In this document: positions 1 to 64,000 of the stretch, piece after piece
How positions within the stretch are numbered: the first letter of the stretch is position 1
Layout: each line of letters starts with the position of its first letter
Assembly: GCA_030747075.1 (NCBI GenBank)
Contig: JASLLL010000013.1
Span: 628 to 64,627, forward strand
Length of the DNA: 64,000 bases
Direction: 5' to 3'
Source: Gemmatimonadota bacterium
GTDB lineage: Bacteria > ARS69
Position numbers and translations under genes: made by a program
Notes under the pieces: model-generated
The model's input: the letters and a program-made list of their open reading frames with translations, nothing else
Told to the model about the DNA's origin: nothing
The model's database searches: none

Positions 1-154
1 GCTGGAGTACGATCCGGCGAAACGCGAGTTTGAAATCGCCGTCCGGTGCAATGACCCACGATTCAATGATTACGCCACCAAGCAGATCGAGCGTCAGGAG
101 CAACTGATCAAGATTCGAGAGCTCAAGGCGCAGAAAGAGAAGTACGGCTATTAG
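1..154 (+). CDS. 3' end of unidentified gene (frame 2, ends ...KAQKEKYGY*)
   Basis: Open frame from window edge to TAG at 152-154; no recognisable family from 50 aa. Confidence 0.3.
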   Translation, partial: LEYDPAKREFEIAVRCNDPRFNDYATKQIERQEQLIKIRELKAQKEKYGY

Positions 155-169
155 CCCGGAGTCTGGACT

Positions 170-200
170 GACCGCCGATTCTGCCGGAATCCCGGCGGTC
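170..200 (+). terminator. GC-rich stem-loop (gaccgccg...cggcggtc) downstream of upstream gene
   Basis: Perfect 8-bp inverted repeat seen in sequence; no U-tract, so intrinsic-terminator assignment is tentative. Confidence 0.3.
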
Positions 201-229
201 AGCTTCAGGTCCGAAAACAGGAGGGTGTC

Positions 230-1249
230 GTGAGTACCCCGAATCCAGACAATGTGGAGGAGTTCCTGAGGAATGTCCTCAAACCGAAGGGGGATCGTCC
301 GTCGATGCGTCTCCCGATCATTCCGATTGTGCTGGTGCTTCTGGGCCTCGGAGCCGTTCGTACCACCTTCTTTACGGTAGAACCGGAAGAGGTCGGGGTT
401 GTGCTCCGGTTCGGACAGTATGTCCGGGAAGTGGACCCAGGCCTGCACATCCGATTGCCATTCGGCATTGAGCGTTATGTGCGTGTTCCCGTGCAGAGGC
501 AACTGAAGGAAGAGTTCGGATTCCGAACCACCGCCGCGGCCCAGCGTTCCGAGTACATCCGGGACCGGGGATCTCGTGCGGAAGCGGTCATGCTCACCGG
601 GGACCTGAACATTACTGATGTGGAGTGGATCGTGCAGTACAAGGTCGTCGATCCGGTGGCGTTTCTCTTTCGGGTGCGTGCCGCGCGGGAGACTTTCCGC
701 GACATGTCCGAAGCCGTCATGCGGTCGGTTGTCGGGGACCGCTCCGTGGACGAAGTGCTGACAGTGGGGCGGCAGGAGATCGAGGACCAGTGCCTGACCA
801 AGCTGCAGGAACTCTGCTCGCAGTACGAACTGGGACTGGATGTCCAGATGGTCGCCCTTCAAAATGTCAACCCGCCCGAAGAAGTGAAGGCGTCCTTCAA
901 CGAGGTCAATCAGGCCGTGCAGGAACGGGAAACACTGATCAACATGGCTCAGGCGGAACTGAACCGGGAGATTCCCAAGGCCGAGGGTGAGGCGCTTGCT
1001 CTGATCGAATCGGCGCATGGCTACGCCATCGACCGCGTGAACACGGCAGAGGGGGACGCCTCTCGCTTTGCCTCCGTTCTGGCCGAGTACAAGCGGTCTC
1101 CCCAAGTGACCCGCGACCGGCTCTATCTGGAGGCCATGGCGGATGTTCTCCCCAGAGTGGGCAAGAAGGTGGTCCTGGATGAATCGCTGGACGGGGTGCT
1201 GCCGCTTCTCGATATCAACCGGCTTACGGAGACGGGAGGTGCAAGATGA
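230..1249 (+). CDS. hflK: FtsH protease modulator HflK (SPFH/band-7)
   Basis: N-terminal TM helix plus SPFH domain (VVLRFGQY..., coiled-coil C-term); followed by overlapping hflC. Confidence 0.85.
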   Translation: MSTPNPDNVEEFLRNVLKPKGDRPSMRLPIIPIVLVLLGLGAVRTTFFTVEPEEVGVVLRFGQYVREVDPGLHIRLPFGIERYVRVPVQRQLKEEFGFRTTAAAQRSEYIRDRGSRAEAVMLTGDLNITDVEWIVQYKVVDPVAFLFRVRAARETFRDMSEAVMRSVVGDRSVDEVLTVGRQEIEDQCLTKLQELCSQYELGLDVQMVALQNVNPPEEVKASFNEVNQAVQERETLINMAQAELNREIPKAEGEALALIESAHGYAIDRVNTAEGDASRFASVLAEYKRSPQVTRDRLYLEAMADVLPRVGKKVVLDESLDGVLPLLDINRLTETGGAR

Positions 1250-2187
1250 CTCCGGGGAAAATGGGTCTTCTAGCGGTTCTCCTGATGCTGTTCGTCGTGG
1301 GCGGCAGTACTCTCTATGTCGTCTCCGAGACCGAGCAGGTCATTATTACCCAGTTTGGTCGGCCGGTGGGAGAACCCGTTGTCGTGGCGGGTCTCCATTT
1401 CAAGATCCCGTTCGTCCAGACCGCGAATCGGTTTGATCGGCGTTGGCTGGCCTGGGACGGCGACGCCAACCAGATGCCCACTCGTGACAAGAAGTTCATT
1501 TGGGTGGACACCTATGCACGCTGGCGCATCAAGGATCCGTTGCTTTTCTTCCAGCGGGTTCGGGACGAGCGTGGTGCCCAGACACGATTGGATGACATCC
1601 TGGACGGGGAGACCCGGAAGGCCATCGCCAATGTGGACCTCATCGAAGTGGTGCGCTCGGAAAACCGGGAGTTCACGGTCACGGCGGAGGTAGCCGCCGG
1701 CGAAGAAGCGGCAAAGTCCGCGCAAATCTCCGTGGGTCGCGAGGCGATCACCAATGAAGTCCTCCGGCGTTCTTCGATCAAGACCGGGGCCTTCGGGATC
1801 GAACTGGTCGATGTGCGTCTCAAGCGGATCAACTATGTGGAGAATGTCCGGCGCTCGGTCTACGAGCGAATGATCTCGGAACGGCAGAAGATCCGGGACA
1901 AGCTTCGCTCGGAGGGGCAGGGTCGGAGTGCGGAGATTCTCGGCGTGAAAGAGAAAGAGCTGAAGAGGATTGCCTCGGGTGCGTATCGCCAGGCGCAGGG
2001 GATTCGCGGGATTGCGGATTCCACGGCCGCGCGGGTCTATGCATCGGCTTATGGGGAGGAGCCGGAGTTCTACAACCTGCTGCGGACGCTGGAGCTCTAC
2101 CGCTCTACGATGGGCGAGGAGGATGTGCTGGTTCTCTCCACCGACGGGGACTTCTACCGCTTCCTTCGCGGAAGCTCGAACCCGTAG
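1246..2187 (+). CDS. hflC: FtsH protease modulator HflC (SPFH/band-7)
   Basis: SPFH domain, 4-nt overlap with hflK, classic hflKC pair. Confidence 0.85.
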   Translation: MTPGKMGLLAVLLMLFVVGGSTLYVVSETEQVIITQFGRPVGEPVVVAGLHFKIPFVQTANRFDRRWLAWDGDANQMPTRDKKFIWVDTYARWRIKDPLLFFQRVRDERGAQTRLDDILDGETRKAIANVDLIEVVRSENREFTVTAEVAAGEEAAKSAQISVGREAITNEVLRRSSIKTGAFGIELVDVRLKRINYVENVRRSVYERMISERQKIRDKLRSEGQGRSAEILGVKEKELKRIASGAYRQAQGIRGIADSTAARVYASAYGEEPEFYNLLRTLELYRSTMGEEDVLVLSTDGDFYRFLRGSSNP

Positions 2188-2192
2188 CGATT

Positions 2193-3266
2193 GTGCGCGT
2201 TCTTGTGGCCCTCTCCGGAGGAGTCGACAGTGCAGTCACGGCCCTCCTGCTGGCTCGGGAGGGCCGTGATCTCGTGGGGGTCACGCACAAGAACTGGTGC
2301 TACGGGGAGGACCCCGATGGCGGACGGTCGTGCTGCTCCCTGGAGTCAATCGAAGCGGCGCGAAGCCTCGCTTCGCACCTGAGCTTTCCGCACTATGTGG
2401 TCGATTCCGAGGACCCCTTTGACGAGTCGGTCATCGGCCCTTTCACCCGCGACTATCTGGAAGGCCGCACCCCGAACCCGTGCGTCGAGTGCAACCAGGC
2501 CGTTCGCTTTCCTGCGCTGGCGAAGCAGGCGCGGGACCTGGGTTGCGGAGCGTTCGCCACGGGGCATTACGCCCGTGTGGACCGTTCCGGGCCCGCCCCG
2601 CGCATTCTCCGCGCGGTAGATCGCACCCGCGATCAGAGCTACATGCTCTGGCGTGTCGGCGAGCAGGACCTGGAGATGGCGCTCTTCCCGCTCGGAGGTT
2701 TCGCCAAGGATGAGGTCCGGGAGGTCGCTGCGCAGGAGGGGCTTGGTGTGGCGAATCGACCGGACAGCCAGGAGATCTGCTTTGTTCCGGACGGGGACTT
2801 CGGGGCGTTTCTCGAGTCCCGCGAAGGAGACTCCGGCCGCCTGTCGGACACGCTCTCACCCGGGGACATCGTGACGGAGGCGGGGGAGGTTGTGGGAACA
2901 CACCGCGGCACGGCCCGGTATACCGTCGGGCAGCGCCGGGGGCTTGGCGTGGCGCTGGGGGAGCCGGTCTATGTCCTGCGCGTGGACGCGGTGCAGAACC
3001 GCCTTGTCGTGGGGCCGGAGGCGGGGCTATTCGCGAGCCAGGCGGTTCTTCGGGCCGTTCGCCGCCCGACGAATCGGGGGGACGGGCGGTTCCTCGTTCA
3101 GATCCGGTCCCGGCACACGGCGGCTCCCGCTTCCGTCTCTTTTCCCTCCCCGGGCTTGGCGGTCGTGGAGTTCGACGAACCCCAGAGGGCCATCACCCCG
3201 GGTCAGTCCGCCGTCTTGTATGACGAGGATGCCGTGGCGGGCGGAGGAATCATCGCTCAGGGTTGA
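2193..3266 (+). CDS. mnmA: tRNA-specific 2-thiouridylase MnmA
   Basis: PP-loop SGGVDS at N-terminus, conserved Cys pair, typical length 357 aa. Confidence 0.9.
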   Translation: MRVLVALSGGVDSAVTALLLAREGRDLVGVTHKNWCYGEDPDGGRSCCSLESIEAARSLASHLSFPHYVVDSEDPFDESVIGPFTRDYLEGRTPNPCVECNQAVRFPALAKQARDLGCGAFATGHYARVDRSGPAPRILRAVDRTRDQSYMLWRVGEQDLEMALFPLGGFAKDEVREVAAQEGLGVANRPDSQEICFVPDGDFGAFLESREGDSGRLSDTLSPGDIVTEAGEVVGTHRGTARYTVGQRRGLGVALGEPVYVLRVDAVQNRLVVGPEAGLFASQAVLRAVRRPTNRGDGRFLVQIRSRHTAAPASVSFPSPGLAVVEFDEPQRAITPGQSAVLYDEDAVAGGGIIAQG

Positions 3267-3302
3267 CAGGAGATGCTCTCACCGTACAATGTCCGGCTCC
3301 CG

Positions 3303-3388
3303 GGGAGGGATGGCCGAGTGGTCGAAGGCGACGGTCTTGAAAACCGTTGAGCGAAAGCTCCGTGGGTTCGAATCCTACTCCCTCCGCC
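3303..3388 (+). tRNA. tRNA-Ser (anticodon TGA)
   Basis: Cloverleaf folded by hand: acceptor ggaggga/tccctcc, anticodon loop ctTGAaa, long variable arm, GTTCGAATC T-loop, CCA encoded. Confidence 0.85.
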
Positions 3389-3461
3389 ACCGGACTCCAG
3401 TGTCCGGGAGCGGAGGGGGCGGTGTCCCGGGCCGGGGTGGAGACTTCCGCCCGGAATGACA

Positions 3462-3553
3462 GGGAGAGGTGCGAGAGTGGCTGAATCGGGCCGCCTGCTA
3501 AGCGGTTAGGGAGAGAAATCTTCCTCGAGGGTTCGAATCCCTCCCTCTCCGCC
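3462..3553 (+). tRNA. tRNA-Ser (anticodon GCT)
   Basis: Acceptor ggagagg/cctctcc, anticodon loop ctGCTaa, long variable arm, GGTTCGAATCC, CCA. Confidence 0.85.
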
Positions 3554-3575
3554 ACTGATTCGGGAAGGTGTGGTG

Positions 3576-3652
3576 CGCGCCCATAGCTCAATTGGATAGA
3601 GCGTTTGGCTACGGACCAAAAGGTTGGGGGTTCGAGTCCTCCTGGGCGCGCC
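3576..3652 (+). tRNA. tRNA-Arg (anticodon ACG)
   Basis: 77 nt; acceptor gcgccca/tgggcgc, anticodon loop ctACGga, GGTTCGAGTCC, CCA. Confidence 0.85.
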
Positions 3653-3721
3653 ATGCCATCCTGATGATTGCACTCTAGCCTCGGACTCTCCGGAGACCGG
3701 GGATCGACGCGGAGAAAGCAG

Positions 3722-4579
3722 ATGAGATTCAAGACCCCGGCAGCCCTTCTTCTCCTCTTTGCCATGGCAGCCCCCGCCGATGCGGCCCGGCTTCGTGTGG
3801 AGGCCGCGCCGTATCTACAGGATGTTGTGGACTCCGCAGCCTATGGGGACACCGTGTTCGTGGCTCCGGGTCTCTACCCGCAGCTTCGTCTCCGGACGGG
3901 GATTCGGCTCATATCTGAAGGGGGTCCGGAGGTGACTACTCTCCGGAACGATCGCTTCTGGGTGATCCAGGCAAAGCAGACGGACAGCCTGACGGTCGTG
4001 GACGGTTTCACGCTGGATGGCGTGGAGGCTGCGGAGGGCATTTTGCATACGGAGGACTCGTTCCTGACCGTGCGGAACTGCGTTCTCCAGAATGGATGGA
4101 GCGGGATTCGGTCCGAGTACAGCGACCTTCGCGTGGAGAACTGCGTAATCTCCGGCTGCCAGAACGGGATCTACCTCTTCGAATCTCGCGGCACAATCAT
4201 CGGCAATACCATTTCCGGATGCATCAACGGGATGTCCGTCACCAGTTCCAGCCCGCGCATCCTGCGCAACGAAGTCGTGCGGAACTCGGTGGGGATCTTC
4301 GTGACGGAACACTCGAACCCCAGCATCGGCGGCAGTCTTTCTTCCGCCAACCGGATTCATCACAACCGTGGCGGGAATATCAGGAACAGCTCCTATCTGA
4401 AGGAGTTCAGCATTCGGACGAAGAAACCGATGACCTTGAGCGTCCCGTTCAACTTCTGGGGGACGGATTGCCCCGACAGTCTCTCCTTCCGCGGGCCTGT
4501 GATCTGGTCGCCCTGGGTGGCTGAGAATGGAAAGGAGTCCCTTGAGTCCTGCCCGCCGGAAACCGGAGCGATTCACTAG
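3722..4579 (+). CDS. Secreted right-handed parallel beta-helix (PbH1 repeat) protein
   Basis: Signal peptide MRFKTPAALLLLFAMAAPADA; repeated NxxIxGxxxGI units (NCVLQNG..ENCVISGCQNGIY..GNTISGCINGM). Confidence 0.7.
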   Translation: MRFKTPAALLLLFAMAAPADAARLRVEAAPYLQDVVDSAAYGDTVFVAPGLYPQLRLRTGIRLISEGGPEVTTLRNDRFWVIQAKQTDSLTVVDGFTLDGVEAAEGILHTEDSFLTVRNCVLQNGWSGIRSEYSDLRVENCVISGCQNGIYLFESRGTIIGNTISGCINGMSVTSSSPRILRNEVVRNSVGIFVTEHSNPSIGGSLSSANRIHHNRGGNIRNSSYLKEFSIRTKKPMTLSVPFNFWGTDCPDSLSFRGPVIWSPWVAENGKESLESCPPETGAIH

Positions 4580-6149
4580 CCGGGCGGTATCCCTCCAGTC
4601 CGCCCTGATTCTGGCGGTCTTCGTCGCCTCAGTCCTTGGCGCTTCAGGATGCGGCGGCTCCCGGGAACGTCCGCGCGTTCTCGTGATCGGCCTGGACGGT
4701 GCTACTTTCGCCGTGCTTGACCCACTCATCCAGGAAGGCGTACTGCCGAATCTGGCCGCCCTGCGGAGTCGGGGGGGCGGGGGTGTTCTGGAGTCGGTAT
4801 TGCCGGTGGTGTCGCCGCCCGCATGGACGACCGCCTTCACCGGGGTCAATCCCGGCAAGCACAACATCTACGATTTCTTTCATGCGACAGCCGCCGGGCC
4901 GCAGGCCATCCTTACCTCTTCCCTCGATCGAAGGGCCGACCCTGTCTGGGAAGTTCTCAACGAGAACGGGGTTCGAACCGGCATCATGAATATCCCCATG
5001 ACCTTCCCGCCTGAGAAGGTGGACGGCTTCATGATCTCCGGCTTTCCCTTCGGGGCGGCGCAGACGGGATACACCTCTCCGCCCGAGCTGGAGAAGCGGG
5101 TGGCTCCCTATCCGCTGGATCTGTTTGGCGAGAGCATCCAGCCCGGCGCGGAGGGACAGCTCCTCGCGCATTTTCGAAAGACACTGGACCGCCACGCCGC
5201 CGTCGCGGAGGCGCTTCTCGTCGAGGAGGAGTGGGATCTGTTCTGGGTGGTGTTTACCGGCCCCGACAAGGTGCAGCACTTCTTCTGGAAGTTCACGGAT
5301 CCCGAGCACCCGGAATACGATCCCGCGCTGGCCGAACGATTCGGGAGCGCCATCCGGGATCTCTGGATTCGTATGGACTCCGTGGTCGGGGAACTGGTGG
5401 ACCTTGCCGGCCCGGAGACGGACATCCTTGTCATGAGCGACCACGGATTCGGCCCGATCCATTCCGAACTGCGGCTCATGTCGTGGCTGGTTCAGGAGGG
5501 GTTTGTGCAGATCGACCGGGAGCATCCCGCGCGGAGTTCTGTTCGAGCGGTGGCCCCGGGACCTTTCGGCGGACTGGTTCGTGTGAATCAGCGCGACCGG
5601 GACTTTCGCGGCACAGTCCCGCCGGGAGAAGCGTCCGAGCGCGTGCTGGAGGAGGTTCGCGAAGGCCTGACCGCGTTGGTGGATCCCACGACGGGTGCGC
5701 CGTTTGTGCAGGAGATCCACCTGCGCGACGAACTCTTCCACGGTCCCTGGGTGGGCAATGCGCCGGACCTGGTGTTCCTGGAAGCGCCACGCGGGTTTGT
5801 CGGACGCGGCGGTCTGGAGGGCGATGCATTCGGGCCGCCCGGCTACACCTTCTCCGGGTTTCATCGACCGGATGGAATCCTGTGGGGAGCCGGGCCGCAC
5901 ATTCCTCCGAACGCCGCGCGGGGCCACTTCTCCATTGTGGATGTGACGCCCACGCTTCTCTGGCTGTTCGGGGTGGACCTTCCGGCGGATCTTGACGGAA
6001 CGGTCATGGCGGATCTCATCGGGGCCGACGCGCTCGAGGCGCGGCCGGTGGTGCGCGGGGAGCGGACCGTCGTGACGCCCGTGGCGCAGGCCGTGGAGAC
6101 GCCTGCTGCCGAACGCGAGGTTCTGGAGTCGCTCGGCTATGTCCGCTGA
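4527..6149 (+). CDS. Alkaline-phosphatase-core family protein (type I phosphodiesterase/nucleotide pyrophosphatase-like), probable lipoprotein
   Basis: VLVIGLDGATF...SPPAWTTAFTGVNPGKHNIYDF metal/nucleophile motifs of AlkP superfamily; lipobox-like ASGC; start uncertain (overlaps upstream gene). Confidence 0.7.
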   Translation: MERSPLSPARRKPERFTSRAVSLQSALILAVFVASVLGASGCGGSRERPRVLVIGLDGATFAVLDPLIQEGVLPNLAALRSRGGGGVLESVLPVVSPPAWTTAFTGVNPGKHNIYDFFHATAAGPQAILTSSLDRRADPVWEVLNENGVRTGIMNIPMTFPPEKVDGFMISGFPFGAAQTGYTSPPELEKRVAPYPLDLFGESIQPGAEGQLLAHFRKTLDRHAAVAEALLVEEEWDLFWVVFTGPDKVQHFFWKFTDPEHPEYDPALAERFGSAIRDLWIRMDSVVGELVDLAGPETDILVMSDHGFGPIHSELRLMSWLVQEGFVQIDREHPARSSVRAVAPGPFGGLVRVNQRDRDFRGTVPPGEASERVLEEVREGLTALVDPTTGAPFVQEIHLRDELFHGPWVGNAPDLVFLEAPRGFVGRGGLEGDAFGPPGYTFSGFHRPDGILWGAGPHIPPNAARGHFSIVDVTPTLLWLFGVDLPADLDGTVMADLIGADALEARPVVRGERTVVTPVAQAVETPAAEREVLESLGYVR

Positions 6150-8202
6150 CGCATTCCGGGAGCGCCGGATGACGCGATGGACTCTGGGGCTGGCGCTGGC
6201 CATCGGTGGGCTTCTCCGGTTTGAGTATCTTCGCGAACTCAGCGCGTCTCCATTCGGCCGGCACCTCTTCCTGGACGCGGGCTGGTTCTCCGAGACCGCC
6301 GCGGCGATCGCTTCCGGGCACCCGATCACCGGACCCGAGGCTCTCTTCCGGCCGCCTCTGTATCCGTACTTCCTGGCGATGCTCCTGTGGTTCGGGGGGG
6401 CAGAAGTCCTGGTGCCGCGCCTCGTGCAGTTCGCGCTGGGGTTGGTGCAGGGGTGGATGATCTACCGGATCGCACTTCGGACGCACGGGGTGCTGGTCGG
6501 TCGGATTGCGGGCGTGCTCGCCTTCACCTTCGGGATGTTCATCTACTTCGAAGCGGAGCTCCTGACCGCCACGCTGGCCACCTTCCTCGGGACGGCGGCG
6601 GTCTTCCTTCTGCTGGAGGGGAGGGATTCACGCTTTCCCGCCAAAGCCGCGGCGTCCGGGGTTCTGTTCGGGCTGGCGGGGCTGGCGCACGGTACGCTCC
6701 TGGTTGGCGCGCTCGGTGCGGCGCTCTGGGTAAGCCGGAGGTTCGGGCGCGGGGCGGCGATGCTCTTCGTTGCGGCGGTGTTGCTCTGCCCGGGGGGCGT
6801 GGCCGTGCGGAACCTCGTCCTTCACGGAGAGGCGATCCCCGTGGGGGGACAGGGCGGGATCAACTTCTACATCGGCAACTCCATCACGGCGGACGGGAAG
6901 TCCGCGCTGGCGCCCGGTGCCGCGGAGGCGGAGATCTCGATCGAGAAGGAACGCTATCGCGACACCATGCAGGCCGCGGCACGGCTGCACGCCGAGAGAA
7001 TCCTGGGGCGGGAACTCACGGTGAGAGAAGTGGACCGCTTCTGGTACTCCAAGACCTTCGAGTGGATCAGCATGCACCCCCGTGATACCGCGGCACTCTG
7101 GATGCGCAAGCTGGTGTATGTCTGGAACGGGTCGGAGATCGGGAACAACCGGGACTTCCGCGACCAGGCCGGGCGGTTCACTCCCATCCTGCGTTTCTTT
7201 CTTCTCCAGTTTTCCGTCCTGCTTCCGTTCGCGCTCTACGGGATGATCCGTGGCGGGGGGCGCCGAAGAGAGCAGGGGCTTCTCGCGATTCTGCTTCTCA
7301 CCCATACCGTGGTCCTCGTGGCATTCTTCGTCTGCAGTCGCTTCCGCCTGCCGATGATCCCCTGGCTCATCCCGTTTGGCGCGGCCGGGCTTGTGGCCTT
7401 TCTCCGCGATCTCCGCGCTGGTGCCGGCTCACCGGTTCGGGTCGCCGCGGCGAGTGTTGCGCTGACGGCTCTGTTCCTCGGAACGAACGCGCGCGTTCTC
7501 GAAGCCGTGGGAATGAATGAGATTCTGGTCGCCAAGGATGCTCCGTTCCATCGGTCCAATCTTGCGAATCTCTATCGACGTGAAGGAGACTTTGACGCCG
7601 CCATTGGCGAATACGAGGCCGCGATTGCGTACGGCGTGTCGGATCCGAGGATGCACTTGAACCTGGCCAACTGTCTCGCGCAGACGGGCCGGAGTTCCGC
7701 AGCCCGCGAGCACTACCGAACAGTGCTGGAGCTGTCGCCGGGGTACGAAGCGGTCGTCCGATGCGATCTGGGCGTCCTCTCCGCCCGGGAGGGCGACTGG
7801 GAGAGCGCGTTGCGCGAGTTCCGGCGAAGCCTGGCGGCGGATCCGGACCACGAGCTCTCGCTGGTCAATCAGGCGGCCACCTACCTGACGGCGGGGCGCT
7901 TCGAAGAGGCCATCGTGAGCTATCGCAGGCTTGTGCAGGGGGGCATCGGCGAGCCGGCGTTCGTCCGCAGCCGCCTGGGGCTGGCGTATCTGGAGGCAGG
8001 GCTTCTGGAGGAGGCGGAGTGGGAGTCGCTGGAGGCACTGCGGATGGACTCCGGGCAGATTGTGGCGGTCGTGACGCTGGGGAAGGTCTATGCGCGGCAG
8101 GGGCGCACGGAGGCCGCCGAGCGAATGTGGGAGAAGGCGCGGCAACTCGCGCCGGGTGCACCGGCCGTGGAACAGGCGATCCGGGACGCCCGGGGCGGGT
8201 AG
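6139..8202 (+). CDS. GT-C fold membrane glycosyltransferase (ArnT/PMT family 39-like) with C-terminal TPR repeats
   Basis: About 10 N-terminal TM helices with RFEYL/ArnT-like loop, C-terminal about 250 aa of TPR repeats (YRREGDFDAAIGEYEAAI...). Confidence 0.7.
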   Translation: MSADAFRERRMTRWTLGLALAIGGLLRFEYLRELSASPFGRHLFLDAGWFSETAAAIASGHPITGPEALFRPPLYPYFLAMLLWFGGAEVLVPRLVQFALGLVQGWMIYRIALRTHGVLVGRIAGVLAFTFGMFIYFEAELLTATLATFLGTAAVFLLLEGRDSRFPAKAAASGVLFGLAGLAHGTLLVGALGAALWVSRRFGRGAAMLFVAAVLLCPGGVAVRNLVLHGEAIPVGGQGGINFYIGNSITADGKSALAPGAAEAEISIEKERYRDTMQAAARLHAERILGRELTVREVDRFWYSKTFEWISMHPRDTAALWMRKLVYVWNGSEIGNNRDFRDQAGRFTPILRFFLLQFSVLLPFALYGMIRGGGRRREQGLLAILLLTHTVVLVAFFVCSRFRLPMIPWLIPFGAAGLVAFLRDLRAGAGSPVRVAAASVALTALFLGTNARVLEAVGMNEILVAKDAPFHRSNLANLYRREGDFDAAIGEYEAAIAYGVSDPRMHLNLANCLAQTGRSSAAREHYRTVLELSPGYEAVVRCDLGVLSAREGDWESALREFRRSLAADPDHELSLVNQAATYLTAGRFEEAIVSYRRLVQGGIGEPAFVRSRLGLAYLEAGLLEEAEWESLEALRMDSGQIVAVVTLGKVYARQGRTEAAERMWEKARQLAPGAPAVEQAIRDARGG

Positions 8203-8226
8203 GCAGCCCGGGGTGCGGGCGCTTTC

Positions 8227-8760
8227 TTGACAACTTCCCGCGTCATTCGCTACCTTCGCCCCGACCGTCCCGGCATTTCCGGAGGGAATCCCATCGGGCC
8301 AGACACAAGCGACGAACGCTGGATGGAGCACGCCATCGAGCTGGCTCAGGAGGCCGGGGACGCGGGCGAGGTGCCGGTCGGCGCAGTCGTCGTGAGAGAC
8401 GGGCAACTGGTGGGTCGCGGGCGGAATCGGATGCGCGAATACGCGGACCCGTGTGCGCACGCGGAGATGCTTGCGCTTCGAAATGCGCATGAGCCCGGTG
8501 GTGCCGGGCGACTGGACGGTGATACGCTGTTCGTCACGCTGGAGCCGTGTTTTCAGTGTGCCGGGGCCATTGTTTTGGCGCGGATTGCGCGGGTGGTGTT
8601 CGGCGCCTGGGATCCGCGACTCGGGGCGGCGGGATCGCGCTTCGATTTGTTCGGCGAGGGAATCCTCGGGGAGGTCCGTGTTCGATCCGGGCTTCTGGAG
8701 GATCGCTGCTCCGAGCTTCTGTCGGGATGGTTCCGGGAGCGAAGGGCGCGCGAGGACTGA
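8227..8760 (+). CDS. tadA: tRNA adenosine(34) deaminase TadA
   Basis: CAHAEMLALR...TLEPCFQCAGAI zinc-binding deaminase motifs; start could alternatively be ATG at about 8323. Confidence 0.8.
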   Translation: MTTSRVIRYLRPDRPGISGGNPIGPDTSDERWMEHAIELAQEAGDAGEVPVGAVVVRDGQLVGRGRNRMREYADPCAHAEMLALRNAHEPGGAGRLDGDTLFVTLEPCFQCAGAIVLARIARVVFGAWDPRLGAAGSRFDLFGEGILGEVRVRSGLLEDRCSELLSGWFRERRARED

Positions 8761-8762
8761 AC

Positions 8763-8852
8763 GGAGAGATGCCAGAGCGGTTGAATGGGGCGGTCTCGAA
8801 AACCGTTGTACCCGCGAGGGTACCGAGGGTTCGAATCCCTCTCTCTCCGCCA
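8763..8852 (+). tRNA. tRNA-Ser (anticodon CGA)
   Basis: Acceptor ggagaga/tctctcc, anticodon loop ctCGAaa, long variable arm, GGTTCGAATCC, CCA. Confidence 0.85.
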
Positions 8853-8914
8853 GCGCGGAGGCCGGGGCATCCCGGAGCATGAGGTCCGGGACGCACGACA
8901 GGCAGGGCAAGACG

Positions 8915-9004
8915 CGGAGAGATGCGAGAGCGGTTGAATCGGCGCGACTGGAAATCGCGTAGGGCGGAAACGTCCTCGAGGGTTCGAATCCCTCTCTCTC
9001 CGCC
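8915..9004 (+). tRNA. tRNA-Ser (anticodon GGA)
   Basis: Same acceptor as previous, anticodon loop ctGGAaa, long variable arm, CCA. Confidence 0.85.
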
Positions 9005-9050
9005 ATGAAGACCGCCCCCGGATTTGCGACCGGGGGTGGGCCGGAAGAAG

Positions 9051-9126
9051 TGGGGATGTAGCTCAGCTGGGAGAGCGCCTCGTTCGCAACGAGGAGGTCG
9101 GCGGTTCGAGCCCGCTCATCTCCACC
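9051..9126 (+). tRNA. tRNA-Ala (anticodon CGC)
   Basis: 76 nt; G3:U70 alanine identity pair, anticodon loop ttCGCaa, near-identical D/T arms to E. coli tRNA-Ala. Confidence 0.85.
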
Positions 9127-9143
9127 ATCATTCCGGGAGGAAT

Positions 9144-9273
9144 CCGGAGGCGTTCTGCGGGGCGTCGTGTCGGGTCCTGTGCAGCGAAAACCTGCGAACC
9201 GCGTCAGGGCCGGAAGGCAGCAGCGCTCAGCAGATCTTTTCGGGTGCCGCAGGGTTGCCTGGCCGGCGCCTCC
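9144..9273 (+). ncRNA. ffs: Signal recognition particle RNA (4.5S/small SRP RNA), candidate
   Basis: Universally conserved domain IV motif GUCAGGgCCGGAAGGcAGCAGC at 9202-9223 with GGAA tetraloop; flanking complementary arms (ggaggcg/cgcctcc, ctgcgg/ccgcag); conserved position directly upstream of dnaX as in Bacillus. Exact ends approximate. Confidence 0.55.
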
Positions 9274-9303
9274 AGGGACTCCTTCCTTCAGCGGGAGTTG
9301 CTC

Positions 9304-11166
9304 ATGGCCTATCAAGTGCTTGCTCGGAAGTGGCGACCCCAGGGGTTCGACGAGGTCGTCGGTCAAGATCACATCACGCGCACGCTTGCCAACGCCATTG
9401 ACTCCGGTCGACTGGCTCACGCCTTCCTCTTCTGCGGGCCGCGCGGCGTCGGAAAGACAACGACCGCCCGGATTCTCGCCAAGTGTCTGAACTGCGAAAA
9501 GGCCACGGACGGGCCGATCGTGGATCCGTGCAATGAGTGCCCGGCCTGCCGGGAGGTCATTGACGGCTGCAGTCTGGACATTCTGGAGATCGATGGCGCG
9601 TCCAACCGCGGAATCGATGAGATCCGGGACCTTCGCGAGAATGCCCGCTACGCGCCCAGTTCCGGCCGCGCAAAGGTGTACATCATCGACGAAGTTCATA
9701 TGCTGACCAAAGAGGCCTTCAACGCGCTTCTCAAGACGCTGGAGGAACCTCCGCCGGGCGTGTACTTCGTCTTCGCAACGACGGAAGTCCACAAGATCCC
9801 CGCGACGATCCGTTCCAGGTGCCAGCGCTACGACTTCCATCGCATCCCGGCGGATGTGATGGTGTCGTTGCTGAGCCGTCTTGCGGAGAAGGAAGGGATC
9901 CGTGTGGAGGAGTCCGCGCTGCACGAACTGGCCCGTCAGGCGGATGGGGGGTTGCGCGACGCGGAGAGCCTGCTGGACCAGGCGGCCGCCGTGGCCGCTG
10001 GAAGCATCACGGTCGAAGTGCTCCGCGAACTTCTCGGCGAAGCGGAGGAAGAGGTCTATCTGGACCTCGCCCGCGCGGTGGGGCGCTCGGATCCAGCCGG
10101 GGCGTTTCAGGTGGTGCAGGGGCTTCTGGACAGGGGGATGGATTCTTCGCGGATCGCGCTGGGCCTCGCGCGGACCTTTCGGGATCTCCTGGTCGCGTCG
10201 ACGGCCGGGAAGGACGCGGCGTTACTCGGTGTTCGGAAGGATCTGGTAGAGGCGTTTCGGGAGGTGGCTGCGGCGTTTTCAGCGGAGCGTGTGACGGCAC
10301 TTCTTACACTGGCGAACCGCACCGTGTCGGATCTGCGCCGGTCGGCGCGCCCGCGGCTGGTGCTGGAAGTGGCCGTGGCGCGAATGTGCTGTCTGGAAGA
10401 CCCCGGGAAGATCTCCGAACTGCTGGCGCGTCTGGAGGCGCTTGAAGCGTTGCTCGGCGGGGGGGATGATGGCGGAGACCCTCCTCGTCCGGCGGAAACG
10501 CCGGCTCCGGTGCCGTCGCCCGCCCCGAAGGCACGCGTCCGTAAGGACGCGCCCCCCCCGGCGGATGCGCCCCCGCGGAGCGAGGACGGCCCGCCACCGG
10601 AAGATGCGTCCCCGCGGAGCGAGGACGGCCCGCCACCGGAAGATGCCCCGCCGCGGAGCGAGGACGGCCCGCCACCGGAAGATGCCCCGCCACCGGAAGA
10701 TGCGCCGCCACCGGAAGAGGCCCCTCCGGTGGCGAGCATGGATTCTCCACCCGACCGCCGCGAACCTGCCGCTCCCGGTTCCTCTTCCGCTCCGGCCTTC
10801 TGGGAGGAGCTCTTGAAGGCCGTCCGCGGTCGGAAGATGATGCTGGCATCGTTTCTGGAGCATGGGATGCTGGGAGGTCTGGAAGACGAAGCTTTTTCCA
10901 TTGTGTTCGACAACAACTACTACGAAGGGATGGTGGGACGTCGGGAGAACCTCGGCGTGATCGAGGAGGCCATGGAAGGGATCGTCGGGCGGCGGGTCTC
11001 CTGTCGCGTCCGTACCGGCGTCGTGGCGTCGCGCCCGTCAGGGCAGGCTGGAACGAAGAGCGGTGGTCCCGCCGGAGACCTGCTTCAGGAGAACCCCGGG
11101 TTGCGCAGGATCATGAATGAACTCGGTGGGCAGATGCTCCCGGGTGACACTGAGATTGGAGGATGA
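9304..11166 (+). CDS. dnaX: DNA polymerase III subunits gamma/tau
   Basis: MAYQVLARKWRPQGFDEVVGQ..., Walker A GPRGVGKTT, zinc module CNECPAC; proline-rich tandem-repeat linker then tau C-domain. Confidence 0.9.
   Translation: MAYQVLARKWRPQGFDEVVGQDHITRTLANAIDSGRLAHAFLFCGPRGVGKTTTARILAKCLNCEKATDGPIVDPCNECPACREVIDGCSLDILEIDGASNRGIDEIRDLRENARYAPSSGRAKVYIIDEVHMLTKEAFNALLKTLEEPPPGVYFVFATTEVHKIPATIRSRCQRYDFHRIPADVMVSLLSRLAEKEGIRVEESALHELARQADGGLRDAESLLDQAAAVAAGSITVEVLRELLGEAEEEVYLDLARAVGRSDPAGAFQVVQGLLDRGMDSSRIALGLARTFRDLLVASTAGKDAALLGVRKDLVEAFREVAAAFSAERVTALLTLANRTVSDLRRSARPRLVLEVAVARMCCLEDPGKISELLARLEALEALLGGGDDGGDPPRPAETPAPVPSPAPKARVRKDAPPPADAPPRSEDGPPPEDASPRSEDGPPPEDAPPRSEDGPPPEDAPPPEDAPPPEEAPPVASMDSPPDRREPAAPGSSSAPAFWEELLKAVRGRKMMLASFLEHGMLGGLEDEAFSIVFDNNYYEGMVGRRENLGVIEEAMEGIVGRRVSCRVRTGVVASRPSGQAGTKSGGPAGDLLQENPGLRRIMNELGGQMLPGDTEIGG
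10564..10716 (+). repeat. In-frame tandem repeat inside dnaX linker: 3 x 39 nt (DAPPRSEDGPPPE) + 2 x 18 nt (DAPPPE)
   Basis: Near-perfect direct repeats read directly from sequence. Confidence 0.85.
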
Positions 11167-11182
11167 GTTGGATCTTCAGAAG

Positions 11183-11479
11183 ATGATGAAACAGATGCAA
11201 AAGGCGCAGGAGAAGATGAACGCGCTGCAGGAAGAGGTCGCCGGACGGACCGTGGAGGCCACGGCCGGCGGGAACATGGTTCGCGTGGTCATGGGCGGGG
11301 ATGGCGTGCTCCATTCGATTGTCATCGACCCGGAAGTCGTGGACCCGACGGATGTGGAGATGCTGCAGGATCTGGTGGTGGCCGCTGTGAATGAGGGCAA
11401 GCGCCGCACGCAGGAACTCATGGGGCAGGAGATGCAAAGACTCGCCGGGGGCATGGGGCTCCCGCCCGGAATGCTGTAG
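11183..11479 (+). CDS. ybaB: Nucleoid-associated protein YbaB/EbfC
   Basis: MMKQMQKAQEKMNALQEEV... typical YbaB N-terminus; conserved dnaX-ybaB-recR order; GGAGGA RBS. Confidence 0.85.
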   Translation: MMKQMQKAQEKMNALQEEVAGRTVEATAGGNMVRVVMGGDGVLHSIVIDPEVVDPTDVEMLQDLVVAAVNEGKRRTQELMGQEMQRLAGGMGLPPGML

Positions 11480-11481
11480 GC

Positions 11482-12090
11482 ATGGCGGAACTGGGGTCCG
11501 AGGCACTCACGCTTCTTGCGGGAGAGTTCGCCCGCCTTCCGGGGATCGGTCGGAAGACCGCGCGCCGCCTTGCGCTCCATGTGCTGAAGGAAGAGGCATC
11601 CTATGCGGAGTCGTTCGCGGCGGCTCTGCTTTCGGTCAAACGAAGAGTGGTATTCTGCGAGACTTGCCAGAATGTGACCGAGTCCTCCCCGTGCGCCATC
11701 TGTGCAGATTCCCGCCGCGTCACAGATCTGATCTGCGTGGTGGAGGAACCGGGTGATGTGTTGGCCATCGAAGGAACCGGCGAATATCACGGCGGCTATC
11801 ATGTGCTGCACGGCGTGCTGTCTCCGCTGGATGGCGTGGGACCGGAGGGGCTTCGCGTGAAGGAACTGACCGCGCGAATGCGGGAGTCGGACATTCGCGA
11901 AGTCATTTTGGCGCTGGACCCGGATACCGAGGGCGACGCAACCTCCTTTTACCTGCACAGCCTGCTGGCTCCGCTGGGCTGCCGTGTGTCGCGGATTGCG
12001 CGGGGGATTCCGGTCGGCGGGGACTTGGAGTTTGCGGATCAGGCCACGCTGGGCCGGGCCATTCTGAGCCGAGAGAGGATGGGCGAATGA
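11482..12090 (+). CDS. recR: Recombination protein RecR
   Basis: HhH motif, C4 zinc finger CETCQN...CAIC, Toprim domain. Confidence 0.9.
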   Translation: MAELGSEALTLLAGEFARLPGIGRKTARRLALHVLKEEASYAESFAAALLSVKRRVVFCETCQNVTESSPCAICADSRRVTDLICVVEEPGDVLAIEGTGEYHGGYHVLHGVLSPLDGVGPEGLRVKELTARMRESDIREVILALDPDTEGDATSFYLHSLLAPLGCRVSRIARGIPVGGDLEFADQATLGRAILSRERMGE

Positions 12091-12686
12091 CCATCTCCAA
12101 CCAACTCACGCTGTTGCGGTTGGTGCTGTCTCCGGTGTTTGTCGTGCTCCTCCTGCGCCAGACGGCCCCATCGCTCTGGCTGGCACTTCTCGTGTTCACC
12201 GTAGCGGCCCTCACCGACGCATGGGACGGACATCTTGCCCGGAGGCACGGGTGGATCAGTCGCACGGGGAAGATCCTGGATCCCATTGCCGACAAAGTTC
12301 TCGTGGGCGTGGCCTATGTTTCGTTCCTGGCGATCGGGTTGCCTTCCATGAAGTCGTGGATGGTGGCCATCATCCTCGGCCGCGAAGTGGCGGTCACGCT
12401 GCTGCGCGTCCTTGCGGGGCGGCGCGGTGTGACCATTGAGTCGAGTCGCCTCGGGAAGTGGAAGACCATCAGCCAGATGACGCTGGTGTTTGTGTTGCTG
12501 GCGCTGATGTCCGCCCGCGCGCTCGTCGACCCGTCGCCCGCGTACTGGAAGTCCCCGGGGATCGCGCCGGTCGGCACACTCCTTCTGGTAGCACTGGTCC
12601 TGGCGACCGCGGTGACCTTCGGTTCCGGAGCCGACTACTTCTGGCGCAACCGGCGGGTCTTTTCGCCGTCGAGGCCATCGCGTTGA
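12087..12686 (+). CDS. pgsA: CDP-diacylglycerol--glycerol-3-phosphate 3-phosphatidyltransferase
   Basis: CDP-alcohol phosphatidyltransferase motif DAWDGHLAR...GKILDPIADK. Confidence 0.85.
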   Translation: MTISNQLTLLRLVLSPVFVVLLLRQTAPSLWLALLVFTVAALTDAWDGHLARRHGWISRTGKILDPIADKVLVGVAYVSFLAIGLPSMKSWMVAIILGREVAVTLLRVLAGRRGVTIESSRLGKWKTISQMTLVFVLLALMSARALVDPSPAYWKSPGIAPVGTLLLVALVLATAVTFGSGADYFWRNRRVFSPSRPSR

Positions 12687-13177
12687 AGCGCCTCGTGGAT
12701 GGCGTTCTGCGCGTACTGGCCACGGGGTTCTGGACGGGCTTTTTCCCGGTTGCCCCGGGGACCGCCGGGAGCCTTCTTGCGGTGGCGCTCTATGTGGCGG
12801 TGCCCGCGCTTCCTCTGGGGGCGGACGGATCGTTCCCGACCCTCGCCGGAGGGCTCTTTCTTGTGGGGCTGTTTGCTCTCGGCGTAGTGGCCTCCACGCG
12901 CGCGGAGAAGGAGTTCGGTCGAGACGGCGGACCCATCGTCCTCGACGAAGTGCTGGGCCAGTGGATCACCCTTGCCGGGCTTCGTCCGGATCCGGGGGTT
13001 CTGGTCGCGGGTTTTCTCCTCTTCCGGTTCTTCGACATTGTGAAGCCGTTCCCGGCGGGCGTCAGCCAGTCGTGGAAGGAAGGGTGGGGGGTGATGGCGG
13101 ATGATGTCTTCGCGGGTGTCTATGCGGCGCTGGCGCTGCGAGGCCTTCTTGCCCTGATGCCGGGGCTGGGAGGATAG
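12683..13177 (+). CDS. pgpA: Phosphatidylglycerophosphatase A
   Basis: GFFPVAPGTAGS...DEVLGQW...FRFFDIVKPFP PgpA signature; TTG/GTG start just after pgsA stop (start approximate). Confidence 0.75.
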   Translation: MKRLVDGVLRVLATGFWTGFFPVAPGTAGSLLAVALYVAVPALPLGADGSFPTLAGGLFLVGLFALGVVASTRAEKEFGRDGGPIVLDEVLGQWITLAGLRPDPGVLVAGFLLFRFFDIVKPFPAGVSQSWKEGWGVMADDVFAGVYAALALRGLLALMPGLGG

Positions 13178-13192
13178 CGCTGTGCGCACCGC

Positions 13193-13720
13193 GTGCTGGA
13201 GCGGGAAATGAAATGCACGGCGGGAGAAAACACACCTTCTGAAGAGGCGCTGGAGCGGGTCCTGGTTCGGGAACTGGAGCGGGCGGAGGAGACCCTCGCA
13301 ACGGCGGAATCCTGCACCGGAGGCGGGATTGGGGCGAGAATCACGGAGGTGCCCGGCGCGTCCGCGGTATACGCGGGCGGGGTTGTGGCGTATTCCAACC
13401 GGATCAAGGTCGCCCGACTGGGGGTGGCCGACGAGACGCTGGAGCAGTACGGTGCGGTCAGTTCCCAGGTGGCACGGGAGATGGCCGAGGGTTGCCGCAG
13501 GGCGTTTGAAGTGGACCTGAGCCTTGCGGTCACGGGCATCGCGGGCCCCGGCGGAGGACTTCCCGGCAAGCCGGTGGGGACTGTCTGGATTGCGATTTCT
13601 GATGCTGCCGGGACGACCGCCCGGGAGTTCCGGTTTTCCGGGGATCGGGGCGCTGTCCGGGAACGAAGCGTCAACAAGGCGCTCGAAATCGCGTATCGTA
13701 GGCTCCGGTCGCGCTTGTAG
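13193..13720 (+). CDS. CinA C-terminal-domain protein / NMN amidohydrolase PncC
   Basis: [17 protein letters not shown]...[11 protein letters not shown] CinA_C signature. Confidence 0.8.
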
Positions 13721-13827
13721 CGGATCGGCTCGTTCCCCGCGGACCGAACAGTGGAGCGACGGGGTGCACCCCTCTTGCGAGGGGGCGACCTGTTGTGAAC
13801 ATGGACGACATCAACGGGAGGATGTGC

Positions 13828-14928
13828 ATGAAAGGCGGGAAGCGAGAGGTCGCCCGTCCCAAGGACCGGGACAAGGCGCTGGACCTCGCAGTCGGACAGA
13901 TCGAACGGCATTTTGGCAAAGGTTCCATCATGCGCCTCGGAGATCCAAGGCAGGCGCAAAGTGGGCCTCCGGCCATCTCCACGGGTTCCTTGTCGTTGAA
14001 TGTCGCGCTGGGCATAGGCGGCGTGCCACGCGGGAGAATCGTCGAAGTGTTCGGGCCGGAGTCTTCGGGGAAGACGACTCTGGTACTGCACATGATGGCC
14101 GAAGCTCAGAAGGCGGGTGGAACCGCGGCGTTCGTGGATGCGGAGCACGCACTGGATCCTGCCTACGCGCAGGCGCTCGGCGTGGATGTGGAGAATCTCC
14201 TTGTGTCCCAGCCGGATACGGGCGAGCAGGCGCTGGAGATCACGGACATGCTCGTGCGCTCGGCTGCAGTGGACATCATCGCGGTGGATTCCGTGGCGGC
14301 GCTGGTGCCGCGTGCGGAAATCGAAGGTGAGATGGGCGACCACAATGTCGGGCTTCAGGCGCGCCTCATGTCGCAGGCCATGCGGAAGCTGACGGGTTCG
14401 GTCTCCAAGTCGAAGACCTGCATCGTCTTCATCAACCAGATCCGCATGAAGATCGGCGTCATGTTCGGCAACCCGGAGACGACGACCGGTGGCAACGCCC
14501 TGAAGTTCTATGCCACGCAGCGCCTGGACATCCGTCGGATCGGGGCGCTCAAGGACGGCACGGTCGGGATCGGCAACCGGACGCGCGTGAAGGTCGTGAA
14601 GAACAAGCTGGCCCCGCCGTTCCGTCAGGCGGAGTTCGACATCATCTACGGAGAGGGGATCTCCTTCGTGGGAGATGTGCTCGACATGGCTACGGAGAAG
14701 GAGATCGCGGAGAAGTCCGGGACCTGGTTCTCCTATGACGGGGAGAGACTCGGTCAGGGCCGGGAGAACGCGAAGGCGTTCCTTACGGAGAATCCGGACA
14801 TTCTGGCATCCATGGAGCGGAAGGTCCGTGAGGCCTACGGTATTCCCGCGCCCGGCGGCCAGGCTCCGGCGTCGGATTCCGTAGAGACGGAGGAAGCTGC
14901 GGTTGCCGGTGCCCCCTCCGGGAAGTAG
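13828..14928 (+). CDS. recA: Recombinase RecA
   Basis: [23 protein letters not shown]..., Walker [10 protein letters not shown]; GGGAGGA RBS 7 nt upstream of ATG. Confidence 0.95.
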
Positions 14929-14986
14929 CCGAAAGAAGAAACGCGGCAGGAGTGGAGGCGCGGCCCCGGCCGCGACTCCCGTCGAG

Positions 14987-15457
14987 ATGGCCATTCGCTA
15001 TCTCGGGAGCCGGATGCGGTTCGAGTCGGAGGTCCGCTCGCACCTGAATCGCAAGGGTGTGCCCGGAGAAGCGCAGGAGGCTGCGCTGGAGCGCCTGCGG
15101 GAACTGGGGCTTCTTTCGGATCGGGACACCTGCGCGGCGTGGATCCGGGACCGGATGAACTTCTCGCCCCGGGGCACGATCCATATGCGGCGGGATCTCC
15201 TCCGCCGCGGTGTGGATCGGCAGGTGGTGGAGGACGCGCTCTCCGCCGAACTGGCACCGGGGGCGGAGACGGATCTTGCGGTTCGTGTGCTGAAGGGGCG
15301 GGCGAAGCGTTTTGTCGCAGTGTCGAAGGATGTGGCAAGGCGCAGGATGTGGTCTGTTCTCGCCGGACGGGGGTTTCCTCCGGAGGTGGTTCACGAGGCA
15401 ATAGACCGGTTCGCTGTGGACAGGGAGTCCCCTTTGGAGAGGGCAGGGGAGTTGTGA
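14987..15457 (+). CDS. recX: RecA regulator RecX
   Basis: Three-helix-repeat RecX-like sequence immediately after recA; start may be upstream TTG at 14903. Confidence 0.7.
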   Translation: MAIRYLGSRMRFESEVRSHLNRKGVPGEAQEAALERLRELGLLSDRDTCAAWIRDRMNFSPRGTIHMRRDLLRRGVDRQVVEDALSAELAPGAETDLAVRVLKGRAKRFVAVSKDVARRRMWSVLAGRGFPPEVVHEAIDRFAVDRESPLERAGEL

Positions 15458-15503
15458 TGGGGCGGGCAGGACCCAGCGTCGCGCCCCGGGAAGGGGAAGG
15501 CCC

Positions 15504-18202
<2,699 letters not shown>

Positions 18203-18206
<4 letters not shown>

Positions 18207-19021
18207 TCGATCTGCACTGCCATATCCTCCCCGGACTCGACGATGGTGCCGCGGATGATCACCAGGCGCTGGCCATGGCGAGAGCGGCTGTGGACATGGG
18301 CATTCAGGAGGTGGCGGCCACTTCGCACTTCGGGTTCTTCTCGTTGTTCTCCGCAGACTCCGGGAGCATTCGCGCGGAGCGGGATCGTCTGGTAGAACTC
18401 GTTGCGGCCGAGGGGATTCCTCTGGAGATTCACCCCGGTGCGGAGAACTACTACGGGGAGATGGAGCCCGCAGAGTTTGCATCGCGGGCGATCCCTCTGG
18501 CGGAAGGCCCGTATGTACTCATGGACTTCTCTTTTCGGCGGGTCCCGGAGACTCTGGCGGAGGGTCTCGCCCGGCTTCGGCAGGGGGGGCGGATCCCTGT
18601 GATCGCTCACCCGGAGCGGAATCGGGAAGTTCAGCTGCTGCCGAAGATTGTGGTGGACTGGTTGGATGCGGGAGCCATGCTGCAGGTGAATGCCTCCAGC
18701 CTGACAGGACTGCTTGGCGAAGATGCACAGTTGGCGGCGGAGACACTTCTGGCTGCGGGAGCCGTGCAGATACTCGGCTCGGATGCACACGACCTCAGCC
18801 GACGCCCGTTCTGCCTGAGCGCGGGAGAGGCGGCGGCGGCGGACATCGTGGGAGCGGATGCAGCAGCACGAATGGTACGCGATACCCCCCGGGCCGTGTT
18901 GCGCGGGGAGAAGATAGAAGTTCGGAGCCCGGATTCGGATCGGCTGAGCGGAGGAGCATCGCTCTTCGACCGGATGTTCGGGCGGGGGCGGGGCCAGACC
19001 GAGCAAGGAGATCGAGAGTGA
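18203..19021 (+). CDS. PHP-family Mn-dependent protein-tyrosine phosphatase (CpsB/YwqE-like)
   Basis: MIDLHCHILPGLDDGAADDH...ATSHF PHP motifs; GTG start overlaps alaS stop. Confidence 0.8.
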
Positions 19022-20085
19022 AAGGCCTGATTCTCTCCGGAGGGAAGGGAACACGACTGAGACCCATCACGCACACGAGTGCCAAGCAACTGGTGCCGGT
19101 CGCGAACAAGCCGATCCTCTTCTTCGCCATTGAAGCCGTGCGCGACGCGGGGGTCGAGGAGATCGGGATCGTGGTGGGGGAGACGGGTGCGGAGATTCGC
19201 GCGGCCGTGGGGGACGGGTCCGCGTTCGGCGTGAAGATCACCTACATCCCGCAGGAGAATCCGCTCGGACTGGCGCACGCCGTCAAGGTCTCGCGGGACT
19301 TCCTCGGCGAGGATCCATTTGTGATGTTTCTGGGCGACAACCTCATCAAGGACGGGATCACCCCACTGGTGGACGAGTTCCGGCGAGACGGCCCGAACTC
19401 GCAGATCCTCCTCGCGAGCGTGCCCAACCCGTCGGAGTTCGGGGTGGCGGAGATTGCGGACGGGAAGGTCGTCGGGTTGGAAGAGAAACCCGCGCAGCCG
19501 AAGTCGGAGTTCGCGCTGGTGGGCGTCTACATGTTCGACCGGAGCATTCACGAGGCGGTGGACAACATCCAGCCTTCCGCACGGGGAGAACTGGAGATCA
19601 CCGATGCCATCCAGTATCTGATCGACCACGACTTCGATGTACGCAGCCATGTCATTCGTGGCTGGTGGAAGGACACCGGGAAACTGGAGGACATGCTGGA
19701 AGCCAACCGGATTGTGCTGAGCAGTCTGGAGCGACGCATCGACGGGGAAGTGGACGATCGGAGCCGTATCATCGGAGAGGTCGTCGTGGGGAAGGGGGCG
19801 CGTGTGGAAAACTCCGAACTTCGCGGGCCGCTTATCCTGGGAGAGGGTGCGGTCGTGAAGGACTCCTATGTCGGGCCGTTCACATCCATTTCGGATCAGT
19901 GCGAAGTGCTTTCGTCGGAGGTGGAGTTCTCCATCATCCTGAAGGGCGGGCGCGTCCACGATCTGGACCGGCGTATGGAAGGGAGTCTTGTGGGGCGCAA
20001 CGCCACCATCCTCTCTTCCGCCGTCCGTCCCCGGGCGTACCGGTTCATGGTGGGCGACAACTCCGAGGTCCGGGTCCCCCGATGA
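19018..20085 (+). CDS. rmlA: Glucose-1-phosphate thymidylyltransferase (long form with C-terminal left-handed beta-helix)
   Basis: MKGLILSGGKGTRLRPITHTSAKQLVPV nucleotidyltransferase motif; C-terminal hexapeptide repeats. Confidence 0.85.
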   Translation: MKGLILSGGKGTRLRPITHTSAKQLVPVANKPILFFAIEAVRDAGVEEIGIVVGETGAEIRAAVGDGSAFGVKITYIPQENPLGLAHAVKVSRDFLGEDPFVMFLGDNLIKDGITPLVDEFRRDGPNSQILLASVPNPSEFGVAEIADGKVVGLEEKPAQPKSEFALVGVYMFDRSIHEAVDNIQPSARGELEITDAIQYLIDHDFDVRSHVIRGWWKDTGKLEDMLEANRIVLSSLERRIDGEVDDRSRIIGEVVVGKGARVENSELRGPLILGEGAVVKDSYVGPFTSISDQCEVLSSEVEFSIILKGGRVHDLDRRMEGSLVGRNATILSSAVRPRAYRFMVGDNSEVRVPR

Positions 20086-20981
20086 GCGCCGAACGAGGCG
20101 GTGAGTCCGCATCTCAGGCGACGGTTCGCGTGGCGGCCACCGGGTGCGCGGGCATGCTCGGGAGGGAGCTGGGTGCAGAGGCTGCGGCGCGGGGCGTGCC
20201 GTTCACCGGGTGGGATCTTCCGGACTTTGACCTGACGGATCGAGAAGCCGTGATGCGGGAGATCGGGTCGGCGCGACCGGATGTGGTAATCCATGCCGCC
20301 GCATGGACGGATGTGGATGGCTGCGAGTCGAATCCTTCGAAGGCGTTTCTTGTGAACGGACGGGCCACGGCGCATGTCGTGGAGGCGTGCCGGGAAGCGG
20401 GGGCGCGCGTCGTCCATGTCTCCACGGACTATGTGTTCCCGGGAGACCTCGACCGCCCGTACCGCGAGGACGATCTGCCCGGTCCGCTTTCCGTCTACGG
20501 TTGGTCGAAACTTGCCGGGGAGGAAGCGGTCCGTTCGCTGGGGGACGCGGGTGCCATTGCGCGGACCGCCTGGCTGTATGCGGGCCACGGTGCGAACTTC
20601 CTCCGCACGATGCTGCGTCTCGGCCGGGAGAGGGATTCCCTGGCCGTGGTCGACGACCAGTTGGGTTCACCGACCTTTGCGGGAGATCTTGCGCGGGTGT
20701 TGCTTGATCTCGCGATCGAAGGCGGGAGCGGCACATTTCACACCACCAACACCGGTTCGGTCACCTGGCACGGCTTCGCCAGCGCCATCTTTGCGGCGGC
20801 CGGAATCGGCGTCGAAGTGAAGGCGGTGACGAGTGCGGACTTCCCCCGACCGGCTCACCGCCCCGCGAACTCCGTGTTGCTGGATTCCCGGCTTGCTGAT
20901 GCGGGGATTCATCCGATGCCGTCGTGGGAAGACGGGCTGGCCCGGTGCTTTGCGGGAATGGCGAAGGAAGGTGCGGCATGA
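20082..20981 (+). CDS. rmlD: dTDP-4-dehydrorhamnose reductase
   Basis: Rossmann TGCAGMLGREL, YxxxK, RmlD substrate-binding region; ATGA overlap with rmlA stop. Confidence 0.85.
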   Translation: MSAERGGESASQATVRVAATGCAGMLGRELGAEAAARGVPFTGWDLPDFDLTDREAVMREIGSARPDVVIHAAAWTDVDGCESNPSKAFLVNGRATAHVVEACREAGARVVHVSTDYVFPGDLDRPYREDDLPGPLSVYGWSKLAGEEAVRSLGDAGAIARTAWLYAGHGANFLRTMLRLGRERDSLAVVDDQLGSPTFAGDLARVLLDLAIEGGSGTFHTTNTGSVTWHGFASAIFAAAGIGVEVKAVTSADFPRPAHRPANSVLLDSRLADAGIHPMPSWEDGLARCFAGMAKEGAA

Positions 20982-21826
20982 CGGAAGACAGCGCGGCAGT
21001 CATCGCGGCCGGGCGCGCGGACTACGACTCGGCGGTTCGGCGCGGCCGGGCGATCGACGAACTGAGTGAGTTGTTCCGATTTCGCCATCTGGTCGTACAG
21101 CTCGTGAAGCGGAATGTCACCTCGCGGTACAAGCGGTCATTCCTGGGACTGGCGTGGACTCTCCTTGATCCACTCCTCACGATGGGCGTGATGGCTGCCG
21201 TGTATTCCGCGATTATCCGGGATCGGGTGGAGGCCTTCCCTGTCTACATCTTGTCCGGGCTGGTGATCTGGAATTTCTTCTCGCAGTCGAGCACTCAGGC
21301 GATCACCTACTTCCTGCACGGGCGGGCGCTCCTCGGGCGCGTGTACATGCCCAAGGCGACGATGGGGGTGGCGGCGGTCGGCACCGGTTTCGTCAACCTG
21401 GTGGCGTCCATCATTCCACTGATGGTGTTCATGGTGATCTTCCGATGCCAGTTCACTCCCGCGCTGCTCTTCGTGCCGGTCGCCATTCTGCTGGCGTCTG
21501 CATTCACGCTGGGTGTCGGGCTCCTGGTGTCCGCATGGTCGGTTTTCTTCGGAGACATGGAGAACATTTTCCGGTTTCTCCTGCGGCTGGCCATGTATCT
21601 GTCCGGGATTTTCTACTCGCTGGACATCCTGCCGGAGCAGCTGAGACGGGTTGTCTGGTGTATGCCGACCTATCATCTGATTGAACTGTTCCGATCCCCC
21701 GTTCACACCGGGACTCTCCCGGACGGTCAGAGCATTCTGATTGGAGTCGCATGGTCGCTGGGTTTCCTTCTCGCAGGTTTCGGGTACTTCGCACGAAAGT
21801 CGAATGCGTATGCATACCGACTCTGA
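20978..21826 (+). CDS. wzm: ABC-2 type polysaccharide export permease (Wzm/TagG/KpsM family)
   Basis: 6-TM ABC-2 permease, signature NVTSRYKRSFLGLAWTLLDP; ATGA overlap with rmlD. Confidence 0.85.
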   Translation: MTEDSAAVIAAGRADYDSAVRRGRAIDELSELFRFRHLVVQLVKRNVTSRYKRSFLGLAWTLLDPLLTMGVMAAVYSAIIRDRVEAFPVYILSGLVIWNFFSQSSTQAITYFLHGRALLGRVYMPKATMGVAAVGTGFVNLVASIIPLMVFMVIFRCQFTPALLFVPVAILLASAFTLGVGLLVSAWSVFFGDMENIFRFLLRLAMYLSGIFYSLDILPEQLRRVVWCMPTYHLIELFRSPVHTGTLPDGQSILIGVAWSLGFLLAGFGYFARKSNAYAYRL

Positions 21827-22625
21827 CAGCCCGCGCGTAGCGGAACAGGCGTCGGAGAGACCCCCGGCGCTTCTTCTGTCCGGAGTGTCGGTGGCTTTCG
21901 AATCGCACCGAACACCGGCGGCCACTCTGAAGGAACACCTGATCCGCTGGACCAAGCGGGATCTTGAGAAGAAGAGTGTCCGCGCTCTGGACGGACTGGA
22001 TCTGCGGGTGGATCGGGGAGAGGTGTTTGGGATCGTCGGGAGAAACGGGGCGGGGAAGAGCACTCTCCTGCGCGTGATTTCCGGCATCCTGCACCCGTCT
22101 CGGGGAAGGGTTCGAGTCTGGGGGAAGGTCACGCCGCTTCTCGGCGTCGGTGCCGGGTTCCACGGCGATCTGACCGGGCGGGAGAATATCGCGCTTTACT
22201 CGGCCATCCTCGGGCGAAGCCCGGAGCGTACCCGTGAGCTGGTGGACGACATCATCCGCTTCTCCGAACTTGCGGACTTTATCGACGCGCCGCTTCGCGT
22301 GTACTCCGCGGGCATGTCCGCACGGCTCGGATTCGCCGTCGCACTGGCCGAGTCGCCGGAGGTCCTTCTGGTTGATGAAGTGCTCGGCGTCGGGGACGAA
22401 CAGTTCCGCCGGAAGTGCCGGGACCGCTTTGAAGAGATCCGCAAGGCCGGCGCCACCATTGTCATCGTGACGCACTCGATGTCCGTTGCCAAAGAGATGT
22501 GCGACCGACTGGCGTGGATCGAGAATGGCAAGGTCCGCGAGTGCGGGACTTCCGAAGAAGTGGCCGCATCCTATGTGGAGTTCCAGAAGGCGGTTCGGAG
22601 CGCCTCCACGATCCGCCCCCGCTGA
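21804..22625 (+). CDS. wzt: Polysaccharide export ABC transporter ATP-binding protein (Wzt/TagH family, no C-terminal carbohydrate-binding domain)
   Basis: Walker A GRNGAGKST, ABC signature, about 270 aa NBD only; start overlaps wzm end. Confidence 0.85.
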   Translation: MRMHTDSDSPRVAEQASERPPALLLSGVSVAFESHRTPAATLKEHLIRWTKRDLEKKSVRALDGLDLRVDRGEVFGIVGRNGAGKSTLLRVISGILHPSRGRVRVWGKVTPLLGVGAGFHGDLTGRENIALYSAILGRSPERTRELVDDIIRFSELADFIDAPLRVYSAGMSARLGFAVALAESPEVLLVDEVLGVGDEQFRRKCRDRFEEIRKAGATIVIVTHSMSVAKEMCDRLAWIENGKVRECGTSEEVAASYVEFQKAVRSASTIRPR

Positions 22626-22788
22626 TCGGAACCGCACTTCTCGCTCGCGGACGGGGCGAGCCGGGTCGCGGGCGGCCGCTTGACTCGGCTCCTTTCGCGT
22701 GGGAGCATCGCTCGACCCGGCCACTGATTCCCACCGTTCTGCGCAGCCCGGGCAGGTTCCCCGAGAGCCTGTGCGGAGGAGGCGCCCC

Positions 22789-25700
22789 TTGCGACCCGTG
22801 ATTCTCGTGCTTGGCATGCATCGAAGCGGCACTTCCGCAGTGGCGGGGGCCGTACGGATGCTCGGCGTAGACCTCGGGGATTCGCTGATGCCGGGACGCG
22901 CGGGGGAGAACCCACAGGGTTTCTTCGAAGACACCCGCGTCATGGCCGCCAACGAGAACATTCTGGAGTCCGCAGCGTCCTCGTGGGATGACCCCTTTGG
23001 AATCGATCCGGGCTGGTTTGATTCGGATGAAGGGAAGCCCCATGCGCGAGACCTTTCATCGCTTCTCGTGGGGATGTTCCCGGAGGATGCGCTGTGCGGA
23101 GTGAAAGACCCGCGCATCTGTCGGTTGCTTCCCGTGTGGACGGCCGCACTGGAGCAGGCGGGACTCGCGCCCCATGTCCTTCTGGTGACCAGGCCTTGCG
23201 CGGAGGTCGCCGATTCGCTGGCTCGAAGGAACGGCTTCTCGCGTGAGAAGTCGGCCTTCCTCTGGGCCGACCATGTCCTTCGGGCGGAGGAGGGGACGCG
23301 GAGGATCCCGCGAGTGTTCCTGCCCTATGCGGACCTGCTGGAGAATCCCGCCGGGGTGCTGGCCGGAGCGGGACACGCTCTGGGAATCACCTGGCCGGTA
23401 TCTCCGGAGGCGGCCTCGACACGGCTGCGCGCATTTGTCACCGGCGAGCTTCGGCACCACCGGGTCGGGGACGCGGAGAAGTCGCATCGTCGCGCAGACG
23501 GATTCGTGCGGGAACTGGATCTGCTGCTGGAAAGCGTCGCGGGCGGTTGCGGCGGCGGCGGCACGACCCGGTTTGACCGAATGGCGGAGCAAGTGGCGGC
23601 CGTCCTTCCCCGAATGGATCCGCTCTGGCAGGAACACTTGAGCCGTGGCGTCCGGGTGGCGGATCAAGTTGCGGGGCTGGAACAGACCTTGTCCGATCGG
23701 ACCGAGTGGCTGCGTGCGTCGGCGGAGGAAGTGAAGAGTCTTCGGGCCGCCGTGGAGGAGATGCGCAACGCCGGATCCAAAGACGCGACCCGCCTGCGGG
23801 TGGAAGTGGAGGAGATTCGCGCCGCGACGCTGGATGTCGGCCGGCGCGTGGATCGTCTGGACTTCTTCCGGCTTGGCATGCGACTGGTCCGGTTCTCTCG
23901 ACGGGTGGCGGGCCGCCTGGTGCGCGGCGCGGCGCGGCGAAGGAGCGCCCTTCACGGCAGACTCCGCGACGCATTCCTGAAGCGGCCGGTGACCCGCGCG
24001 CGAGTGACTGGGATTGCACTGCCTCAGCATGAACATCCGGATGTCTCGATCATCATCCCCGTGTTCAACCAGACGGGTCATACCGTCCGGTGCCTGGAAT
24101 CGCTGGCGGCATTGCGGGAGGAGACCTCCTTCGAGGTGGTCCTGGTGGATGACGCCTCCACGGCCGCGTCGATTGGCCTGCTGGCGTCGGTAAGGTCGAT
24201 CCGACTCGTGCGAAACGAACGCAATCTCGGGTTTGTGCATTCGTGCAATCGGGGCGCGAAGGAGGCGAAGGGGCGGCACCTTCTCTTCCTGAACAACGAC
24301 ACGCGCGTGGAGCCGGGTTTCCTGGACCGGCTTCGGGCCTCTTTGGAGGAGTTCCCGGATGCGGGGATTGTGGGTGCCCAACTGGTGTACCCGGACGGCC
24401 GCCTGCAGGAATCGGGCGGGATCGTCTGGGAGGACGCCAGTGCGTGGAATTACGGTCACGGGAGAGACCCGTCCGCACCGGAGGTTTCGTATCTTCGCGA
24501 AGTCGATTACTGCTCCGGTGCATGCATCCTGGTGGACCGGAGTCTGTTCAACGAACTGGGCGGGTTCGATGAGCGGTACGCTCCCGCCTACTACGAAGAT
24601 GTGGATCTTGCTTTTCGCGTTCGCGAGGCCGGTCGACGCGTGCTTGTCAACCCTGTGGCGCGTGTCATTCATTGCGAAGGTGCCACTTCCGGTACGGACC
24701 CGGAGAGTGGTGTGAAGCGGTACCAGGTGCGCAACCAGCAGATCTTCCTGGATCGATGGCGGAAGGAACTTGGCTGCCACGGCCGAAACGGGGAAGACCC
24801 GGAACGGGCGAAGGAGCGGAAGGCCCGTTCCCGCGTCCTCGTCATCGACCACCGTATGCCGACTCCCGATCAGGACGCGGGATCGCAGCGAATCCAATGG
24901 ATGATGCGGATTCTTCGCGACCTCGGCCATCGAGTGACCTTTCTGCCCGACAATCTACTCCCGTCCGAACCCTACGGGGCAGACCTTCGCGCGCTGGGCG
25001 TGGAGGTATGGCAGTCACCGCACCTCAGGACGATCCGCCACTTCCTGGAGTGCCGGGGGAGCGAGTTCGATCTTGTGATTCTGAGCCGTCTGGGTACGGC
25101 GGGAACTCATATCGATGATGTGCGGAGGCTCTGTCCGCGGGCGCGGGTCGTCTTCGATACGGTGGACCTGCACTTTCTTCGTGAAGAGCGGGCCGCAGAG
25201 TTGACCGGGAGTGCCGCCGATCTCGCGGCCGCGCGGGAGACACGCACGCGGGAACTCTCGGTGGCCCGCCGTGCGCACGAGACGCTGGTCGTCAGTGAAG
25301 AGGAACGCGAACTCATCCAGAGCATCGATCCGAATCTCGCCGTGCGTATCGTCCCCACCATCCACGAGACTTCCGCGTCCGGGCTTCCATTCGAGGAGCG
25401 GCACGGACTTCTCTTCGTGGGGGGGTTCGAGCATCCGCCCAATGCTGATGGCGTCCGGTGGTTCGTGGAGACCGTGCTGCCGATGGTACGGGAGGAACTG
25501 CCGGATGTTTCGCTTCGGATCGTGGGCAGCAAGCCGACACCGGAGATGGATGCTCTCGCGGGACGGGGCGTGGATGTCGCCGGGTGGGTGCCGGATCTCG
25601 AAGCGCTTCTCCGCGAGTCCCGGGTATCCATCGCGCCGCTCCGGTTTGGCGCCGGGGTGAAGGGGAAAGTCTGCGAGAGCCTCGCGCACGGGTTGCCGAC

Positions 25701-25971
25701 CGTGGGAACGAGCATCGCCTGCGAGGGGATGGCGCTCACTCATCGAACAGACATCTGCATCGCGGACACGGCGCACGACTTCGCGCGGGAAGTGGTGCGT
25801 CTGCATCAGGATCGTGCCTTGTGGACGCAGTTGGCCTCAGCGGGGCAGGAAGTGATCCGGAACCGGTTCTCTCCCGCCGTAGCCAGGGACGCACTTCGAC
25901 GACTGGGGCGCGGCCCCGCCGAATCCCCCCGGGGGGGACTCCTGGCGGTGGAAGCCCAACTACTCTCATGA
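22789..25971 (+). CDS. Multidomain glycan-modifying enzyme: sulfotransferase - coiled-coil - GT2 - GT4(GT-B)
   Basis: N-term PAPS 5'-PSB motif GMHRSGTS and 3'-PB-like VKDPR; central heptad-rich helix; GT2 (VSIIIPVFN...VVLVDDAS); C-terminal GT4 with E-x7-E (GVKGKVCESLAHGLP). TTG start with GGAGGA RBS. Confidence 0.8.
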   Translation: MRPVILVLGMHRSGTSAVAGAVRMLGVDLGDSLMPGRAGENPQGFFEDTRVMAANENILESAASSWDDPFGIDPGWFDSDEGKPHARDLSSLLVGMFPEDALCGVKDPRICRLLPVWTAALEQAGLAPHVLLVTRPCAEVADSLARRNGFSREKSAFLWADHVLRAEEGTRRIPRVFLPYADLLENPAGVLAGAGHALGITWPVSPEAASTRLRAFVTGELRHHRVGDAEKSHRRADGFVRELDLLLESVAGGCGGGGTTRFDRMAEQVAAVLPRMDPLWQEHLSRGVRVADQVAGLEQTLSDRTEWLRASAEEVKSLRAAVEEMRNAGSKDATRLRVEVEEIRAATLDVGRRVDRLDFFRLGMRLVRFSRRVAGRLVRGAARRRSALHGRLRDAFLKRPVTRARVTGIALPQHEHPDVSIIIPVFNQTGHTVRCLESLAALREETSFEVVLVDDASTAASIGLLASVRSIRLVRNERNLGFVHSCNRGAKEAKGRHLLFLNNDTRVEPGFLDRLRASLEEFPDAGIVGAQLVYPDGRLQESGGIVWEDASAWNYGHGRDPSAPEVSYLREVDYCSGACILVDRSLFNELGGFDERYAPAYYEDVDLAFRVREAGRRVLVNPVARVIHCEGATSGTDPESGVKRYQVRNQQIFLDRWRKELGCHGRNGEDPERAKERKARSRVLVIDHRMPTPDQDAGSQRIQWMMRILRDLGHRVTFLPDNLLPSEPYGADLRALGVEVWQSPHLRTIRHFLECRGSEFDLVILSRLGTAGTHIDDVRRLCPRARVVFDTVDLHFLREERAAELTGSAADLAAARETRTRELSVARRAHETLVVSEEERELIQSIDPNLAVRIVPTIHETSASGLPFEERHGLLFVGGFEHPPNADGVRWFVETVLPMVREELPDVSLRIVGSKPTPEMDALAGRGVDVAGWVPDLEALLRESRVSIAPLRFGAGVKGKVCESLAHGLPTVGTSIACEGMALTHRTDICIADTAHDFAREVVRLHQDRALWTQLASAGQEVIRNRFSPAVARDALRRLGRGPAESPRGGLLAVEAQLLS

Positions 25972-25987
25972 CAGGAGGCGACCAGAA

Positions 25988-27451
25988 ATGGCATTGACCG
26001 CACTGGCCGGTCCACCCGGAGTGGGGAAGACCACCCACCTCATTGGAAGGCTCGAGGACGCGCAGAATGCCGGGAATCCCACGGCGCTCTTTTTGTGCAG
26101 CGACTCGGACGATCTTCGATCGCGCCCGAATGTCCGGGAAGGCGGCACCATGGGATGTCGCACTCCCGGGATGGGCGCGACCATTGACCACTTCGTTTCG
26201 GCAGCGGAAGCAGGCCGTATCCTCTCGGAACTTCCCGCCGGGAGCCTGGCGGCCTTCGACGAAGCGGCGTGGTTCGGTGTGGACATCGTGGAGGCGTGGA
26301 TCGAAGCGGAGCGGCGAGGAGTGGATGTCGTGGTGTCTTCGCTCTCCGAGCAGCAGGTGGCAATCCTGAAAGAGCGAAGCTACCCGGTCACGCGGCTTAC
26401 CGTACCCTGCATGCTTTGCGGGAAGGACCGGGGGCGTCACTCGCACGAACTGTTCCACACGGCGGAGCGCGGTTTCGTCGTGGTGTGCGATGCCTGTCGC
26501 GAGGCGGTCGCCAGGAACCAATGCCGATCGGAACCTTCTTCTCTGGATGGTGAACTCTGCGAGGAGCTCACTTCGGAACTCAGGCGCATGAAGCCCTTCC
26601 CGGGAAAGGAGCACGCGTATCAGCCGGTCTTCGGGTTGGACCTCCCGGGCTGGGAACTGGTGCGGGGAGACACGCCGATTCGCGCGGACCTCATTCGAGA
26701 GGTGCTGGAGGCGGCCTTCCCGGCGTGGAGCGCGTCATCGAGGGCGGGCGAAGCCGACGGTCGTCCCAGCTTCATCGATCTGGGATGCTGCACCGGGTTT
26801 TTCTGCGAGTACTTTGCGGCGCGGGGATGGGAGGCCTGGGGGCTGGACATCGACGAGGACTTCATCGCGCTGGCTCGGCGCGTGTCACAGGCTCTTGGAA
26901 GCGGAGTGGAGTACTGCCAGTCCGCGCTTCTTCCCCATGTGCAGGGCCATCCCGGCGCCCGGTTTGATGTGACCACTTCGTTCGCGACCGTGCAGTGGGT
27001 GATCGCCCAGAGCGGTCTGGATGCGGGGCTGGAGTGCTTCGACTGGATCTTCGGCGCGGCGCGGAAGATGTGTGTTCTTGAGATGGGCTACTCGGAAGAG
27101 GAGATCTACCGGGAGAAGCTGCCCGTGCGCATCGACCGCGAGTGGGTTGAAGAACTCATGCGAACCCGTGGAGGATTCGACGAGGTTCTCGTGATTCCGA
27201 AGGGATCGCGGGGCGTCTGGCGAGATCTCTTCATCGGTCTGAAGGATCCGGAAGTGTGCGGAGTGACCGTGTCCGGGGAGGGCGCGGCCGAACCGGGCCG
27301 ACCCGCGCCCGTATGGAACGCGGCCGGTATTCTAGGGCTGGCAGCGCGTGCCGTGCGAAACCCGGGGCGCGTCGTGCAACTGGGCGGGAAGGCCGTACAG
27401 GATCCGGCGAGGGCGATGCGCGAACTGGGGCGGCGGTTGCGCGGCGGTTGA
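25988..27451 (+). CDS. Fusion protein: thymidine-kinase-fold P-loop + Zn-ribbon domain / class I SAM-dependent methyltransferase
   Basis: N-term GPPGVGKTT (Walker A), FDEAAWF (TK Walker B-like), CMLCG...CDAC zinc ribbon in TK order; C-term motif I IDLGCCTG and post-I acidic residue; AGGAGG RBS. Confidence 0.7.
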   Translation: MALTALAGPPGVGKTTHLIGRLEDAQNAGNPTALFLCSDSDDLRSRPNVREGGTMGCRTPGMGATIDHFVSAAEAGRILSELPAGSLAAFDEAAWFGVDIVEAWIEAERRGVDVVVSSLSEQQVAILKERSYPVTRLTVPCMLCGKDRGRHSHELFHTAERGFVVVCDACREAVARNQCRSEPSSLDGELCEELTSELRRMKPFPGKEHAYQPVFGLDLPGWELVRGDTPIRADLIREVLEAAFPAWSASSRAGEADGRPSFIDLGCCTGFFCEYFAARGWEAWGLDIDEDFIALARRVSQALGSGVEYCQSALLPHVQGHPGARFDVTTSFATVQWVIAQSGLDAGLECFDWIFGAARKMCVLEMGYSEEEIYREKLPVRIDREWVEELMRTRGGFDEVLVIPKGSRGVWRDLFIGLKDPEVCGVTVSGEGAAEPGRPAPVWNAAGILGLAARAVRNPGRVVQLGGKAVQDPARAMRELGRRLRGG

Positions 27452-27459
27452 TCGTTCGT

Positions 27460-29106
27460 TCACCGAAGCGTGGACGCCAGCCTCGCGCGATGCGGATCCA
27501 GGAAGGGGCATTCGGACTCCCGGTTCATCGCGATCGGGAGCAGCGGGTCTTCCGTCAGGCGCGATCTCCACCGCTGCCGCATGGTGATGACTTCCCGCGG
27601 GTCAAGGAGACGGCTGCGGGTGCGGGTCTCGTGGTGGATCAACTCGGCACGCGGCTCGTACAGAATCCGCCCTCCGCGCTGAGTCAGCCGGAGGCACAGG
27701 TCGACATCGTTGAACGAGACGGGCAGATCTCCGGCGTCGAGTCCCCCCAACTCCTCAAAGGCGCCGCGACGAACCAGGAGGCAGGCGGCGGTGGCCGCCG
27801 AGACTTCCCGTGCGGTACGAGCTCCGGTTCCCGGAAAAACCTCGCGCCCTCCCGAAGAACCCCACTCCCGACCCAGATGACCCGCGACCGTGCCGATCCC
27901 GAGCCCAATGCCCGCGTGCTGGCAGGTGCCGTCGGGATAGAGCAGCCGCGCGCCCACCGCGTCCACGCCCGGCCAGTGCATGGCGGCGACGAGGTGCGTG
28001 AGCCATGCGCCGTCGATCGCTTCCGTGTCGTTGTTGAGCATCAGGAGGAAGTCCCCGCTCGCTTCCGCTGCGGCTGTGTTCGTGATCCGGGCGAAGTTGA
28101 AGGAGCCTCCCTCGCGAATCACGCGTACCCCGGCGTGCTTTTCGGCCTCTTCCAGCAGGTGAAGCGCACGCGGATCTGTCGTGAGGTGATCCACCAGAAT
28201 CACCTCGTGACGGACTCCGCCATCCAGCCGCTCGATGGAGTTGAGGAGTCGGCCGAGCAGGTCCGGCTGATCTCGCGTCGGGATCAGGAGGGACACGAGG
28301 GGGTCGGCATCGATCCGGGGGTGGATGCTCAGTGTCTCCGGATCGTCTCCCGCACTCACCGGGGCCGCCGTCCCCCGATCGGCGAGAAACGATGCCACCG
28401 CATCCATCCGCCCGCGCAGAGGGCCGAAGAGCGGGTCGTCGTCGCGCTCCGGCCGACGAAGGACCGGCAGCGGCAGGTGGCGCACAGCGTCGGCTTCGTC
28501 GGTCGCCCGAAGAAGCACATCGGTCCAGTCGGCTCCCTCCCGCAGTCGTCTTGAGGCAGCCTGCGCGGGGATGGCGGTCGCGGCGCCCGGGAACCTACCG
28601 GGGTGCGTCAGCGCGAGAAGCGGACTCCACGCCGGCTTGAGATCACCTCGGAGGGAGCCACCGGGAGCAAGCCGGACTTCGTCCGCGTACAGCACACCGC
28701 CCTCGTCGAGATCGGCAATGTGCCCAAGCCACGCATTTCCCGAATCGGACACGAACTCGTCGCCCGCAGCCAGCGCGACCCACCTCTCGCCGGGACGCTC
28801 CACGGCGGGAGGCGCCTCCCCGCGGCACACATCACTTGCGGGGAGACCGGCGCCGAGGAGCGAATCCCGGGTTCGCTGTTCGTCCCCCTCTCCGAAGAGC
28901 AGGACGCGGACGGGGGCCGGGGAGCGACAAACGCGAACCGCGGGACGCGCCCGGGCCACGGCGGACAGCCATCGCCGGATCTGTTCAGCCTCGGTGCGCC
29001 GCTGCTCGATGCGGCCGCGGAGGCGTCGCACGATTCTGCCGAACGCATGGAACCCCTCGGCGCGAATGAGAGTGCGGGCTGCGCGCACGCGGTGAAGAAG
29101 GTTCAC
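27460..29106 (-). CDS. Glycosyltransferase family 2 with about 300-aa N-terminal domain of unknown function
   Basis: C-terminal GT2: LVSLLIPTRDQPDLL...VILVDHLTTD...MLNNDTEA...; start chosen as GTG 4 nt after upstream GT4 stop (could extend to 29424). Confidence 0.7.
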   Translation of the reverse strand: MNLLHRVRAARTLIRAEGFHAFGRIVRRLRGRIEQRRTEAEQIRRWLSAVARARPAVRVCRSPAPVRVLLFGEGDEQRTRDSLLGAGLPASDVCRGEAPPAVERPGERWVALAAGDEFVSDSGNAWLGHIADLDEGGVLYADEVRLAPGGSLRGDLKPAWSPLLALTHPGRFPGAATAIPAQAASRRLREGADWTDVLLRATDEADAVRHLPLPVLRRPERDDDPLFGPLRGRMDAVASFLADRGTAAPVSAGDDPETLSIHPRIDADPLVSLLIPTRDQPDLLGRLLNSIERLDGGVRHEVILVDHLTTDPRALHLLEEAEKHAGVRVIREGGSFNFARITNTAAAEASGDFLLMLNNDTEAIDGAWLTHLVAAMHWPGVDAVGARLLYPDGTCQHAGIGLGIGTVAGHLGREWGSSGGREVFPGTGARTAREVSAATAACLLVRRGAFEELGGLDAGDLPVSFNDVDLCLRLTQRGGRILYEPRAELIHHETRTRSRLLDPREVITMRQRWRSRLTEDPLLPIAMNRESECPFLDPHRARLASTLR

Positions 29107-29110
29107 GGGT

Positions 29111-30223
29111 TCATCTCCCCGCCGCCCTGCGATATCCGTCCCGCGTCGCCCGCGCAGTTTCCGCCCAGTCGAAGAGGGCGGCGCGGGCCGGGCCGAGTGC
29201 CGCGAGTTCCCCGCGACGGCGGTCGTCCATCCAGAGCCGCGCGAGGGCATCCGCAAGCGCACGGGCGGTCTCCACCGATGCAAACGCGGCCGCGTCGCCC
29301 AGGACTTCGCGATGCGGAGGGATGTCGCTGGCGAGCACCGGCCCGCCGCAGGCCGCCGCTTCCAGCGCGGGGAGCCCGAAGCCTTCGCATCGCGAGGGAA
29401 CGAGTACCAGTCTCGCTCCGGCATACAGAAGCGGAAGGTCGGTGTCGGTTACGGGACACAGGATGCGGACGCGCGAAACCCCCGCGGCAATGGGTTCCAG
29501 TCTGGCGCGGGTTTCGTGATCGCGTGCCGGGATGACGAGTTCCGCGTCGGCGAGTCCCGCGGCGCGAAACGCACGGAGCGCGCCGTCGAGATTCTTGTGG
29601 GGCCGATGCGAAGCGACGCAGAGGAGGAAGGGCCGTGTGAGACCCCGACCCGCCAGGAACTCCGTCACGCTCTCAGGCGATGGCGGAGCGAACACAGGCG
29701 CAACGGCGTGGGGGATCACCGTGAACCGGTCGGCCGGAGCGCGAAGGCACCGGGTCAGCTCCGCCCGGGCCGCTTCCGAGCCGGTGAAGAGAACGGCGGA
29801 CGACCGGATCGACCACGCCATCATGATGCGGGCGTAGAGCCGGTGGAGCGGAGAGCGGGGGAAGAGCAAGTGGATGGGGTCATGCATCGTGACCACCACG
29901 CGGCACCCGGGAGCCGCCGAGCGCACATAGTGCGGGAAGTGCAGAACATCGAGCTGATGCCGGCTTGCCGCGCCACGGAAGGCCGCCAGTTCCTTCACGC
30001 TGTAGAGCGGCGCACGGCATTGCGCCAGCCGGAAGCGCTCCGGGTCGAGGAGTTCAGGCAGTCCCCCCGGAAGCGCACGGAGATCCGGCTCCGGAAGAAA
30101 GAGCGTGTACCGCTCCGGACCGTGGAGTCCGGCGAGCCCCGTGAGGAGTCCCTCAAGGTATCGTCCGATTCCGAAGTCGCGGATCTTGCGCGCATCGATG
30201 CCGATGTGCAGCGGAGCAGTCAT
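29111..30223 (-). CDS. Glycosyltransferase family 4 (GT-B)
   Basis: GT4 C-terminal domain with EGFGLPALEAAACGGPVL (E-x7-E); ATG overlaps stop of upstream GT4 (ATGA). Confidence 0.8.
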   Translation of the reverse strand: MTAPLHIGIDARKIRDFGIGRYLEGLLTGLAGLHGPERYTLFLPEPDLRALPGGLPELLDPERFRLAQCRAPLYSVKELAAFRGAASRHQLDVLHFPHYVRSAAPGCRVVVTMHDPIHLLFPRSPLHRLYARIMMAWSIRSSAVLFTGSEAARAELTRCLRAPADRFTVIPHAVAPVFAPPSPESVTEFLAGRGLTRPFLLCVASHRPHKNLDGALRAFRAAGLADAELVIPARDHETRARLEPIAAGVSRVRILCPVTDTDLPLLYAGARLVLVPSRCEGFGLPALEAAACGGPVLASDIPPHREVLGDAAAFASVETARALADALARLWMDDRRRGELAALGPARAALFDWAETARATRDGYRRAAGR

Positions 30224-31359
30224 CGGTCGGCGGCCTCCATGGCTTTGCGGTAGGTGTCCAGCGTAGCGCGTGCGGCTGCTTTCCATGAGAACTTCTTCGC
30301 CCGGACCTGCCCCGCGCTCCTCAGTGCGGCATGGAGTTCGGGATCGTTGAGCGCGCGGAGAATGCCGCGGGCGATCGAGCCCGGTTCGTGCGGATCGATC
30401 ATGACGGCGGCTTCGCCCGCGATCTCCCGAATGGATGGGATCGCGCTGGCCACCACGGGCACGCCGCACGCCATCGCTTCCAGTACGGGCAGACCGAATC
30501 CCTCTTCGAACGAAGGGAAGACGAACGCTTCCGCCCCGGAGTAGAGCGCCGGGAGATCCTTCGCATCCACGAATCCGGTTGTGAGGACGGAATCCGCGGG
30601 GTCGTCACCCTCCAGGGCGCGGACGAACTCGCTCTCAAGCCATGCGGCCTTCCCCGCCACGACGAGGCGGAGGTTGCTTTCGTGGGCGTTGCGCACTTCC
30701 CGAAAGGCACGCAGCAGTCCGGGGAGGTTCTTGCGAGGCTCCAGATTCCCCACGAAGAGAAGGTACGGTTGCGAGATGTTCAGCTTGTGCAGGACCTCGT
30801 CCACCCGCGTGGGAGTCTCCGGGGAGAAGCGGGATGCCACGCCGTGGGGGATGGCGTCGATCCTGTGGGCCGGAATGTGGAAGGCGGCGCACAGATTCTC
30901 CCGCATGGCACCCGATCCCGTGATGACGCGGGTCGCGCGGCGCAGGGACTTCGGGATGAGCCAGCGCATGTAGGCGGCGTATCGACGGGGGATGGTCTGC
31001 GGGTGCGTAAAGGCGATCAGGTCGTGGATTGTGGCAACAGCGACGGGCTTTCCGGGGAAGAGGGGGACGAGGTAGTTCGGTCCGTGGATGAGATCCACGC
31101 CGAGCTTTCTGGCCCGGCGGGGCAGGACGAAGTGCTCCCATGCGTCACCCGACGGATGGCTTTCGTGAGAGAAGGGGGCCTCGATCAGCTGGAATCGACC
31201 GTCGAGGTCGAGCCCCCGCAGGGCCGTCTCCGCAGGGGCAAGGAGCAGGAACTCGTGGTCGCTGTCGATCTGCGAGAAGCCCCTCACCAGCTCAAGGACA
31301 TAGTTCCCCACGCCGGAGAACTCACGCCCCACCGTTCGGGCATCGAGGAGGATTCGCAT
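30220..31359 (-). CDS. Glycosyltransferase family 4 (GT-B)
   Basis: MRILLDARTV... GT4 N-domain; EEGFGLPVLEAMACGVPVV E-x7-E. Confidence 0.85.
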   Translation of the reverse strand: MRILLDARTVGREFSGVGNYVLELVRGFSQIDSDHEFLLLAPAETALRGLDLDGRFQLIEAPFSHESHPSGDAWEHFVLPRRARKLGVDLIHGPNYLVPLFPGKPVAVATIHDLIAFTHPQTIPRRYAAYMRWLIPKSLRRATRVITGSGAMRENLCAAFHIPAHRIDAIPHGVASRFSPETPTRVDEVLHKLNISQPYLLFVGNLEPRKNLPGLLRAFREVRNAHESNLRLVVAGKAAWLESEFVRALEGDDPADSVLTTGFVDAKDLPALYSGAEAFVFPSFEEGFGLPVLEAMACGVPVVASAIPSIREIAGEAAVMIDPHEPGSIARGILRALNDPELHAALRSAGQVRAKKFSWKAAARATLDTYRKAMEAADR

Positions 31360-31492
31360 CGGTCGGTCCGGCCTCCCGGCGGGGAGGCTCCCCCCGCGAT
31401 GCGTCAGCGTACGATGGTGCGCCCCTTCGGGCGACGCGATTCTTCCCGGAGAGCCGCCGGGCTGTTACCTTGCGCCCTCGGGAGGGGATGCC

Positions 31493-32623
31493 GTGCGCGT
31501 TGCTCTGGTTCACGACTGGCTGACGGGAATGCGGGGCGGGGAGAGAGTCCTCGAAGTCTTCTGCGACCTCTTCCCGGGGGCGGACCTCTTCACGCTGGTT
31601 CATATTCCCGGCGCAGTCTCTTCGGTGATTGAAGACCGCAGAATCATCACCAGTCCGCTCTCGCGCCTGCCGGGAATCGCCCGGAGTTACCGGTACTTCC
31701 TCCCGCTCTTCCCGGCGATGGTGGAGCGCTTCGACCTTCGCGACTACGATCTCGTGGTGTCGTCCTCGCACTGCGTGGCGAAGGCCGTTCGGCCCGGTCC
31801 CGGCGCACGCCATGTCTCCTATGTGCACACGCCCATGCGGTATCTCTGGGATCGCTACGAAGACTACTTCGGAGGCGGGTGGGCCGGGCCCGCCACGCGC
31901 GCGGCCATGGCGACGCTGCGCGGCCCCTTGCGTCGCTGGGATCGGCGGACCTGCGATCGCGTGGATGCTTTCGTCGCGAACTCGCGCTTCGTCGCCGAGG
32001 CGATCGACCGGATCTATGGACGCACCGCGGAGGTGGTCCATGCGCCGGTGGATACGGATCTCTTCAGCGAGAGTGGGGAACCGCGCGGGGAGGAGTGGCT
32101 GGTCGTCTCCGCATTCGCCCCGTACAAGCGCGTGGATGTGGCCATTCGTGCCGCGCGCCGAGCGGGAGTCCGGCTTGCGATTGTCGGCGTGGGGCCGATG
32201 GAGAGCGATCTCCGTCGGCTTGCCGGTTCGGGCGTCCGCTTCCTCGGGTCGGTCCCGGCGGACGAACTCGTAAGGCTCTACTCCACGGCGCGGGGTCTTC
32301 TCTTCCCCGGCGTGGAGGACTTCGGGATCGTCCCCCTGGAGGCGATGGCGTGCGGATGCCCGGTGGTCGCGCTCGACCGGGGCGGAGCGCTGGAGACGGT
32401 GGTGGGTGCCGAGTGGGCCGGAGACCCGGCTGGCGTTTCGACCGGGGCCACGGGGCTTTTTGTCGGCGAACAGACGCCGGAGGCTTTTGCGCACGGAATC
32501 ACAGTGGTAGAGAGCGCCGAGGTCGCCTTCGATCCGGACGCGTGCCGGAAACGGGCCGAGGAGTTCTCCACCGGGGTATTCCGGAGCCGAATGGCGCAGA
32601 TTCTGGGAATCGTCAGCGCCTGA
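31493..32623 (+). CDS. Glycosyltransferase family 4 (GT-B)
   Basis: MRVALVHDWLTGMRGGERV...; VEDFGIVPLEAMACGCPVV; divergent from minus-strand GT block; GTG start with GGGAGGGG RBS. Confidence 0.85.
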   Translation: MRVALVHDWLTGMRGGERVLEVFCDLFPGADLFTLVHIPGAVSSVIEDRRIITSPLSRLPGIARSYRYFLPLFPAMVERFDLRDYDLVVSSSHCVAKAVRPGPGARHVSYVHTPMRYLWDRYEDYFGGGWAGPATRAAMATLRGPLRRWDRRTCDRVDAFVANSRFVAEAIDRIYGRTAEVVHAPVDTDLFSESGEPRGEEWLVVSAFAPYKRVDVAIRAARRAGVRLAIVGVGPMESDLRRLAGSGVRFLGSVPADELVRLYSTARGLLFPGVEDFGIVPLEAMACGCPVVALDRGGALETVVGAEWAGDPAGVSTGATGLFVGEQTPEAFAHGITVVESAEVAFDPDACRKRAEEFSTGVFRSRMAQILGIVSA

Positions 32624-32735
32624 CCTTCCGACGCTGGGCGTCTTGACACGGGTGCGACGCGGGTGGGACTCTGGCATGGGTTTCCGGGAACCCCGGACCG
32701 GGGTGACTCCGGAACGGGGCCGGGGAGGGGGAGTC

Positions 32736-33317
32736 ATGGACATCGACGGAATCCGGGAGTCCATGACGGAGACCGTGCGCGTGCTGGAGCGTCTCCGGGA
32801 CGAGACCGCTCCGGCAGTGGCCGCCGTCTCCGAGGAGCTTGTTCGGTGTGTGACGGCCGGTGGGCGCATCCTGGTCTGCGGCAATGGAGGGAGCGCGGCG
32901 GACTCCCAGCACATGGCCACGGAACTCACGGTCCGGTTCCGGAAGCAGCGCCGTGCGATTTCCGCGCTTGCCCTCACGGTGGATTCCTCGGTGCTTACCG
33001 CAGCTTCCAACGATCTGGGCTTCGCGAAGGTGTTCAGTCGCCAGGTGGAAGCTCACGGGAAGGCGGGAGATGTGCTGATCGCGATCTCCACCAGTGGGAA
33101 CTCACCGAATGTGGTGGAGGCGGTCCGTGAGGCCCGCGTGCGGGGACTGGTCACCGTGGCGCTCACGGGAGCGGCGGGGGGGGCGCTTGCCTCGGAAGTG
33201 GACCACTGGATCGGCGTGCCTTCCGAAGAGACTCCACAGATTCAGGAAGCGCATCTCGTGGTGGAACACCTGCTCTGCGAAGCCATGGAAGACGCGGTGG
33301 CGGAGGATGCGCCGTGA
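32736..33317 (+). CDS. gmhA: D-sedoheptulose-7-phosphate isomerase (SIS domain)
   Basis: GGRILVCGNGGSAADSQHMATE...ISTSGNSPNV GmhA signature. Confidence 0.85.
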   Translation: MDIDGIRESMTETVRVLERLRDETAPAVAAVSEELVRCVTAGGRILVCGNGGSAADSQHMATELTVRFRKQRRAISALALTVDSSVLTAASNDLGFAKVFSRQVEAHGKAGDVLIAISTSGNSPNVVEAVREARVRGLVTVALTGAAGGALASEVDHWIGVPSEETPQIQEAHLVVEHLLCEAMEDAVAEDAP

Positions 33318-34852
33318 CACCGGGAGACACCACCACGCCTCCGTCCACGGGAGGAGCCCCGCCGACGCTCCCGCGTGCGGCGATCGCGGATCGGGCGATG
33401 CGTCGCATCCTGAAGTCCGCGTCCACCGTTCCGACGCCCTCGGCCTCGTCTCTGGAACCCGCGCTCTTTGCCGCCATCTGGGTGGCACTGGACGGCATCG
33501 CGGTGACGACGGCATTTCTTGCGGCGTACTGGATCCGGTTCACCTCCGCGTGGATTCCCGCTCCACTCGGCGTGCCGCCTCTGGCGACCTATGTGCCGGT
33601 TCTCGCGGTGGTGCTTCCGGTGTCGATCTGGGCTTATCGCCGCTGTGGCCTCTACCGGCCCGGCCGCGTCTCCTCCTTCAGCCGGGATTCGCTGTCCGGC
33701 GTGAGAGCGGCGGCTCTTGCGGTCGTGGTGCTGGTAGCGGCGGCCTTCTTCTACCGCAGCACTTCCTTCTCCCGGGGGTTTGTCGCGCTCTTCTGGGTGG
33801 CGACGACCGTGGCATTCCCGGTGTTTCGCCGCGTGGCATCGGTGGTGCATGGTGGGCTTCGCAAGAGGGGACACGGCGTGGCACGGATCGCCATTCTTGG
33901 CGGGGGAGAGGTGGCGCGTCGGCTGGAGGAAGAGATCCGCTCCGGCCCGGGCTCCGGGTTGATCGTTGCGGCATCACTCGGAGGAGACGACTGGCGTCCG
34001 CCCGGCGTTTCCCCGGAGTCTTCCGAGGATCGAGCGCTGCGGACCGCCAGAGTTCGAAACCTCGTCCGGTCCCGGAGGATTCACCGCATCCTGGTGACGG
34101 ATGCCGGGCTCTCCTTCGACAGCCGCATGGACCTCATGGAAGAGTGCCATTCGCTGGGGATTTCCTGCGGATTCGTCCCGGATCTCTTTGAGGTGCTCGT
34201 GGGGAGGACCCATGTCGAGGACATCGGCGGGTTTCCGCTGGTCGGGTTCCGGATGTTTCCGCTGGACCGATGGGATCGGTTTCAGAAGCGTTCCCTGGAC
34301 ATCGCCGGGTCACTCCTGGGGCTGGTTGCGTTGCTGCCCCTTCTGGCGTTTGTCGCGCTCTGCGTGCGTCTGGATTCGCCCGGTCCGGTCTTCTATCGCC
34401 AGCAGCGTCTGGGGCGGGACGGCCGTGAGTTCGACATTGTGAAGTTCCGTTCGATGCATCCCGGAGTGGAGAGCGACACCGGTCCCGTGCGTGCCCGTCG
34501 TACGGATGGTCGTCCCACTCGGGTGGGACGCGTGATCCGCCGTCTCAGTCTCGATGAGCTCCCTCAGCTGTGGAATGTCCTGCGAGGGGTGATGTCGCTG
34601 GTGGGACCACGCCCGGAGCGGCCTCATTTCGTAAGTGAATACCAGCGCAGAATCCCGCGCTATCTGGAGCGACATGAAGTGAAGTCCGGCATGACCGGCT
34701 GGGCACAGGTCAATGGTTTTCGGGGCGACACATCCATCGAGGGGCGCACCCGACTGGATCTGTGGTATCTGGAGAACTGGTCGCTGGCTCTGGATGTGAA
34801 GATCCTGGTGCTGACGGCCGTTCGGTTTCTCTTTCAGAAGGAGGCATTCTGA
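33314..34852 (+). CDS. Polyprenyl-phosphate hexose-1-phosphate transferase (WbaP/bacterial sugar transferase family), initiating enzyme
   Basis: N-terminal TM helices, CoA-binding-like linker, C-terminal bacterial sugar transferase domain (DIVKFRSM...DELPQLWNVLRGVMSLVGPRP). Confidence 0.85.
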   Translation: MTPGDTTTPPSTGGAPPTLPRAAIADRAMRRILKSASTVPTPSASSLEPALFAAIWVALDGIAVTTAFLAAYWIRFTSAWIPAPLGVPPLATYVPVLAVVLPVSIWAYRRCGLYRPGRVSSFSRDSLSGVRAAALAVVVLVAAAFFYRSTSFSRGFVALFWVATTVAFPVFRRVASVVHGGLRKRGHGVARIAILGGGEVARRLEEEIRSGPGSGLIVAASLGGDDWRPPGVSPESSEDRALRTARVRNLVRSRRIHRILVTDAGLSFDSRMDLMEECHSLGISCGFVPDLFEVLVGRTHVEDIGGFPLVGFRMFPLDRWDRFQKRSLDIAGSLLGLVALLPLLAFVALCVRLDSPGPVFYRQQRLGRDGREFDIVKFRSMHPGVESDTGPVRARRTDGRPTRVGRVIRRLSLDELPQLWNVLRGVMSLVGPRPERPHFVSEYQRRIPRYLERHEVKSGMTGWAQVNGFRGDTSIEGRTRLDLWYLENWSLALDVKILVLTAVRFLFQKEAF

Positions 34853-34865
34853 TGCCCATCGGAGA

Positions 34866-35243
34866 ATGCACTTGATGAGGAATGTACTGCTCATTCTGGT
34901 GTGCGTCGCCCTCGGCGTCTGCGGACAACTTCTGCTGAAGCACGGGATGAGTTCGCCCGGTATCCGTGTCACCGCGGCTTCCCAGATTCCTGCCATGATC
35001 GGGCGGGCGATCGCTACGCCTTCGGTCGTCTCCGGCTTCCTCTTCTACGGGCTCTCGTCCGTGTTGTGGCTCGTCATCCTCACGAGAGTGGAGCTTTCCA
35101 TGGCCTACCCGATGCTCTCCATCGGATATGTGCTGGTCGTGTTTCTCTCGCGGTTCTTCTTCCATGAGCATGTGACTCCCATGCGCATTCTGGGGACACT
35201 CGTCGTTTGTCTTGGCGTGTTCCTGATCTCGCGATCCCAATGA
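34866..35243 (+). CDS. Small 4-TM DMT/SMR-like membrane protein (ArnE/ArnF-like flippase subunit)
   Basis: 125 aa, 4 predicted TM helices, EamA-like; family assignment by architecture only. Confidence 0.6.
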   Translation: MHLMRNVLLILVCVALGVCGQLLLKHGMSSPGIRVTAASQIPAMIGRAIATPSVVSGFLFYGLSSVLWLVILTRVELSMAYPMLSIGYVLVVFLSRFFFHEHVTPMRILGTLVVCLGVFLISRSQ

Positions 35244-35899
35244 GCACCGCCGAGACGACGCGCCCCATCGTCATTGGGATTGCAGGCGGGAGCGGGTCCG
35301 GGAAGACCACGGTCGCCCTGCGTGTGGCGGACCATTTCGAGAATCGGAAGGTGGTCATTCTCCATCACGACAGCTACTACCGGGATCGATCCGATCTCCC
35401 GCTGGAGGACCGGCGGCGCCTCAACTACGATCACCCGGACTCCTTCGAGAATGAACTGGTGGTCGAGCACCTGGTGGCGCTTCGTACGGGAGAGGCGATT
35501 CCACGCCCGACCTACAACTACGAGAGCCACTGCCGCGAGGAGAAGCCTGTCTCCGTGGGGCCAGCGCACATCATTCTCCTGGAGGGGATTCTCGTATTGG
35601 ATATCCCGGAGATCCGGGAGTTGCTGGACATCAAGCTGTATGTGGACTGCGCGGCGGACGAACGGCTGACGCGCCGCATCCTGCGCGATCTCCACGAACG
35701 CGGCCGTTCCGTGCATTCGGTTCTGAATCAGTACACGGACACGGTCCGCCCCATGCATCTTCAGTTCGTGGAACCGTCCAAGCGTCACGCGGATGTGATC
35801 ATCCCGAGGGGCGGGTTCAACGAGGTCGCCATAGACCTGATCGTTTCCCGGATGCGTGAGATTCTCACCAGACTCAGCGAAGTCGAGGTGGAGCGATGA
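35240..35899 (+). CDS. udk: Uridine kinase
   Basis: IVIGIAGGSGSGKTT P-loop, NYDHPDSF, full-length similarity to Udk; ATGA-like overlap with upstream gene. Confidence 0.85.
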   Translation: MSTAETTRPIVIGIAGGSGSGKTTVALRVADHFENRKVVILHHDSYYRDRSDLPLEDRRRLNYDHPDSFENELVVEHLVALRTGEAIPRPTYNYESHCREEKPVSVGPAHIILLEGILVLDIPEIRELLDIKLYVDCAADERLTRRILRDLHERGRSVHSVLNQYTDTVRPMHLQFVEPSKRHADVIIPRGGFNEVAIDLIVSRMREILTRLSEVEVER

Positions 35900-36780
35900 C
35901 CGCCCTCATCACGCTGGCGCGCCCCCGCCAGTGGATCAAGAATATCGTGGTGTTCGCGGGCGTCGTGTTCGCCGGGAGGCTGGGGGATCCTGCCTTCGCG
36001 GTCAGAGCGGCGGCCGCGTTCGCCATCTTCTGCGTGCTGTCGAGCGCCATCTATGTGTTCAACGACTTGATGGATGTGGAGAAGGACCGTCTCCATCCCC
36101 GCAAGCGCACACGGCCGTTGGCCTCGGGAAGGGTCGGGCGCCCGATTGCGGCGGTGTTCCTGTTGGCGCTTGTGCTGGCGGGACTCTTCGCGGCATTCCG
36201 GGCGGGGCCGCGCTTCGGACAGGCGGCGGTGGCGTTCCTGCTCCTCAACGGGATGTACTCGCTGTGGCTCAAGCGGCACGCCATGATCGATGTCATGTGC
36301 ATCTCCGTGAGCTTTCTGATTCGGGCCATTGCAGGGGTGCGGATTCTTCAGGACGCGGACCCGACCGTGGCTCTCTCCAACTGGCTGCTTCTGTGTACTT
36401 TTTTCCTGGCGCTCTTTCTGGGATTCGGGAAGCGAAGGTCGGAACTGGTTCTCCTGGAGGGGGATGCTTCTGAGCATCGCGCATCGCTGGGCGAGTACTC
36501 GGTGGAACTTCTCGACATGGTGATTTCCATCGTGACCACCAGTGCAATCCTGTCCTTTTCCATCTACACAATCTGGCCGGAGACCATCGCGAATCTCGGC
36601 ACGGACAAACTCGTTTACACGGTGCCGGTCGTCATGTATGGCTTCCTCCGGTATCTGTTCCTGATCAGGGAGAGGGGGCTCGGGGGCAACCCGTCGGAAA
36701 TCCTCTTCCGGGATCCCCCCCTGTTGGCCGGAGTGGTGGCGTGGGTCGTCGCGGTGGTCGGCCTTCTGTATCTCCGCTGA
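35896..36780 (+). CDS. UbiA-family prenyltransferase, decaprenyl-phosphate phosphoribosyltransferase-like
   Basis: QWIKNIVVFAGVVFAG...NDLMDVEKDRLHPRKRTRPLASGRV: Asp-rich UbiA motifs and overall architecture as DPPR synthase (Rv3806c type). Confidence 0.7.
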   Translation: MTALITLARPRQWIKNIVVFAGVVFAGRLGDPAFAVRAAAAFAIFCVLSSAIYVFNDLMDVEKDRLHPRKRTRPLASGRVGRPIAAVFLLALVLAGLFAAFRAGPRFGQAAVAFLLLNGMYSLWLKRHAMIDVMCISVSFLIRAIAGVRILQDADPTVALSNWLLLCTFFLALFLGFGKRRSELVLLEGDASEHRASLGEYSVELLDMVISIVTTSAILSFSIYTIWPETIANLGTDKLVYTVPVVMYGFLRYLFLIRERGLGGNPSEILFRDPPLLAGVVAWVVAVVGLLYLR

Positions 36781-36804
36781 TCCATTGCCGGGGAGGGACC
36801 AGGA

Positions 36805-37683
36805 GTGAAGAAACTCGTCGTTGAATCCCCCGCGAAGGTGAACCTGTCGCTGGAAGTGCTGGGTAGGCGCGCGGACGGGTACCATTCTCTTCGCGGTATC
36901 ATGGTTCCCGTAACGCTGGAAGATGTCGTCACCTTCACGCCGGGCGGGCGGGGGTTCGTCTTCCACGCAGGCCAGGGAACTCCCCGTGGCGAAGGCAACC
37001 TTGCCCATCGGGCAGCGACGCTCCTCATGGAAAGAACCGGAGTTCGGCACGCGCTGGATCTCCGCGTCCTGAAGAGAATCCCGGTGGCGGCGGGACTCGG
37101 CGGCGGCAGCTCGGATGCGGCGGCGGTACTGGCCGGGCTCAACCGAATGTGGGACCTGGGTCTGTCCGGCGCGGATCTGGAGAGTCTGGGGCTGGAGCTC
37201 GGCTCGGATGTCCCGTTCTTCCTTCGCGGGGGGATCTGTGTTGCAGAGGGGCGCGGAGAGGAACTGGAGCGCCTGTCGGTGCCGGTCGTGCCGGAGTTCG
37301 TGCTGGTTCATCCTCCCATTCGGGTTTCCGCGGGATGGGCCTTCGATCACATTCCGGAAGAACACCCCCGGGCAACGGGCGCGACCAACATGCTCCGCGT
37401 GGCACTGGCGACCGGGCGGCCGGAACTCCTTGGGCCGCACCTGGTCAATGATCTTCAGCCGGGAGTAGAGGCGGAACACCCGATCGTCCGGGAAATCCGG
37501 GAGCGGCTTCTTTCGGCCGGAGCCCTCGGAGCGGTCATGTCGGGCAGTGGTCCGACGGTCCTGGGTGTGAGTGCCGACGCGGAGAGCGCGAACCGCGTTG
37601 CGGCGGAGATGGAGGATTCCCGCTGGAGGGTCTATCGCGCGTCGGTGGCATCGAGTCAGGTGGAGGAGACGACCTCCCCCTGA
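36805..37683 (+). CDS. ispE: 4-diphosphocytidyl-2-C-methyl-D-erythritol kinase
   Basis: PAKVNLSLEV...GHKM-kinase motifs PVAAGLGGGSSDAAA. Confidence 0.9.
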   Translation: MKKLVVESPAKVNLSLEVLGRRADGYHSLRGIMVPVTLEDVVTFTPGGRGFVFHAGQGTPRGEGNLAHRAATLLMERTGVRHALDLRVLKRIPVAAGLGGGSSDAAAVLAGLNRMWDLGLSGADLESLGLELGSDVPFFLRGGICVAEGRGEELERLSVPVVPEFVLVHPPIRVSAGWAFDHIPEEHPRATGATNMLRVALATGRPELLGPHLVNDLQPGVEAEHPIVREIRERLLSAGALGAVMSGSGPTVLGVSADAESANRVAAEMEDSRWRVYRASVASSQVEETTSP

Positions 37684-37724
37684 AGACAGGGTGGCTGGGA
37701 GTGTGGGAGCGGGGGGATGCATCC

Positions 37725-38033
37725 ATGGAAATCACCGAGGTCCGTATATCTCTTCGAGAAGAAGAGAAGCTGAAGGCGTTCGTGACCATCACCTTCGACG
37801 GATGTTTTGTCGTCCGGGGGGCGAAGGTCATTGACGGGAACCAGGGGCTTTTCGTCGCCATGCCGAGCCGCCGAAAGTCAGACGGGACATTTCAGGATGT
37901 CGCCCACCCGATCTGCGCGGAGATGCGAAGGGAACTGGAGGAGCAGGTTCTCGACGAGTACTATATCGAAGCGGAGCGGCAGGATGAGCCGGCCCGGGAG
38001 TATGCGGACGCTTCGAGGGACGCAGGCGGTTGA
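37725..38033 (+). CDS. spoVG: Septation protein SpoVG
   Basis: MEITEVRISL...KLKAFVTITFDGCFVVRGAKVIDGNQGLFVAMPSR near-canonical SpoVG. Confidence 0.9.
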   Translation: MEITEVRISLREEEKLKAFVTITFDGCFVVRGAKVIDGNQGLFVAMPSRRKSDGTFQDVAHPICAEMRRELEEQVLDEYYIEAERQDEPAREYADASRDAGG

Positions 38034-38077
38034 TTCTCGTCCCCCTGGGGGGGGCGCTCTTCCGGGCGGGATCACGC

Positions 38078-38152
38078 TGGGGCGTCGTCAAGTGGTAAGA
38101 CACCGGCCTTTGGAGCCGGCATTCGGAGGTTCGAATCCTCCCGCCCCAGCCA
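38078..38152 (+). tRNA. tRNA-Gln (anticodon TTG)
   Basis: 75 nt, close to E. coli tRNA-Gln (TGGGG...AAGcGGTAAG...CCGGc.TTTGga...TTCGAATCC), CCA. Confidence 0.85.
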
Positions 38153-38247
38153 TCACGCGTCGCCGGATTCAGCTTGCCCCGCCCCCGGGATCCTCGCTAG
38201 AATGCGCGCCCGTTCTGCGCCCTTCCTGTTCCGGAGGAGAGTGACCC

Positions 38248-39186
38248 TTGGCGGACGACATGGTTCTGTTCTCGGGGACGGCCCATCCCGACCTGGCCGC
38301 CCGGATCGCGGACGAGCTTGGAACAAAGCTCGGGTCCGCGGAGATCTCCCGTTTCTCCGACGGAGAGGTCTTCGTGAAGCTGAACGAGAATGTCCGGGGC
38401 GTGGATGTCTTCATCATCCAGCCGACGCTGGCCGGTGCGGATCACCTGATGGAGCTGTACATGCTCATGGACGCGGCTTCGCGTGCCTCGGCCGCCCGAA
38501 TCACCGCAGTGATTCCGTACTTCGGATACGCCCGGCAGGATCGCAAGGACCAGCCGCGCGTCTCCCTGGCCGCAAAGCTCGTGGCCAATCTCATCACGAC
38601 CGCCGGAGCGGACCGCGTGCTGGCCATGGATCTTCACGCTTCGCAGATTCAAGGGTTCTTCGACATTCCGGTGGATCACCTGTACGCCGCGCCGCTGTTT
38701 ACAGAGCACTTCTCGCGGTTTGATCCGGGGGAGATCACGGTGGTCGCCCCGGACCTCGGCAGCGTGAAGATGGCGCGCGCCTACGCGAAGCGACTCGGCG
38801 CGTCGTTGGCCATTGTGGAAAAGAGGCGGCCCAAGGCGAACGAGGCGGAGGTGATGAATGTCATCGGCGCCAGCGAGGTGGCGGGGCGGAACCTGCTGAT
38901 CATCGACGACATGATCGACACGGGGAAGACGCTCGTTCAGGCGGCGAAGGCCCTCCGGGAGGCGGGTGCGCGGGACATCTATGCGTGCGCTACGCACGCG
39001 GTCCTGTCCGGCGAAGCCCGGACGCGTCTCTTCGAGTCGGATGTGTCCGGGCTGATTGTCACCGACACGATTCCACCCGGAGATTCCACCGACCGGATTA
39101 CCGTGCTGTCCACGGCTTCTCTTTTTGCAGAGGCGATCCTCCGGATTCACCGGATGGAGTCGCTCTCGGTGTTGTTCGACAACTGA
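38248..39186 (+). CDS. prs: Ribose-phosphate pyrophosphokinase
   Basis: Full-length Prs with PRPP-binding loop LIIDDMIDTGKT; start TTG 38248 or ATG 38260. Confidence 0.9.
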   Translation: MADDMVLFSGTAHPDLAARIADELGTKLGSAEISRFSDGEVFVKLNENVRGVDVFIIQPTLAGADHLMELYMLMDAASRASAARITAVIPYFGYARQDRKDQPRVSLAAKLVANLITTAGADRVLAMDLHASQIQGFFDIPVDHLYAAPLFTEHFSRFDPGEITVVAPDLGSVKMARAYAKRLGASLAIVEKRRPKANEAEVMNVIGASEVAGRNLLIIDDMIDTGKTLVQAAKALREAGARDIYACATHAVLSGEARTRLFESDVSGLIVTDTIPPGDSTDRITVLSTASLFAEAILRIHRMESLSVLFDN

Positions 39187-39233
39187 GTTTCACTGCCTGA
39201 CTCTTCGGGGCGGGCCCAGCAAGGAATGCGTAC

Positions 39234-39932
39234 ATGAAGACGATCCAGATTGAAGCAGCGCCCCGGGAGCGGCTCGGGAAGGGCGGAGCCCGTACTCTCC
39301 GCCGCGAGGGGCGCATTCCGGCGGCTCTCTACGGGCAGGGCCGGATGGAGTCGCTGTCCGTGGGACGCAAGGAGTACCTGGAAGCGCTGGCCGAATCCCA
39401 CGGCGACAATGTCCTGTTTGATGTCGTGATCAGTGGCGGCGATCCGCTGCGGGCGATCGTGCGTGAGACCCAGATCGATGTGCTGAGTCGCGAGATCACC
39501 CACCTCGACTTCCACCACATCTCCATGACGGAGAAGATCCGCGTGGCGGTGGCTATTCACCTCACGGGTGAACCCGAGGGCGTGAAGACTTTCGGCGGCG
39601 TGCTGGAGCATGTCACCCGGGAGGTCGAGGTCCTGTGTCTCCCGTCGGACATTCCGTCTCATCTGGAAGTGGATGTCTCGGGGCTCTTGATCGGCGATTC
39701 AGTCCATGTCTCGGACCTCGCCGCGTACGGAGCCGACATCCAGGAGGAATCCGACCGCGTGATTGCCATGGTCGCCGCCCCGACGGTGGTTGAAGAGCCG
39801 ACGGAGGAGGAAGAAGAAGGCGAAGAGGGTGCCGAGGGTGCCGAGGGTGCCGAGGGTGCCGAGGGTGCCGAGGAAGGTGCCGAGAAGGCCGAAGGTGCGG
39901 AGGATTCCGGGGACGATGGGGCGAAGTCCTGA
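39234..39932 (+). CDS. rplY: 50S ribosomal protein L25 / general stress protein Ctc, with acidic Gly-Ala-Glu repeat tail
   Basis: MKTIQIEAAPRERLGKGGARTLRREGRIPAALYG canonical; C-terminal EEEGEEGAEGAEGAEGAEGAE. Confidence 0.9.
   Translation: MKTIQIEAAPRERLGKGGARTLRREGRIPAALYGQGRMESLSVGRKEYLEALAESHGDNVLFDVVISGGDPLRAIVRETQIDVLSREITHLDFHHISMTEKIRVAVAIHLTGEPEGVKTFGGVLEHVTREVEVLCLPSDIPSHLEVDVSGLLIGDSVHVSDLAAYGADIQEESDRVIAMVAAPTVVEEPTEEEEEGEEGAEGAEGAEGAEGAEEGAEKAEGAEDSGDDGAKS
39828..39875 (+). repeat. 9-nt tandem repeat (ggtgccgag) x4 perfect + 1 after 3-nt spacer, coding GAE repeats in rplY tail
   Basis: Read directly from sequence. Confidence 0.9.
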
Positions 39933-40512
39933 ATCTGTGGATTTCATCGTCTTCGGGCTGGGAAATCCGGGCGCGGAATACGCCCGGACCCGGCACAACC
40001 TGGGCGTGATGGTCGTAGACGCGCTGGCCGGGGGTTCCGAAGGAGCGTTCCGTGCGGGCGCGGGCTCCTGGGTGGAGCGTCGCTTTACGGAAGGTCGGCG
40101 AACGGGAGTTCTGGCGCGTTCGCTCTTGTGGATGAATCGGTGCGGGGAGTCGGCGCGTGAGGTTCTGGACTCGCACGCCGTCGCCCCGGAGGACTTTCTG
40201 GCCGTTTCGGATGATCTGGATCTCCCCCTCGGGCGGGTTCGATTTCGTCGGGACGGGGGCGAGGGCGGGCACCGGGGGATTCGCTCGGTGATCGAGGCTT
40301 TGGGAACGGAGGCGTTTCCCCGCTTGAGGCTGGGGATCGGTCGTCCGGAGGTGGAGGCGGCGCGTGCGGGCGTTGTGGAGCATGTGCTGGACGCGTTCCG
40401 GGAAGAGGAGCGCGAGGCGGTCGATCGGACCGTGGCCGTGGCGGTGGATGGTGTCCGGTTTTTCCTTCGGGAGGGCGTGGACGCGGCCATGAACGAGTTC
40501 AACGCCGGCTGA
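39916..40512 (+). CDS. pth: Peptidyl-tRNA hydrolase
   Basis: [22 protein letters not shown] canonical Pth N-terminus; ATG inside rplY 3' end. Confidence 0.85.
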
Positions 40513-40594
40513 TGGATTTAGTCGGTTTTCGCGGGGACGGGCAGGTTGCGCGTCCCTTTTTCCGAGTGTTCTGAATCGGGGGTTTTTGCACCAC

Positions 40595-42652
40595 ATGAAC
40601 AACCCGTGGTTGATTCCGGCGGCCGGATGTCTGGCTCTCCTGTTTGCCCTATTCAAGGCAAACTGGGTCAATCGGCAGGATCCCGGCAACGAAAAGATGG
40701 TGGAGATCGGGAAAGCGGTTCGTGAAGGAGCCATGGCGTTCCTGGGCCGTGAGTACCGTGTCCTTGGTGTGTTCGTTCTTGTTGTGGCGGGGCTGTTGTT
40801 TCTGGCCTATCGCGGGCAGGGGATGGGGCTGATCGCGCTGTCGTTTGTGGTCGGCGCGCTCTGTTCGGGCGTAGCCGGGTTCATCGGGATGCGCGTGGCG
40901 ACCGCCGCGAACGTCCGCACCACGAACGCGGCCCGCGAGAGTTTGAATGCAGCGCTTGGCGTCGCGTTCAGTGGCGGGACCGTCATGGGGATGGGCGTGG
41001 TCGGGCTGGGGGTCATCGGCCTCGGCGGGCTCTGGATTGCCTATGGCGGATCCGGGGCGGGGGGCAGTGGGCTGGCGGATATCATCCAGAAGCTCACCGG
41101 ATTCAGTCTGGGCGCCTCTTCCATTGCGCTGTTCGCGCGCGTGGGCGGCGGCATCTACACGAAAGCCGCGGATGTGGGCGCGGACCTCGTCGGAAAAGTC
41201 GAGGCGGGCATTCCGGAGGACGACCCCCGGAACCCGGCGACCATTGCGGACAATGTCGGCGACAATGTCGGTGATGTCGCGGGGATGGGCGCGGACCTCT
41301 TCGAGAGCTATGTCGGGTCCATCATCGGCGCCATGGTGCTGGCCACTGCGTTCGGCGCGGCTGCCGGCGTCTATGCCTTCCTGCCGCTGGTTCTCGCAGC
41401 CACGGGGATCATCGCTTCGATCGTCGGGACCTTTCTCGTTCGGACAAAGGAAGGCGGCAACCCGCAGGCGGCCCTCAACACGGGGACCTTCGGCGCGGGC
41501 GCGCTGATGGTTGTGGCATCGTGGTTCGTCATTCCGGCCGTGCTTGGTGGAAGCGCCGGGGGGGAGGGCGCACCGCCCGCGTCCAGCGTCTTCTTCGCGA
41601 CCATTGCCGGGCTCGTCGCCGGAATTCTCGTGGGCCTCTTGACGGAGTACTACACGGCGGAGTCGAAGGGGCCGGCGCGGTCCATCGCGCATGCTTCCGA
41701 GACGGGGAGTGCTACCAACATCATTGCCGGTCTCGGCGTGGGCATGACCTCCACGGCGCTGCCTGTGGTGGTGATCGGGCTGGCCATCCTGGTTTCGCAC
41801 CACCTTGCCGGTCTGTACGGGATTGCGATTGCAGCGCTCGGTATGCTGGCGACCACCGGGATTCAGCTGGCAGTGGACGCGTACGGGCCCATCGCCGACA
41901 ACGCGGGCGGCTGTGCGGAGATGGCGGAACTCCCACCGGAGGTTCGCGGCCGCACGGACAAGCTGGACGCGGTCGGGAATACCACGGCGGCCATCGGGAA
42001 GGGCTTTGCGATCGGGTCCGCGGCGCTGACGGCGCTGGCGCTGTTTGCGTCGTATCAGAAGATCGCGGGAGTGGAGAGCATCGATGTCTCCAAGCCGAAT
42101 GTGATGGCCGGACTCCTGATTGGGGGAATGCTGCCGTACCTTTTCTCCTCCTTCGCGATGAAGGCGGTGGGGAAGGCCGCATTCGACATGATCGAAGAAG
42201 TGCGCCGCCAGTTCCGGGAGATCCCCGGGATTCTGGAAGGGACGGCGCGGCCGGACTACGCGCGTTGCGTGGACATCTCCACGGCGGCGGCCATCAAGCA
42301 GATGGTGGTGCCGGGGCTTCTGGGGATTCTGACGCCGGTGTTCTTCGGGTTGGTCCTGCGAGATGCGGAAATGCTGGCGGGCGTGCTGGCCGGTGTGACC
42401 GTCTCGGGTGTGGTGCTTGCCATCTTCATGGCGAACTCGGGCGGCGCATGGGACAACGCGAAGAAGTACATTGAGGAAGGGGCTCACGGCGGAAAGGGAT
42501 CCGACGCCCACAAGGCGGCGGTGGTTGGCGATACGGTGGGAGATCCTTTCAAGGACACGGCCGGACCTTCGCTGAACATCCTGATCAAGCTGGTCTCCGT
42601 GATCAGCCTGGTTCTTGCGCCGATCATTGCGAAGCTGACCCCGATATTCTAG
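40595..42652 (+). CDS. hppA: Membrane-bound H+/Na+-translocating pyrophosphatase
   Basis: About 16 TM; [22 protein letters not shown] signature. Confidence 0.9.
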
Positions 42653-42719
42653 TTCTGCACCGGGCGCCGGGGGGGCGTGAACCCCTCCGGCTGTCCGGGA
42701 GAGTGCCACTTTGACGGGC

Positions 42720-42748
42720 TTGACGACGGCCTGGAGGGCGGGTAGACT
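42720..42748 (+). promoter_or_regulatory. Candidate sigma70-type promoter for rpsF operon (TTGACG - 17 nt - TAGACT)
   Basis: -35/-10 hexamers with 17-nt spacer about 80 nt upstream of rpsF ATG; a second TTGACG 9 nt upstream (42711). Confidence 0.45.
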
Positions 42749-42829
42749 GCCTCCCCTTGTGGCAGGATCCGACATTGCAGGCGCATGACCGACCCCCGCG
42801 AAGGGGTCGTTCCCGGGAGGAACCCAAGC

Positions 42830-43396
42830 ATGCGAATTTACGAAACGACCTTCATTCTCGTGCCCTCTCTGGAAGAGCAGGGCATCACCGAGGAAGTAGA
42901 CTCCATCAAGGAGTTCATCACTTCCCACGGCGGCGAAGTCACCGAAGAGAAGCTCTGGGGAAGACGCAGGCTGGCCTTCCCGATCCGCAACGCCACCGAA
43001 GGTGTGTACTACATCCTCCGGTTCAGCCTCGATCAGGGGCAGATTCCCGAACTGGAGAGGACCTTCCGACTGAACAGCAATATGCTGCGCTACCTCCTGC
43101 TTGTCAGCGAGGGAACGCCGCTGGACCAGATCGGCCGGGAAAACGAGTCCGAAGAACGCGACAGAGGCTTCCGTGGGCGTGGAGGGTATCGCGACCGCGA
43201 ACGGGGTGGGGATCGAGATCGGGCGAAGTCGGCCGATGCGAAGGAGGACGCACCGTCTTCCGGGAGCACGGAAACCGCAGACTCCGCCGAATCGACCGAA
43301 CCCGTAGCGGAGTCGGCGGACACCGGAGCACCGACTCCGGAGCCCGTGGCGGAACCTGCCACGACCTCTGCGGAAGGGGAGAATAACCATGAGTGA
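42830..43396 (+). CDS. rpsF: 30S ribosomal protein S6 with long C-terminal acidic/RG-rich extension
   Basis: MRIYETTFILVPSLEE... canonical S6 about 100 aa then about 85-aa low-complexity tail; GGGAGG RBS. Confidence 0.9.
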   Translation: MRIYETTFILVPSLEEQGITEEVDSIKEFITSHGGEVTEEKLWGRRRLAFPIRNATEGVYYILRFSLDQGQIPELERTFRLNSNMLRYLLLVSEGTPLDQIGRENESEERDRGFRGRGGYRDRERGGDRDRAKSADAKEDAPSSGSTETADSAESTEPVAESADTGAPTPEPVAEPATTSAEGENNHE

Positions 43397-43844
43397 ACTG
43401 AAGCTTCCCTCCCTGAACAAAGTCATGATCACAGGTCGGCTCACCCGGGATCCCGAGGTGCGCTATATCCAGACCGGCGTTGCCGTCGCCAAGCTGGGAC
43501 TGGCTTCCAATCGCTACATCCGGGACCGGGACAACGCCAGCGGGTGGAAGGAAGAGACCTGCTTCGTCGATGTCACCGCCTGGCGTGAACTGGCGGAGCG
43601 GTGCGCGGATTCCCTGAAGAAGGGGAGTTCGGTGCTTGTCGAGGGGCGGCTCCAGAGCCGGTCCTGGGAAGACAAGGAGACCGGCAAGAAGCGTACCGGA
43701 CTGGATATTGTCGCGGACCGCGTTCAGTTTCTGGACCGGCGTGGCGATGGACAGAGCGCTCCGGCCTACGCCGGTGGCGGACAGAGCCAATCAGCCGCTC
43801 CGGGGGGTTCGTCCCAGGGCGATGGAGACGACATTCCCTTCTAG
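43389..43844 (+). CDS. ssb: Single-stranded DNA-binding protein
   Basis: OB-fold, Gly/Gln-rich linker, acidic tip DDIPF; between rpsF and rpsR. Confidence 0.9.
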   Translation: MSELKLPSLNKVMITGRLTRDPEVRYIQTGVAVAKLGLASNRYIRDRDNASGWKEETCFVDVTAWRELAERCADSLKKGSSVLVEGRLQSRSWEDKETGKKRTGLDIVADRVQFLDRRGDGQSAPAYAGGGQSQSAAPGGSSQGDGDDIPF

Positions 43845-43922
43845 ATACTCGAAGACCCCGCATGGTTCCTCCGGCTCCCGGGCCGGAGGGATCGGGTGGG
43901 TCCGCCTGAAGGAGGCAGCAGC

Positions 43923-44150
43923 ATGGGTGATCGCCGCAAGGTGTGCAGGTTTGATCAGGACAGGCTCGGCGCGGTGGACTACAAGGACATCGGTCGCGTC
44001 CGCCGCTATGTGACGGACCGGGGGAAGATTGTTCCCCGGAGGATTACGGGGAACTGCGCGTATCACCAGCGGTCTTTGACCACGGCGATCAAGCGGGCGC
44101 GCTATCTGGCGTTGCTTCCCTCCTCGGCGGAGCACTACCACCACCGGTAG
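43923..44150 (+). CDS. rpsR: 30S ribosomal protein S18
   Basis: [43 protein letters not shown]; GAAGGAGG RBS. Confidence 0.9.
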
Positions 44151-44162
44151 CCGTCCGAGGGG

Positions 44163-45122
44163 GTGAGGCTGGTGGATCGAAGACTGACGGCTCTGGCGCT
44201 GCTGGCTCCGACGGCCTTTATCGTCGCGGGGGCGGTTCCCGGGCTGGGTTTTCTTCCCTGGCTACTCGTCCCGGCGGCGTCGCTGGCATGGGCCGTCCGC
44301 GTGGGGGCTTTGGGCTGGGCGCTGGCGATGGGTGCGGGGGCACTCGTGGTGGCCGGGCTGATGGGGCCGCGCTTGCCGGAGTTTACGGCGGCGGTCGCGT
44401 CCGGGTGGGTCATCGCGCGTGCACTGGGGCGCGGAAGGTCACCCGGGGAAGCTCTGGTGTGGGCCACCGTCCCCATGGTTCTGCTCGTCTCTCTCTCGAT
44501 TCCGGGAGGGGGCGGGTTGCTGGCCGAGGAAGTTCGCTCGGTGTTGGACGAGCTGCTCCGTGGAGCGGCCGTGCGCGGAGATATTCCCGCGGAGCGGCTG
44601 GACGAACTTCGCGTGGGGGCTGAGGTGGCGCTGGATGTGCTCGGCCGAATCTGGCTGGCCTATCTGGCGACCGTGTTCTGGGGTTTTCTGGCGCTCGGCT
44701 ATGCGGGGGTATCCCGCTGGGTTGGAGGCGGCCGGATTCCACGCCTGCCGCCGCTGGAGCTGTGGCAGGTTCCCGACCGGGTGGTGTGGGCGCTTCTGGT
44801 CGGGCTGGTCCTGGTTCTTCTCCCGATGGACGCGGGGAAGAGCCTGGGCTGGGGGTTGGTGTACCTGGCGGGTTTTGCCTGTGTTCTGCGGGGACTTGCC
44901 GTGCAGGTTTGCTTCCTCCGGAAGCGCGGACTCGGAAGACCGGGACAGCTTGTGGTCCTGGCGGGATTGACAGTGTTCTTCCTGCCTGCCCATCTGGCCG
45001 TGACGACGGGTCTTGGGGTTTTCGACACTTGGTTTGATTTCAGGGGGTTACGCCCCCCCGGTGAGAGGGACAATCCTCTGGGCTTCCTTCGGCGCCCGTC
45101 GAAACGGGACGGTCAAGAATAG
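44163..45122 (+). CDS. Polytopic membrane protein, DUF2232/YybS-like
   Basis: About 8 TM helices; position between rpsR and rplI matches Bacillus yybS. Confidence 0.6.
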   Translation: MRLVDRRLTALALLAPTAFIVAGAVPGLGFLPWLLVPAASLAWAVRVGALGWALAMGAGALVVAGLMGPRLPEFTAAVASGWVIARALGRGRSPGEALVWATVPMVLLVSLSIPGGGGLLAEEVRSVLDELLRGAAVRGDIPAERLDELRVGAEVALDVLGRIWLAYLATVFWGFLALGYAGVSRWVGGGRIPRLPPLELWQVPDRVVWALLVGLVLVLLPMDAGKSLGWGLVYLAGFACVLRGLAVQVCFLRKRGLGRPGQLVVLAGLTVFFLPAHLAVTTGLGVFDTWFDFRGLRPPGERDNPLGFLRRPSKRDGQE

Positions 45123-45132
45123 GGGAGATGAC

Positions 45133-45897
45133 ATGAAGGTCATACTGACGATGGATGTGGAGGAAGTCGGGAGCCGGGGTGAACAGGTCGATGTCGCGGC
45201 CGGATTCGCCCGGAACTACCTGCTTCCGCGTGGCGAAGCGGTTCCGGCAACGCCGGGCAATGTCCGCATGATGGAGGAAGAGCAGCGGCTGACGGATGTC
45301 CGGGGGCAAAGATCGCTCCGGGATGCCGAGAAGGTGGGGTCCTTTCTGGAAGCCACGGATGTCTTTGCCACGCTGAAAATTGGCCGCGAAGGCAGAGCAT
45401 TCGGTTCGGTGACGAGCCAGCAGATTGCCCTTCTTCTGAAGCAGGCCGGAATGGAAGTGGACCGGCGCAAGATCCGTTTGCCGAAGCCCATTCGCCGGCT
45501 TGGCGTGATGGATGTCGCGTTGAACATCCACCCCGATGTGGAGACGGTCGTGACCGTGTTTGTGGATCGCGAGGGCGGTTCCCGCGAAGGCGCTCAGATG
45601 GAGCAGGAGAAGTTCGAGGCCGCGGAGAGAGAGGCCGAAGAGGTCCGGCGGCTGGAGGCCGAGGAGCGTGCTGTTCGGGAGAAAGAGGCCGAGGAGATCA
45701 TGGCCGAGGCAGTCCGCCGCGCCGAGGAGCGCAAGGTCCGTGAAGAAGAGGAAGCCGCTGCCCGGGCAGCTCGAGAGGCGGAATCCAGGGCGACCGTGCC
45801 CGAGGGCGCCGAGGAGTCTGACGGAGAGGAAGCGTCCTCGGACGCGGATTCTCCGGCCAAGACGGAAGAGCCCGCACCGGAGTCCACCGAATCCTGA
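45133..45897 (+). CDS. rplI: 50S ribosomal protein L9 with about 100-aa C-terminal E/A/R-rich extension
   Basis: MKVILTMDVEEVGSRGEQVDVAAGFARNYLLPRG canonical L9 N-domain; 255 aa vs usual about 150. Confidence 0.9.
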   Translation: MKVILTMDVEEVGSRGEQVDVAAGFARNYLLPRGEAVPATPGNVRMMEEEQRLTDVRGQRSLRDAEKVGSFLEATDVFATLKIGREGRAFGSVTSQQIALLLKQAGMEVDRRKIRLPKPIRRLGVMDVALNIHPDVETVVTVFVDREGGSREGAQMEQEKFEAAEREAEEVRRLEAEERAVREKEAEEIMAEAVRRAEERKVREEEEAAARAAREAESRATVPEGAEESDGEEASSDADSPAKTEEPAPESTES

Positions 45898-45917
45898 GAA
45901 AGGGCAGGAGGGGTCGG

Positions 45918-47099
45918 ATGTTTATTCCCTGGAGGCGCGCAGCTCTTCCGGCACTGCTGCTCATCTCCGGGTGCTCCGGAGACTCCTCCACGGAGGCGGA
46001 TGACGCAGTGCTCGTCGTGGTCGGGGGCACCCCCATCACCGAGTCTGCGGTCGCTTCGCACTTTGCTGAACTTCCTCCCGACATCCGGGCAGGCCTGCGT
46101 GGCCCTTCGGGTCGGGAAAAGGTCCTTGCCCGCCTCGTGGAAGAGGAACTTCTCTATCGCGGCGCGCTGGATGACGGACTGGAGCAGGATCCACGCGTTG
46201 CCGCCGCGCTGCGGGCCGCTCGCCGGAGCATCCTCTCGCGGGCGTTTCTGGACCGGCGAAGAGACCAGGTGGCACGCGTTTCCGAAGAAGACCTTCGTGC
46301 CTTCTACGACTCCCACAAGGAGGACTACAGCGTTCGGAGAACACTCCGGGTGCGGCAGCTTCTGGTATCCACCCGGGAGAAGGCGGATGAGATCCGGGAG
46401 CAGGTGGTCGCGGGGCAGCTGGACCTAGAGGATGCCTGCTGGCGCCAGAGCGACCATCCTCAGGTGGTTCAGGAACACGGGCTTCTCCCGGAGTGGATTC
46501 GCAAAGGCCGGGCGGTGGGCTGGTTCGGGAATCACCCGCGCTTTCATGAGGTGGTCTTTGAGTTGGCTCCCGGGGAGGTGAGCGAGGTCTTTGAGACCGC
46601 ATTCGGCTTCCATGTCGCCCGGATCGAAGAAGAGCGTCCCGCCAGCACGCGCCCCTTCGAGGCTGCCCGCGCAGATATTCTGGCTCGAATGTCGCAAGAG
46701 CGCATGGGCAAGCTGGTGCCGGATGTCATGGAGGCGCTGCGCGGGGAATACGGCGTGGAGTACCCGGAAGAGCAGGATCCGGAGGCTGGCGTCCGCCGGC
46801 TCTTTGAAGAAGCTCAGGCGGAACCTTCCCCCCGGCGCAGGCTGGCCCTTTACGAACAGCTGGTCGAGGAGTATTCAGGGAGCAGGTACGAGGTCGAGGC
46901 GCTGTTCATGATCGGCTTTATCCTGCGCGAGGAACTCGCGGATGCAAACGGAGCCGAGCGGGCCTTCCGCCGTGTTGTGGAAGAGTTCCCCGAGTCGGAT
47001 CTGGCCGCGTCGGCGCGTTGGCTGCTTTCACCGACAGAGGGAGAGCCTCCTTCCGCAGTCGCAGCGCCACCCCCTCCCGATGAGGAGGATTCGCCATGA
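45918..47099 (+). CDS. Parvulin-type peptidyl-prolyl cis-trans isomerase lipoprotein (SurA/PrsA-like)
   Basis: Lipobox LLISGC; PpiC domain (FETAFGFHVARIEE); helical chaperone-like flanks. Confidence 0.7.
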   Translation: MFIPWRRAALPALLLISGCSGDSSTEADDAVLVVVGGTPITESAVASHFAELPPDIRAGLRGPSGREKVLARLVEEELLYRGALDDGLEQDPRVAAALRAARRSILSRAFLDRRRDQVARVSEEDLRAFYDSHKEDYSVRRTLRVRQLLVSTREKADEIREQVVAGQLDLEDACWRQSDHPQVVQEHGLLPEWIRKGRAVGWFGNHPRFHEVVFELAPGEVSEVFETAFGFHVARIEEERPASTRPFEAARADILARMSQERMGKLVPDVMEALRGEYGVEYPEEQDPEAGVRRLFEEAQAEPSPRRRLALYEQLVEEYSGSRYEVEALFMIGFILREELADANGAERAFRRVVEEFPESDLAASARWLLSPTEGEPPSAVAAPPPPDEEDSP

Positions 47100-47578
47100 T
47101 GGAAGTAAAGGTGTCCGGGCTGGCCATCGACGAGAGGACTCACACGCCCGTCGTTCTCCTGCGTGAAGAGGGTGGCGGAGGAATGCTCCCCATCTGGATC
47201 GGTCCCTCGGAGGCCAGTTCCATTGCGATCGAGCTGGCCGGGCGCAAGTTCCAGCGTCCGCTCACGCACGATCTCCTGAAGACCGTGATCGAAGGACTGA
47301 AGGCGCGCGTCGCCCGCGTGGCGATTGTCGGCTTGCAGGAAAACACCTTTTTCGCGCGCGTGTTTCTGGAACGGGAAGGAGAGCTCCTCTCCATCGACGC
47401 CCGTCCCTCGGACTGCATTGCGCTGGCTCTCAGGAGTTCCTCCCCGATCTTCGTGCGAGAGGAACTTCTTCGCGACGAAGAAGACCTGGCGCCCATGGCA
47501 GAGGAGAAGTCCATGGAGGATCTTCAGCGAAAACTGGAGGACATGGACCCGGAGGAGTTCGGAAAGCTGTGGTCCTAG
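47096..47578 (+). CDS. Bifunctional nuclease family protein (DUF151/BFN)
   Basis: PVVLLREEGGGGMLPIWIGPSEASSIAIEL...RPSDCIALALR canonical DUF151. Confidence 0.8.
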   Translation: MMEVKVSGLAIDERTHTPVVLLREEGGGGMLPIWIGPSEASSIAIELAGRKFQRPLTHDLLKTVIEGLKARVARVAIVGLQENTFFARVFLEREGELLSIDARPSDCIALALRSSSPIFVREELLRDEEDLAPMAEEKSMEDLQRKLEDMDPEEFGKLWS

Positions 47579-49398
47579 CCTGCGTGGCGCGGCAGTCTGT
47601 GCTGCGGACTTGCGGAGGCCTCTCCCTCCTGGTGCTGTCGGTGTTCCTCGCAGGATGTGGCACGCGCGCGCCGGTGGTGCCCGTCGACCCTGTTCCCCGG
47701 ACTCCGAAGCCTGTCCCCGCCTCGACGACTCCCGAATACCCCCCGGCTGTTCGTGCGGCCCTGCGCCTGTCTGATCCGGGGAGTACGGTTGCGGTTTCGC
47801 GGCAATACCGGGACACCCATCCGGGGTCGGCTTTCGAGGTTCGCCTGATGCTGTTAGAGGCGGGCACTTTGGCGCAGATGGGAAGATTCCCCGAAGCGAA
47901 GCTGGCGTTTTCGCAGGTAGCGAGCGCACCTTCGGGTCGAACCGCTCGGGCAGAAGCGTGGGAGGGGGTCGCTCTTTGTGAGGCGGCGGAGGGGCACCCC
48001 GCTGAAGCGGCACGATCCTGGATGCTTGCGTGGGATGAGTCTTCCGGGGAAGGCCGGAAGAAGCGGCACACGGATCTGGTGTCTGCGCTGTCCAGAGTCC
48101 CGTTGCCGGAGTTGCGGGGCCTTTCGCGCGAGAGCGGGGCCGGGAACTCCCGGGAGCTGGTTCTGGCGGAACTGCGGCAGCGCGGAGATCTGGACCATGG
48201 GGCGTCCGTCACCGTCCTGGCACCTCTCAGCGGCCGCCTTGCGGAGTTCGGTGCGGACTTTGTTCTCGGCGCTCGCCTGGCTCTGGAGGACGGCGCGGGC
48301 GGCGATTCCCTTCCGCCTCGTCTTGTGGTGCGAGATACGGGAGGCAGCCTCCCCGTAGCCCTGTCGGCTGCGCGCGCAGCCATCAGGGAAGACCGGAGCG
48401 TCGCGATCATCGGGCCGCTTCTCAGCAGCAGCGCCCACGGGGTGGGTGCCATGGCTGCGGCCTGGGACATTCCCGTTCTGGCACCACTGGCGGGAGATCC
48501 GCGCCTCTCGATGGACGGTTCCGGCGTCTTCACGCTGGCCCCCCCCGCGTCAGCTCTGGCGTCTCCTCTGGCCGAAGCGGCGGTTCATGTGCTGGGCTAC
48601 CATCGCCTGGGGGTCCTTCTGCCGGAGGGAGAGGATTGGGCCGCATTCGAAGAGGCCTTTCGTCTCACCGCAGAGAGCCTGGGGGCGCAAGTGCTTCTCT
48701 CGCTGGTATACGACCCGTCGGAAACGGACTTCCGAAACCCGATTGATCGACTGGAAGCGGAGAGCGTCGAGGCCGTCTACTTCCCCGGGGGGGTGGCGGA
48801 ACTTGAGAAACTCGTGCCGCAGCTGGGCTTCTACGATTTCACCCCGCGGGTTTTCGGCAACGGCCCCTGGCTGGATCCGCGGGTTCTGGACTCCGGGAAC
48901 TCGGCGCTGCAGGGAGCGGTGTTTGCTGCCGAACGCGCGGAACTCCCCGAGTCGGACTTTCGCATGAGGCTGTCGCGTGCCGTCCACGCCCGGTCTCACG
49001 GAGAGGTGACGCGCTTCCATGTGGGCGGCTATCGGGCCATGGCGGATCTCCTGACAGCGTGCGCGATGGGGACCGAATCCAGGCGAGCGCTGTCTCTTGC
49101 CCTGAAGCTCCGGAATCTCTGGGAGTCACCCCCGGACGCGGCCGTCGTGGAGACCGTGACCTTCCGGGATGGGGTGTTCGGCCCCGTCGAATGGGCAGCC
49201 CGATTCAATCTTCCCCCGGAGCCGGACCCGGAGCCGCCACCGCAGGCAAAGCCGGTTCCGGAGGAGGGGGAGGACACGGACGAAGTGGGCGCGGAAGGGA
49301 CGGTCGACGGGGTGGAAGATGCCGGGGAAGCCGAGGAAGAGGTCGAGGAGCCCCCCACGAAGGTCTCCCGCAACCCGGCGTCTCTCTGGCGCGAGTGA
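47569..49398 (+). CDS. Lipoprotein with N-terminal TPR-like helical domain and C-terminal periplasmic-binding-protein type I domain (LpoA/LppC-like)
   Basis: Lipobox FLAGC; C-terminal LivK-like fold (SVAIIGPLLSSSAHGVGAMAAAWDIPVLAPLAG); acidic C-tail. Confidence 0.55.
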   Translation: MVLACVARQSVLRTCGGLSLLVLSVFLAGCGTRAPVVPVDPVPRTPKPVPASTTPEYPPAVRAALRLSDPGSTVAVSRQYRDTHPGSAFEVRLMLLEAGTLAQMGRFPEAKLAFSQVASAPSGRTARAEAWEGVALCEAAEGHPAEAARSWMLAWDESSGEGRKKRHTDLVSALSRVPLPELRGLSRESGAGNSRELVLAELRQRGDLDHGASVTVLAPLSGRLAEFGADFVLGARLALEDGAGGDSLPPRLVVRDTGGSLPVALSAARAAIREDRSVAIIGPLLSSSAHGVGAMAAAWDIPVLAPLAGDPRLSMDGSGVFTLAPPASALASPLAEAAVHVLGYHRLGVLLPEGEDWAAFEEAFRLTAESLGAQVLLSLVYDPSETDFRNPIDRLEAESVEAVYFPGGVAELEKLVPQLGFYDFTPRVFGNGPWLDPRVLDSGNSALQGAVFAAERAELPESDFRMRLSRAVHARSHGEVTRFHVGGYRAMADLLTACAMGTESRRALSLALKLRNLWESPPDAAVVETVTFRDGVFGPVEWAARFNLPPEPDPEPPPQAKPVPEEGEDTDEVGAEGTVDGVEDAGEAEEEVEEPPTKVSRNPASLWRE

Positions 49399-49446
49399 TC
49401 GTGCCTGCCCGCCGGTCTTCGTCTTTTCGCTCGACATCCCGGCCGG

Positions 49447-50841
49447 GTGCCTGATACGACCTTCCCCCCAAAGGAGGGAGTTTTGATGGATCGCCGCCCG
49501 GTATCTTCAGGTTCCCGCGGACGCTGGGGCAGTCGCCTGGGGTTCATCCTTGCCGCTGCCGGAAGCGCCGTCGGGCTGGGGAACATCTGGAAGTTCCCCT
49601 ACATCACCGGAGAGTACGGGGGCGGGGCGTTTGTCCTCGTCTACCTCCTGTGCATCATGGTGGTCGGGCTGCCGCTCATGTACTCGGAGCTGATCATCGG
49701 GCGCCGTGGAGGCAAGGATGTGCTGGGTGCCATCCGGGGACTGACCGCACATCAGGGGCCGGCCGGGATGGCGGCAAGCTGGTTTGTGGGGATTCTCGCG
49801 GTAGGGTCGGGTTTCCTCATCCTGTCGTTCTACTCGGTCGTGGCCGGATGGGCGTTCCACTTTCTTGGCGTGTCGGTGAAGCTCATCCCCGCTCATGTCG
49901 ATGGAGCTGGAGCGACCTTCGATGCACTCACCGCAAACCCTGTCATGTCAACCATTTGGCACACTCTCTTCATGGGCTTGGTCATCGCCGTGGTGGCTCG
50001 TGGAGTGCATGACGGGATCGAATCGGCCTGCAAGCGATTGATGCCCGCACTCATTGGCATTCTGGTGCTCCTCCTGATCTATGTGGGGTTCCGGGGCGGG
50101 CTGGCGGAGTCGGCCGCGTTTCTCTTCCGTCCGGACTTCGGGAAGCTGAGTCCGGAGGCTGTGCTGGAAGCTCTGGGGCACGCGTTCTTCACCCTCTCGC
50201 TCGGGATGGGCGCGATGGTGACCTACGGATCCTACCTGGGCAGCGAACGCAATGTCGTCCGGGACGGGCTGGCCGTCGCTATCCTCGACACCGCGATCGC
50301 CCTCCTGGCCGGCCTCGTGATTTTCGCGGTGGTTTTTCAGGCAAACGGAGAACCGGGAACAGGGCCGGGGCTGGTCTTCGTCACGCTTCCCGGGCTCTTT
50401 CTCGATATGCCGCTGGGCACCTTCTTCGGGATCGCCTTTTTCGTGCTGCTCATTTTCGCGGCGTGGTCCTCGGCGATTTCGCTTCTGGAGGTGGTCGTAG
50501 CCTACCTCACCGACGAACACGGATTCGCCCGGCCCCGTGCCACCTGGATCATCGGTGGGCTCATCTGGGCGGTGGGGGTGGCGTCGGCGGTCTGGATGCC
50601 GGTTCTCGATTTCCTCGACGATCTGACGACGCGCTACATGCTCCCTCTCGGCGGGCTGGGGATCGCGATCGCGGCGGGGTGGCTGCTCCGTCGAGAGGAT
50701 CGCGAGTCCGGACTGCTCGCTCTCGGCGGCGCTGGCCGGGGGCTTGCCGCAGTGTGGACTTTCCTCATCCGGTTTGTGACTCCGGTTCTGGTTCTTCTCG
50801 TGATCCTGTTCAAGATGGGCGCGCTTCCGTTCGGCAAATGA
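49447..50841 (+). CDS. Sodium-dependent transporter, neurotransmitter:sodium symporter (NSS/SNF) family
   Basis: WGSRLGFILAAAGSAVGLGNIWKFPY signature, 11-12 TM. Confidence 0.9.
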   Translation: MPDTTFPPKEGVLMDRRPVSSGSRGRWGSRLGFILAAAGSAVGLGNIWKFPYITGEYGGGAFVLVYLLCIMVVGLPLMYSELIIGRRGGKDVLGAIRGLTAHQGPAGMAASWFVGILAVGSGFLILSFYSVVAGWAFHFLGVSVKLIPAHVDGAGATFDALTANPVMSTIWHTLFMGLVIAVVARGVHDGIESACKRLMPALIGILVLLLIYVGFRGGLAESAAFLFRPDFGKLSPEAVLEALGHAFFTLSLGMGAMVTYGSYLGSERNVVRDGLAVAILDTAIALLAGLVIFAVVFQANGEPGTGPGLVFVTLPGLFLDMPLGTFFGIAFFVLLIFAAWSSAISLLEVVVAYLTDEHGFARPRATWIIGGLIWAVGVASAVWMPVLDFLDDLTTRYMLPLGGLGIAIAAGWLLRREDRESGLLALGGAGRGLAAVWTFLIRFVTPVLVLLVILFKMGALPFGK

Positions 50842-51956
50842 GCGACTTCCACCGATGGGCCACAGCCCTGCTTCTGCTGGCTGCCTCGGGGTGCGCGCGA
50901 GAGGCCCCGGACCCGGATCCGCTTCCCGTGCTGGGCGCGGTCCTGCCGCTGTCGGGGCCCTACGCGGACGCCGGAACGGAAGTGCTGGCTGGATTGCGCA
51001 TGGCGGCGGCTTCTCCTGGCCAGCTTGCTTTTGAGTTGCGCGTTGCTGACGGGCTGGGCACTCCCACCGGGACGCTGGCCGCGCTCCAGTTGCTGGCGGC
51101 GGACTCCTCGGTGGTCGGTATCGTCGGGGGGTGGATTGCCGCAAACGGGCGCATACTGAGCGCGGCGCCGCTGGAGAACCCGCCGGTCCGCCTTCTGCTC
51201 TCTCCGCTGGCGTTCACGGGACCCTCCTCCGGCGGCGATGGCGTCTTTGCCCTCCATCGGATTGAGTCGCTGGGCGTCGCGGCCGCAGGGTTCGCCCGGG
51301 AGGATCTGGGTGCGTCGCTGGCCGGGATCGTCGGGTCGGACGCCAGCGAGGCGTCGCGTCTCTTGCGTGCGGGGTTCGCTCACGAGTTTGAAGGCGAAGG
51401 CGGGCGGATTCTGTGGACCCTCTCGCCGGACCCCTCCGGGCGAGTGGCTCCGCCTCCGTCGGGAGGGGAACGCCCGGATGTGGTGTTCGTTGCCGGGCCG
51501 TCCGACTGGGCCGGGAGCGTGCCCATTCCCCGGGGAAGGCGTGAGAGTCCCCCTGCGTTTCTCTTCCCGGAGGGGTGGAATCTCGATGCGGCAGCCTCCC
51601 TGGGGGAGAAGGGGGCCGCGGCGTATCGCGTGTCCTTCTTCAGCGACACGGGGACTTCTCCGGGGTGCCGCCGGCTTCGGGAGGAATGCACGCTGGCGGG
51701 AGTGCGCCTGACCCCGGCGCTGGCCGCCGGGTGGGATGCGGCACGGCTTCTCTCGCTGGGTATGGCGCGGGGAGGGGCAAGCCGGAGTGGCCTTGCCGGA
51801 GCGCTTCCTTTTGTGGAAGGGCACGACGGCGCTTCCGGACCGGTCCCGGTGTCGCGAAGCGGAACTCTCCGGGAGGCGCCGGCGGTTTCCTCTCTCGGGG
51901 GAGGAGGTCCGGTGTTCCTCCGACGGGTCGAGGCCATTCTTCCCGCAGAGGACTGA
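50838..51956 (+). CDS. Periplasmic-binding-protein type I lipoprotein (LivK/Leu-Ile-Val-binding-like)
   Basis: Lipobox LLAASGC; PBP1 fold; ATGA overlap with upstream transporter stop; no adjacent ABC permease/ATPase. Confidence 0.65.
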   Translation: MSDFHRWATALLLLAASGCAREAPDPDPLPVLGAVLPLSGPYADAGTEVLAGLRMAAASPGQLAFELRVADGLGTPTGTLAALQLLAADSSVVGIVGGWIAANGRILSAAPLENPPVRLLLSPLAFTGPSSGGDGVFALHRIESLGVAAAGFAREDLGASLAGIVGSDASEASRLLRAGFAHEFEGEGGRILWTLSPDPSGRVAPPPSGGERPDVVFVAGPSDWAGSVPIPRGRRESPPAFLFPEGWNLDAAASLGEKGAAAYRVSFFSDTGTSPGCRRLREECTLAGVRLTPALAAGWDAARLLSLGMARGGASRSGLAGALPFVEGHDGASGPVPVSRSGTLREAPAVSSLGGGGPVFLRRVEAILPAED

Positions 51957-52114
51957 TCGCCCCATCCCGCGCGGGCAGCGGCTTTCGGGATCCGCTTGAC
52001 TCCACGCGGGGTGCGTCGCACCATGCTCACCGCGGACGGTCGCAACCCGGGAGGCCGCCATCCGCACCCTCTGGCCGACGCACGCCGACTCCCTTCGGGT
52101 GGGCCCTCACCGCC

Positions 52115-53509
52115 ATGAAGTGCCACCGCAATGCTCTTCGCCGGATTCCCTCGGTTGATCGGGTGCTTGGTGCTCCCGTTCTCCACGACCTTCTTCGGGA
52201 TGAACCGCGTCCTCTCGTCCTTCGATTCGTGCGAGCTCATCTGGAGGGTCTTCGCGCACGGATTCTGAGCGGCGACATGGAACCCACTCCATCGCCCGAA
52301 GAGGTGGCTGCGGATATCGCGCGGCGTGTCCGGGAGCGTCCTCGCGGTCTTGCCCGTGTGTTGAACGCCACGGGAGTGGTCCTCCACACCAACCTGGGTC
52401 GTGCGCGTCTGGCGCCGGAAGCGGTGGAGGCCGTTCTGGAGGCGGCGGGAGGCGCGTGCGATCTGGAGTTCGATCTCGAGACCGGCCGGAGGTCCCGGCG
52501 GGGTGTGCATGTGGAAGAACGCCTGGTCGAAGTCTCCGGGTTCGAATCCGCCCTGGTGGTGAACAACAACGCGGGCGGTCTCGTTCTGGCTCTGAACGAA
52601 CTGTCCCAGGGGCGCGAGGCCATTGTCTCCCGGGGAGAGCTCGTTGAGATTGGCGGGTCGTTCCGGATTCCGGATGTGATGGCACGAACGGGTGCCAGGC
52701 TGGTGGAAGTGGGGACCACGAACCGCACCCACCTTGCGGATTACGAACAGGCGATCGGTCCGGACACGGCGGTTCTCGTCAAGGTGCATCGGTCGAACTT
52801 CCGGCAGGAGGGATTCGTCTCCGAACCGACGCTCGCGGAACTGGTGGAAGTGGGTCGGCATCGGGGGGTTCCCGTTCTCCACGATCTGGGGAGCGGACTT
52901 CTCCGCGCCATTGCCGGGGCCGAATCGGAGCCCACGCTGGCCGAGAGTCTTGCCGCCGGAGTGGACCTGGTGGCCATGTCGGGGGACAAACTGCTTGGGG
53001 GTCCACAAGCCGGGATTCTCCTGGGCAGGCGTGAACTTGTGGACCGGCTCCGGGGGAACCCGCTGGCCCGCGCTCTTCGCGTGGACAAGATGACGCTCGC
53101 AGCGCTTGCGGCGACGCTGGATCTGCTGGAAGATGGCGACCGGGCGGTGGAGCGCGTGCCCACACTGCGCTCGCTGGTGGCGACCCCGGCGGAACTGGAG
53201 TCTCGGGCTTCGTGGATCGCGGAGGGGCTCTCGGCCATTCCGGGCATGACGGTCCGCACGATGCCCGGTCTCGGAGAGGTCGGCGGAGGCGCAGTTCCGG
53301 CAAGGGGACTGCCGACCACCATGGTCGGGTTGTCGCTGCAAGGGATGTCGGCGCGGAATCTGGCGGAGGAACTTCGTCGGATGCCGCTTCCTGTGGTTGC
53401 GCGGATCGTGGATGAAGAGGTGCTCCTCGATCCACGCAGTCTGGATCCGGGTGAGGATGCGGAGTGTGTTCGGGCCATTGCGGAATGGTCTGAACGCCGG
53501 GGAGGATGA
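52115..53509 (+). CDS. selA: L-seryl-tRNA(Sec) selenium transferase
   Basis: N-term RRIPSVDRVL, PLP lysine region VKVHRSNF, SGDKLLGGPQAGI; start chosen at SelA-typical N-terminus. Confidence 0.85.
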   Translation: MKCHRNALRRIPSVDRVLGAPVLHDLLRDEPRPLVLRFVRAHLEGLRARILSGDMEPTPSPEEVAADIARRVRERPRGLARVLNATGVVLHTNLGRARLAPEAVEAVLEAAGGACDLEFDLETGRRSRRGVHVEERLVEVSGFESALVVNNNAGGLVLALNELSQGREAIVSRGELVEIGGSFRIPDVMARTGARLVEVGTTNRTHLADYEQAIGPDTAVLVKVHRSNFRQEGFVSEPTLAELVEVGRHRGVPVLHDLGSGLLRAIAGAESEPTLAESLAAGVDLVAMSGDKLLGGPQAGILLGRRELVDRLRGNPLARALRVDKMTLAALAATLDLLEDGDRAVERVPTLRSLVATPAELESRASWIAEGLSAIPGMTVRTMPGLGEVGGGAVPARGLPTTMVGLSLQGMSARNLAEELRRMPLPVVARIVDEEVLLDPRSLDPGEDAECVRAIAEWSERRGG

Positions 53510-53516
53510 GGGGATC

Positions 53517-54812
53517 ATGACCACTTGGACGGGCTTTCGTTCACCCGAAGCGGCTTCCGAGGATTTGGGAGTGCCCCTTCTGGGAGTGCTCGCGTCACCG
53601 GAGGCCCAGGGCACGCACCACCCCGTCCGACCTCCCGCCACAGACGACATCCCTGCGTTTCGCCAGGTGGCTCGTGCGGTGGCGGCGCTTCTGCATGCCC
53701 GACCGGGCCCGGTCTGTCTTGTCGGGGATATGCCCCCCGCCGCGCGAAGTGCGGTCTCTTCAGGGATCGCGTGGGCATTGGCCGAATCCGCTCCGGTGGT
53801 GCTGGTGGATGCAGATATTCGGTCGGCCTGTCTGGCGTTTGATGATCAGGGGCGCGCGCAGGAAGGGCTGGTGGATGTGCTCCGCTACGGTGTTCGGTCC
53901 CCTCGTGTTGTCGCTCCGACGGAAGTCCCGGGCGTTCATTTGCTTCCCGCGGGATCGGGCACGGTGGATGTGGAGGGAACCTACCGATCCGAGTCCGTTG
54001 CCTCGCTCTTCGAAGATCTGGGGAGTGGTGGAGATCTCGTACTGGTGCACGGACCGGATGCTGCGGACATGATCTCAGCGAAACGGTTCTTTTCCAGCAT
54101 TCCGACCGTGCTTCTCCTCCACGAGTTCGGATACTCGGAAGCGGAGCGAACGCGGTCCGTCGCCACGACCGTGGGCGCGGAGCGTTGCGCGGGACTGATC
54201 ACGATCGGGGAGTCCGGGGCTGATGAGGAAGTGCACGCCACCGACCCGGCGGACGAACCGATCGTCGAGCAGGGGCCGACGGCCTATCCGGGCGCAGACT
54301 CCGGGAGAGTGGCGGACCTCGTGGACGAGTTCGCGTCCGGGCAAACGGACGGAACTCCTTCCACCGACGCGCGAAGCCATGCCCGGACCTTCCTTTGGCT
54401 GGCGGGAGCCGCCCTTGCGGCAACGCTGTTGATCCTGCTGCCGAAGTGGAGCGGGCGCTTCGCCGAGCCGCCCGCCGAGGCGCCCCCGGTCGCCGGGACG
54501 CCGCCTGCCGAGCCGCCGGTGGTGGGGCCTCGCTTTGGCGTTCATGTGACATCATTCCGCTCGCCGGAACTGGCCGCTCACGAGGTTTCGCTCCTTGTGG
54601 GCGCAGGAGTGCCTGCCGTCCATCGTCGGGTGGATGTGCCGGGACAGGGAAGCTGGTTTCGCGTATTTGCGGGACCGTGCGATACGCGCGAGGAGGCGAA
54701 CCGCCTTCTTGCCCACATCCGTGAACAGGACATTCGGGGTTTCGCTCAGGTCCGGATCCTCCCCCCCGGGGAATCCGCGGACGGGTCGGGCGGGGGATGG
54801 GAGAATCGATGA
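53517..54812 (+). CDS. Degenerate BY-kinase(CpsD/Wzc C-domain)-like P-loop domain - TM helix - SPOR domain protein
   Basis: BY-kinase layout preserved (Walker A' VVLVDADIRSA, Walker B-like DLVLVHGPD) but Walker A degenerate (GDMPPAARS, no Lys); TM LAGAALAATLLILL; C-terminal SPOR (FRVFAGPCDTREEANRL). Confidence 0.65.
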   Translation: MTTWTGFRSPEAASEDLGVPLLGVLASPEAQGTHHPVRPPATDDIPAFRQVARAVAALLHARPGPVCLVGDMPPAARSAVSSGIAWALAESAPVVLVDADIRSACLAFDDQGRAQEGLVDVLRYGVRSPRVVAPTEVPGVHLLPAGSGTVDVEGTYRSESVASLFEDLGSGGDLVLVHGPDAADMISAKRFFSSIPTVLLLHEFGYSEAERTRSVATTVGAERCAGLITIGESGADEEVHATDPADEPIVEQGPTAYPGADSGRVADLVDEFASGQTDGTPSTDARSHARTFLWLAGAALAATLLILLPKWSGRFAEPPAEAPPVAGTPPAEPPVVGPRFGVHVTSFRSPELAAHEVSLLVGAGVPAVHRRVDVPGQGSWFRVFAGPCDTREEANRLLAHIREQDIRGFAQVRILPPGESADGSGGGWENR

Positions 54813-57800
54813 ATCTCAAGAAGATTGAGCTGTTCGGGTTCAAGTCTTTCATGCGGAAGCTGGACTTCCACTTCAGCGACGGGATCACCGTCATCGTGGG
54901 TCCGAACGGGTGTGGCAAGACGAATGTCACGGATGCACTGCGATGGGTTCTCGGCGAGACGAACGCACGCATGTTGCGCGGGAGCCGGATGGAGGATCTC
55001 ATCTTCAACGGCGCGGGCGCATACAAGCCGTTGAATGTTGCGGAGGTCAGCCTTTCGATCGACAACTCCTCGGGCATTCTCCCCACGGAGTACACGGAAG
55101 TCACCGTGACTCGTCGTGTTCTGCGCAACGGCGAGTCCGAGTTTCTCCTGAACAAGATTCCCTGTCGCCTGAAGGACATCACCGAACTCCTCATGGACAC
55201 GGGGCTGGGCAGCAGGGCGTACTCCATCATCGAGCGGGACATGGTCGAGATGGTCCTGTCGGATCAGCCGGAGAAGCGACGCGAGCTTCTGGAAGAGGCG
55301 GCCGGAATCAGCAAGTACAAGACCCGCGAAAGGCAGGCCCGGCGAAAGCTGGAAGCCACCGACGAAGACCTCCAGCGAATCACCGACATCCTTGCCGAAG
55401 TGGAGCGTCAGGTGCGCTCCCTGAAGCGGCAGGTGGGCGCGGCTCGCCGGTATCAGGAAGTACGGGATCGGCTGAAGGGGCTGGAAGTGTCGCTGGCCGC
55501 GTGTGATCTCTCGTCCATTCACAAGGAGAGGGCTTCGCTGGACGAGGGGGTTGCGGAACATCGTACGGAGCGTGACGGCGCGCAGGCCCGGATTGCGGCC
55601 ATGGAGGCGTCGATTGAGGAACTGCGCCTGAAGTCCGCGGACGCGGAGACGCGGCTGTCAGGAATCCAGTCGGAGGTGGACGAACTGGCGGAGGCCGCCC
55701 GGGACGCGGAGTCGAACAACCGCGTGCGGAAGGAGCGTCGCGATGCCTTCTCCGGATCGGCACGACGCCTCGCCTCCGAGAAGGAGGATCTGACGCGCAG
55801 CATTCAGGACGGAACGGAACGGGCGGAGGAACTCCACAGCGAGAGGGAGCAGCGCTCCACGGATCTGGAGGGGTTGGAGGGGGAACTGAAAGAAGCCCGG
55901 GAGTCTCTGGATCGGGTGGAGTCAGACCTGGGTGAGAGGCGCTCGGCGCTGGAGTCCGCACGCGAAGCTTCAGCGGGGGCTGCGAAAACGCTTTCGGATC
56001 ATGTATCAGAACTTTCCGGGATGGTGGCGCACGGGGCGCACCTCGCGGACCGTGATGCGGCGTTGTCGGCGGAGGCGGACTCGCTGCGGCGCGCGTTGGA
56101 AGCCCGGCGGGAGGACGCCCGTTCGGAGGCGGACCGATCGGAGCAGTCGCGCACGGAGTGGGAGCGTCTGGAGGAGCGTGCGGCCGAATGCCGTCGGCGG
56201 ATGGAAACGCTCGAGGAGAAGCGGGAGAACATCCGCGAAGAGGAGAGTGCGCATTCGCTGGAAGCTCAGGCGGCGCAGTCCGCGTTGGAGATGCTTCGGG
56301 GTCTGCACGAGAGTTTTGAAGGATACGGCAAGGGTGCGCAGTCGCTGCTGGCGAATGGCGGGAGTGAGCGTCTCACCGCGCTTGCTGACTCACTTCGCGT
56401 CCCGCGCGAAGACCTGATCCCCGCGATCGATTCCGCTCTGGAGTCGGCCGCCCATTGCCTGGTCGCCCCGGATTCCGGGGCCGCCGTGGAAGCGGTTCGC
56501 TCGTTGAAGGCGGGCGGCGGTCGCGCGACGCTGCTCGACCTGGAGGCGTTCCGGTCGTCAGGCAACGGAGCCACGCTGCCGGAGGTGGCGGATTCGTCCG
56601 TAGTAGGCCCGGCGCGATCGTTTCTGGAAGTCAGCGACGAGTTCACGCCGGTGCTGGATGCGCTCCTTGCGAGCGCGGTCATCGTGGAGACGCTGGAGGA
56701 CGCCGTGCGTCTCTCGAATGTCCCCGCGTATGCGGGATTGCGGTTCATCGCCCGCGACGGAGACTGGGCTTCGGCGCCTGGCGTCATCCATGGCGGAAGT
56801 GGCGAACACTCCCCGGGTTCGAGTGTGCTGGGCAGGGCGGGTCGTATCGAGAATCTGGAAGGACTCGTGACGAGCGCGGGGGAGAAGCGGGAAGACGCGC
56901 GCCGTCGCGCAGAAGAACTCGCGTCCGAGCGGGATCGCGTTCGGACGGAGATCGAGGAAGCGGACCGTCTTCGGGAAGCAGCACGTCAGGCGGCTTCCGA
57001 AGCGGGAACGGCGGTCGAGCGTCTCGGTGCTTCGATTGAGGCGGCGGAAACGCGCGACACCGCGATCCGTGCAGAGCGCGACGAACTCGCGAAGCGGGAG
57101 GACGGTCTCTCCCGGGAGCGGGAGAAGTGTGAGCGGATCGTGGAAGAGGCTCGCGCCCAAGAGAAGAGACTGGGCGACGAACAGGCTCTTCGAGAGTCGG
57201 AACTGGTCGCGTCCACGGAGGACCGGGACGGCGTGCGCGATCGAGTCCACGGCTGCGAAGTTGCACGAACGAGAGTCGCCGGGGAACGGGAGAAGCTGGA
57301 ACTGGAGATCGCGCGAATCGAAGAGAGCCGTCGAAGCGACGAAGCGGGGATCAAACGGCGTGACGAGGAGATCGGTTCCATTGATCGCTCCGTGGGAGAG
57401 CTGGACCGGAAGATGGACGAGGGGCGTGCCGTCCATGCGGAGCGATCGCGTGAACTGGACGGGCGACGGCATGTGCGCGACGACATCGCCCGGGGGCGCA
57501 CCGGCGTGTTGGAAGAACTGCGGCAGCATGAAGAAGAACGAAACCGATGGATGCGTCTTCGGGATGACGCCACCGAAGGAGTCCATCAGTCGGAGATGGC
57601 ACTCACCGGGCTCACCTCGCGGGAGTCCGAACTGGTGGAGCGAATCCGCAGGGAGTTCGAGACGGACCTTACCCTTCCCGATGCCATCGCGGTCCACGGA
57701 GATCTGGTGCGGGCACCGGAAGAGGAACAGGAGTCTGCCCGAACGGAGATGGAAGAGCTTCGCACGCAGATTCGTCGGATGGGCGGGGTCAACCTCGTGG

Positions 57801-58456
57801 CGCTGGACCAGTACGATCGCGAGTTTGCGCGGCAGGAGTTCCTGCAGACGCAGAAGCAGGATCTTGAGGAAGCTCGCGAAGCGCTCCGCCGCACCATTCG
57901 CAAGATCAACCGCAAGGCGCGGACGCTGTTCATGGAAACGCTGGAGGAGGTGCGCGTTCACTTCCAGAAGACCTACTCGACGCTGTTCGAAGGCGGACAG
58001 GCGGACATTCGCCTCGTCGGGGAAGAGGATCCGCTGAACGCTCCCATCGAGCTCTTTGCACGGCCGAAGGGGAAGAAGCTCGGCAGCATCTCTCTCCTGT
58101 CCAGCGGGGAGCGTGCCCTGACGGCGGTGGCCTTCCTGTTCGGAATCTATCTGGTGAAGCCGAGTCCCTTCTGTATCCTGGACGAGGTCGACGCACCGCT
58201 GGATGACATGAACATCGGGCGGTTCATCGAGATGCTCCGTGAAGTCGCGGGGAAGACGCAGTTCGTCATGATTACGCACAACAAGAAGACGATGGAAGTG
58301 GCGGACTACATCTACGGCGTCACCATGGAAGAGCCGGGAATCTCCAAGCTCGTTTCGGTTCGTCTCGGGCGCGAAGATGCGGATCCCGAGGCGGAACGCG
58401 AGCGTCTCCGCGAGATCGATCGCGACGGGGTTCTGGTCGAGGAAGGTGCCGCTTGA
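54809..58456 (+). CDS. smc: Chromosome partition protein Smc
   Basis: MNLKKIELFGFKSF, Walker A GPNGCGKTN, long coiled coils, hinge, C-terminal LSGGE/Walker B; ATGA overlap with upstream gene. Confidence 0.95.
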   Translation: MNLKKIELFGFKSFMRKLDFHFSDGITVIVGPNGCGKTNVTDALRWVLGETNARMLRGSRMEDLIFNGAGAYKPLNVAEVSLSIDNSSGILPTEYTEVTVTRRVLRNGESEFLLNKIPCRLKDITELLMDTGLGSRAYSIIERDMVEMVLSDQPEKRRELLEEAAGISKYKTRERQARRKLEATDEDLQRITDILAEVERQVRSLKRQVGAARRYQEVRDRLKGLEVSLAACDLSSIHKERASLDEGVAEHRTERDGAQARIAAMEASIEELRLKSADAETRLSGIQSEVDELAEAARDAESNNRVRKERRDAFSGSARRLASEKEDLTRSIQDGTERAEELHSEREQRSTDLEGLEGELKEARESLDRVESDLGERRSALESAREASAGAAKTLSDHVSELSGMVAHGAHLADRDAALSAEADSLRRALEARREDARSEADRSEQSRTEWERLEERAAECRRRMETLEEKRENIREEESAHSLEAQAAQSALEMLRGLHESFEGYGKGAQSLLANGGSERLTALADSLRVPREDLIPAIDSALESAAHCLVAPDSGAAVEAVRSLKAGGGRATLLDLEAFRSSGNGATLPEVADSSVVGPARSFLEVSDEFTPVLDALLASAVIVETLEDAVRLSNVPAYAGLRFIARDGDWASAPGVIHGGSGEHSPGSSVLGRAGRIENLEGLVTSAGEKREDARRRAEELASERDRVRTEIEEADRLREAARQAASEAGTAVERLGASIEAAETRDTAIRAERDELAKREDGLSREREKCERIVEEARAQEKRLGDEQALRESELVASTEDRDGVRDRVHGCEVARTRVAGEREKLELEIARIEESRRSDEAGIKRRDEEIGSIDRSVGELDRKMDEGRAVHAERSRELDGRRHVRDDIARGRTGVLEELRQHEEERNRWMRLRDDATEGVHQSEMALTGLTSRESELVERIRREFETDLTLPDAIAVHGDLVRAPEEEQESARTEMEELRTQIRRMGGVNLVALDQYDREFARQEFLQTQKQDLEEAREALRRTIRKINRKARTLFMETLEEVRVHFQKTYSTLFEGGQADIRLVGEEDPLNAPIELFARPKGKKLGSISLLSSGERALTAVAFLFGIYLVKPSPFCILDEVDAPLDDMNIGRFIEMLREVAGKTQFVMITHNKKTMEVADYIYGVTMEEPGISKLVSVRLGREDADPEAERERLREIDRDGVLVEEGAA

Positions 58457-59415
58457 TCGGGAGGCTGGGTCGCGGATTTGCGCGGCTCCGTGACGGCCTG
58501 AAGAAGTCCCGCGACGCGCTCGGTGACGGCGTACGCGGTGCCATTGGCAAGCGCACTGCCGTGGACGAAGAGTTGTGGGAGGAGATCGAGGAACTCCTGA
58601 TCGTGAGCGATGTCGGACCGGGTACGGCCATGGACATCGTGTCGGATCTGCGCGCGGAGTCGCGCAAGTGGTCGGGGCTTGCGGAAGAGGAACTGCTGGG
58701 GGCGCTGCACCGGGCCATCGCGTCGCGTGTCGGGGCGGGGCAGGATGTGGACGCTTTCCCCCGATCCCCACTGGAGGACTCTCCGGCGGTGGTTCTTCTG
58801 GTGGGCGTGAACGGAACCGGGAAGACCACGACTGCCGCCAAGCTCGCCCATCGCTTTCTGTCGGAGGAGAAGCGTGTCGTGCTTGCCGCGGCGGATACCT
58901 TCCGCGCCGCCGCCGCCGAACAGCTGCAGGTCTGGGGAGAGCGCACGGGAGTCCCCGTCATCCGGGGGGAAGACGGGGGAGATGCCGCCTCCGTCGCGTT
59001 TGACGCGCTGCAGTCTGCGATCGCAAAGAAGGCGGATGTCCTGATCGTCGACACCGCCGGGCGACTGCACACCAAGAGTCACCTCATGGAAGAACTGGTG
59101 AAGATCCGTCGCGTTCTGGGCCGAGCCCTGGACGGGGCGCCGCAGGAGGTTCTGCTCGTGCTGGATGGAACCACCGGGCAGAATGCGGTGGCGCAGGCCC
59201 GGATCTTTTCCGAAACGCTCGGGATCACGGGAGTCATTCTGACGAAGCTCGACGGCACAGCGCGCGGTGGTGTGGTTCTGGCGGTTCATGCGGAACTGGG
59301 AGTTCCGATTCGGTTCGTGGGCGTGGGAGAGGGCATGGAAGATCTCCAGGTGTTCGATCCGGCGGCTTTCGCGGAAGCGCTGGCACCGTCTCCCGAGAAG
59401 AACCACCGGGAGTGA
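58453..59415 (+). CDS. ftsY: Signal recognition particle receptor FtsY
   Basis: NG domain GVNGTGKTTT, DTAGR, TKLDGTA motifs. Confidence 0.9.
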   Translation: MIGRLGRGFARLRDGLKKSRDALGDGVRGAIGKRTAVDEELWEEIEELLIVSDVGPGTAMDIVSDLRAESRKWSGLAEEELLGALHRAIASRVGAGQDVDAFPRSPLEDSPAVVLLVGVNGTGKTTTAAKLAHRFLSEEKRVVLAAADTFRAAAAEQLQVWGERTGVPVIRGEDGGDAASVAFDALQSAIAKKADVLIVDTAGRLHTKSHLMEELVKIRRVLGRALDGAPQEVLLVLDGTTGQNAVAQARIFSETLGITGVILTKLDGTARGGVVLAVHAELGVPIRFVGVGEGMEDLQVFDPAAFAEALAPSPEKNHRE

Positions 59416-59429
59416 AAGGGAGCGGGCGA

Positions 59430-61187
59430 ATGCAGGATGATTCCGCACGCCATGAGGGTCCGGAGGAGGTTCGCTCTCAGCGGGATCGGCTGCTGCGCGA
59501 GAACGAATCCCTCGGGCGAAGGATCGTGCACAACGATCTGGAGCGGAAGCGCACGGCCGATCAGGTCGCCCATCTCTTCCGGATTACGGCGGCAGTTCTG
59601 GCAGCGGGAGATCTGGAAGAACAGCTGGAACTCGTCGCGCACGGGATTGTGACGGCCTGCAACTACCGCCGCTGTCTCATCAACCTGTTTGATGATGAAG
59701 GCCGCGTGTGGAAGCGCGCCCACGCGGGGCTCGGGCAGGAGGAAGCCGCGGCACTGACCGAGGCACCGCTGCTCACTCCGGAAGAACGCGCACGCATTCT
59801 CGATGAGCGCCACCGCATCGGCAACTCGTACTTCGTGCCGCACGACTCCAGCCTCGCGCAGGACTTGGCGGACACCGGCGTCTCGTCTCGCCGGGCTGAA
59901 GATGAGTTCCTCGATTGGCACCCGGAGGACTTCCTCTTCGTCCCGCTCCATGGAATGGACGAGCGTCTTGTCGGTACGGTCTCCGTAGACGATCCGCAGG
60001 ACGGTCGCCGCCCGACTGCGGGAAGCTTGACGGTCCTGGAACTCTTCGCCCGGGAAGCGGCCTTCGCGATCGAACAGAGCACTCTGCTGCGGAAGCTGGA
60101 AGAGACCCGAAGCTACCTGAACAATGTAGTCGCCGGTTCCCGGGACGCCATTGTGACGACGGATGTCGAGGGTCGGATCGTGCTGTGGAATGCGGGCGCG
60201 GAACGGATGCTCGGCTGGAAGCAGGAAGAGATTTCCGGGAAGAGTGTTCTGACGGTTTATGAGGACGAGTCCAGTGCACGCGCCACGATGAAGGCGCTCC
60301 GAAGCGGACAGGATGAGGACGCCGCGGAGGTGAAAGAGACCATTCTCGTTTCGAAGGACGGGGATCGCATTCCCGTATCGCTGTCGGCGTCCGCGCTGTT
60401 GGACGAGACGGGGCGCTTCATCGGGACGGCGGGCATCTCGCGCGATCTGCGCCCGTGGAAGAAGCTGGAGAAGCGGCTTCTGGAAGCGGAAAAGGCGACC
60501 ACCATCCGCGAACTGGCTGCGAGTCTGTGCCATGAGACGAACAACTTCCTGGAGACGATCCTCTCGGCGGGGCAGGTCTCCCTCCTGACGCTGGACCGCG
60601 ACGAGATCTGCCGGATGTATGAGGCAGCGGGGAAGGAGAGTGAGTTGTCGGCAGAAGTGGATCGGCTGACGGTGATCTCCCAGGAAGCGCTGAAGATCGC
60701 CGCGCTGACGAACCGTCTGCAGCATGTCGCTCGCGGTGGAACCTATGAGACGGTCGAGTATATCCACGACATGAAGATGGCCGACCTCCCCGAGGGGCCG
60801 GGGCTCTCCGGGCGGATTCTTGTGGCGGATGACCGCGAGTACATCCGCCGGTTTCTGAAGGACTTTCTCGTGCTGGAAGGGTTCCAGGTGGATACCGCGG
60901 AAGATGGACGGGAGGCGGTGGAGATGGCGTGCGCTTCCCACTATGATGTGGTGCTCTCGGACATCAAGATGCCGCACCGAAACGGGTACGAGGTATTCGA
61001 GCAGGTGCGGGCGGAATCCCCCGATACGCGGGTCATCCTGATGACGGCCTACGGATACGACCCGACTCACTCCATCGCCCGTGCCTCGGACGAAGGGCTG
61101 GGTGCCGTGCTCTTCAAGCCCTTCCAGATGGCACGCGTCCGCGCGGTCATCACCGAGGCGCTCGCCGCGGGGAATGACGCTTCGTGA
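59430..61187 (+). CDS. GAF-PAS-DHp(HisKA-like)-receiver protein lacking HATPase_c domain
   Basis: GAF (VPLHGMDERLVGTVSVDD), PAS (IVTTDVEGRIVLWNAGAERMLGW), H-box LCHETNNFL, REC with LSDIKMP Asp; only about 80 aa between H-box and REC. Confidence 0.7.
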   Translation: MQDDSARHEGPEEVRSQRDRLLRENESLGRRIVHNDLERKRTADQVAHLFRITAAVLAAGDLEEQLELVAHGIVTACNYRRCLINLFDDEGRVWKRAHAGLGQEEAAALTEAPLLTPEERARILDERHRIGNSYFVPHDSSLAQDLADTGVSSRRAEDEFLDWHPEDFLFVPLHGMDERLVGTVSVDDPQDGRRPTAGSLTVLELFAREAAFAIEQSTLLRKLEETRSYLNNVVAGSRDAIVTTDVEGRIVLWNAGAERMLGWKQEEISGKSVLTVYEDESSARATMKALRSGQDEDAAEVKETILVSKDGDRIPVSLSASALLDETGRFIGTAGISRDLRPWKKLEKRLLEAEKATTIRELAASLCHETNNFLETILSAGQVSLLTLDRDEICRMYEAAGKESELSAEVDRLTVISQEALKIAALTNRLQHVARGGTYETVEYIHDMKMADLPEGPGLSGRILVADDREYIRRFLKDFLVLEGFQVDTAEDGREAVEMACASHYDVVLSDIKMPHRNGYEVFEQVRAESPDTRVILMTAYGYDPTHSIARASDEGLGAVLFKPFQMARVRAVITEALAAGNDAS

Positions 61188-63523
61188 GTTCCTCCCGCCC
61201 CCCCGTCGTTCGATTTGCCCGCCCCCCCGTCGTTCGATTTGCCGTCAAGTTCCGCGTGGAGCTTCTCTTCGCGCTCCTGATCGTGGTGCTCTTCCGAGAG
61301 TATCTCTTCGGCGGCGGGTTGCTTTACGGAACGGACTCGATCCCCGGCGGACTCTTCTTTCGAGGGTTTCTCGTGGAGTTCGTGCGTGAGTACCATGAAC
61401 TACCCCGATGGAACCCCTTTATCCTGGGCGGCCTCCCGTTTCTGGACGCGACACACGGAGACACTTTCTTCCCGAGTTCGGTGCTGCAGTTTCTCTTTCC
61501 CGTTCATCGCGGTATGGGCCACAAGCTCGTCCTGCATGTCTTCCTGGCCGGCGCGTTCATGGTGTTCTATCTGCGTTCACTGCGGATGCGCACGGCCGCG
61601 GCGGCCTTCGGCGGACTTGTGTACATGCTTTCGCCGATCCTCGTCAGCTATATCTTTGCCGGTCAGGACGGGAAGATCTATGTGACGAGCCTCGCGCCGC
61701 TGGTGTTCGGGCTGCTGGAGCGCGCGATGGCTCGAGGTGGCATGGTGCGCTTCCTGGGGCTCGGACTTGCGATTGGTGTGACCATTCTCTCCGCCCAGAT
61801 CCAGATGGCCTACCACTGCATGTGGGTGCTGGGTGCGCTCTTTGTGCTCCGTCTATTCCGCGGCAGTTCGGTGGCGGAGGCCTCGGCTCCCTCGAAAGGG
61901 CGTGCCTGCGCGGGGTTCGCCCTGGCGATTGTGGTGGGACTCCTGGTGGCTGCCGTGCAACTGCTTCCGGCGGTGTCCTATGTGAAGCACCCGGCCGGAT
62001 TCTCCGTGCGTTCGGAGAAGACCGATTACGAGCACGCGTCCTCGTGGTCGCTGCATCCGGAAGAAGTGGCGTCGATGATCGTGCCCGAGTTCTGCGATGC
62101 GCCGAATGGATACTGGGGGCGGAACCCGTTCAAGCTGAACTCCGACTATGCAGGAATCCTCACGCTGTATCTGGCGGTTCTGGCCATTGCGCGTCGTCGC
62201 GATGCCACGCGTCTCTTCCTTGCGGGGACGGCCGTCTTCGCGGTGGCGTACTCGCTGGGGGGACACACGCCGCTCCACCCTCTCTTCTATCGAGTGGTGC
62301 CGCAGGTGAAGTTGTTTCGCGCTCCGCCGCTTGTGATGTTCGCGGCGGCGTTCTCGCTGGCCGCGCTGTCGGCGCACGCGATACAGGATCTGCTGGAGCG
62401 GCCTGGCGACCGCCGCGCCCTTCGAACGAGCATGGCGTGGGGGGTGGGCGCAGCCGCGCTGATCGCGCTGGCGGGCGTGTTTGCGGAGGAGGTCGCGGGC
62501 CTCTGGAGCCGCTATGCCGGGGGAGACTGGACCGAAGAGAGAATGCGCGCTCTGGAGGCATCGCTGCCTGCTTTTCGTCGTGCGGCGCTTCTGGTCGCGG
62601 GGATTCTCGGGGCGGGCGCGGTGGCTGTGGGGCAGGCGGGGGGCGGGGGAAGCACCCGGAGACTTCTGCCATGGGTCCTGGGAGTTCTGGTGTTCGCGGA
62701 CCTGTGGAGAATAGACACGGACTTCATTCGCGTGGAAGACCCCGCAATCTGGACTGAACCGCAGGGCGTGGCGAAGCTCCTTGCGGAGGAATCCCGCAGC
62801 GAGAAGTTCCGTGTCATGCCGGTGGTCCCGGGGACCATGGCCAACGAACTGGGTTACCACGGGATTGAGTCTGCACTCGGGTTCCATGACAACGAGCTGG
62901 CATGGTATCGGGAGCTCCGTTCCGCGCCGGAAGCCGGGAACCTCCTCGCGCAGGTGGGGGAGTCCTTCCCGTTTCTGCGAGTACTCAACACGAAGTTCGT
63001 GCTGTTTGCGCCCGAGGGCGCGCCGAAACTCTGGCCGGTGTCGGATTCGCTGGGGCGTTTTCGCTTGGTGGAGGACTGGGAGGTCCTTGCGGACCAGAGA
63101 GCGGTCCCGGCGCGTTTGGCGGATCCCGAGTTTGACCCGGCGGTCACGGTGCTCCTGGAGGAGGAACCGGAGTTCGCGGGTCTTCCGACCGCTGCTCGCG
63201 GCGACACTTCCGGCCGGGTCACTCGCTATGAGTACCGGGGGAACGAGATCTTTGTGGATGTGTACGCGGAGAGGAACTCACTGCTCGTTCATTCGGAGAA
63301 CTGGTTTCCGTACTGGCACGCGTTCGAGGGGGACCGCGAGTTGCCTCTGCTTCGCGCGTACGGAACGGTCCGTGCCATTCCCATCACCCCGGGGACTCAC
63401 AAGATCCGCCTGGCGTTCCACTCCGCACCGTACGAAGCGGGCAAGTGGATCACGCTGGCGACGCTGTTCCTGACGGGTGTGGCTGCCGCGGCCACGGTCC
63501 GGCGCCGGGGTCGAAGCGCATGA
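61184..63523 (+). CDS. YfhO-family polytopic membrane protein (putative GT-C-like glycosyltransferase)
   Basis: Multi-TM N-region, long helical/periplasmic C-region typical of YfhO; start may lie downstream of the 24-nt duplication. Confidence 0.7.
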   Translation: MSSSRPPVVRFARPPVVRFAVKFRVELLFALLIVVLFREYLFGGGLLYGTDSIPGGLFFRGFLVEFVREYHELPRWNPFILGGLPFLDATHGDTFFPSSVLQFLFPVHRGMGHKLVLHVFLAGAFMVFYLRSLRMRTAAAAFGGLVYMLSPILVSYIFAGQDGKIYVTSLAPLVFGLLERAMARGGMVRFLGLGLAIGVTILSAQIQMAYHCMWVLGALFVLRLFRGSSVAEASAPSKGRACAGFALAIVVGLLVAAVQLLPAVSYVKHPAGFSVRSEKTDYEHASSWSLHPEEVASMIVPEFCDAPNGYWGRNPFKLNSDYAGILTLYLAVLAIARRRDATRLFLAGTAVFAVAYSLGGHTPLHPLFYRVVPQVKLFRAPPLVMFAAAFSLAALSAHAIQDLLERPGDRRALRTSMAWGVGAAALIALAGVFAEEVAGLWSRYAGGDWTEERMRALEASLPAFRRAALLVAGILGAGAVAVGQAGGGGSTRRLLPWVLGVLVFADLWRIDTDFIRVEDPAIWTEPQGVAKLLAEESRSEKFRVMPVVPGTMANELGYHGIESALGFHDNELAWYRELRSAPEAGNLLAQVGESFPFLRVLNTKFVLFAPEGAPKLWPVSDSLGRFRLVEDWEVLADQRAVPARLADPEFDPAVTVLLEEEPEFAGLPTAARGDTSGRVTRYEYRGNEIFVDVYAERNSLLVHSENWFPYWHAFEGDRELPLLRAYGTVRAIPITPGTHKIRLAFHSAPYEAGKWITLATLFLTGVAAAATVRRRGRSA
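61195..61242 (+). repeat. Perfect 24-nt tandem duplication (ccgcccccccgtcgttcgatttgc x2)
   Basis: Read directly; in-frame, encodes RPPVVRFA twice at N-terminus of YfhO ORF. Confidence 0.9.
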
Positions 63524-64000
63524 GGGCTTCCGGCATCATGGGGCGCCTCGTGCGCATTCTGGGTGTGGGGTTTGCCCTTGGGATCCTTGCGGCCACCGTG
63601 GTGTCCGCGTGGGGAGACCTGGCGTCGGAGAGCGTCTCCTTCGACCCGATCCGTGCGGCGCTTGCCGTCCTCCTGCTTGCCGCGATCTATCTGGGGACCG
63701 TAGAGGCGTGGCGGGCGCTGATGCGGCTTCTCGGGATTACTCTCGACTATCGGGATGTCATCCGGCTCTGGTCCTACTCCAATCTGGGCCGGTACCTGCC
63801 CGGGAAGGTCTGGACGGTCGTGGGGGTCGTGGTCCTCGCGGGGGATCTGGGAGTTCCGCCTGGCGTGGCAACGGCCCACGCGTTCCTGGGCGTGGGCTTC
63901 ATGATCGGGACGGGTGCGCTGGTTGGGCTTCTTCTGGTTCCGGAGTCCGTGACCTCATTCGGCCTTGCGGGAATGCTCATCCCGGTGGTCGCTCTGTCGT
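63520..64000 (+). CDS. 5' part of flippase-like/lysylphosphatidylglycerol-synthase-TM-domain (UPF0104) membrane protein
   Basis: Open frame to window end; multi-TM with YSNLGRYLPGKVW motif typical of LPG_synthase_TM family. Confidence 0.55.
   Translation, partial: MRASGIMGRLVRILGVGFALGILAATVVSAWGDLASESVSFDPIRAALAVLLLAAIYLGTVEAWRALMRLLGITLDYRDVIRLWSYSNLGRYLPGKVWTVVGVVVLAGDLGVPPGVATAHAFLGVGFMIGTGALVGLLLVPESVTSFGLAGMLIPVVALS

Follow-up and report, generated by a model that had tools for sequence, protein, structure and literature searches.

In terminator/ruler systems, the design rule is that a coiled coil carries the terminator at its distal end and the polymerase glycosyltransferase (GT) modules at its other end, and the order modifier-coiled coil-GT-GT is taken as a marker of such systems (PMC11231755). 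Every experimentally characterised chain-length terminator is coupled to a Wzt that bears a carbohydrate-binding module (CBM), and in K. pneumoniae O1 the terminal pyruvate merely diversifies the structure, being dispensable for chain-length control and export (PMC11231755). WsaE has an N-terminal capping methyltransferase and two GT domains; the gene order is wzm-wzt-wsaE, and the initiating enzyme is WbaP-like (PMC2943079). The protein described here has the layout of WbbB (terminator, coiled-coil ruler, polymerase), as also of K. pneumoniae O7 ORF6 and WsaE, but a sulfotransferase occupies the terminator position, where WsaE has its methyltransferase. We found no description in the literature of a sulfotransferase in this position on a coiled coil joined to GT2 and GT4 modules.

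The protein is encoded in a locus of 16 genes at positions 18203-36780 of a 64-kb window (the whole stretch of DNA that was analysed, 64,000 nt), with alaS on one side and ispE on the other; it occurs in MAGs of marine Gemmatimonadota. Genes were assigned by matches to Pfam and NCBIfam models, NCBIfam bit scores being judged against the cut-offs of the models. When genes were called independently on six public contigs from the same population, the gene map was identical; several mechanically called ORFs extend beyond the true genes. All 16 genes named by an earlier sequence-only reading are present with the functions, in the order, and on the strands that it gave, and the gene content of the locus is established. 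The remainder of the window consists of housekeeping genes. The ABC-transporter-dependent route proposed in that reading also stands, as Wzm, Wzt, and a polyprenyl-phosphate glycosylphosphotransferase are present, and neither wzx nor wzy is encoded anywhere in the 64-kb window. As it had noted, rmlB, rmlC, hldE, and gmhB are missing, none being found within the window; nor were genes for PAPS synthesis, an outer-membrane exporter, or a ligase found there. We lean, with modest confidence, to the reading that the interval is a single locus, in an uncultured marine member of the Gemmatimonadota, for assembling a polyprenol-linked glycan by the ABC-transporter-dependent route with a sulfotransferase-tipped ruler/terminator mechanism. 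It is a surface-polysaccharide cluster of the known ABC-transporter type. Since the main chain-building enzyme carries a sulfotransferase on a coiled-coil stalk, and a rare kinase-methyltransferase fusion is encoded next to it, the novelty probably lies in a new variant of sugar-chain capping or decoration.

The locus begins with a CpsB/CapC-like PHP-family phosphatase (18203-19021, on the plus strand like all genes except the trio described below; PF19567, E 5.7e-42, full-length at 1-234 of 234), whose gene shares its first 4 nt with the end of alaS; the public contigs give the same call. A BY-kinase partner for it is not encoded in the 64-kb window. It is followed by the long form of rmlA, a glucose-1-phosphate thymidylyltransferase (19018-20085; TIGR01208, 455.5 bits against a cut-off of 320), and by rmlD, dTDP-4-dehydrorhamnose reductase (20079-20981; TIGR01214, 302 bits against 224; PF04321, E 2e-92). 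The domain searches support the transporter and GT assignments of the sequence-only reading. Wzm (282 aa; 20978-21826; PF01061, E 5e-18) is an ABC-2 permease with five hydrophobic segments, and its top NCBIfam match, galactan Wzm/RfbD, falls under the cut-off of that model. Wzt (21804-22625; PF00005, E 8e-20) is an ABC ATPase with TagH and galactan Wzt/RfbE as top NCBIfam matches (E 1e-54 to 1e-55); it consists of the nucleotide-binding domain alone, and the C-terminal CBM is absent. A chain terminator had been anticipated, and a candidate is found in the giant protein discussed below, but the classical checkpoint in which the transporter reads the cap is unsupported here because Wzt is short (273 aa) and lacks the module. 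The glycan would be exported by a short Wzm/Wzt pump without a cap-reading CBM.

Four single-domain GTs lie downstream of the two large genes considered later. Three are on the minus strand: a GT2 of 548 aa (27460-29106; PF00535, E 1e-12), a GT4 of 370 aa (29111-30223; PF00534, E 2e-20; PF13439, E 1e-12), both as called on the public contigs, and a GT4 of 379 aa (30220-31359; PF00534, E 6e-37; PF13439, E 8e-21). The N-terminal 265 aa of the GT2 protein have zero Pfam matches even at E≤5. Divergent to this trio is a GT4 of 376 aa (31493-32623, plus strand; PF00534, E 2e-21). The four enzymes may build an adaptor and/or side branches, with dTDP-L-rhamnose (rmlA, rmlD) as one donor. Chain synthesis would be primed on polyprenyl phosphate by a large initiating transferase of the WbaP/WcaJ type (33314-34852; PF02397, E 1e-65), which has five hydrophobic segments and scores 415.5 bits with TIGR03025 (cut-off 295.6) and 407.9 bits, slightly below 410.75, with TIGR03023 (WcaJ).

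A GmhA-like SIS-domain protein of 193 aa (32736-33317; PF13580, E 5e-29) was the lone basis for the earlier suggestion of a heptose; the protein is there, but its 200 and 182 bits with the NCBIfam phosphoheptose isomerase models are under the equivalog cut-offs of 276 and 209, which leaves the claim weak. Similarly, the protein called ArnE-like is present as a small 4-TM EamA/SMR-like protein (34875-35243; PF00892, E 3e-7; four hydrophobic segments), but its match to the ArnF model (63 bits) is below the trusted cut-off of 99. It is a candidate flippase of a polyprenyl-phosphate sugar. Next come udk, encoding uridine kinase (35240-35899; NF004018, 276 bits against 180; TIGR00235, 246 against 220) and overlapping each neighbour by 4 nt, and a UbiA-family polyprenyl-phosphate phosphoribosyltransferase of the DPPR-synthase type (35896-36780; NF008977, 276 bits against 234; PF01040, E 1e-25), with seven hydrophobic segments and the NCBI name decaprenyl-phosphate phosphoribosyltransferase. 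A preferable reading of the ArnE-like, udk, and UbiA genes is that they contribute two components of a side-branch system based on polyprenyl-phosphoribose, which the DPPR-synthase-type enzyme would probably supply and the 4-TM protein flip; a GT-C, not encoded in the locus, would then use it for extracytoplasmic addition of a pentofuranose.

It is quite conceivable, though we tend to doubt it, that the 18.6 kb is not one system, the glycan cluster running from the cpsB-like gene to the divergent GT4 gene, and the gmhA-like, udk, and DPPR-synthase/4-TM genes being separate envelope or housekeeping genes that adjoin ispE-prs. The low scores of the GmhA-like protein point this way, as do the bona fide uridine kinase and the run of ispE, spoVG, prs, ctc, and pth directly past the 3' end. 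A GT-C partner for the phosphoribose branch is not encoded in the locus, and the sole GT-C-like gene of the window, a YfhO-like ORF at 61184-63523, sits in conserved SMC-ftsY synteny. In related loci, the gmhA-like, udk, and DPPR-synthase/4-TM genes recur just as one DPPRS-like match (L062) and one ArnE/F-like match (L053). Yet the cluster requires the initiating transferase, whose gene stands among these 3' genes and shares 4 nt with the GmhA-like gene, and the genes from gmhA to UbiA are closely packed on a single strand, which argues for one locus.

The giant protein of 1060 aa (22789-25971, plus strand; 1057-1060 aa in gene calls on public contigs) is the centre of the single-locus reading. 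Its gene follows 163 non-coding nt directly 3' of wzt and starts at TTG 22789, with the Shine-Dalgarno sequence GGAGGAGG upstream. The protein had been read as a sulfotransferase/GT2/GT4 enzyme, which homology, structure prediction, and fold search uphold, and its domain folds are established. The N-terminal domain (aa 1-286; 22789-23646) has the PAPS-sulfotransferase fold. Although the protein itself has no match to the Pfam sulfotransferase model at E≤0.01, the domain has 839 homologues, and PF13469 is matched by 25 of the 33 sampled; the residues HRSGTS, KDPR, and R134...S142 are invariant. AF2 models the domain at pLDDT above 90, and the top 28 Foldseek matches in the PDB are all sulfotransferases (TPST1/2, CurM ST, Stf1, SULTs). 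A heptad-periodic helical spacer, a candidate coiled-coil ruler, follows (aa ~287-357; 23647-23859). Residues 289-397 are modelled by AF2 as one unbroken helix, the coiled-coil portion being short (about 70-110 residues), and the profile of the spacer matches SMC and designed coiled coils. Its a/d hydrophobic periodicity stands at z = 4.4 against shuffles, compared with 0.3-0.4 for the catalytic domains and 5.4-9.4 for the spacers of orthologues. Beside the GT modules is a basic amphipathic helix (aa ~358-385; 23860-23943; hydrophobic moment 0.74-0.78, net charge +4 to +6), a candidate membrane-association segment judging from its sequence. The GT2 (GT-A) module (24037-24687; PF00535, E 1.7e-21; PF13641, E 4e-15) matches GT2/GT27 enzymes of the PDB in sequence, and is followed by a GT4-type (GT-B) module (24826-25908; PF13692, E 1e-23; TIGR03087, E 4e-35); the pair is found at 40-50% identity across many metagenomic loci.

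From this layout we infer how the chain might be made and ended. The GT2 and GT4 modules would polymerise it at the membrane, held there by the amphipathic helix, and the PAPS sulfotransferase, placed at the far end of the spacer, would sulfate the non-reducing end when the chain reaches it. Such a mechanism would follow the molecular-ruler/terminator principle known from WbbB, K. pneumoniae O7 ORF6, WbdD, and WsaE, but the cap would be a sulfate. Because the coiled-coil spacer separates the sulfotransferase from the GT modules, the giant protein, rather than the kinase/methyltransferase alone, is the best terminator candidate.

The core module (wzm, wzt, the giant gene, and the fusion gene) is conserved across phyla, as established by comparison of related loci. 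A Robiginitomaculum MAG (L007) has wzt, wzm, a full-length giant orthologue of 1135 aa (32% identity end to end, several residues of the amphipathic helix being the same), and an orthologue of the fusion (38% identity), with the PAPS-synthesis genes cysD and cysN/C directly adjoining the module. PAPS genes also lie near the related loci L055, L059, L062, L096, L101, and L105. Stand-alone sulfotransferase/coiled-coil homologues are encoded beside GT2-GT4 or GT2 and GT4 genes in an Acidobacteriota contig, which also carries wzt and an initiating transferase gene, and in Tautonia, of the Planctomycetota. In L070, with the gene order wzm-wzt-giant as in the window, a Methyltransf_24 domain and spacer are fused to the same GT2-GT4 module, so that the N-terminal position is a swap-in site for capping enzymes.

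A possible but rather unlikely alternative is that the sulfotransferase modifies residues within the chain over its full length, as in the sulfated polysaccharides typical of marine bacteria, without terminating it. The spacer would then merely oligomerise or position the enzyme, and chain length would depend, as it does in K. pneumoniae O2a, on the ratio of polymerase to transporter. Of four other loci of the sulfotransferase type, three (L007, L067, L068) share the short, CBM-less Wzt of the window, and since characterised terminators pair with CBM-bearing Wzt, the sulfate may be a decoration and not an export-licensing cap. The dispensable pyruvate of K. pneumoniae O1 offers a precedent, and the extra stand-alone sulfotransferases of L025 suggest multiple sulfation. 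The domain order that marks terminator/ruler systems argues against this alternative, as do the strong variation in spacer length among orthologues (120 to about 320 aa) and the capping-type methyltransferase of L070, where Wzt is long.

The locus encodes a second candidate capper besides the sulfotransferase. Sixteen non-coding nt after the giant gene is the gene for a 487-aa fusion (25988-27451, plus strand), in which a kinase-like domain with the TK1 fold (aa 1-~180; 25988-26527) is joined to a class I SAM methyltransferase domain resembling that of WbdD (aa ~205-420; 26600-27247), followed by a C-terminal tail. The kinase/methyltransferase fusion of the sequence-only reading is thereby upheld, the kinase being refined to a thymidine-kinase (TK1)-type P-loop fold with zinc ribbon; assignment to the protein-kinase-like fold of WbdD was rejected. 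The fusion thus resembles WbdD in its methyltransferase but differs from it in its kinase. Profile searches of the PDB gave thymidine kinase (E 3.6e-5, positions 7-171) and WbdD (E 3.6e-8, positions 206-365). WbdD ranks first in Foldseek (E 1.4e-10, rmsd 3.5 Å over 234 columns), and MePCE, another phosphate methyltransferase, is among the top matches, although such ranks discriminate weakly among class I methyltransferases; TK1 enzymes match with TM 0.72-0.77. The P-loop, D91/E92, and four Cys of the zinc ribbon are invariant. The co-transcribed fusion would add a phosphate and/or methyl (methylphosphate) decoration to the glycan.

That this fusion is the real terminator, making a WbdD-style methylphosphate (or O-methyl) cap with a P-loop kinase in place of the protein-kinase-like domain while the sulfotransferase adds a separate decoration, we regard as unlikely. 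The resemblance to WbdD, which also gives the longest profile alignment, and the invariant catalytic-type residues are in its favor, as is the position of the gene, close behind the giant gene here and adjoining giant-type sulfotransferase genes in four of five contexts. However, a coiled coil was not found in the protein, longer family members add methyltransferase-like domains rather than ruler-like helices, and the Wzt lacks a CBM here too. The gene is also missing from most full-length sulfotransferase-GT2-GT4 loci (L068, L071, L078, L083), which makes it an accessory. It is improbable that the TK1-like domain is a nucleotide-binding module (dT/dTDP or adenosine-nucleotide) and not a glycan kinase, the protein methylating a precursor nucleotide sugar (dTDP-rhamnose, for example) or acting on a sulfur nucleotide: TK1 enzymes bind thymidine and dTTP, the locus produces a dTDP-sugar, and in L007 cysD-cysNC directly precede the gene in the same orientation, but the full P-loop and catalytic-type Glu are kept, as expected of an active phosphotransferase, rml genes are absent from the L007 flanks, and the nearest methyltransferase relatives target phosphate groups of polymers. 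The fusion is rare, with 59 representatives among 1.84 billion (1.84e9) at E≤1e-30.

The locus at 18203-36780 is one whose polymerase bears a sulfotransferase on a coiled-coil spacer, partnered with a rare protein that joins a TK1-fold kinase to a WbdD-like methyltransferase. The sequence-only reading had proposed an ABC-transporter-dependent glycan cluster here, and this interpretation is essentially right. All the genes that it listed were found by Pfam and NCBIfam searches, in the order and on the strands proposed. The first seven are on the plus strand. They encode a CpsB-like PHP phosphatase (18203-19021; passing the Pfam cut-off, as Wzm and Wzt also do), the long form of RmlA (19018-20085) and RmlD (20079-20981), both of which pass NCBIfam equivalog cut-offs, the ABC-2 permease Wzm (20978-21826; PF01061, E 5e-18), the ATPase Wzt of 273 aa (21804-22625; PF00005, E 8e-20), a giant protein (22789-25971), in which Pfam recognizes GT2 and GT4 modules only, and a 487-aa kinase-fold/methyltransferase fusion (25988-27451), in which it recognizes a class I methyltransferase only. 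Three minus-strand genes encode a 548-aa GT2 (27460-29106) and two GT4 enzymes (29111-30223 and 30220-31359). The N-terminal 265 aa of the 548-aa GT2 (28312-29106, minus strand) have no detectable family, even at a Pfam E≤5. The remaining genes, again on the plus strand, encode a third GT4 (31493-32623), a GmhA-like SIS protein (32736-33317; under the NCBIfam cut-offs), a WbaP/WcaJ-type polyprenyl-phosphate glycosylphosphotransferase (PGT, 33314-34852; TIGR03025, 415 bits against a cut-off of 296), an ArnE/F-like 4-TM protein of 122 aa (34875-35243), the uridine kinase Udk (35240-35899; passing the NCBIfam cut-off), and a UbiA enzyme of the DPPR-synthase type (35896-36780; NF008977, 276 bits against a cut-off of 234).

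Since mechanical ORF lists hold many spurious long antisense ORFs, gene boundaries were fixed by domain searches together with independent gene calls on six public contigs, all of which encode exactly the same 487-aa protein as the window. Their sources are TARA and further marine metagenomes as well as the MAGs GCA_030749095.1 and GCA_030744955.1, and their proteins are labelled 'Gemmatimonadota bacterium' at NCBI. The antisense ORFs are very long (600-930 aa) and overlap real genes, for example at 35785-37722, 40649-43444 and 23056-24930, all on the minus strand. They have no domain matches, are not called on the public contigs, and are expected at 65% G+C.

Upstream, the locus is flanked by recA-recX-alaS and downstream by ispE-spoVG-prs-ctc-pth, and the window outside the locus consists of housekeeping genes. 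A tRNA-flanked or compositionally distinct island can be rejected, as no tRNA or Rfam element was found at the locus borders and the G+C content (about 65% across the window) equals that of the flanks, without a compositional break. Every ORF of the locus could be given an assignment, and the absence of wzx, wzy, rmlB, rmlC and hldE/gmhB noted earlier was borne out within the 64 kb. Nor are genes for a BY-kinase, an OPX protein, a ligase or PAPS synthesis present in the 64-kb window, and no oligosaccharyltransferase or S-layer gene was seen there. Scans of the locus found no sigma-70 promoters, and fewer intrinsic terminators than in shuffles; both are uninformative for operon structure. The cpsB-like gene begins with a GTG and overlaps alaS by 4 nt at the stop codon (18203-18206), and cpsB, rmlA, rmlD, wzm and wzt also overlap each other. 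From these chained overlaps the glycan genes look translationally coupled to the essential tRNA synthetase gene rather than placed behind a promoter of their own.

The giant protein starts at a TTG at 22789, 8 nt behind GGAGGAGG; this start gives 1060 aa, in agreement with the public-contig calls of 1057-1060 aa. A search with its N-terminal 413 aa gave 839 homologues (E≤1e-3). PF13469 (Sulfotransfer_3) is matched by 25 of 33 sampled homologues, and the window protein itself has no match to the Pfam sulfotransferase model at E≤0.01. The motifs M-H-R-S-G-T-S and K-D-P-R are invariant in the 33 homologues, as are R134 and S142, an R...S pair eight residues apart. Judging by motif pattern, not superposition, we take these to be the 5'-phosphosulfate loop (xRSGT[ST]) and the 3'-phosphate R-x7-S of PAPS sulfotransferases. 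A sequence-profile search of the sulfotransferase/coiled-coil alignment against the PDB was swamped by coiled-coil proteins and uninformative for the catalytic domain, and was therefore replaced by structure prediction and Foldseek. The AlphaFold2 model, built on the homologue alignment, has a mean pLDDT of 84.9, with the catalytic domain above 90. Sulfotransferases alone make up the first 28 Foldseek matches in the PDB, with a probability of 1.00 for TPST1/2, CurM ST, Stf1, SULTs and 3-OST. As modelled, the N-terminal domain (aa 1-286) has the α/β fold of PAPS sulfotransferases.

The sulfotransferase domain is followed in the model by one continuous helix (residues 289-397). The a/d hydrophobic periodicity of aa 287-400 stands out from shuffles with z = 4.4, against 0.3-0.4 for the catalytic domains. 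Just before the GT2 module, aa 358-385 form an amphipathic helix that is basic (net charge +4 to +6) and has a hydrophobic moment of 0.74-0.78. The layout of the giant protein is therefore sulfotransferase, coiled-coil-like spacer (aa 287-357), amphipathic helix, GT2 and GT4. In the sulfotransferase fusions, the spacers run from 120 to about 320 aa and are heptad-periodic in four of five cases.

With the PGT as priming enzyme and the GT2/GT4 dual-module protein as multi-GT polymerase, the locus has the equipment of an ABC-transporter-dependent pathway; the best NCBIfam matches of its Wzm and Wzt are galactan Wzm/Wzt and TagH. In chain-terminating systems of this type a coiled coil serves as a molecular ruler, with the terminating enzyme at its distal end and the GT modules of the polymerase at, or recruited to, its other end (PMC11231755). 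The giant protein likewise has an extended helix between a distal enzyme and the GT modules. By analogy, it fits the known terminator layout, with a predicted sulfotransferase in the terminator slot. The architecture, the folds and the conservation are directly seen; capping by this enzyme, a ruler function of its spacer, the substrates and where the glycan ends up are inferred.

Two kinds of characterized proteins combine these elements. In WbbB (Klebsiella pneumoniae O12 / Raoultella terrigena) and in ORF6 (O7), one polypeptide chain unites the terminator, the ruler and two GTs (PMC11231755). The giant protein resembles them in its N-terminal non-polymerising enzyme, helical spacer and two C-terminal GTs, and in that its gene adjoins wzm/wzt in an ABC-transporter-dependent locus (PMC11231755). 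However, the N-terminal enzyme has a sulfotransferase fold here, and is a β-Kdo GT99 in O12 and a methyltransferase-kinase in O7. The window system also differs in its Wzt without a carbohydrate-binding module (CBM), its shorter spacer, its initiation by a WbaP-type PGT and its Gemmatimonadota host. In Geobacillus stearothermophilus NRS 2004/3a, WsaE joins an N-terminal capping methyltransferase to two rhamnosyltransferase domains, and the slg cluster, ordered wzm-wzt-wsaE, also includes rml genes and encodes an initiating enzyme similar to WbaP (PMC2943079). The window shares with slg the order wzm-wzt-trifunctional enzyme, the WbaP-like initiating enzyme (WsaP there), rml genes and extra single GTs for the adaptor (PMC2943079). 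Unlike the sulfotransferase of the window, the N-terminus of WsaE is a 2-O-methyltransferase, and the product is a Gram-positive S-layer protein glycan.

What appears to be new is the sulfotransferase in the capping position; the system itself is of the known ABC-transporter type. No sulfotransferase at a terminator position was found in the searchable literature, which is incomplete, on sulfotransferases in connection with Wzm/Wzt, coiled coils and chain termination. In the O-antigen cluster of Aeromonas salmonicida, the ORF with a sulfotransferase domain encodes a small protein that stands alone. PAPS-dependent sulfation of surface polysaccharides occurs with rhizobial LpsS/KpsS and with the cyanobacterial synechan xss cluster. 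To our knowledge these sulfotransferases also stand alone, with no coiled coil or GT modules of a polymerase attached.

In the terminator-coupled systems only terminated chains are exported, since the CBM of Wzt reads the cap (PMC11231755; Whitfield laboratory synthesis). The window Wzt is an NBD only, without a C-terminal extension or CBM, and Wzt is similarly short (247-255 aa) in three related loci (L007, L067 and L068). A checkpoint in which the cap licenses export is thus unsupported for most sulfotransferase-type loci. With so short a Wzt, sulfation may be a decoration, or may stop the chain chemically without being recognized by the transporter. A precedent is K. pneumoniae O1, where the terminal pyruvate only diversifies the structure. 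The layout of the giant protein is consistent with the reading of the sulfotransferase as a capping enzyme. One sulfotransferase-type locus is an exception in Wzt length, with a Wzt of 424 aa (L083, 4132-4890). In L070 (4583-10028), which is of methyltransferase type, the 458-aa Wzt includes a C-terminal extension of 209 aa, a possible CBM.

The second unusual protein is the 487-aa fusion (TK-MTase hereafter). The earlier description of it as a kinase-fold/methyltransferase fusion holds as to the fusion; profile and Foldseek searches refine the kinase fold to TK1-like, not protein-kinase-like as in WbdD. Positions 7-171 of the family profile align with thymidine kinases of the TK1 type (E 3.6e-5), and positions 206-365 with the methyltransferase domain of WbdD (160 positions, E 3.6e-8). 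In the AlphaFold2 model (pLDDT 77.7), WbdD is the top Foldseek match (E 1.4e-10, rmsd 3.5 Å over 234 columns), the TK1 enzymes of T. maritima and B. cereus match with TM 0.72-0.77, and MePCE, which is a methylphosphate capping enzyme, likewise ranks high among the structures. Invariant in the family are the P-loop GxxGxGKTT, an F-D-E-A Walker-B with a catalytic-type Glu, and the zinc-ribbon cysteines C141/C144/C167/C170. One member has been named 'methyltransferase/thymidine kinase' independently by JGI. The protein is not matched by the curated thymidine kinase models of Pfam and NCBIfam, and its identity to true tdk genes is only 23-31% over about 150-200 aa. The family is rare, with nine matches in a word-indexed search of 5.8 billion clusters and 59 proteins at E≤1e-30 in an exhaustive HMM search of 1.84 billion representatives.

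Like WbdD of E. coli O9a / K. pneumoniae O3, TK-MTase combines a kinase and a class I SAM methyltransferase in one protein of an ABC-transporter-dependent locus (PMC3482155). Unlike WbdD, it has the reverse domain order, a TK1-type kinase with P-loop and zinc ribbon, no C-terminal coiled coil and no CBM in its partner Wzt. The AlphaFold2 model contains no long helix or coiled coil. The TK1-fold kinase domain and the lack of a long helix place TK-MTase outside the WbdD family; it is a possible functional analogue. No TK1-fold kinase in a capping enzyme was found in the searchable literature, which is incomplete. The longer members, of 690-870 aa (P0264, P0265, P0266, P0269, P0272, P0273 and P0284), have extra C-terminal regions that by eye resemble second methyltransferase domains, which suggests that they may perform several methylations.

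A single full-length relative of the 487-aa protein was found among the GTDB species representatives, in L007, a locus of a Robiginitomaculum MAG. There, cysD, a cysN/cysC fusion and TK-MTase are followed divergently by wzt, wzm and a gene for a 1135-aa protein, beyond which lie wza, a phosphoesterase gene, wzc and a porin gene. Over its whole length the 1135-aa protein shares 32% identity with the window giant, and its spacer, at about 200 aa, is longer. A module of four genes (wzm, wzt, giant and TK-MTase) is hence conserved across phyla. In L007 the module adjoins genes for synthesis of the sulfate donor, PAPS. The cysC, cysD and cysN genes, which are not in the window, thus adjoin the orthologous locus, and homologues are found near six further related loci. 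In the stretch 176-5047 of L007 (NVXG01000047.1), the TK-MTase orthologue comes immediately downstream of cysD and cysN/C and in their orientation. It thus seems to be co-transcribed with the PAPS-synthesis genes and not with the polymerase gene, an arrangement for which the present explanations of the TK-like domain do not account.

A metagenome scan returned 80 loci. The GT2-GT4 module is widespread among them at 40-50% identity, and the N-terminal position varies. Full-length sulfotransferase fusions are present in L068, L071/72, L078 and L083, and a split version in L067. The spacer of L068 measures about 320 aa. There is wzm and/or wzt near the fusions in L067, L068 and L083, and no match to either near L071/72 or L078. 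In L070 a Methyltransf_24 domain with a spacer takes the N-terminal position, and the gene order is wzm-wzt-giant as in the window; L070 shows the same polymerase with a methyltransferase in the terminator slot. Other GT2-GT4 relatives have extra GT modules in this position. Homologues consisting of the sulfotransferase and coiled coil only also keep similar company: one on an Acidobacteriota contig lies beside a gene for a 680-aa GT2-GT4 protein, with wzt and a PGT in the locus; one in Tautonia neighbours GT2 and GT4 genes; and one in a Pseudomonadota MAG neighbours genes for a GT4/RgpF protein and a methyltransferase.

Homologues of TK-MTase adjoin giant-type sulfotransferase genes in L025 and L028 as well, and none was found in L067, L068, L071/72, L078 or L083. 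Since four full-length sulfotransferase-GT2-GT4 loci lack TK-MTase within ±8 kb, an obligate partnership with the giant protein is rejected; TK-MTase is an accessory, present in some loci only. The sulfotransferase and TK-MTase are two candidate cappers, whose roles are inseparable in silico. The broadest reading is that coiled-coil PAPS sulfotransferases (more than 800 clusters, stand-alone or fused to GT2-GT4) form a large unrecognised class of chain-capping rulers of ABC-transporter-dependent glycans, with sulfate as a new terminating group, and that in a subset the TK1-fold kinase/WbdD-like methyltransferase is a non-homologous replacement of the WbdD kinase that makes a methylphosphate cap. 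We regard this conjunction as tentative and rather improbable as a whole. If it were true, a nucleoside-kinase fold would have been recruited to phosphorylate a polysaccharide.

How chains are terminated and their length controlled in ABC-transporter-dependent systems is understood from a few enterobacterial and Geobacillus enzymes, where the caps are methyl, methylphosphate or Kdo. Confirmation would extend the chemistry of glycan termination, assign a function to a large family of 'hypothetical' coiled-coil sulfotransferases of environmental bacteria, and provide a clear example of capping enzymes exchanged as modules on a single conserved polymerase. It would also give a genetic handle on the synthesis of marine sulfated polysaccharides, with a bearing on marine carbon cycling and sulfated-glycan engineering, and is thus of relevance to glycobiology and marine microbiology.

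The gmhA-like gene, udk and the pair of DPPR-synthase and 4-TM genes may belong to the same glycan. The PGT, which the glycan cluster needs, sits within this 3' block, and its gene overlaps the GmhA-like gene by 4 nt. Of the dTDP-L-rhamnose pathway the locus has rmlA and rmlD, and rmlB and rmlC are absent from the window. For the heptose pathway there is the GmhA-like SIS protein, and hldE, gmhB and hddC are absent from the window.

Pentofuranose side chains are added outside the cytoplasm by three components, a polyprenyl-phosphoribose synthase, a flippase and a GT-C (Kelly et al., PMC11127046). The flippase is of the MATE type, or of the SMR type in mycobacteria (PMC11127046). The DPPR-synthase-type enzyme passes the polyprenyl-phosphate phosphoribosyltransferase model (NF008977). 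Upstream of its gene, with only udk between, is the gene for the 4-TM protein, an EamA/SMR-like (ArnF-like) candidate flippase that scores 63 bits against the curated cut-off of 99. Two of the three components are thus plausibly in the locus. The arrangement resembles the Citrobacter youngae O1/O2 systems and the mycobacterial system of DPPR synthase, Rv3789 and arabinosyltransferases in having a UbiA phosphoribosyltransferase with a small multi-TM candidate flippase nearby (PMC11127046). Unlike in those systems, no GT-C, phosphoribose phosphatase or epimerase gene was found within 18203-36780, and udk lies between the two genes. The udk gene (35240-35899) encodes a bona fide uridine kinase and overlaps both neighbours by 4 nt. 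The prs gene, whose product makes the PRPP donor for DPPR synthase, is at 38248-39186, 1.5 kb downstream.

Just one gene in the window is GT-C-like, a YfhO-like ORF (61184-63523, plus strand) 24 kb from the locus. It encodes a 779-aa polytopic protein with at least eight hydrophobic segments and a soluble C-terminal part. The ORF itself has no Pfam match above threshold, and most of its homologues carry PF09586 (YfhO) and/or PF10131. It is likely a GT-C-type glycosyltransferase using a polyprenyl-phosphate sugar. Its synteny (SMC-ftsY-GAF/PAS response regulator) is conserved in Gemmatimonadota, Zixibacteria and Latescibacterota. As other phyla share this housekeeping synteny and have no UbiA gene nearby, the ORF was rejected as the missing GT-C of the phosphoribose branch, and no link to that branch is claimed. 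Elsewhere in the window, a small SRP RNA lies just upstream of dnaX, and two tRNA clusters (3304-3653 and 8763-9267) hold four tRNA-Ser with different anticodons, a tRNA-Arg and a tRNA-Ala.

Follow-up and report, generated by a model that had tools for sequence, protein, structure and literature searches.

Nearly all that is established about the terminator-ruler-polymerase principle of glycan assembly comes from Klebsiella and Escherichia coli, where the head domains characterised in the prototypes transfer methyl, methyl-phosphate or Kdo groups. What unites proteins of the WbbB/ORF6-O7 type is their architecture; they do not form a sequence family. In both prototypes a coiled-coil ruler lies between the terminator and two polymerase glycosyltransferases (PMC11231755). 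WbbB, of K. pneumoniae O12 and Raoultella terrigena, has a beta-Kdo transferase (GT99) as its modifying head and GT102 and GT103 as its C-terminal polymerase modules; it is encoded with wzm-wzt, and the O12 Wzt bears a carbohydrate-binding module (PMC11231755). ORF6 of K. pneumoniae O7, whose two glycosyltransferase modules make a rhamnose-containing chain, is arranged as methyltransferase-kinase, coiled coil, GT2 and GT2, with a methyl-phosphate-cap head, export gated by a carbohydrate-binding module, and extra stand-alone glycosyltransferases in the cluster (PMC11231755). In WbdD (E. coli O9a and K. pneumoniae O3), terminator and coiled-coil ruler form a free-standing methyltransferase-kinase; the polymerase it recruits, WbdA, is a protein of its own, with tandem GT4 mannosyltransferase modules and no coil. 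A carbohydrate-binding module is present on Wzt in every experimentally terminated system reviewed (PMC11231755).

Here, we describe a protein of this layout with a predicted PAPS-type sulfotransferase as its head, encoded in a 64,000-nucleotide stretch of DNA from an uncultured Gemmatimonadota bacterium (the whole stretch analysed, hereafter the window; features lie on the forward strand unless stated). The gene (22789..25971, stop codon included) specifies a sulfotransferase, a helical spacer, a GT2 and a GT4-like module in 1,060 amino acids, reading from a TTG start at 22789, 7 nt downstream of GGAGGAGG, within a stop-to-stop open reading frame at 22699-25971. A first-pass annotation had proposed a single polypeptide of about this length with four modules, and the intact reading frame agrees with it, as does a second copy, called at 1,059 aa, on an independent ENA contig (L081) that is 99.8% identical over 9.2 kb. 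Scans for promoters and terminators between 22400 and 27700 found none. GC3 frame analysis did not tell real from spurious reading frames in this 65% GC DNA, and genes were therefore called by Pfam instead.

With a probability of roughly 85%, we read the protein as a polymerase with a tethered sulfotransferase acting in an ABC-transporter-dependent pathway. The first-pass annotation had likened it to WbdA, but WbbB and ORF6 are the closer prototypes: unlike WbdA, the window protein pairs a GT-A with a GT-B module and brings its own head and probable coil. It shares with WbbB the order of a modifying head, a spacer (here a probable coiled coil) and two C-terminal glycosyltransferases, and the adjacent wzm-wzt, and differs in the chemistry of the head, in its polymerase families and in a Wzt that lacks the carbohydrate-binding module. 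No sequence relationship with WbbB was detected, no WbbB chain being among the PDB sequence matches of the window protein. ORF6-O7 likewise joins a non-glycosyltransferase head to a coil and two glycosyltransferases, both of them GT2 in that protein. WbdD differs in acting on a separate polymerase, whereas the head described here is fused to its own. Of the features of the architectural class, Wzm and Wzt, an initiating phosphoglycosyltransferase and two glycosyltransferases after the spacer are all present in the window.

The sulfotransferase domain is placed at aa 1-250 (22789..23538). Searches with the single sequence were uninformative for this region: phmmer against the PDB gave no match within aa 1-400, and against Pfam the window protein alone matched Sulfotransfer_3 only at E = 0.18, over the P-loop, scoring 12.5-14.8 bits against a gathering cut-off of 27. 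Recognising the domain took a profile of the family and a structure model. All 18 family members matched Sulfotransfer_3 at E <= 1 (best 1.4e-10), eight of the 18 matched Sulfotransfer_1, and relatives such as P0047, at 66.8 bits, exceeded the Sulfotransfer_3 cut-off. Both Pfam families had been predicted for this protein by the first-pass annotation; they are found in its relatives, but its own sequence stays below threshold. The family profile gave weak sulfotransferase matches among PDB sequences (best E 0.007). An AlphaFold model of aa 1-290 has a pLDDT of 87.8, and its best 21 Foldseek matches in the PDB are all PAPS sulfotransferases (E 6e-5 to 2e-3, TM-score 0.35-0.51), with kinases from rank 22 onward. 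Model and matches support a strongly diverged PAPS-type sulfotransferase fold, as had been proposed for residues 1 to about 330.

Conserved motifs point in the same direction. The 5'-phosphosulfate-binding loop GMHRSGTS (aa 9-16; 22813..22836) is present at the N-terminus as first annotated, and neither alignment A1 nor A2 shows any variation at H11, R12, S13, G14, T15 or S16. The VKDPR motif (aa 105-109; 23101..23115) had been taken for a 3'-phosphate-binding element. The motif is real, with K106, D107, P108 and R109 invariant in A1, and possibly supplies a catalytic lysine, but the classical 3'-phosphate-binding pattern is probably R135-x7-S143 (RPCAEVADS; 23191..23217), in which R135 and S143 are invariant and which HMMER aligned with RNPKDTAVS of the cytosolic sulfotransferase 5x2b in a low-scoring sub-alignment. 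In 28 full-length homologues sharing 36-49% identity with the window protein, H11-S16, E47, K106, R135 and S143 do not vary. Invariance of PAPS-contacting and candidate catalytic positions at such divergence is what an active enzyme would show, and the head is thus likely to be an active sulfotransferase. Sulfotransfer_3 enzymes such as NodH, and mycobacterial Stf0, share with it the PAPS-type fold, the R-S-G-T loop and the R-x7-S motif; they are single-domain proteins whose substrates are small glycolipids or Nod factors, whereas the head subfamily has a coiled-coil tail and stands at TM-scores of 0.35-0.5 and 12-17% identity from them.

Between head and polymerase lies a helical spacer (aa 259-396; 23563..23976), with helices at 259-276, 278-328, 334-354 and 359-396 in the full-length monomer model, where pLDDT across the spacer is 40-68. 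A heptad-like core (approximately 288-362) is followed by an Arg-rich amphipathic helix (359-396). A hydrophobic periodicity of 3.5 residues runs through 278-355 and is equalled by about one shuffle in 1,000. The heptad-rich helix of about 150 aa described at first is therefore recovered as a helical spacer of about 138 aa, but not as a continuous heptad run: only some 75 residues (288-362) pass the heptad heuristic. The spacer is probably an oligomeric coiled coil. Across 118 homologues its length ranges from 137 to 633 aa while the catalytic domains are conserved, a five-fold variation such as would be expected of a ruler. The window protein, at 155 aa against a median of 292, is near the short end of the family.

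Glycos_transf_2 (PF00535) matches the GT2/GT-A domain (aa 415-665; 24031..24783) at 1.7e-21 and 77.3 bits, well above its cut-off of 23.3, and the module resembles the catalytic domain of ppGalNAc-T in sequence and in fold (fold E 6e-15). Its motifs DDAS (454, as first annotated), NNDT (502) and EDVD (603-606, within YYEDVD from 601) are conserved. The GT-B domain (aa 680-1040; 24826..25908) matches Glyco_trans_1_4 (PF13692) at 9.6e-24 and 84.7 bits (cut-off 27) and a TIGR03087-like model at 4e-35, and Foldseek pairs it with ManT (7qsg) and BshA (6d9t) at target TM-scores of 0.66-0.71. The domain thus has a GT-B fold and a Glycos_transf_1-type C-terminal part, but the E-x7-E motif attributed to it is absent from the expected site, which is occupied by the invariant PLR952-FGAGVKGK-xx-E963; strings of the E-x7-E form do occur at 831 and 894, away from that site. 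We therefore call the domain GT4-like.

The gene follows wzm-wzt within a 17-kb glycan cluster, so that the assignment to an ABC-transporter-dependent pathway, made in the first-pass annotation, is well founded. Genes for a CpsB-like PHP phosphatase, an RmlA-like nucleotidyltransferase and an RmlD-like reductase (18203..20981) precede a Wzm-like ABC-2 permease (20978..21826; Pfam ABC2_membrane; 282 aa as called on L081) and a Wzt-like ATPase of 273 aa (21804..22625). The latter matches ABC_tran only; Pfam finds no Wzt_C carbohydrate-binding module, and 27 aa follow the nucleotide-binding domain. Directly downstream of the fusion lies a 487-aa protein in which a thymidine-kinase-like P-loop domain is fused to a WbdD-like SAM methyltransferase (25988..27451); WbdD is the top-ranking PDB match to this methyltransferase domain. 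Three stand-alone glycosyltransferases, one GT2 and two GT4, are candidate primer or adaptor enzymes (27460..31359, reverse strand). They are followed by a further GT4, a SIS-domain (GmhA-like) isomerase and a Bac_transf polyprenyl-phosphate sugar-phosphate transferase, the initiating enzyme (31493..34852). The window reading frames that were scanned yielded no gene for PAPS synthesis.

The fusion is not peculiar to this locus. The first-pass annotation had supposed such a four-module protein to be undescribed. That may hold for the literature, in which we found the layout itself but no paper on a sulfotransferase-headed fusion, a mention in a review of O-antigen assembly being possible. In databases the fusion is not rare: its module order recurs in 118 of the best 120 homologues, hence in at least 118 proteins. 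Of 80 GT2-GT4 cassette loci, taken from different species, ten have the sulfotransferase head. At L019 and L047 the same cassette, at about 47% identity, has a SAM methyltransferase at the head position, accompanied in L019 by a coiled-coil Pfam match. The longer homologues bear a different methyltransferase, which follows the GT4 module on its C-terminal side; phmmer found the window's own P-loop-methyltransferase as a domain in none of them. The head subfamily comprises 12,816 cluster representatives at E <= 1e-30, many of which are stand-alone head-plus-coil proteins, and 68 of 71 stand-alone sulfotransferase-head proteins of at least 380 aa have a heptad tail. One such protein is encoded in an ABC-transporter rhamnan-type cluster (L085), another directly upstream of separate GT2 and GT-B genes (L086). 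A Wzt without the carbohydrate-binding module is found at five other sulfotransferase-type loci (L001, L063, L071, L082 and L085), but the rule that these loci always have a short Wzt is disproved by L083 and L084, where the same fusion adjoins a Wzt bearing Wzt_C.

From this organisation we infer sulfation, capping and a ruler function, and propose that this one polypeptide assembles a cell-surface glycan. A lipid-linked primer would be built at the membrane's inner face by the Bac_transf enzyme together with the stand-alone GT2 and GT4 glycosyltransferases, and the C-terminal GT-A and GT-B modules would alternate as the polymerase. The head, as a presumably active PAPS-dependent sulfotransferase held off the polymerase by a spacer of about 138 aa, would by analogy reach only chains of a minimum length. 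Sulfation of the non-reducing terminal sugar would then block extension and partly set chain length, and Wzm-Wzt would export the finished chain. The combined polymerase, modifier and molecular ruler of the first-pass annotation fits the same layout. Terminal capping with sulfate, measured by the coil, is the more tentative part of this proposal; it is the likeliest of the readings considered, but we put it a little short of even. A eukaryotic analogy exists in the HNK-1 sulfotransferase (HNK-1ST), which sulfates the terminal residue of matriglycan and so stops elongation by a two-activity polymerase (PMC10955480); as a Golgi enzyme of unrelated architecture and without a ruler, it serves as an analogy only. 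In the literature, we found no bacterial terminal sulfate cap.

Several observations count in favour of capping. The order of head, spacer and two glycosyltransferases is that of WbbB and ORF6-O7, both proven terminator-ruler-polymerases; a methyltransferase, a known type of terminator, takes the head position in L019 and L047; the stand-alone head-plus-coil proteins have the format of WbdD; and L083 and L084 carry Wzt_C, a hallmark of cap-gated export. The capping reading is weakened by the window Wzt, which is without that module, and the short spacer with its low pLDDT in the monomer model, the downstream P-loop-methyltransferase as a second candidate modifier, the sub-threshold Pfam score of the head and the lack of a PAPS-synthesis gene in the scanned reading frames also count against it.

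Some of the same evidence leads to the main rival reading, which we judge unlikely though of real weight, that the tethered sulfotransferase decorates one sugar per repeat unit as the chain leaves the polymerase. The helical region would then only oligomerise or scaffold and, as in K. pneumoniae O2a, chain length would depend on how much transporter there is relative to polymerase. In-chain sulfated rhamnose, within the repeat unit, is documented in ABC-exported capsules made with stand-alone sulfotransferases (PMC11766843, PMC11641403), and both the short spacer and a Wzt resembling those of systems without cap-gated export (PMC11231755) would suit such an enzyme. However, decoration does not account readily for a head-coil unit in the format of a WbdD-type terminator, for its replacement by a methyltransferase at the same position or for the pairing of some relatives with a Wzt_C-bearing Wzt, and a five-fold range of spacer lengths has no obvious purpose in a decorating enzyme.

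If the capping reading is correct, bacterial glycan chains would have in sulfate a terminator of a new chemical class, and a portable head-plus-ruler unit, free or fused to a GT2-GT4 cassette, would cap and measure ABC-exported glycans. We hold this broader claim slightly more loosely than the cap itself, and equally its extension to more than 10,000 protein clusters in Gemmatimonadota, Verrucomicrobiota, Planctomycetota, Omnitrophota and Proteobacteria, often without a carbohydrate-binding module on the transporter. Many environmental bacteria would then carry sulfate-capped surface polymers, and export independent of a cap would exist beside ruler-based termination; the sulfotransferase-type systems without a Wzt carbohydrate-binding module bear directly on whether such termination needs cap-gated export. 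A sulfotransferase head would bring new capping chemistry, carry the principle into environmental phyla that have been little studied and offer a signature by which sulfated surface glycans could be predicted from genome sequences. Such glycans matter for the cycling of carbon and sulfur in sea and soil and for recognition by phages and grazers, and are relevant to the enzymatic production of sulfated polysaccharides, whose sulfotransferases are under-characterised (PMC11625862, PMC11641403).

It is improbable that the head is non-catalytic and that its sulfotransferase fold serves recognition or regulation by binding PAP(S) or an anionic chain end. The low Pfam score of the window sequence and the negative scan for PAPS genes would be compatible with such a role, but the 5'-phosphosulfate-binding loop, R135, S143, E47 and K106 would hardly all remain invariant among homologues this divergent. 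Slightly less probable still is a kinase that phosphorylates the chain end and, with the neighbouring methyltransferase, forms a methyl-phosphate cap like those of E. coli O9a and K. pneumoniae O3 and O7. Sulfotransferases and P-loop kinases have a common fold, as the kinases lower in the Foldseek list reflect, and a WbdD-like methyltransferase is indeed encoded next door, but that gene already has a P-loop domain of its own. We reject the kinase reading because the loop reads G-x4-G-T-S without a Walker-A lysine, the R-x7-S motif is specific to PAPS enzymes, and the top structural matches and all Pfam matches are sulfotransferases.

Finally, a frameshift or assembly error joining separate sulfotransferase and glycosyltransferase genes, which split forms such as the three adjacent head-coil, GT2 and GT-B genes of Tautonia sociabilis (L086) might suggest, can be rejected as far as sequence data can show, since the same layout is an unbroken reading frame on L081 and in ten other species and recurs in the 118 database proteins, and a one-codon indel between the window and L081 copies keeps the frame.

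The longest open reading frame over the region spans 22699-25971 (+), and a TTG start at 22789, 7 nt downstream of GGAGGAGG, gives a product of 1,060 amino acids (22789-25971). In the full-length model (pLDDT 83), an N-terminal head (aa 1-250) is followed by a helical spacer, a GT-A domain (aa 419-660) and a GT-B domain (aa 681-1040).

The head has a PAPS sulfotransferase fold and belongs to a diverged subfamily that Pfam models recognise poorly. Searched on its own, the N-terminus gives Sulfotransfer_3 at no better than E = 0.18, with the match at the P-loop; when its 290 N-terminal residues are aligned with 17 homologues, Sulfotransfer_3 is matched by all 18 sequences (best 1.4e-10) and Sulfotransfer_1 by 8. 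The best PDB sequence matches of the profile built from this alignment are cytosolic sulfotransferases (E = 0.007). An AlphaFold model of aa 1-290 (pLDDT 87.8, pTM 0.88) was compared with the PDB by Foldseek, and the best 21 matches are all PAPS-dependent sulfotransferases (E 6e-5 to 2e-3, TM-score 0.35-0.51), the matches including TPST1/2, the sulfotransferase domains of CurM and OLS, Stf0, 3-OST-3 and cytosolic SULTs. On these results, the sulfotransferase fold that the first-pass annotation had placed within residues 1-330 is indeed there. The loop H11-R12-S13-G14-T15-S16, correctly picked out as the 5'-PSB motif, is invariant in the family (this alignment and a second one with 28 full-length homologues), as are N41, G44, E47, W66, K106-D107-P108-R109, R135, S143, R147, E167, R171, R175 and H223. 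The motif VKDPR had been taken for the 3'-PB motif, but this is probably wrong, as R135-x7-S143 has the classical 3'-PB spacing and is aligned by HMMER with RNPKDTAVS of a SULT. The lysine of VKDPR (K106) may rather correspond to the catalytic-site lysine of TPST2 and SULT1E1.

The spacer is modelled, at low confidence as a monomer, as helices at aa 259-276, 278-328, 334-354 and 359-396. Its hydrophobic periodicity of 3.5 residues is equalled by about 1 in 1,000 shuffles, and a heptad heuristic marks aa 288-362. In Pfam searches with the 1,060-aa protein, aa 420-590 match Glycos_transf_2 (1.7e-21) and aa 873-1008 match Glyco_trans_1_4 (9.6e-24), in agreement with the expected GT2 and GT4 domains; in Foldseek, the GT-A part resembles the ppGalNAc-T catalytic domain and the GT-B part ManT and BshA. 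The canonical GT4 E-x7-E, which had been reported for the GT-B module, is absent from its usual position, where an invariant PLR952-FGAGVKGK-xx-E963 is found instead. Separately, a conserved motif, S-x-S-W-(R/K)-x-T-x-P-L-R, occurs at the C-terminal end of the coiled coil (about 23850-23900 in the window, aa 354-372). It is clear in the homologues P0248, P0148 and P0140 and in most rows of the full-length alignment, and degenerate in the relatives nearest to the window protein and in the window protein itself. The motif is present in stand-alone sulfotransferase-coil proteins, and in fused proteins it lies between coil and GT2; docking or membrane contact are guesses at its role.

Homologues with the same domain order, a search for which had been suggested, are plentiful. 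At least 1,000 proteins matched the query, and among the best 120, in which domains were read, 118 have the order sulfotransferase, GT2, GT4. Many are 1,020-1,150 aa long, with alignments that cover 97-99% of the query at 36-50% identity. Head and GT2 are separated by 137 to 633 aa in these 118 (median 292), the 155 aa of the window protein being at the short end, and the intervening stretch holds at least 28 heptad-like residues in 109. The GT2-GT4 pair itself is a very common cassette: in species-representative genomes, a relative is encoded by 596 or more candidate stretches. Its N-terminal extension varies among 80 fetched loci. A sulfotransferase head is present in 10 of the 80 (from Omnitrophota, Verrucomicrobiota, Chthoniobacterales, Udaeobacter, Gammaproteobacteria, Rhodospirillaceae and Syntrophaceae). 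A SAM methyltransferase takes the head position in L019 and L047, the former also with a coiled-coil Pfam match; L075, L016, L005 and L004 carry additional modules of GT4 or GT2 type. One Isosphaeraceae MAG (L014, 3030-10735) carries three consecutive paralogous cassette genes of ~830-850 aa each. Some longer homologues continue beyond the GT4-like domain, with a SAM methyltransferase in P0017, P0014 and P0036 and a WbsX-type glycosyltransferase in P0042; these modules mirror the window order of big gene, then methyltransferase gene.

A profile of the head alone found 12,816 representatives in a 50%-clustered library at E <= 1e-30, almost always with the domain N-terminal, in proteins of 259-2,256 aa. 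In an annotated collection, the profile best matches stand-alone proteins 300-550 aa long, and a heptad-rich tail is present in 68 of 71 stand-alone head proteins of at least 380 aa. In Puniceibacterium antarcticum (L085), such a gene has an RgpF-GT2-WbsX protein, a WsaF-like protein and Wzm/Wzt as neighbours; in Tautonia sociabilis (L086), it immediately precedes separate GT2 and GT-B genes. The same parts therefore exist both fused and split.

The gene belongs to a ~17-kb cluster that begins right after alaS and comprises, in order, a CpsB-like phosphatase, an RmlA-like nucleotidyltransferase, RmlD, Wzm, Wzt (273 aa), the sulfotransferase-GT2-GT4 gene, a P-loop-methyltransferase gene, three opposite-strand glycosyltransferases (one GT2, two GT4), a GT4, a SIS-domain isomerase and a Bac_transf initiating phosphotransferase. 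This is an ABC-transporter-dependent glycan locus, for which O-antigen, capsule or another polymer are all possible products. The remaining window is housekeeping (recA, dnaX, recR, ispE-prs-rplY-pth, H+-pyrophosphatase, smc, ftsY and selA among others), and PAPS-synthesis genes were not found among the window ORFs scanned. The organism is an uncultured Gemmatimonadota bacterium: AlaRS and Prs of the window have sequences identical to the MAG proteins MDP6802711 and MDP6802730. The CpsB/CapC-like PHP phosphatase gene (18203-19021) begins before the alaS stop (18206) is passed and runs beyond the start of the RmlA-like gene (19018), so that the cluster looks translationally coupled to the tRNA synthetase gene. 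The stand-alone GT2 at 27460-29106 (-) has an N-terminal part without Pfam match, ~180-290 aa long according to which start codon is the true one. In the cluster of one relative (L084, JGI 3300010051; 6173-18200), the fused protein is accompanied by Wzt with Wzt_C, an extra stand-alone sulfotransferase, a sulfatase and a GHMP kinase / SIS / nucleotidyltransferase / hydrolase set of GDP-heptose type; since the window also has a SIS-domain gene (32643-33317), a heptose-type sugar in its glycan is possible.

Fold, motifs, architecture and context of the protein are established, and beyond these we infer. In Klebsiella and E. coli O-antigen systems, the terminating enzyme has been shown experimentally to sit at the distal end of a coiled-coil molecular ruler, and the polymerase modules are either fused to this terminator-ruler (WbbB in O12, ORF6 in O7) or recruited (WbdD with WbdA) (PMC11231755). 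The fused and split distribution of head, coil and glycosyltransferases reproduces, by analogy, this scheme. The head would then be a chain terminator, putting sulfate on the non-reducing end, a reading to which we give a probability of roughly 45% and which we favour because of the head's position, its replaceability by a methyltransferase and the variable spacer. In L083 and L084 the same fusion adjoins a Wzt bearing Wzt_C, a carbohydrate-binding module known to read terminal caps (PMC11231755). Against capping, Wzt_C is missing from the Wzt of the window and from that of five other sulfotransferase-type loci, the coil of the window protein is short, and the literature searched yielded no sulfate cap from bacteria. 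Alternatively, a tethered sulfotransferase might decorate the chain internally, which we think rather unlikely but credible, as sulfated rhamnose within the chain is documented for ABC-exported capsules (PMC11766843, PMC11641403). That the head is non-catalytic seems improbable, and that it is a kinase slightly more so. A frameshift fusing separate genes can practically be discounted: an independent contig from a metagenome (L081, ENA) matches window 19789-28971 at 99.8% identity and contains this gene too, with a called length of 1,059 aa and an in-frame indel of one codon relative to the window copy, so the single ~1,060-aa polypeptide originally proposed is real.

The likeness to WbbB and to ORF6 of O7 would be one of working principle: no sequence relationship of the window protein to either was detected, the glycosyltransferase families differ, and no WbbB chain is among its PDB sequence matches. 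The resemblance to WbdA-like polymerases put forward in the first-pass annotation does not hold, because the window protein has one GT-A and one GT-B module together with its own head and coil. Its suggestion that the four-module fusion is undescribed stands as regards publications, no paper on the architecture having been found in the literature searched, but not as regards databases, where the architecture is abundant and annotated only as 'GT2 family glycosyltransferase'. Nor did that literature yield a paper in which both WbdD and sulfotransferase are mentioned. The O-antigen cluster of Aeromonas salmonicida A450 encodes a 216-aa sulfotransferase-domain protein, flanked by a 438-aa Wzt and a homologue of WbbB; that O-antigen is not reported to contain sulfate, and the authors offered no explanation for the protein (PMC4483657). 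It may be another sulfotransferase within a terminator-type system.

The next gene in the window (25988-27451, +) encodes a rare 487-aa fusion of an N-terminal thymidine-kinase-like P-loop domain, with GPPGVGKT and two CxxC pairs, to a C-terminal SAM methyltransferase, which among PDB entries best matches the O-antigen terminator WbdD (E 6e-4). The fusion could be a kinase-methyltransferase capping pair of a third type, or it could act on the same glycan as a second modifier. A search of 5.8 billion proteins turned up only 9 relatives, and in all three contexts seen (the window and the loci L088 and L089) the gene adjoins sulfotransferases.

What the first reader, a model, noticed from the sequence alone, without database searches (positions are those of the whole stretch)
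25988..27451. Thymidine-kinase-fold P-loop + zinc-ribbon domain fused to a SAM methyltransferase: candidate non-canonical chain-terminating kinase/methyltransferase
The first about 170 aa reproduce the thymidine-kinase order of elements: Walker A GPPGVGKTT, the Mg/acceptor motif FDEAAWF, a lasso-like segment and the Zn ribbon CxxC...CxxC (CMLCG...CDAC). The C-terminal about 300 aa are a class I MTase (motif I IDLGCCTG).

In the E. coli O9a system the terminator WbdD is a kinase + methyltransferase that caps the polymer with methyl-phosphate. This protein sits directly after wzm/wzt and the polymerase-like enzyme. It could be an analogous capping enzyme built from an unrelated (nucleoside-kinase) kinase fold. 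The putative polymerase, not this protein, carries the long coiled coil. Wzt lacks a cap-binding CBM.
Basis: inference. Interest (0 to 1): 0.7.

Follow-up and report, generated by a model that had tools for sequence, protein, structure and literature searches.

The report
Thymidine-kinase-fold kinase fused to WbdD-like methyltransferase
This gene encodes a rare two-part enzyme, a kinase module built on the thymidine-kinase fold joined to a methyltransferase closest to the E. coli O-antigen capping enzyme WbdD; it sits in cell-surface sugar-polymer gene clusters and probably adds a phosphate and a methyl group to that polymer.

Summary
ORF 25988-27451 (+, 487 aa, strong RBS) has an N-terminal domain (aa 1-180) whose nearest relatives by profile and by fold are type-II thymidine kinases. 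It keeps the Walker A, the D91-E92 catalytic pair and four zinc cysteines. It has lost the thymidine-binding segments and fails the TK family thresholds, so it is TK-fold but not a TK.

The fusion family is rare: about 60 clusters in 1.84 billion representatives and one hit in 185,579 species genomes. Eleven of 12 independent loci are glycan loci, usually with a GT2-GT4 polymerase, Wzm/Wzt and sulfotransferases.

The enzyme is most likely a kinase/methyltransferase acting on the glycan, possibly making a methyl-phosphate. Whether it is the chain terminator is open. I rate it a new variant of a known kind.

The parts
25973..25978 (+). Shine-Dalgarno AGGAGG, 9 nt upstream of the ATG
   Evidence: Read directly from the sequence. 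It supports the start at 25988; the public gene call P0001 starts at Met62 and so loses the Walker A.
25988..27451 (+). Whole ORF, 487 aa: TK-fold kinase-like domain fused to a WbdD-type SAM methyltransferase ('TKMT')
   Evidence: ORF listing; the start is shared by homologues P0002-P0009; AF2 model with pLDDT 76.8.
25988..26527 (+). N-terminal TK1-fold P-loop domain, aa 1-180
   Evidence: Profile against PDB gives TKs as best hits at E 2.4e-6. Foldseek finds TKs with TM 0.69-0.74. Alignment with PF00265-positive TKs.
26009..26035 (+). Walker A GPPGVGKTT, aa 8-16
   Evidence: G8, G13 and K14 are invariant in 31 of 31 distant family members and in true TKs.
26255..26278 (+). FDEAAWFG, aa 90-97; D91-E92 correspond to the TK DE(G)QFF motif with the catalytic glutamate
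   Evidence: D/E91 in 31 of 31, E92 in 28 of 31 and F96 in 28 of 31 members; the motif aligns with the TK motif.
26408..26497 (+). Zinc ribbon CxxC...CxxC (C141, C144, C167, C170) enclosing a shortened lasso remnant
   Evidence: The four Cys are invariant in close relatives and present in 25-29 of 31 distant ones. They align with the TK zinc cysteines. The loop is 6-8 residues shorter than in TKs and has pLDDT 55-77.
26579..26695 (+). Conserved N-terminal extension of the methyltransferase, aa 198-236 (KPFPGxxHAYQP...W..VR.D...RADLI)
   Evidence: It aligns with WbdD residues 14-40: Y211 to Y16, R226 to R31, R232 to R36. These are conserved in 26-29 of 31 members.
26759..27247 (+). Class I SAM methyltransferase core, aa 258-420. 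Motif I is IDLGCCTG; D287 matches WbdD D82; Q336-W337 sit at the WbdD H132-H133 positions; R412-D413 sit before the last strand, with R412 matching WbdD R203.
27374..27448 (+). C-terminal tail: a short hairpin plus a basic helix (..RAMRELGRRLRGG) after a disordered linker. It may be a docking or membrane-binding element (inference).
   Evidence: AF2 secondary structure, aa 463-485. The motif is conserved in P0002-P0004.
22699..25971 (+). Upstream partner, 1090 aa: sulfotransferase-fold domain (aa about 30-281), long helices or coiled coil (about 288-428), GT2 (447-664) and GT4 (900-1060)
   Evidence: Pfam GT2 and GT4 hits. More than 1238 homologues of the N-domain, many carrying PF13469. AF2 model at pLDDT 83.6. 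Foldseek best hits are TPST, CurM-ST and Stf0. The helical region matches only coiled coils in PDB. Homologues of its modules flank TKMT in L001, L005, L006, L008, L009 and L017.
20924..21826 (+). wzm (ABC-2 permease)
   Evidence: PF01061 at E 5e-18.
21741..22625 (+). wzt (ABC ATPase, at most 294 aa, no carbohydrate-binding module)
   Evidence: PF00005 over aa 83-214 with no further domain. By comparison, E. coli O9 Wzt is 431 aa.

Best explanation
TKMT is a soluble bifunctional glycan-modifying enzyme of an ABC-transporter-dependent (Wzm/Wzt) polysaccharide pathway. It acts on the rhamnose-related polymer made by the adjacent GT2-GT4 polymerase.

Proposed mechanism:
- The N-terminal domain is an ATP-dependent phosphotransferase derived from the TK1 fold. 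It keeps the phosphate-donor and catalytic machinery (Walker A Lys14, Asp91, Glu92 as general base, structural zinc). The thymidine-binding lid has been replaced by a new conserved acceptor surface (R46, GGxMGxR58, H68, Q123). It phosphorylates a sugar hydroxyl, most likely on the non-reducing end of the undecaprenyl-linked glycan.
- The C-terminal WbdD-type methyltransferase then methylates that phosphate, giving a methyl-phosphate group as WbdD does. Less likely, it methylates a neighbouring hydroxyl.
- The enzyme has no ruler of its own. It probably works beside the neighbouring sulfotransferase-coiled-coil-polymerase protein, perhaps docking through its C-terminal basic helix. The glycan end would then receive sulfate and/or methyl-phosphate.

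What is shown: the domain folds, the homologies, the residue conservation and the gene neighbourhood. What is inferred: kinase activity, the acceptor, methylation of phosphate, and any role in termination.
For: - TK fold with catalytic residues conserved across a divergent family: K14 in 31 of 31, D/E91 in 31 of 31, E92 in 28 of 31, four Cys in 25-29 of 31.
- The thymidine-binding elements are deleted, and new family-specific invariant residues appear in the acceptor region.
- WbdD Y16 and R203 are both essential for phosphate methylation, and R203 is absent from sugar O-methyltransferases and from O8 WbdD (PMC3482155). They map to invariant Y211 and R412. WbdD's anion-pocket residues R31, R36 and F194 map to R226, R232 and F397.
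- 32 of 48 longer relatives of the N-domain carry the methyltransferase fusion.
- 11 of 12 independent loci are glycan loci. Wzm/Wzt are adjacent in 4, GT2-GT4 polymerase homologues in 7 and sulfotransferases in 7.
- There is precedent that methyl-phosphate terminators recruit unrelated kinase modules: WbdD uses an ePK-like kinase and K. pneumoniae O7 ORF6 an AmiN-like one, the latter capping a terminal rhamnose (PMC11231755).
Against: - WbdD His132/His133, which are essential for phosphate methylation, are Gln336/Trp337 here, and N34/Q35/H197 of the anion pocket are not kept.
- The TK DxR hairpin motif (D42/R44) is not conserved in the wider family.
- TKMT has no coiled coil, and domain order is kinase then methyltransferase, the reverse of WbdD.
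- Wzt has no cap-reading CBM in the window, L006, L011 or the P0004 contig.
- The ruler-bearing neighbour already has a plausible terminator, a sulfotransferase with intact 5'-PSB and 3'-PB motifs.
- Most sulfotransferase-coiled-coil/GT2-GT4 systems lack TKMT, so it is an add-on rather than the core terminator.
- To my knowledge no TK1-fold enzyme is known to use a non-nucleoside acceptor.
- No biochemical data exist.
Confidence: 0.5

Rival explanations
1. TKMT decorates the glycan but does not make methyl-phosphate. The methyltransferase O-methylates a sugar hydroxyl directly, as E. coli O8 WbdD and other terminal O-methyltransferases do. The TK-fold domain phosphorylates a different position or serves as an ATP-binding regulatory or recruitment module. 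Chain termination is done by the sulfotransferase on the neighbour's coiled coil.
For: - The His-His pair that WbdD O9a needs for a phosphate nucleophile is absent, replaced by Q336/W337 (PMC3482155).
- The coiled-coil protein carries an intact sulfotransferase at the terminator position.
- TKMT is missing from most related sulfotransferase-coiled-coil/GT2-GT4 loci, some of which have a plain methyltransferase instead, as in L014.
- Wzt has no CBM.
Against: - R412 and Y211 occupy the WbdD R203 and Y16 positions. R203 has no equivalent in O8 WbdD or in sugar O-methyltransferases (PMC3482155).
- The Arg pair of the anion pocket is conserved.
- A strictly conserved fusion of a catalytically intact kinase to this methyltransferase in at least 31 divergent members argues for coupled chemistry.
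Confidence: 0.27
2. The TK-fold domain acts on a nucleotide rather than on the glycan. One example would be an APS 3'-kinase or PAP-related kinase that feeds the co-located PAPS-dependent sulfotransferases. The methyltransferase would cap or decorate the glycan independently.
For: - The domain descends from a nucleoside kinase.
- Sulfotransferase-family genes are fused or adjacent in 7 of 12 loci: window, L001, L004, L005, L006, L008 and L011.
- No cysC/cysDN genes were found among the locus genes scanned.
Against: - All nucleoside-binding elements of TK are deleted.
- Distant members L016 and L017 show no detectable sulfotransferase but still have the GT2-GT4 polymerase.
- The vast majority of homologous sulfotransferase systems manage without TKMT.
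- This reading gives no rationale for an obligatory fusion to a WbdD-like methyltransferase.
Confidence: 0.08
3. It is an ordinary thymidine kinase (nucleotide salvage) that happens to be fused to a methyltransferase.
For: A weak NCBIfam thymidine kinase hit (E 0.013), and JGI labels one homologue 'methyltransferase/thymidine kinase'.
Against: - The NCBIfam hit scores 15.6 bits against a cut-off of 183.
- There is no PF00265 hit even at E up to 10.
- The thymidine-binding segments are deleted.
- The gene is always found in glycan loci.
Confidence: 0.01

Closest known systems
WbdD of E. coli O9a / K. pneumoniae O3 (bifunctional methyltransferase-kinase chain terminator; PDB 4azs, 4uw0)
   Same: - It combines a kinase and a SAM methyltransferase in one polypeptide and is encoded next to wzm/wzt and the polymerase.
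- They share the N-terminal extension (Y16 to Y211), the anion-pocket arginines (R31/R36 to R226/R232), the SAM-binding Asp (D82 to D287), the E..EE..Y motif (E160-Y169 to E365-Y374) and R203 to R412.
   Different: - The kinase is a TK1-fold P-loop domain with a zinc ribbon, not a eukaryotic-like protein kinase.
- Domain order is reversed.
- There is no C-terminal coiled coil or membrane-anchoring region.
- H132/H133 are replaced by Q/W.
- The partner Wzt has no CBM.
- The polymer is rhamnose-related rather than polymannose.
ORF6 of K. pneumoniae O7 (methyltransferase + AmiN-like kinase + CBM + coiled coil + GT2; PMC11231755)
   Same: - It shows that methyl-phosphate capping of a terminal rhamnose can use a kinase module unrelated to WbdD's.
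- It works in an ABC-transporter-dependent pathway.
- A multi-module protein combines the ruler and the polymerase GT, much as the window's 1090-aa neighbour does.
   Different: - The ORF6 kinase resembles aminoglycoside/amicoumacin kinases and its methyltransferase is CgnL-like.
- Both of its catalytic modules sit on the coiled-coil protein.
- Here the kinase-methyltransferase is a separate protein, and the coiled-coil protein carries a sulfotransferase instead.
- I did not have the ORF6 sequence, so no direct comparison was made.
Type II (TK1-like) thymidine kinases, PF00265 (e.g. T. maritima 2qq0, T. brucei 5fuv, B. cereus 2ja1)
   Same: The fold matches (TM 0.69-0.74), as do the Walker A, the D-E catalytic pair followed by an aromatic residue, and the four-Cys zinc ribbon in the same order and spacing.
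   Different: - The FxxxPFG base-stacking segment is missing, and so are the lasso Arg and GG..Y.
- An 8-residue GGxMGCRTPG insertion is present.
- The protein scores below all TK family thresholds.
- It is fused to a methyltransferase and located in glycan loci.
WbbB of Raoultella terrigena / K. pneumoniae O12 (terminator - coiled coil - polymerase GTs in one chain). This comparison concerns the neighbouring 1090-aa protein.
   Same: The architecture is a terminal catalytic domain, a coiled coil and two GT modules in a Wzm/Wzt locus. The comparison with WbbB rests on my own knowledge of Williams et al. 2017 and was not re-read here.
   Different: The terminal domain here is a PAPS-sulfotransferase fold rather than a GT99 Kdo transferase.

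Membership tests
Thymidine kinase, TK1 type (PF00265 / NF003296) | P-loop GxxxxGK[ST] | tested here: met
   GPPGVGKTT at aa 8-16 aligns with the TK P-loop. G8, G13 and K14 are invariant.
Thymidine kinase, TK1 type (PF00265 / NF003296) | Catalytic Asp-Glu of the DE(G)QFF motif | tested here: met
   FDEAAWF at aa 90-96. E92 is invariant in the joint alignment with real TKs, and D91 is nearly so.
Thymidine kinase, TK1 type (PF00265 / NF003296) | Structural zinc site of four Cys (CxxC...CxxC) | tested here: met
   C141, C144, C167 and C170 are invariant and align with the TK cysteines. Metal binding itself cannot be tested here.
Thymidine kinase, TK1 type (PF00265 / NF003296) | Thymidine-binding elements: the lasso loop with its Arg and GG..Y, and the D.D....PFG segment | tested here: not met
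   There is a 7-residue deletion after aa 118-123. The lasso is 6-8 residues shorter and has no conserved Arg or GG..Y. The region has low pLDDT.
Thymidine kinase, TK1 type (PF00265 / NF003296) | Score above the curated family thresholds | tested here: not met
   No PF00265 hit at E up to 10. NF003296 scores 15.6 bits against a cut-off of 183.
Thymidine kinase, TK1 type (PF00265 / NF003296) | Overall fold | tested here: met
   Foldseek matches 2qq0 (TM 0.74), 2ja1 (0.69) and 1xx6 (0.71), with E about 1e-8.
WbdD (O9a-type kinase/methyltransferase terminator) | WbdD-type class I methyltransferase with an N-terminal extension carrying Tyr16 | tested here: met
WbdD (O9a-type kinase/methyltransferase terminator) | Phosphate-nucleophile residues His132, His133 and Arg203 | tested here: inconclusive
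   R203 maps to invariant R412. H132/H133 map to invariant Q336/W337 (MAFFT mapping; conservation). One of the three residues is kept.
WbdD (O9a-type kinase/methyltransferase terminator) | Anion (sulphate) pocket R31, C33, N34, Q35, R36, F194, D195, H197 | tested here: inconclusive
   R226, R232, F397 and D398 are kept. The N34, Q35 and H197 positions are P230, I231 and V400.
WbdD (O9a-type kinase/methyltransferase terminator) | Eukaryotic-like (Hanks/APH-type) kinase domain | tested here: not met
   There are no Pkinase or APH hits. The only other folded domain is TK-like.
WbdD (O9a-type kinase/methyltransferase terminator) | Coiled-coil molecular ruler in the same polypeptide | tested here: not met
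   The AF2 model has no long helices. The coiled coil lies in the upstream 1090-aa protein.
WbdD (O9a-type kinase/methyltransferase terminator) | Cognate Wzt with a C-terminal cap-binding CBM | tested here: not met
   The window Wzt is at most 294 aa and contains only the ABC domain. The same holds in L006, L011 and the P0004 contig.
WbdD (O9a-type kinase/methyltransferase terminator) | Product is methyl-phosphate on the non-reducing terminal sugar, which stops polymerisation | not testable with these tools
   This needs enzyme assays and NMR/MS of the glycan.
K. pneumoniae O7 ORF6-type terminator | CgnL-like methyltransferase, AmiN-like kinase, Ig-like CBM and coiled coil on one chain | not tested
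From the paper's description (PMC11231755) the kinase fold and the architecture differ from TKMT.

The most novel reading that the evidence does not exclude
TKMT would be the first TK1-fold enzyme that phosphorylates a carbohydrate polymer instead of a nucleoside. It would also be a third, independently recruited kinase fold for methyl-phosphate capping of ABC-transporter-dependent glycans. It would operate together with a previously undescribed terminator, a sulfotransferase mounted on the coiled-coil ruler of the polymerase. The chain end would then carry a combined sulfate and methyl-phosphate signature in a system whose Wzt has no cap reader.
Probability: 0.35. Interest if true: 0.75.

Novelty: new variant of a known kind. 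Interest (0 to 1): 0.6.

Why it matters
Methyl-phosphate capping by WbdD is the textbook model for how bacteria measure and stop O-antigen chains. A second, unrelated kinase partner was found only in 2024, in K. pneumoniae O7.

A WbdD-type methyltransferase welded to a thymidine-kinase-fold domain would show that the cap chemistry has been reinvented at least three times with different kinase scaffolds. It would also extend the TK1 fold, thought to be restricted to nucleosides, to glycan acceptors.

The conserved neighbourhood also points to a large (more than 1,200 proteins) and apparently undescribed class of sulfotransferase-on-a-ruler proteins. These may terminate glycans with sulfate in environmental bacteria.

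Both ideas can be tested directly with recombinant proteins, and both are relevant to engineering site-specific phosphorylation or sulfation of polysaccharides.

Tried and rejected
- Single-sequence Pfam and PDB searches of the N-domain gave only marginal AAA/NPHP3 hits and a weak NCBIfam TK hit. The TK relationship became significant only with a family profile.
- A scan of 185,579 species genomes gave one locus (L006, a Rhodospirillaceae MAG). The metagenome scan gave three. The family is too rare for statistical phylogenetic profiling.
- A word-indexed search with the methyltransferase-domain profile returned only family members. I could not ask whether the nearest outside methyltransferases are kinase-associated.
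- The 120-aa C-terminal extension of subfamily P0005-P0008 has no Pfam match.
- A sequence profile of the neighbour's N-domain hit only coiled coils in PDB. Its sulfotransferase identity needed precomputed Pfam hits on homologues plus AF2 and Foldseek.
- Literature searches for a thymidine-kinase-like domain in glycan termination, or for sulfotransferase terminators, found nothing. The library is incomplete, so this is weak evidence of novelty.
- The 'true thymidine kinase' reading was rejected.
- Any RNA or repeat feature was rejected. Rfam and tRNA scans show only ordinary tRNAs and SRP RNA elsewhere in the window.
- L010 is the one context without visible glycan genes (an RTX protein and an MBL hydrolase on a 5-kb contig).
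Full report
**Observation**

An AGGAGG box lies 9 nt upstream of the ATG. Homologues from other sources begin at the same position.

The public JGI call of the identical gene (P0001) starts at Met62 and so lacks the Walker A. That call appears to be mis-started.

All quoted motifs are present at aa 8-16 (GPPGVGKTT), 90-96 (FDEAAWF), 141-144 (CMLC), 167-170 (CDAC) and 263-270 (IDLGCCTG).

**N-terminal domain**

A single-sequence Pfam scan sees nothing significant. NCBIfam gives only a sub-threshold thymidine kinase hit: E 0.013, 15.6 bits against a cut-off of 183.

With a profile of nine family members the picture becomes clear:
- The best PDB hits are type-II thymidine kinases. T. brucei 5fuv scores E 2.4e-6, aligned over aa 7-171 against 9-176 of 182. 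Others are 2ja1, 4uxh, 1xx6, 8y7w and 3e2i.
- An exhaustive HMMER scan of 1.84 billion representatives gives 109 hits. The tail consists of bona fide TKs (PF00265 E 1e-31 to 1e-44) found at E about 1e-6 to 1e-7.
- The AF2 model (pLDDT 76.8, N-domain mostly 85-96) matches T. maritima, B. cereus and C. acetobutylicum TKs with TM 0.69-0.74.

In a joint alignment with real TKs, G8, G13, K14, E92, F96 and the four cysteines are invariant, and D91 nearly so.

The family differs from TKs in three ways:
- It lacks the FxxxPFG segment that stacks on thymine.
- It lacks the lasso Arg and the GG..Y element.
- It has an 8-residue insertion, GGxMGCRTPG.

So it is a TK-fold phosphotransferase-type domain that is not a thymidine kinase.

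Across 31 more distant fusion proteins the donor and catalytic residues remain conserved: K14 in 31 of 31, D/E91 in 31 of 31, E92 in 28 of 31, R58 in 29 of 31 and Q123 in 30 of 31. This argues for a catalytically active module with a new acceptor.

**C-terminal domain**

Pfam places a class I methyltransferase at aa 261-340. WbdD's methyltransferase domain is the closest solved structure by every method used:
- phmmer E 6e-4
- family profile E 1.2e-9, about ten-fold ahead of the next methyltransferase
- hhalign 96.4% over 179 columns
- Foldseek ranks 1-5

I retrieved WbdD from E. coli HS and mapped residues with MAFFT:

| WbdD residue | TKMT residue |
|---|---|
| Y16 | Y211 |
| R31 | R226 |
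| R36 | R232 |
| D82 | D287 |
| E160..Y169 | E365..Y374 |
| F194 | F397 |
| R203 | R412 |
| H132 / H133 | Q336 / W337 |

The WbdD structure paper shows that Y16F, H132A, H133A and R203A each abolish phosphate methylation. It also shows that R203, H132 and H133 have no equivalent in the O8 enzyme or in sugar O-methyltransferases, and that R31, R36 and F194 line a WbdD-specific anion pocket (PMC3482155).

TKMT therefore keeps Y16, R203 and the arginine pair, all conserved across the wider family. It replaces the His pair with an equally conserved Gln-Trp. This is suggestive of an anionic (phosphate) substrate but is not proof.

**Distribution and context**

The fusion family is rare:
- 9 clusters at 44-55% identity among 5.8 billion proteins
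- 62 representative proteins (one per 50%-identity cluster) at E below 1e-10 among 1.84 billion
- one locus in 185,579 species genomes

Of 48 longer N-domain relatives, 32 carry the methyltransferase.

The window locus spans about 18.2-34.9 kb. In order it holds:
- a CpsB-type phosphatase, rmlA and rmlD
- wzm and wzt
- a 1090-aa multi-domain protein, then TKMT
- a GT2 and three GT4 genes
- a SIS isomerase and a Bac_transf initiating transferase

The flanks are housekeeping genes.

Twelve independent loci carry a TKMT homologue:
- 11 are glycan loci.
- 4 show Wzm/Wzt next to it (window, L006, L011, P0004 contig).
- 7 have a homologue of the GT2-GT4 part of the 1090-aa protein (window, L001, L006, L008, L009, L016, L017).
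- 7 have sulfotransferase-family genes (window, L001, L004, L005, L006, L008, L011).

**The neighbour**

Its first 280 or so residues belong to a family of more than 1238 proteins, many with PF13469.
- AF2 (pLDDT 83.6) gives a PAPS-sulfotransferase fold followed by about 140 residues of long helices.
- Foldseek finds TPST, CurM-ST, Stf0 and 3-OST as best hits.
- The 5'-PSB loop GMHRSGTS and an R-x7-S 3'-PB motif are conserved.
- The closest stand-alone relatives (about 460 aa, sulfotransferase plus coiled coil) sit next to a roughly 700-aa GT2-GT4 protein in glycan loci that lack TKMT.

In known ABC-transporter-dependent systems the terminator activity sits on the coiled-coil protein (PMC11231755). 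By that rule the sulfotransferase is at the terminator position here, and TKMT is a rarer add-on.

**Interpretation**

The best-supported reading is that TKMT is a bifunctional kinase/methyltransferase acting on the glycan made by the GT2-GT4 polymerase, probably at its non-reducing end.
- The most likely product is methyl-phosphate, by analogy with and partial homology to WbdD.
- There is precedent in K. pneumoniae O7 that the kinase partner can be replaced by an unrelated fold, there capping a terminal rhamnose.
- I put this at about 0.5.

The main rival, at about 0.27, is direct O-methylation with a separate or regulatory role for the P-loop domain, with the sulfotransferase as the real terminator. 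A nucleotide-directed kinase serving sulfation is possible but poorly supported (0.08). A true thymidine kinase is excluded for practical purposes.

Points that weaken the WbdD analogy:
- the missing His pair
- no coiled coil in TKMT
- reversed domain order
- Wzt without a CBM in every locus where it is visible

**Novelty**

No paper in the searchable library links a TK-like domain to glycan termination or describes sulfotransferase terminators. That library is incomplete.

I classify TKMT as a new variant of a known kind, a kinase/methyltransferase glycan-capping enzyme with a non-homologous kinase. Interest is 0.6. It would be higher if the glycan-kinase activity of a TK fold and the sulfotransferase-on-ruler terminator were confirmed.

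Noticed in passing
window 22699-25971 (+): The 1090-aa neighbour has a PAPS-sulfotransferase-fold domain (aa about 30-281, intact 5'-PSB and 3'-PB motifs). This is followed by about 140 residues of coiled-coil-like helices and then GT2 and GT4 modules. The architecture is WbbB-like, with a sulfotransferase where the terminator normally sits. The domain has more than 1238 relatives, usually split into a sulfotransferase-coiled-coil protein and a GT2-GT4 protein. No literature on such terminators was found.
   Followed up: partly
P0005-P0008 (e.g. L001:1881-3482, L004:867-2492, L011:1160-2818), C-terminal 120 or so aa: One TKMT subfamily replaces the short basic C-terminal tail with an extra domain of about 120 aa (motif G.W.DGW.G; predicted beta-rich from its sequence). 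It has no Pfam match and may be a carbohydrate-binding module.
   Followed up: partly
L006:10097-12133: In the Rhodospirillaceae MAG locus the Wzm permease is fused to a roughly 400-aa N-terminal TPR region (678 aa in total). This is unusual for O-antigen ABC-2 permeases.
   Followed up: no
window 25988-26170; L013:1023-2303: The public (JGI) gene call for the identical protein starts at Met62. It omits the Walker A and annotates the protein only as a SAM-dependent methyltransferase. The upstream ATG with its AGGAGG box and the homologues show that the longer ORF is correct.
   Followed up: yes
window 18203-19021 (+): A CpsB/CapC-type (PHP) phosphotyrosine phosphatase gene opens the glycan locus directly after alaS. 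No Wzc/CapB-type tyrosine kinase was seen among the locus genes I scanned.
   Followed up: no
window 19018-20981 and 32643-33317: rmlA and rmlD are present, but no rmlB or rmlC was recognised in the locus. A lone GmhA-like SIS isomerase sits next to the initiating transferase. The sugar-precursor pathway therefore looks incomplete within the locus. The distant locus L017 has a full heptose set next to its TKMT.
   Followed up: no
window 27460-29424 (-): The 654-aa GT2 protein immediately downstream, in convergent orientation, has about 370 N-terminal residues with no Pfam match.
   Followed up: no
L010:2-2002: This is the only TKMT context without glycan genes. A serralysin-C/RTX-repeat protein lies upstream and a metallo-beta-lactamase-fold protein downstream, on a 5-kb hydrothermal-vent contig.
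   Followed up: partly
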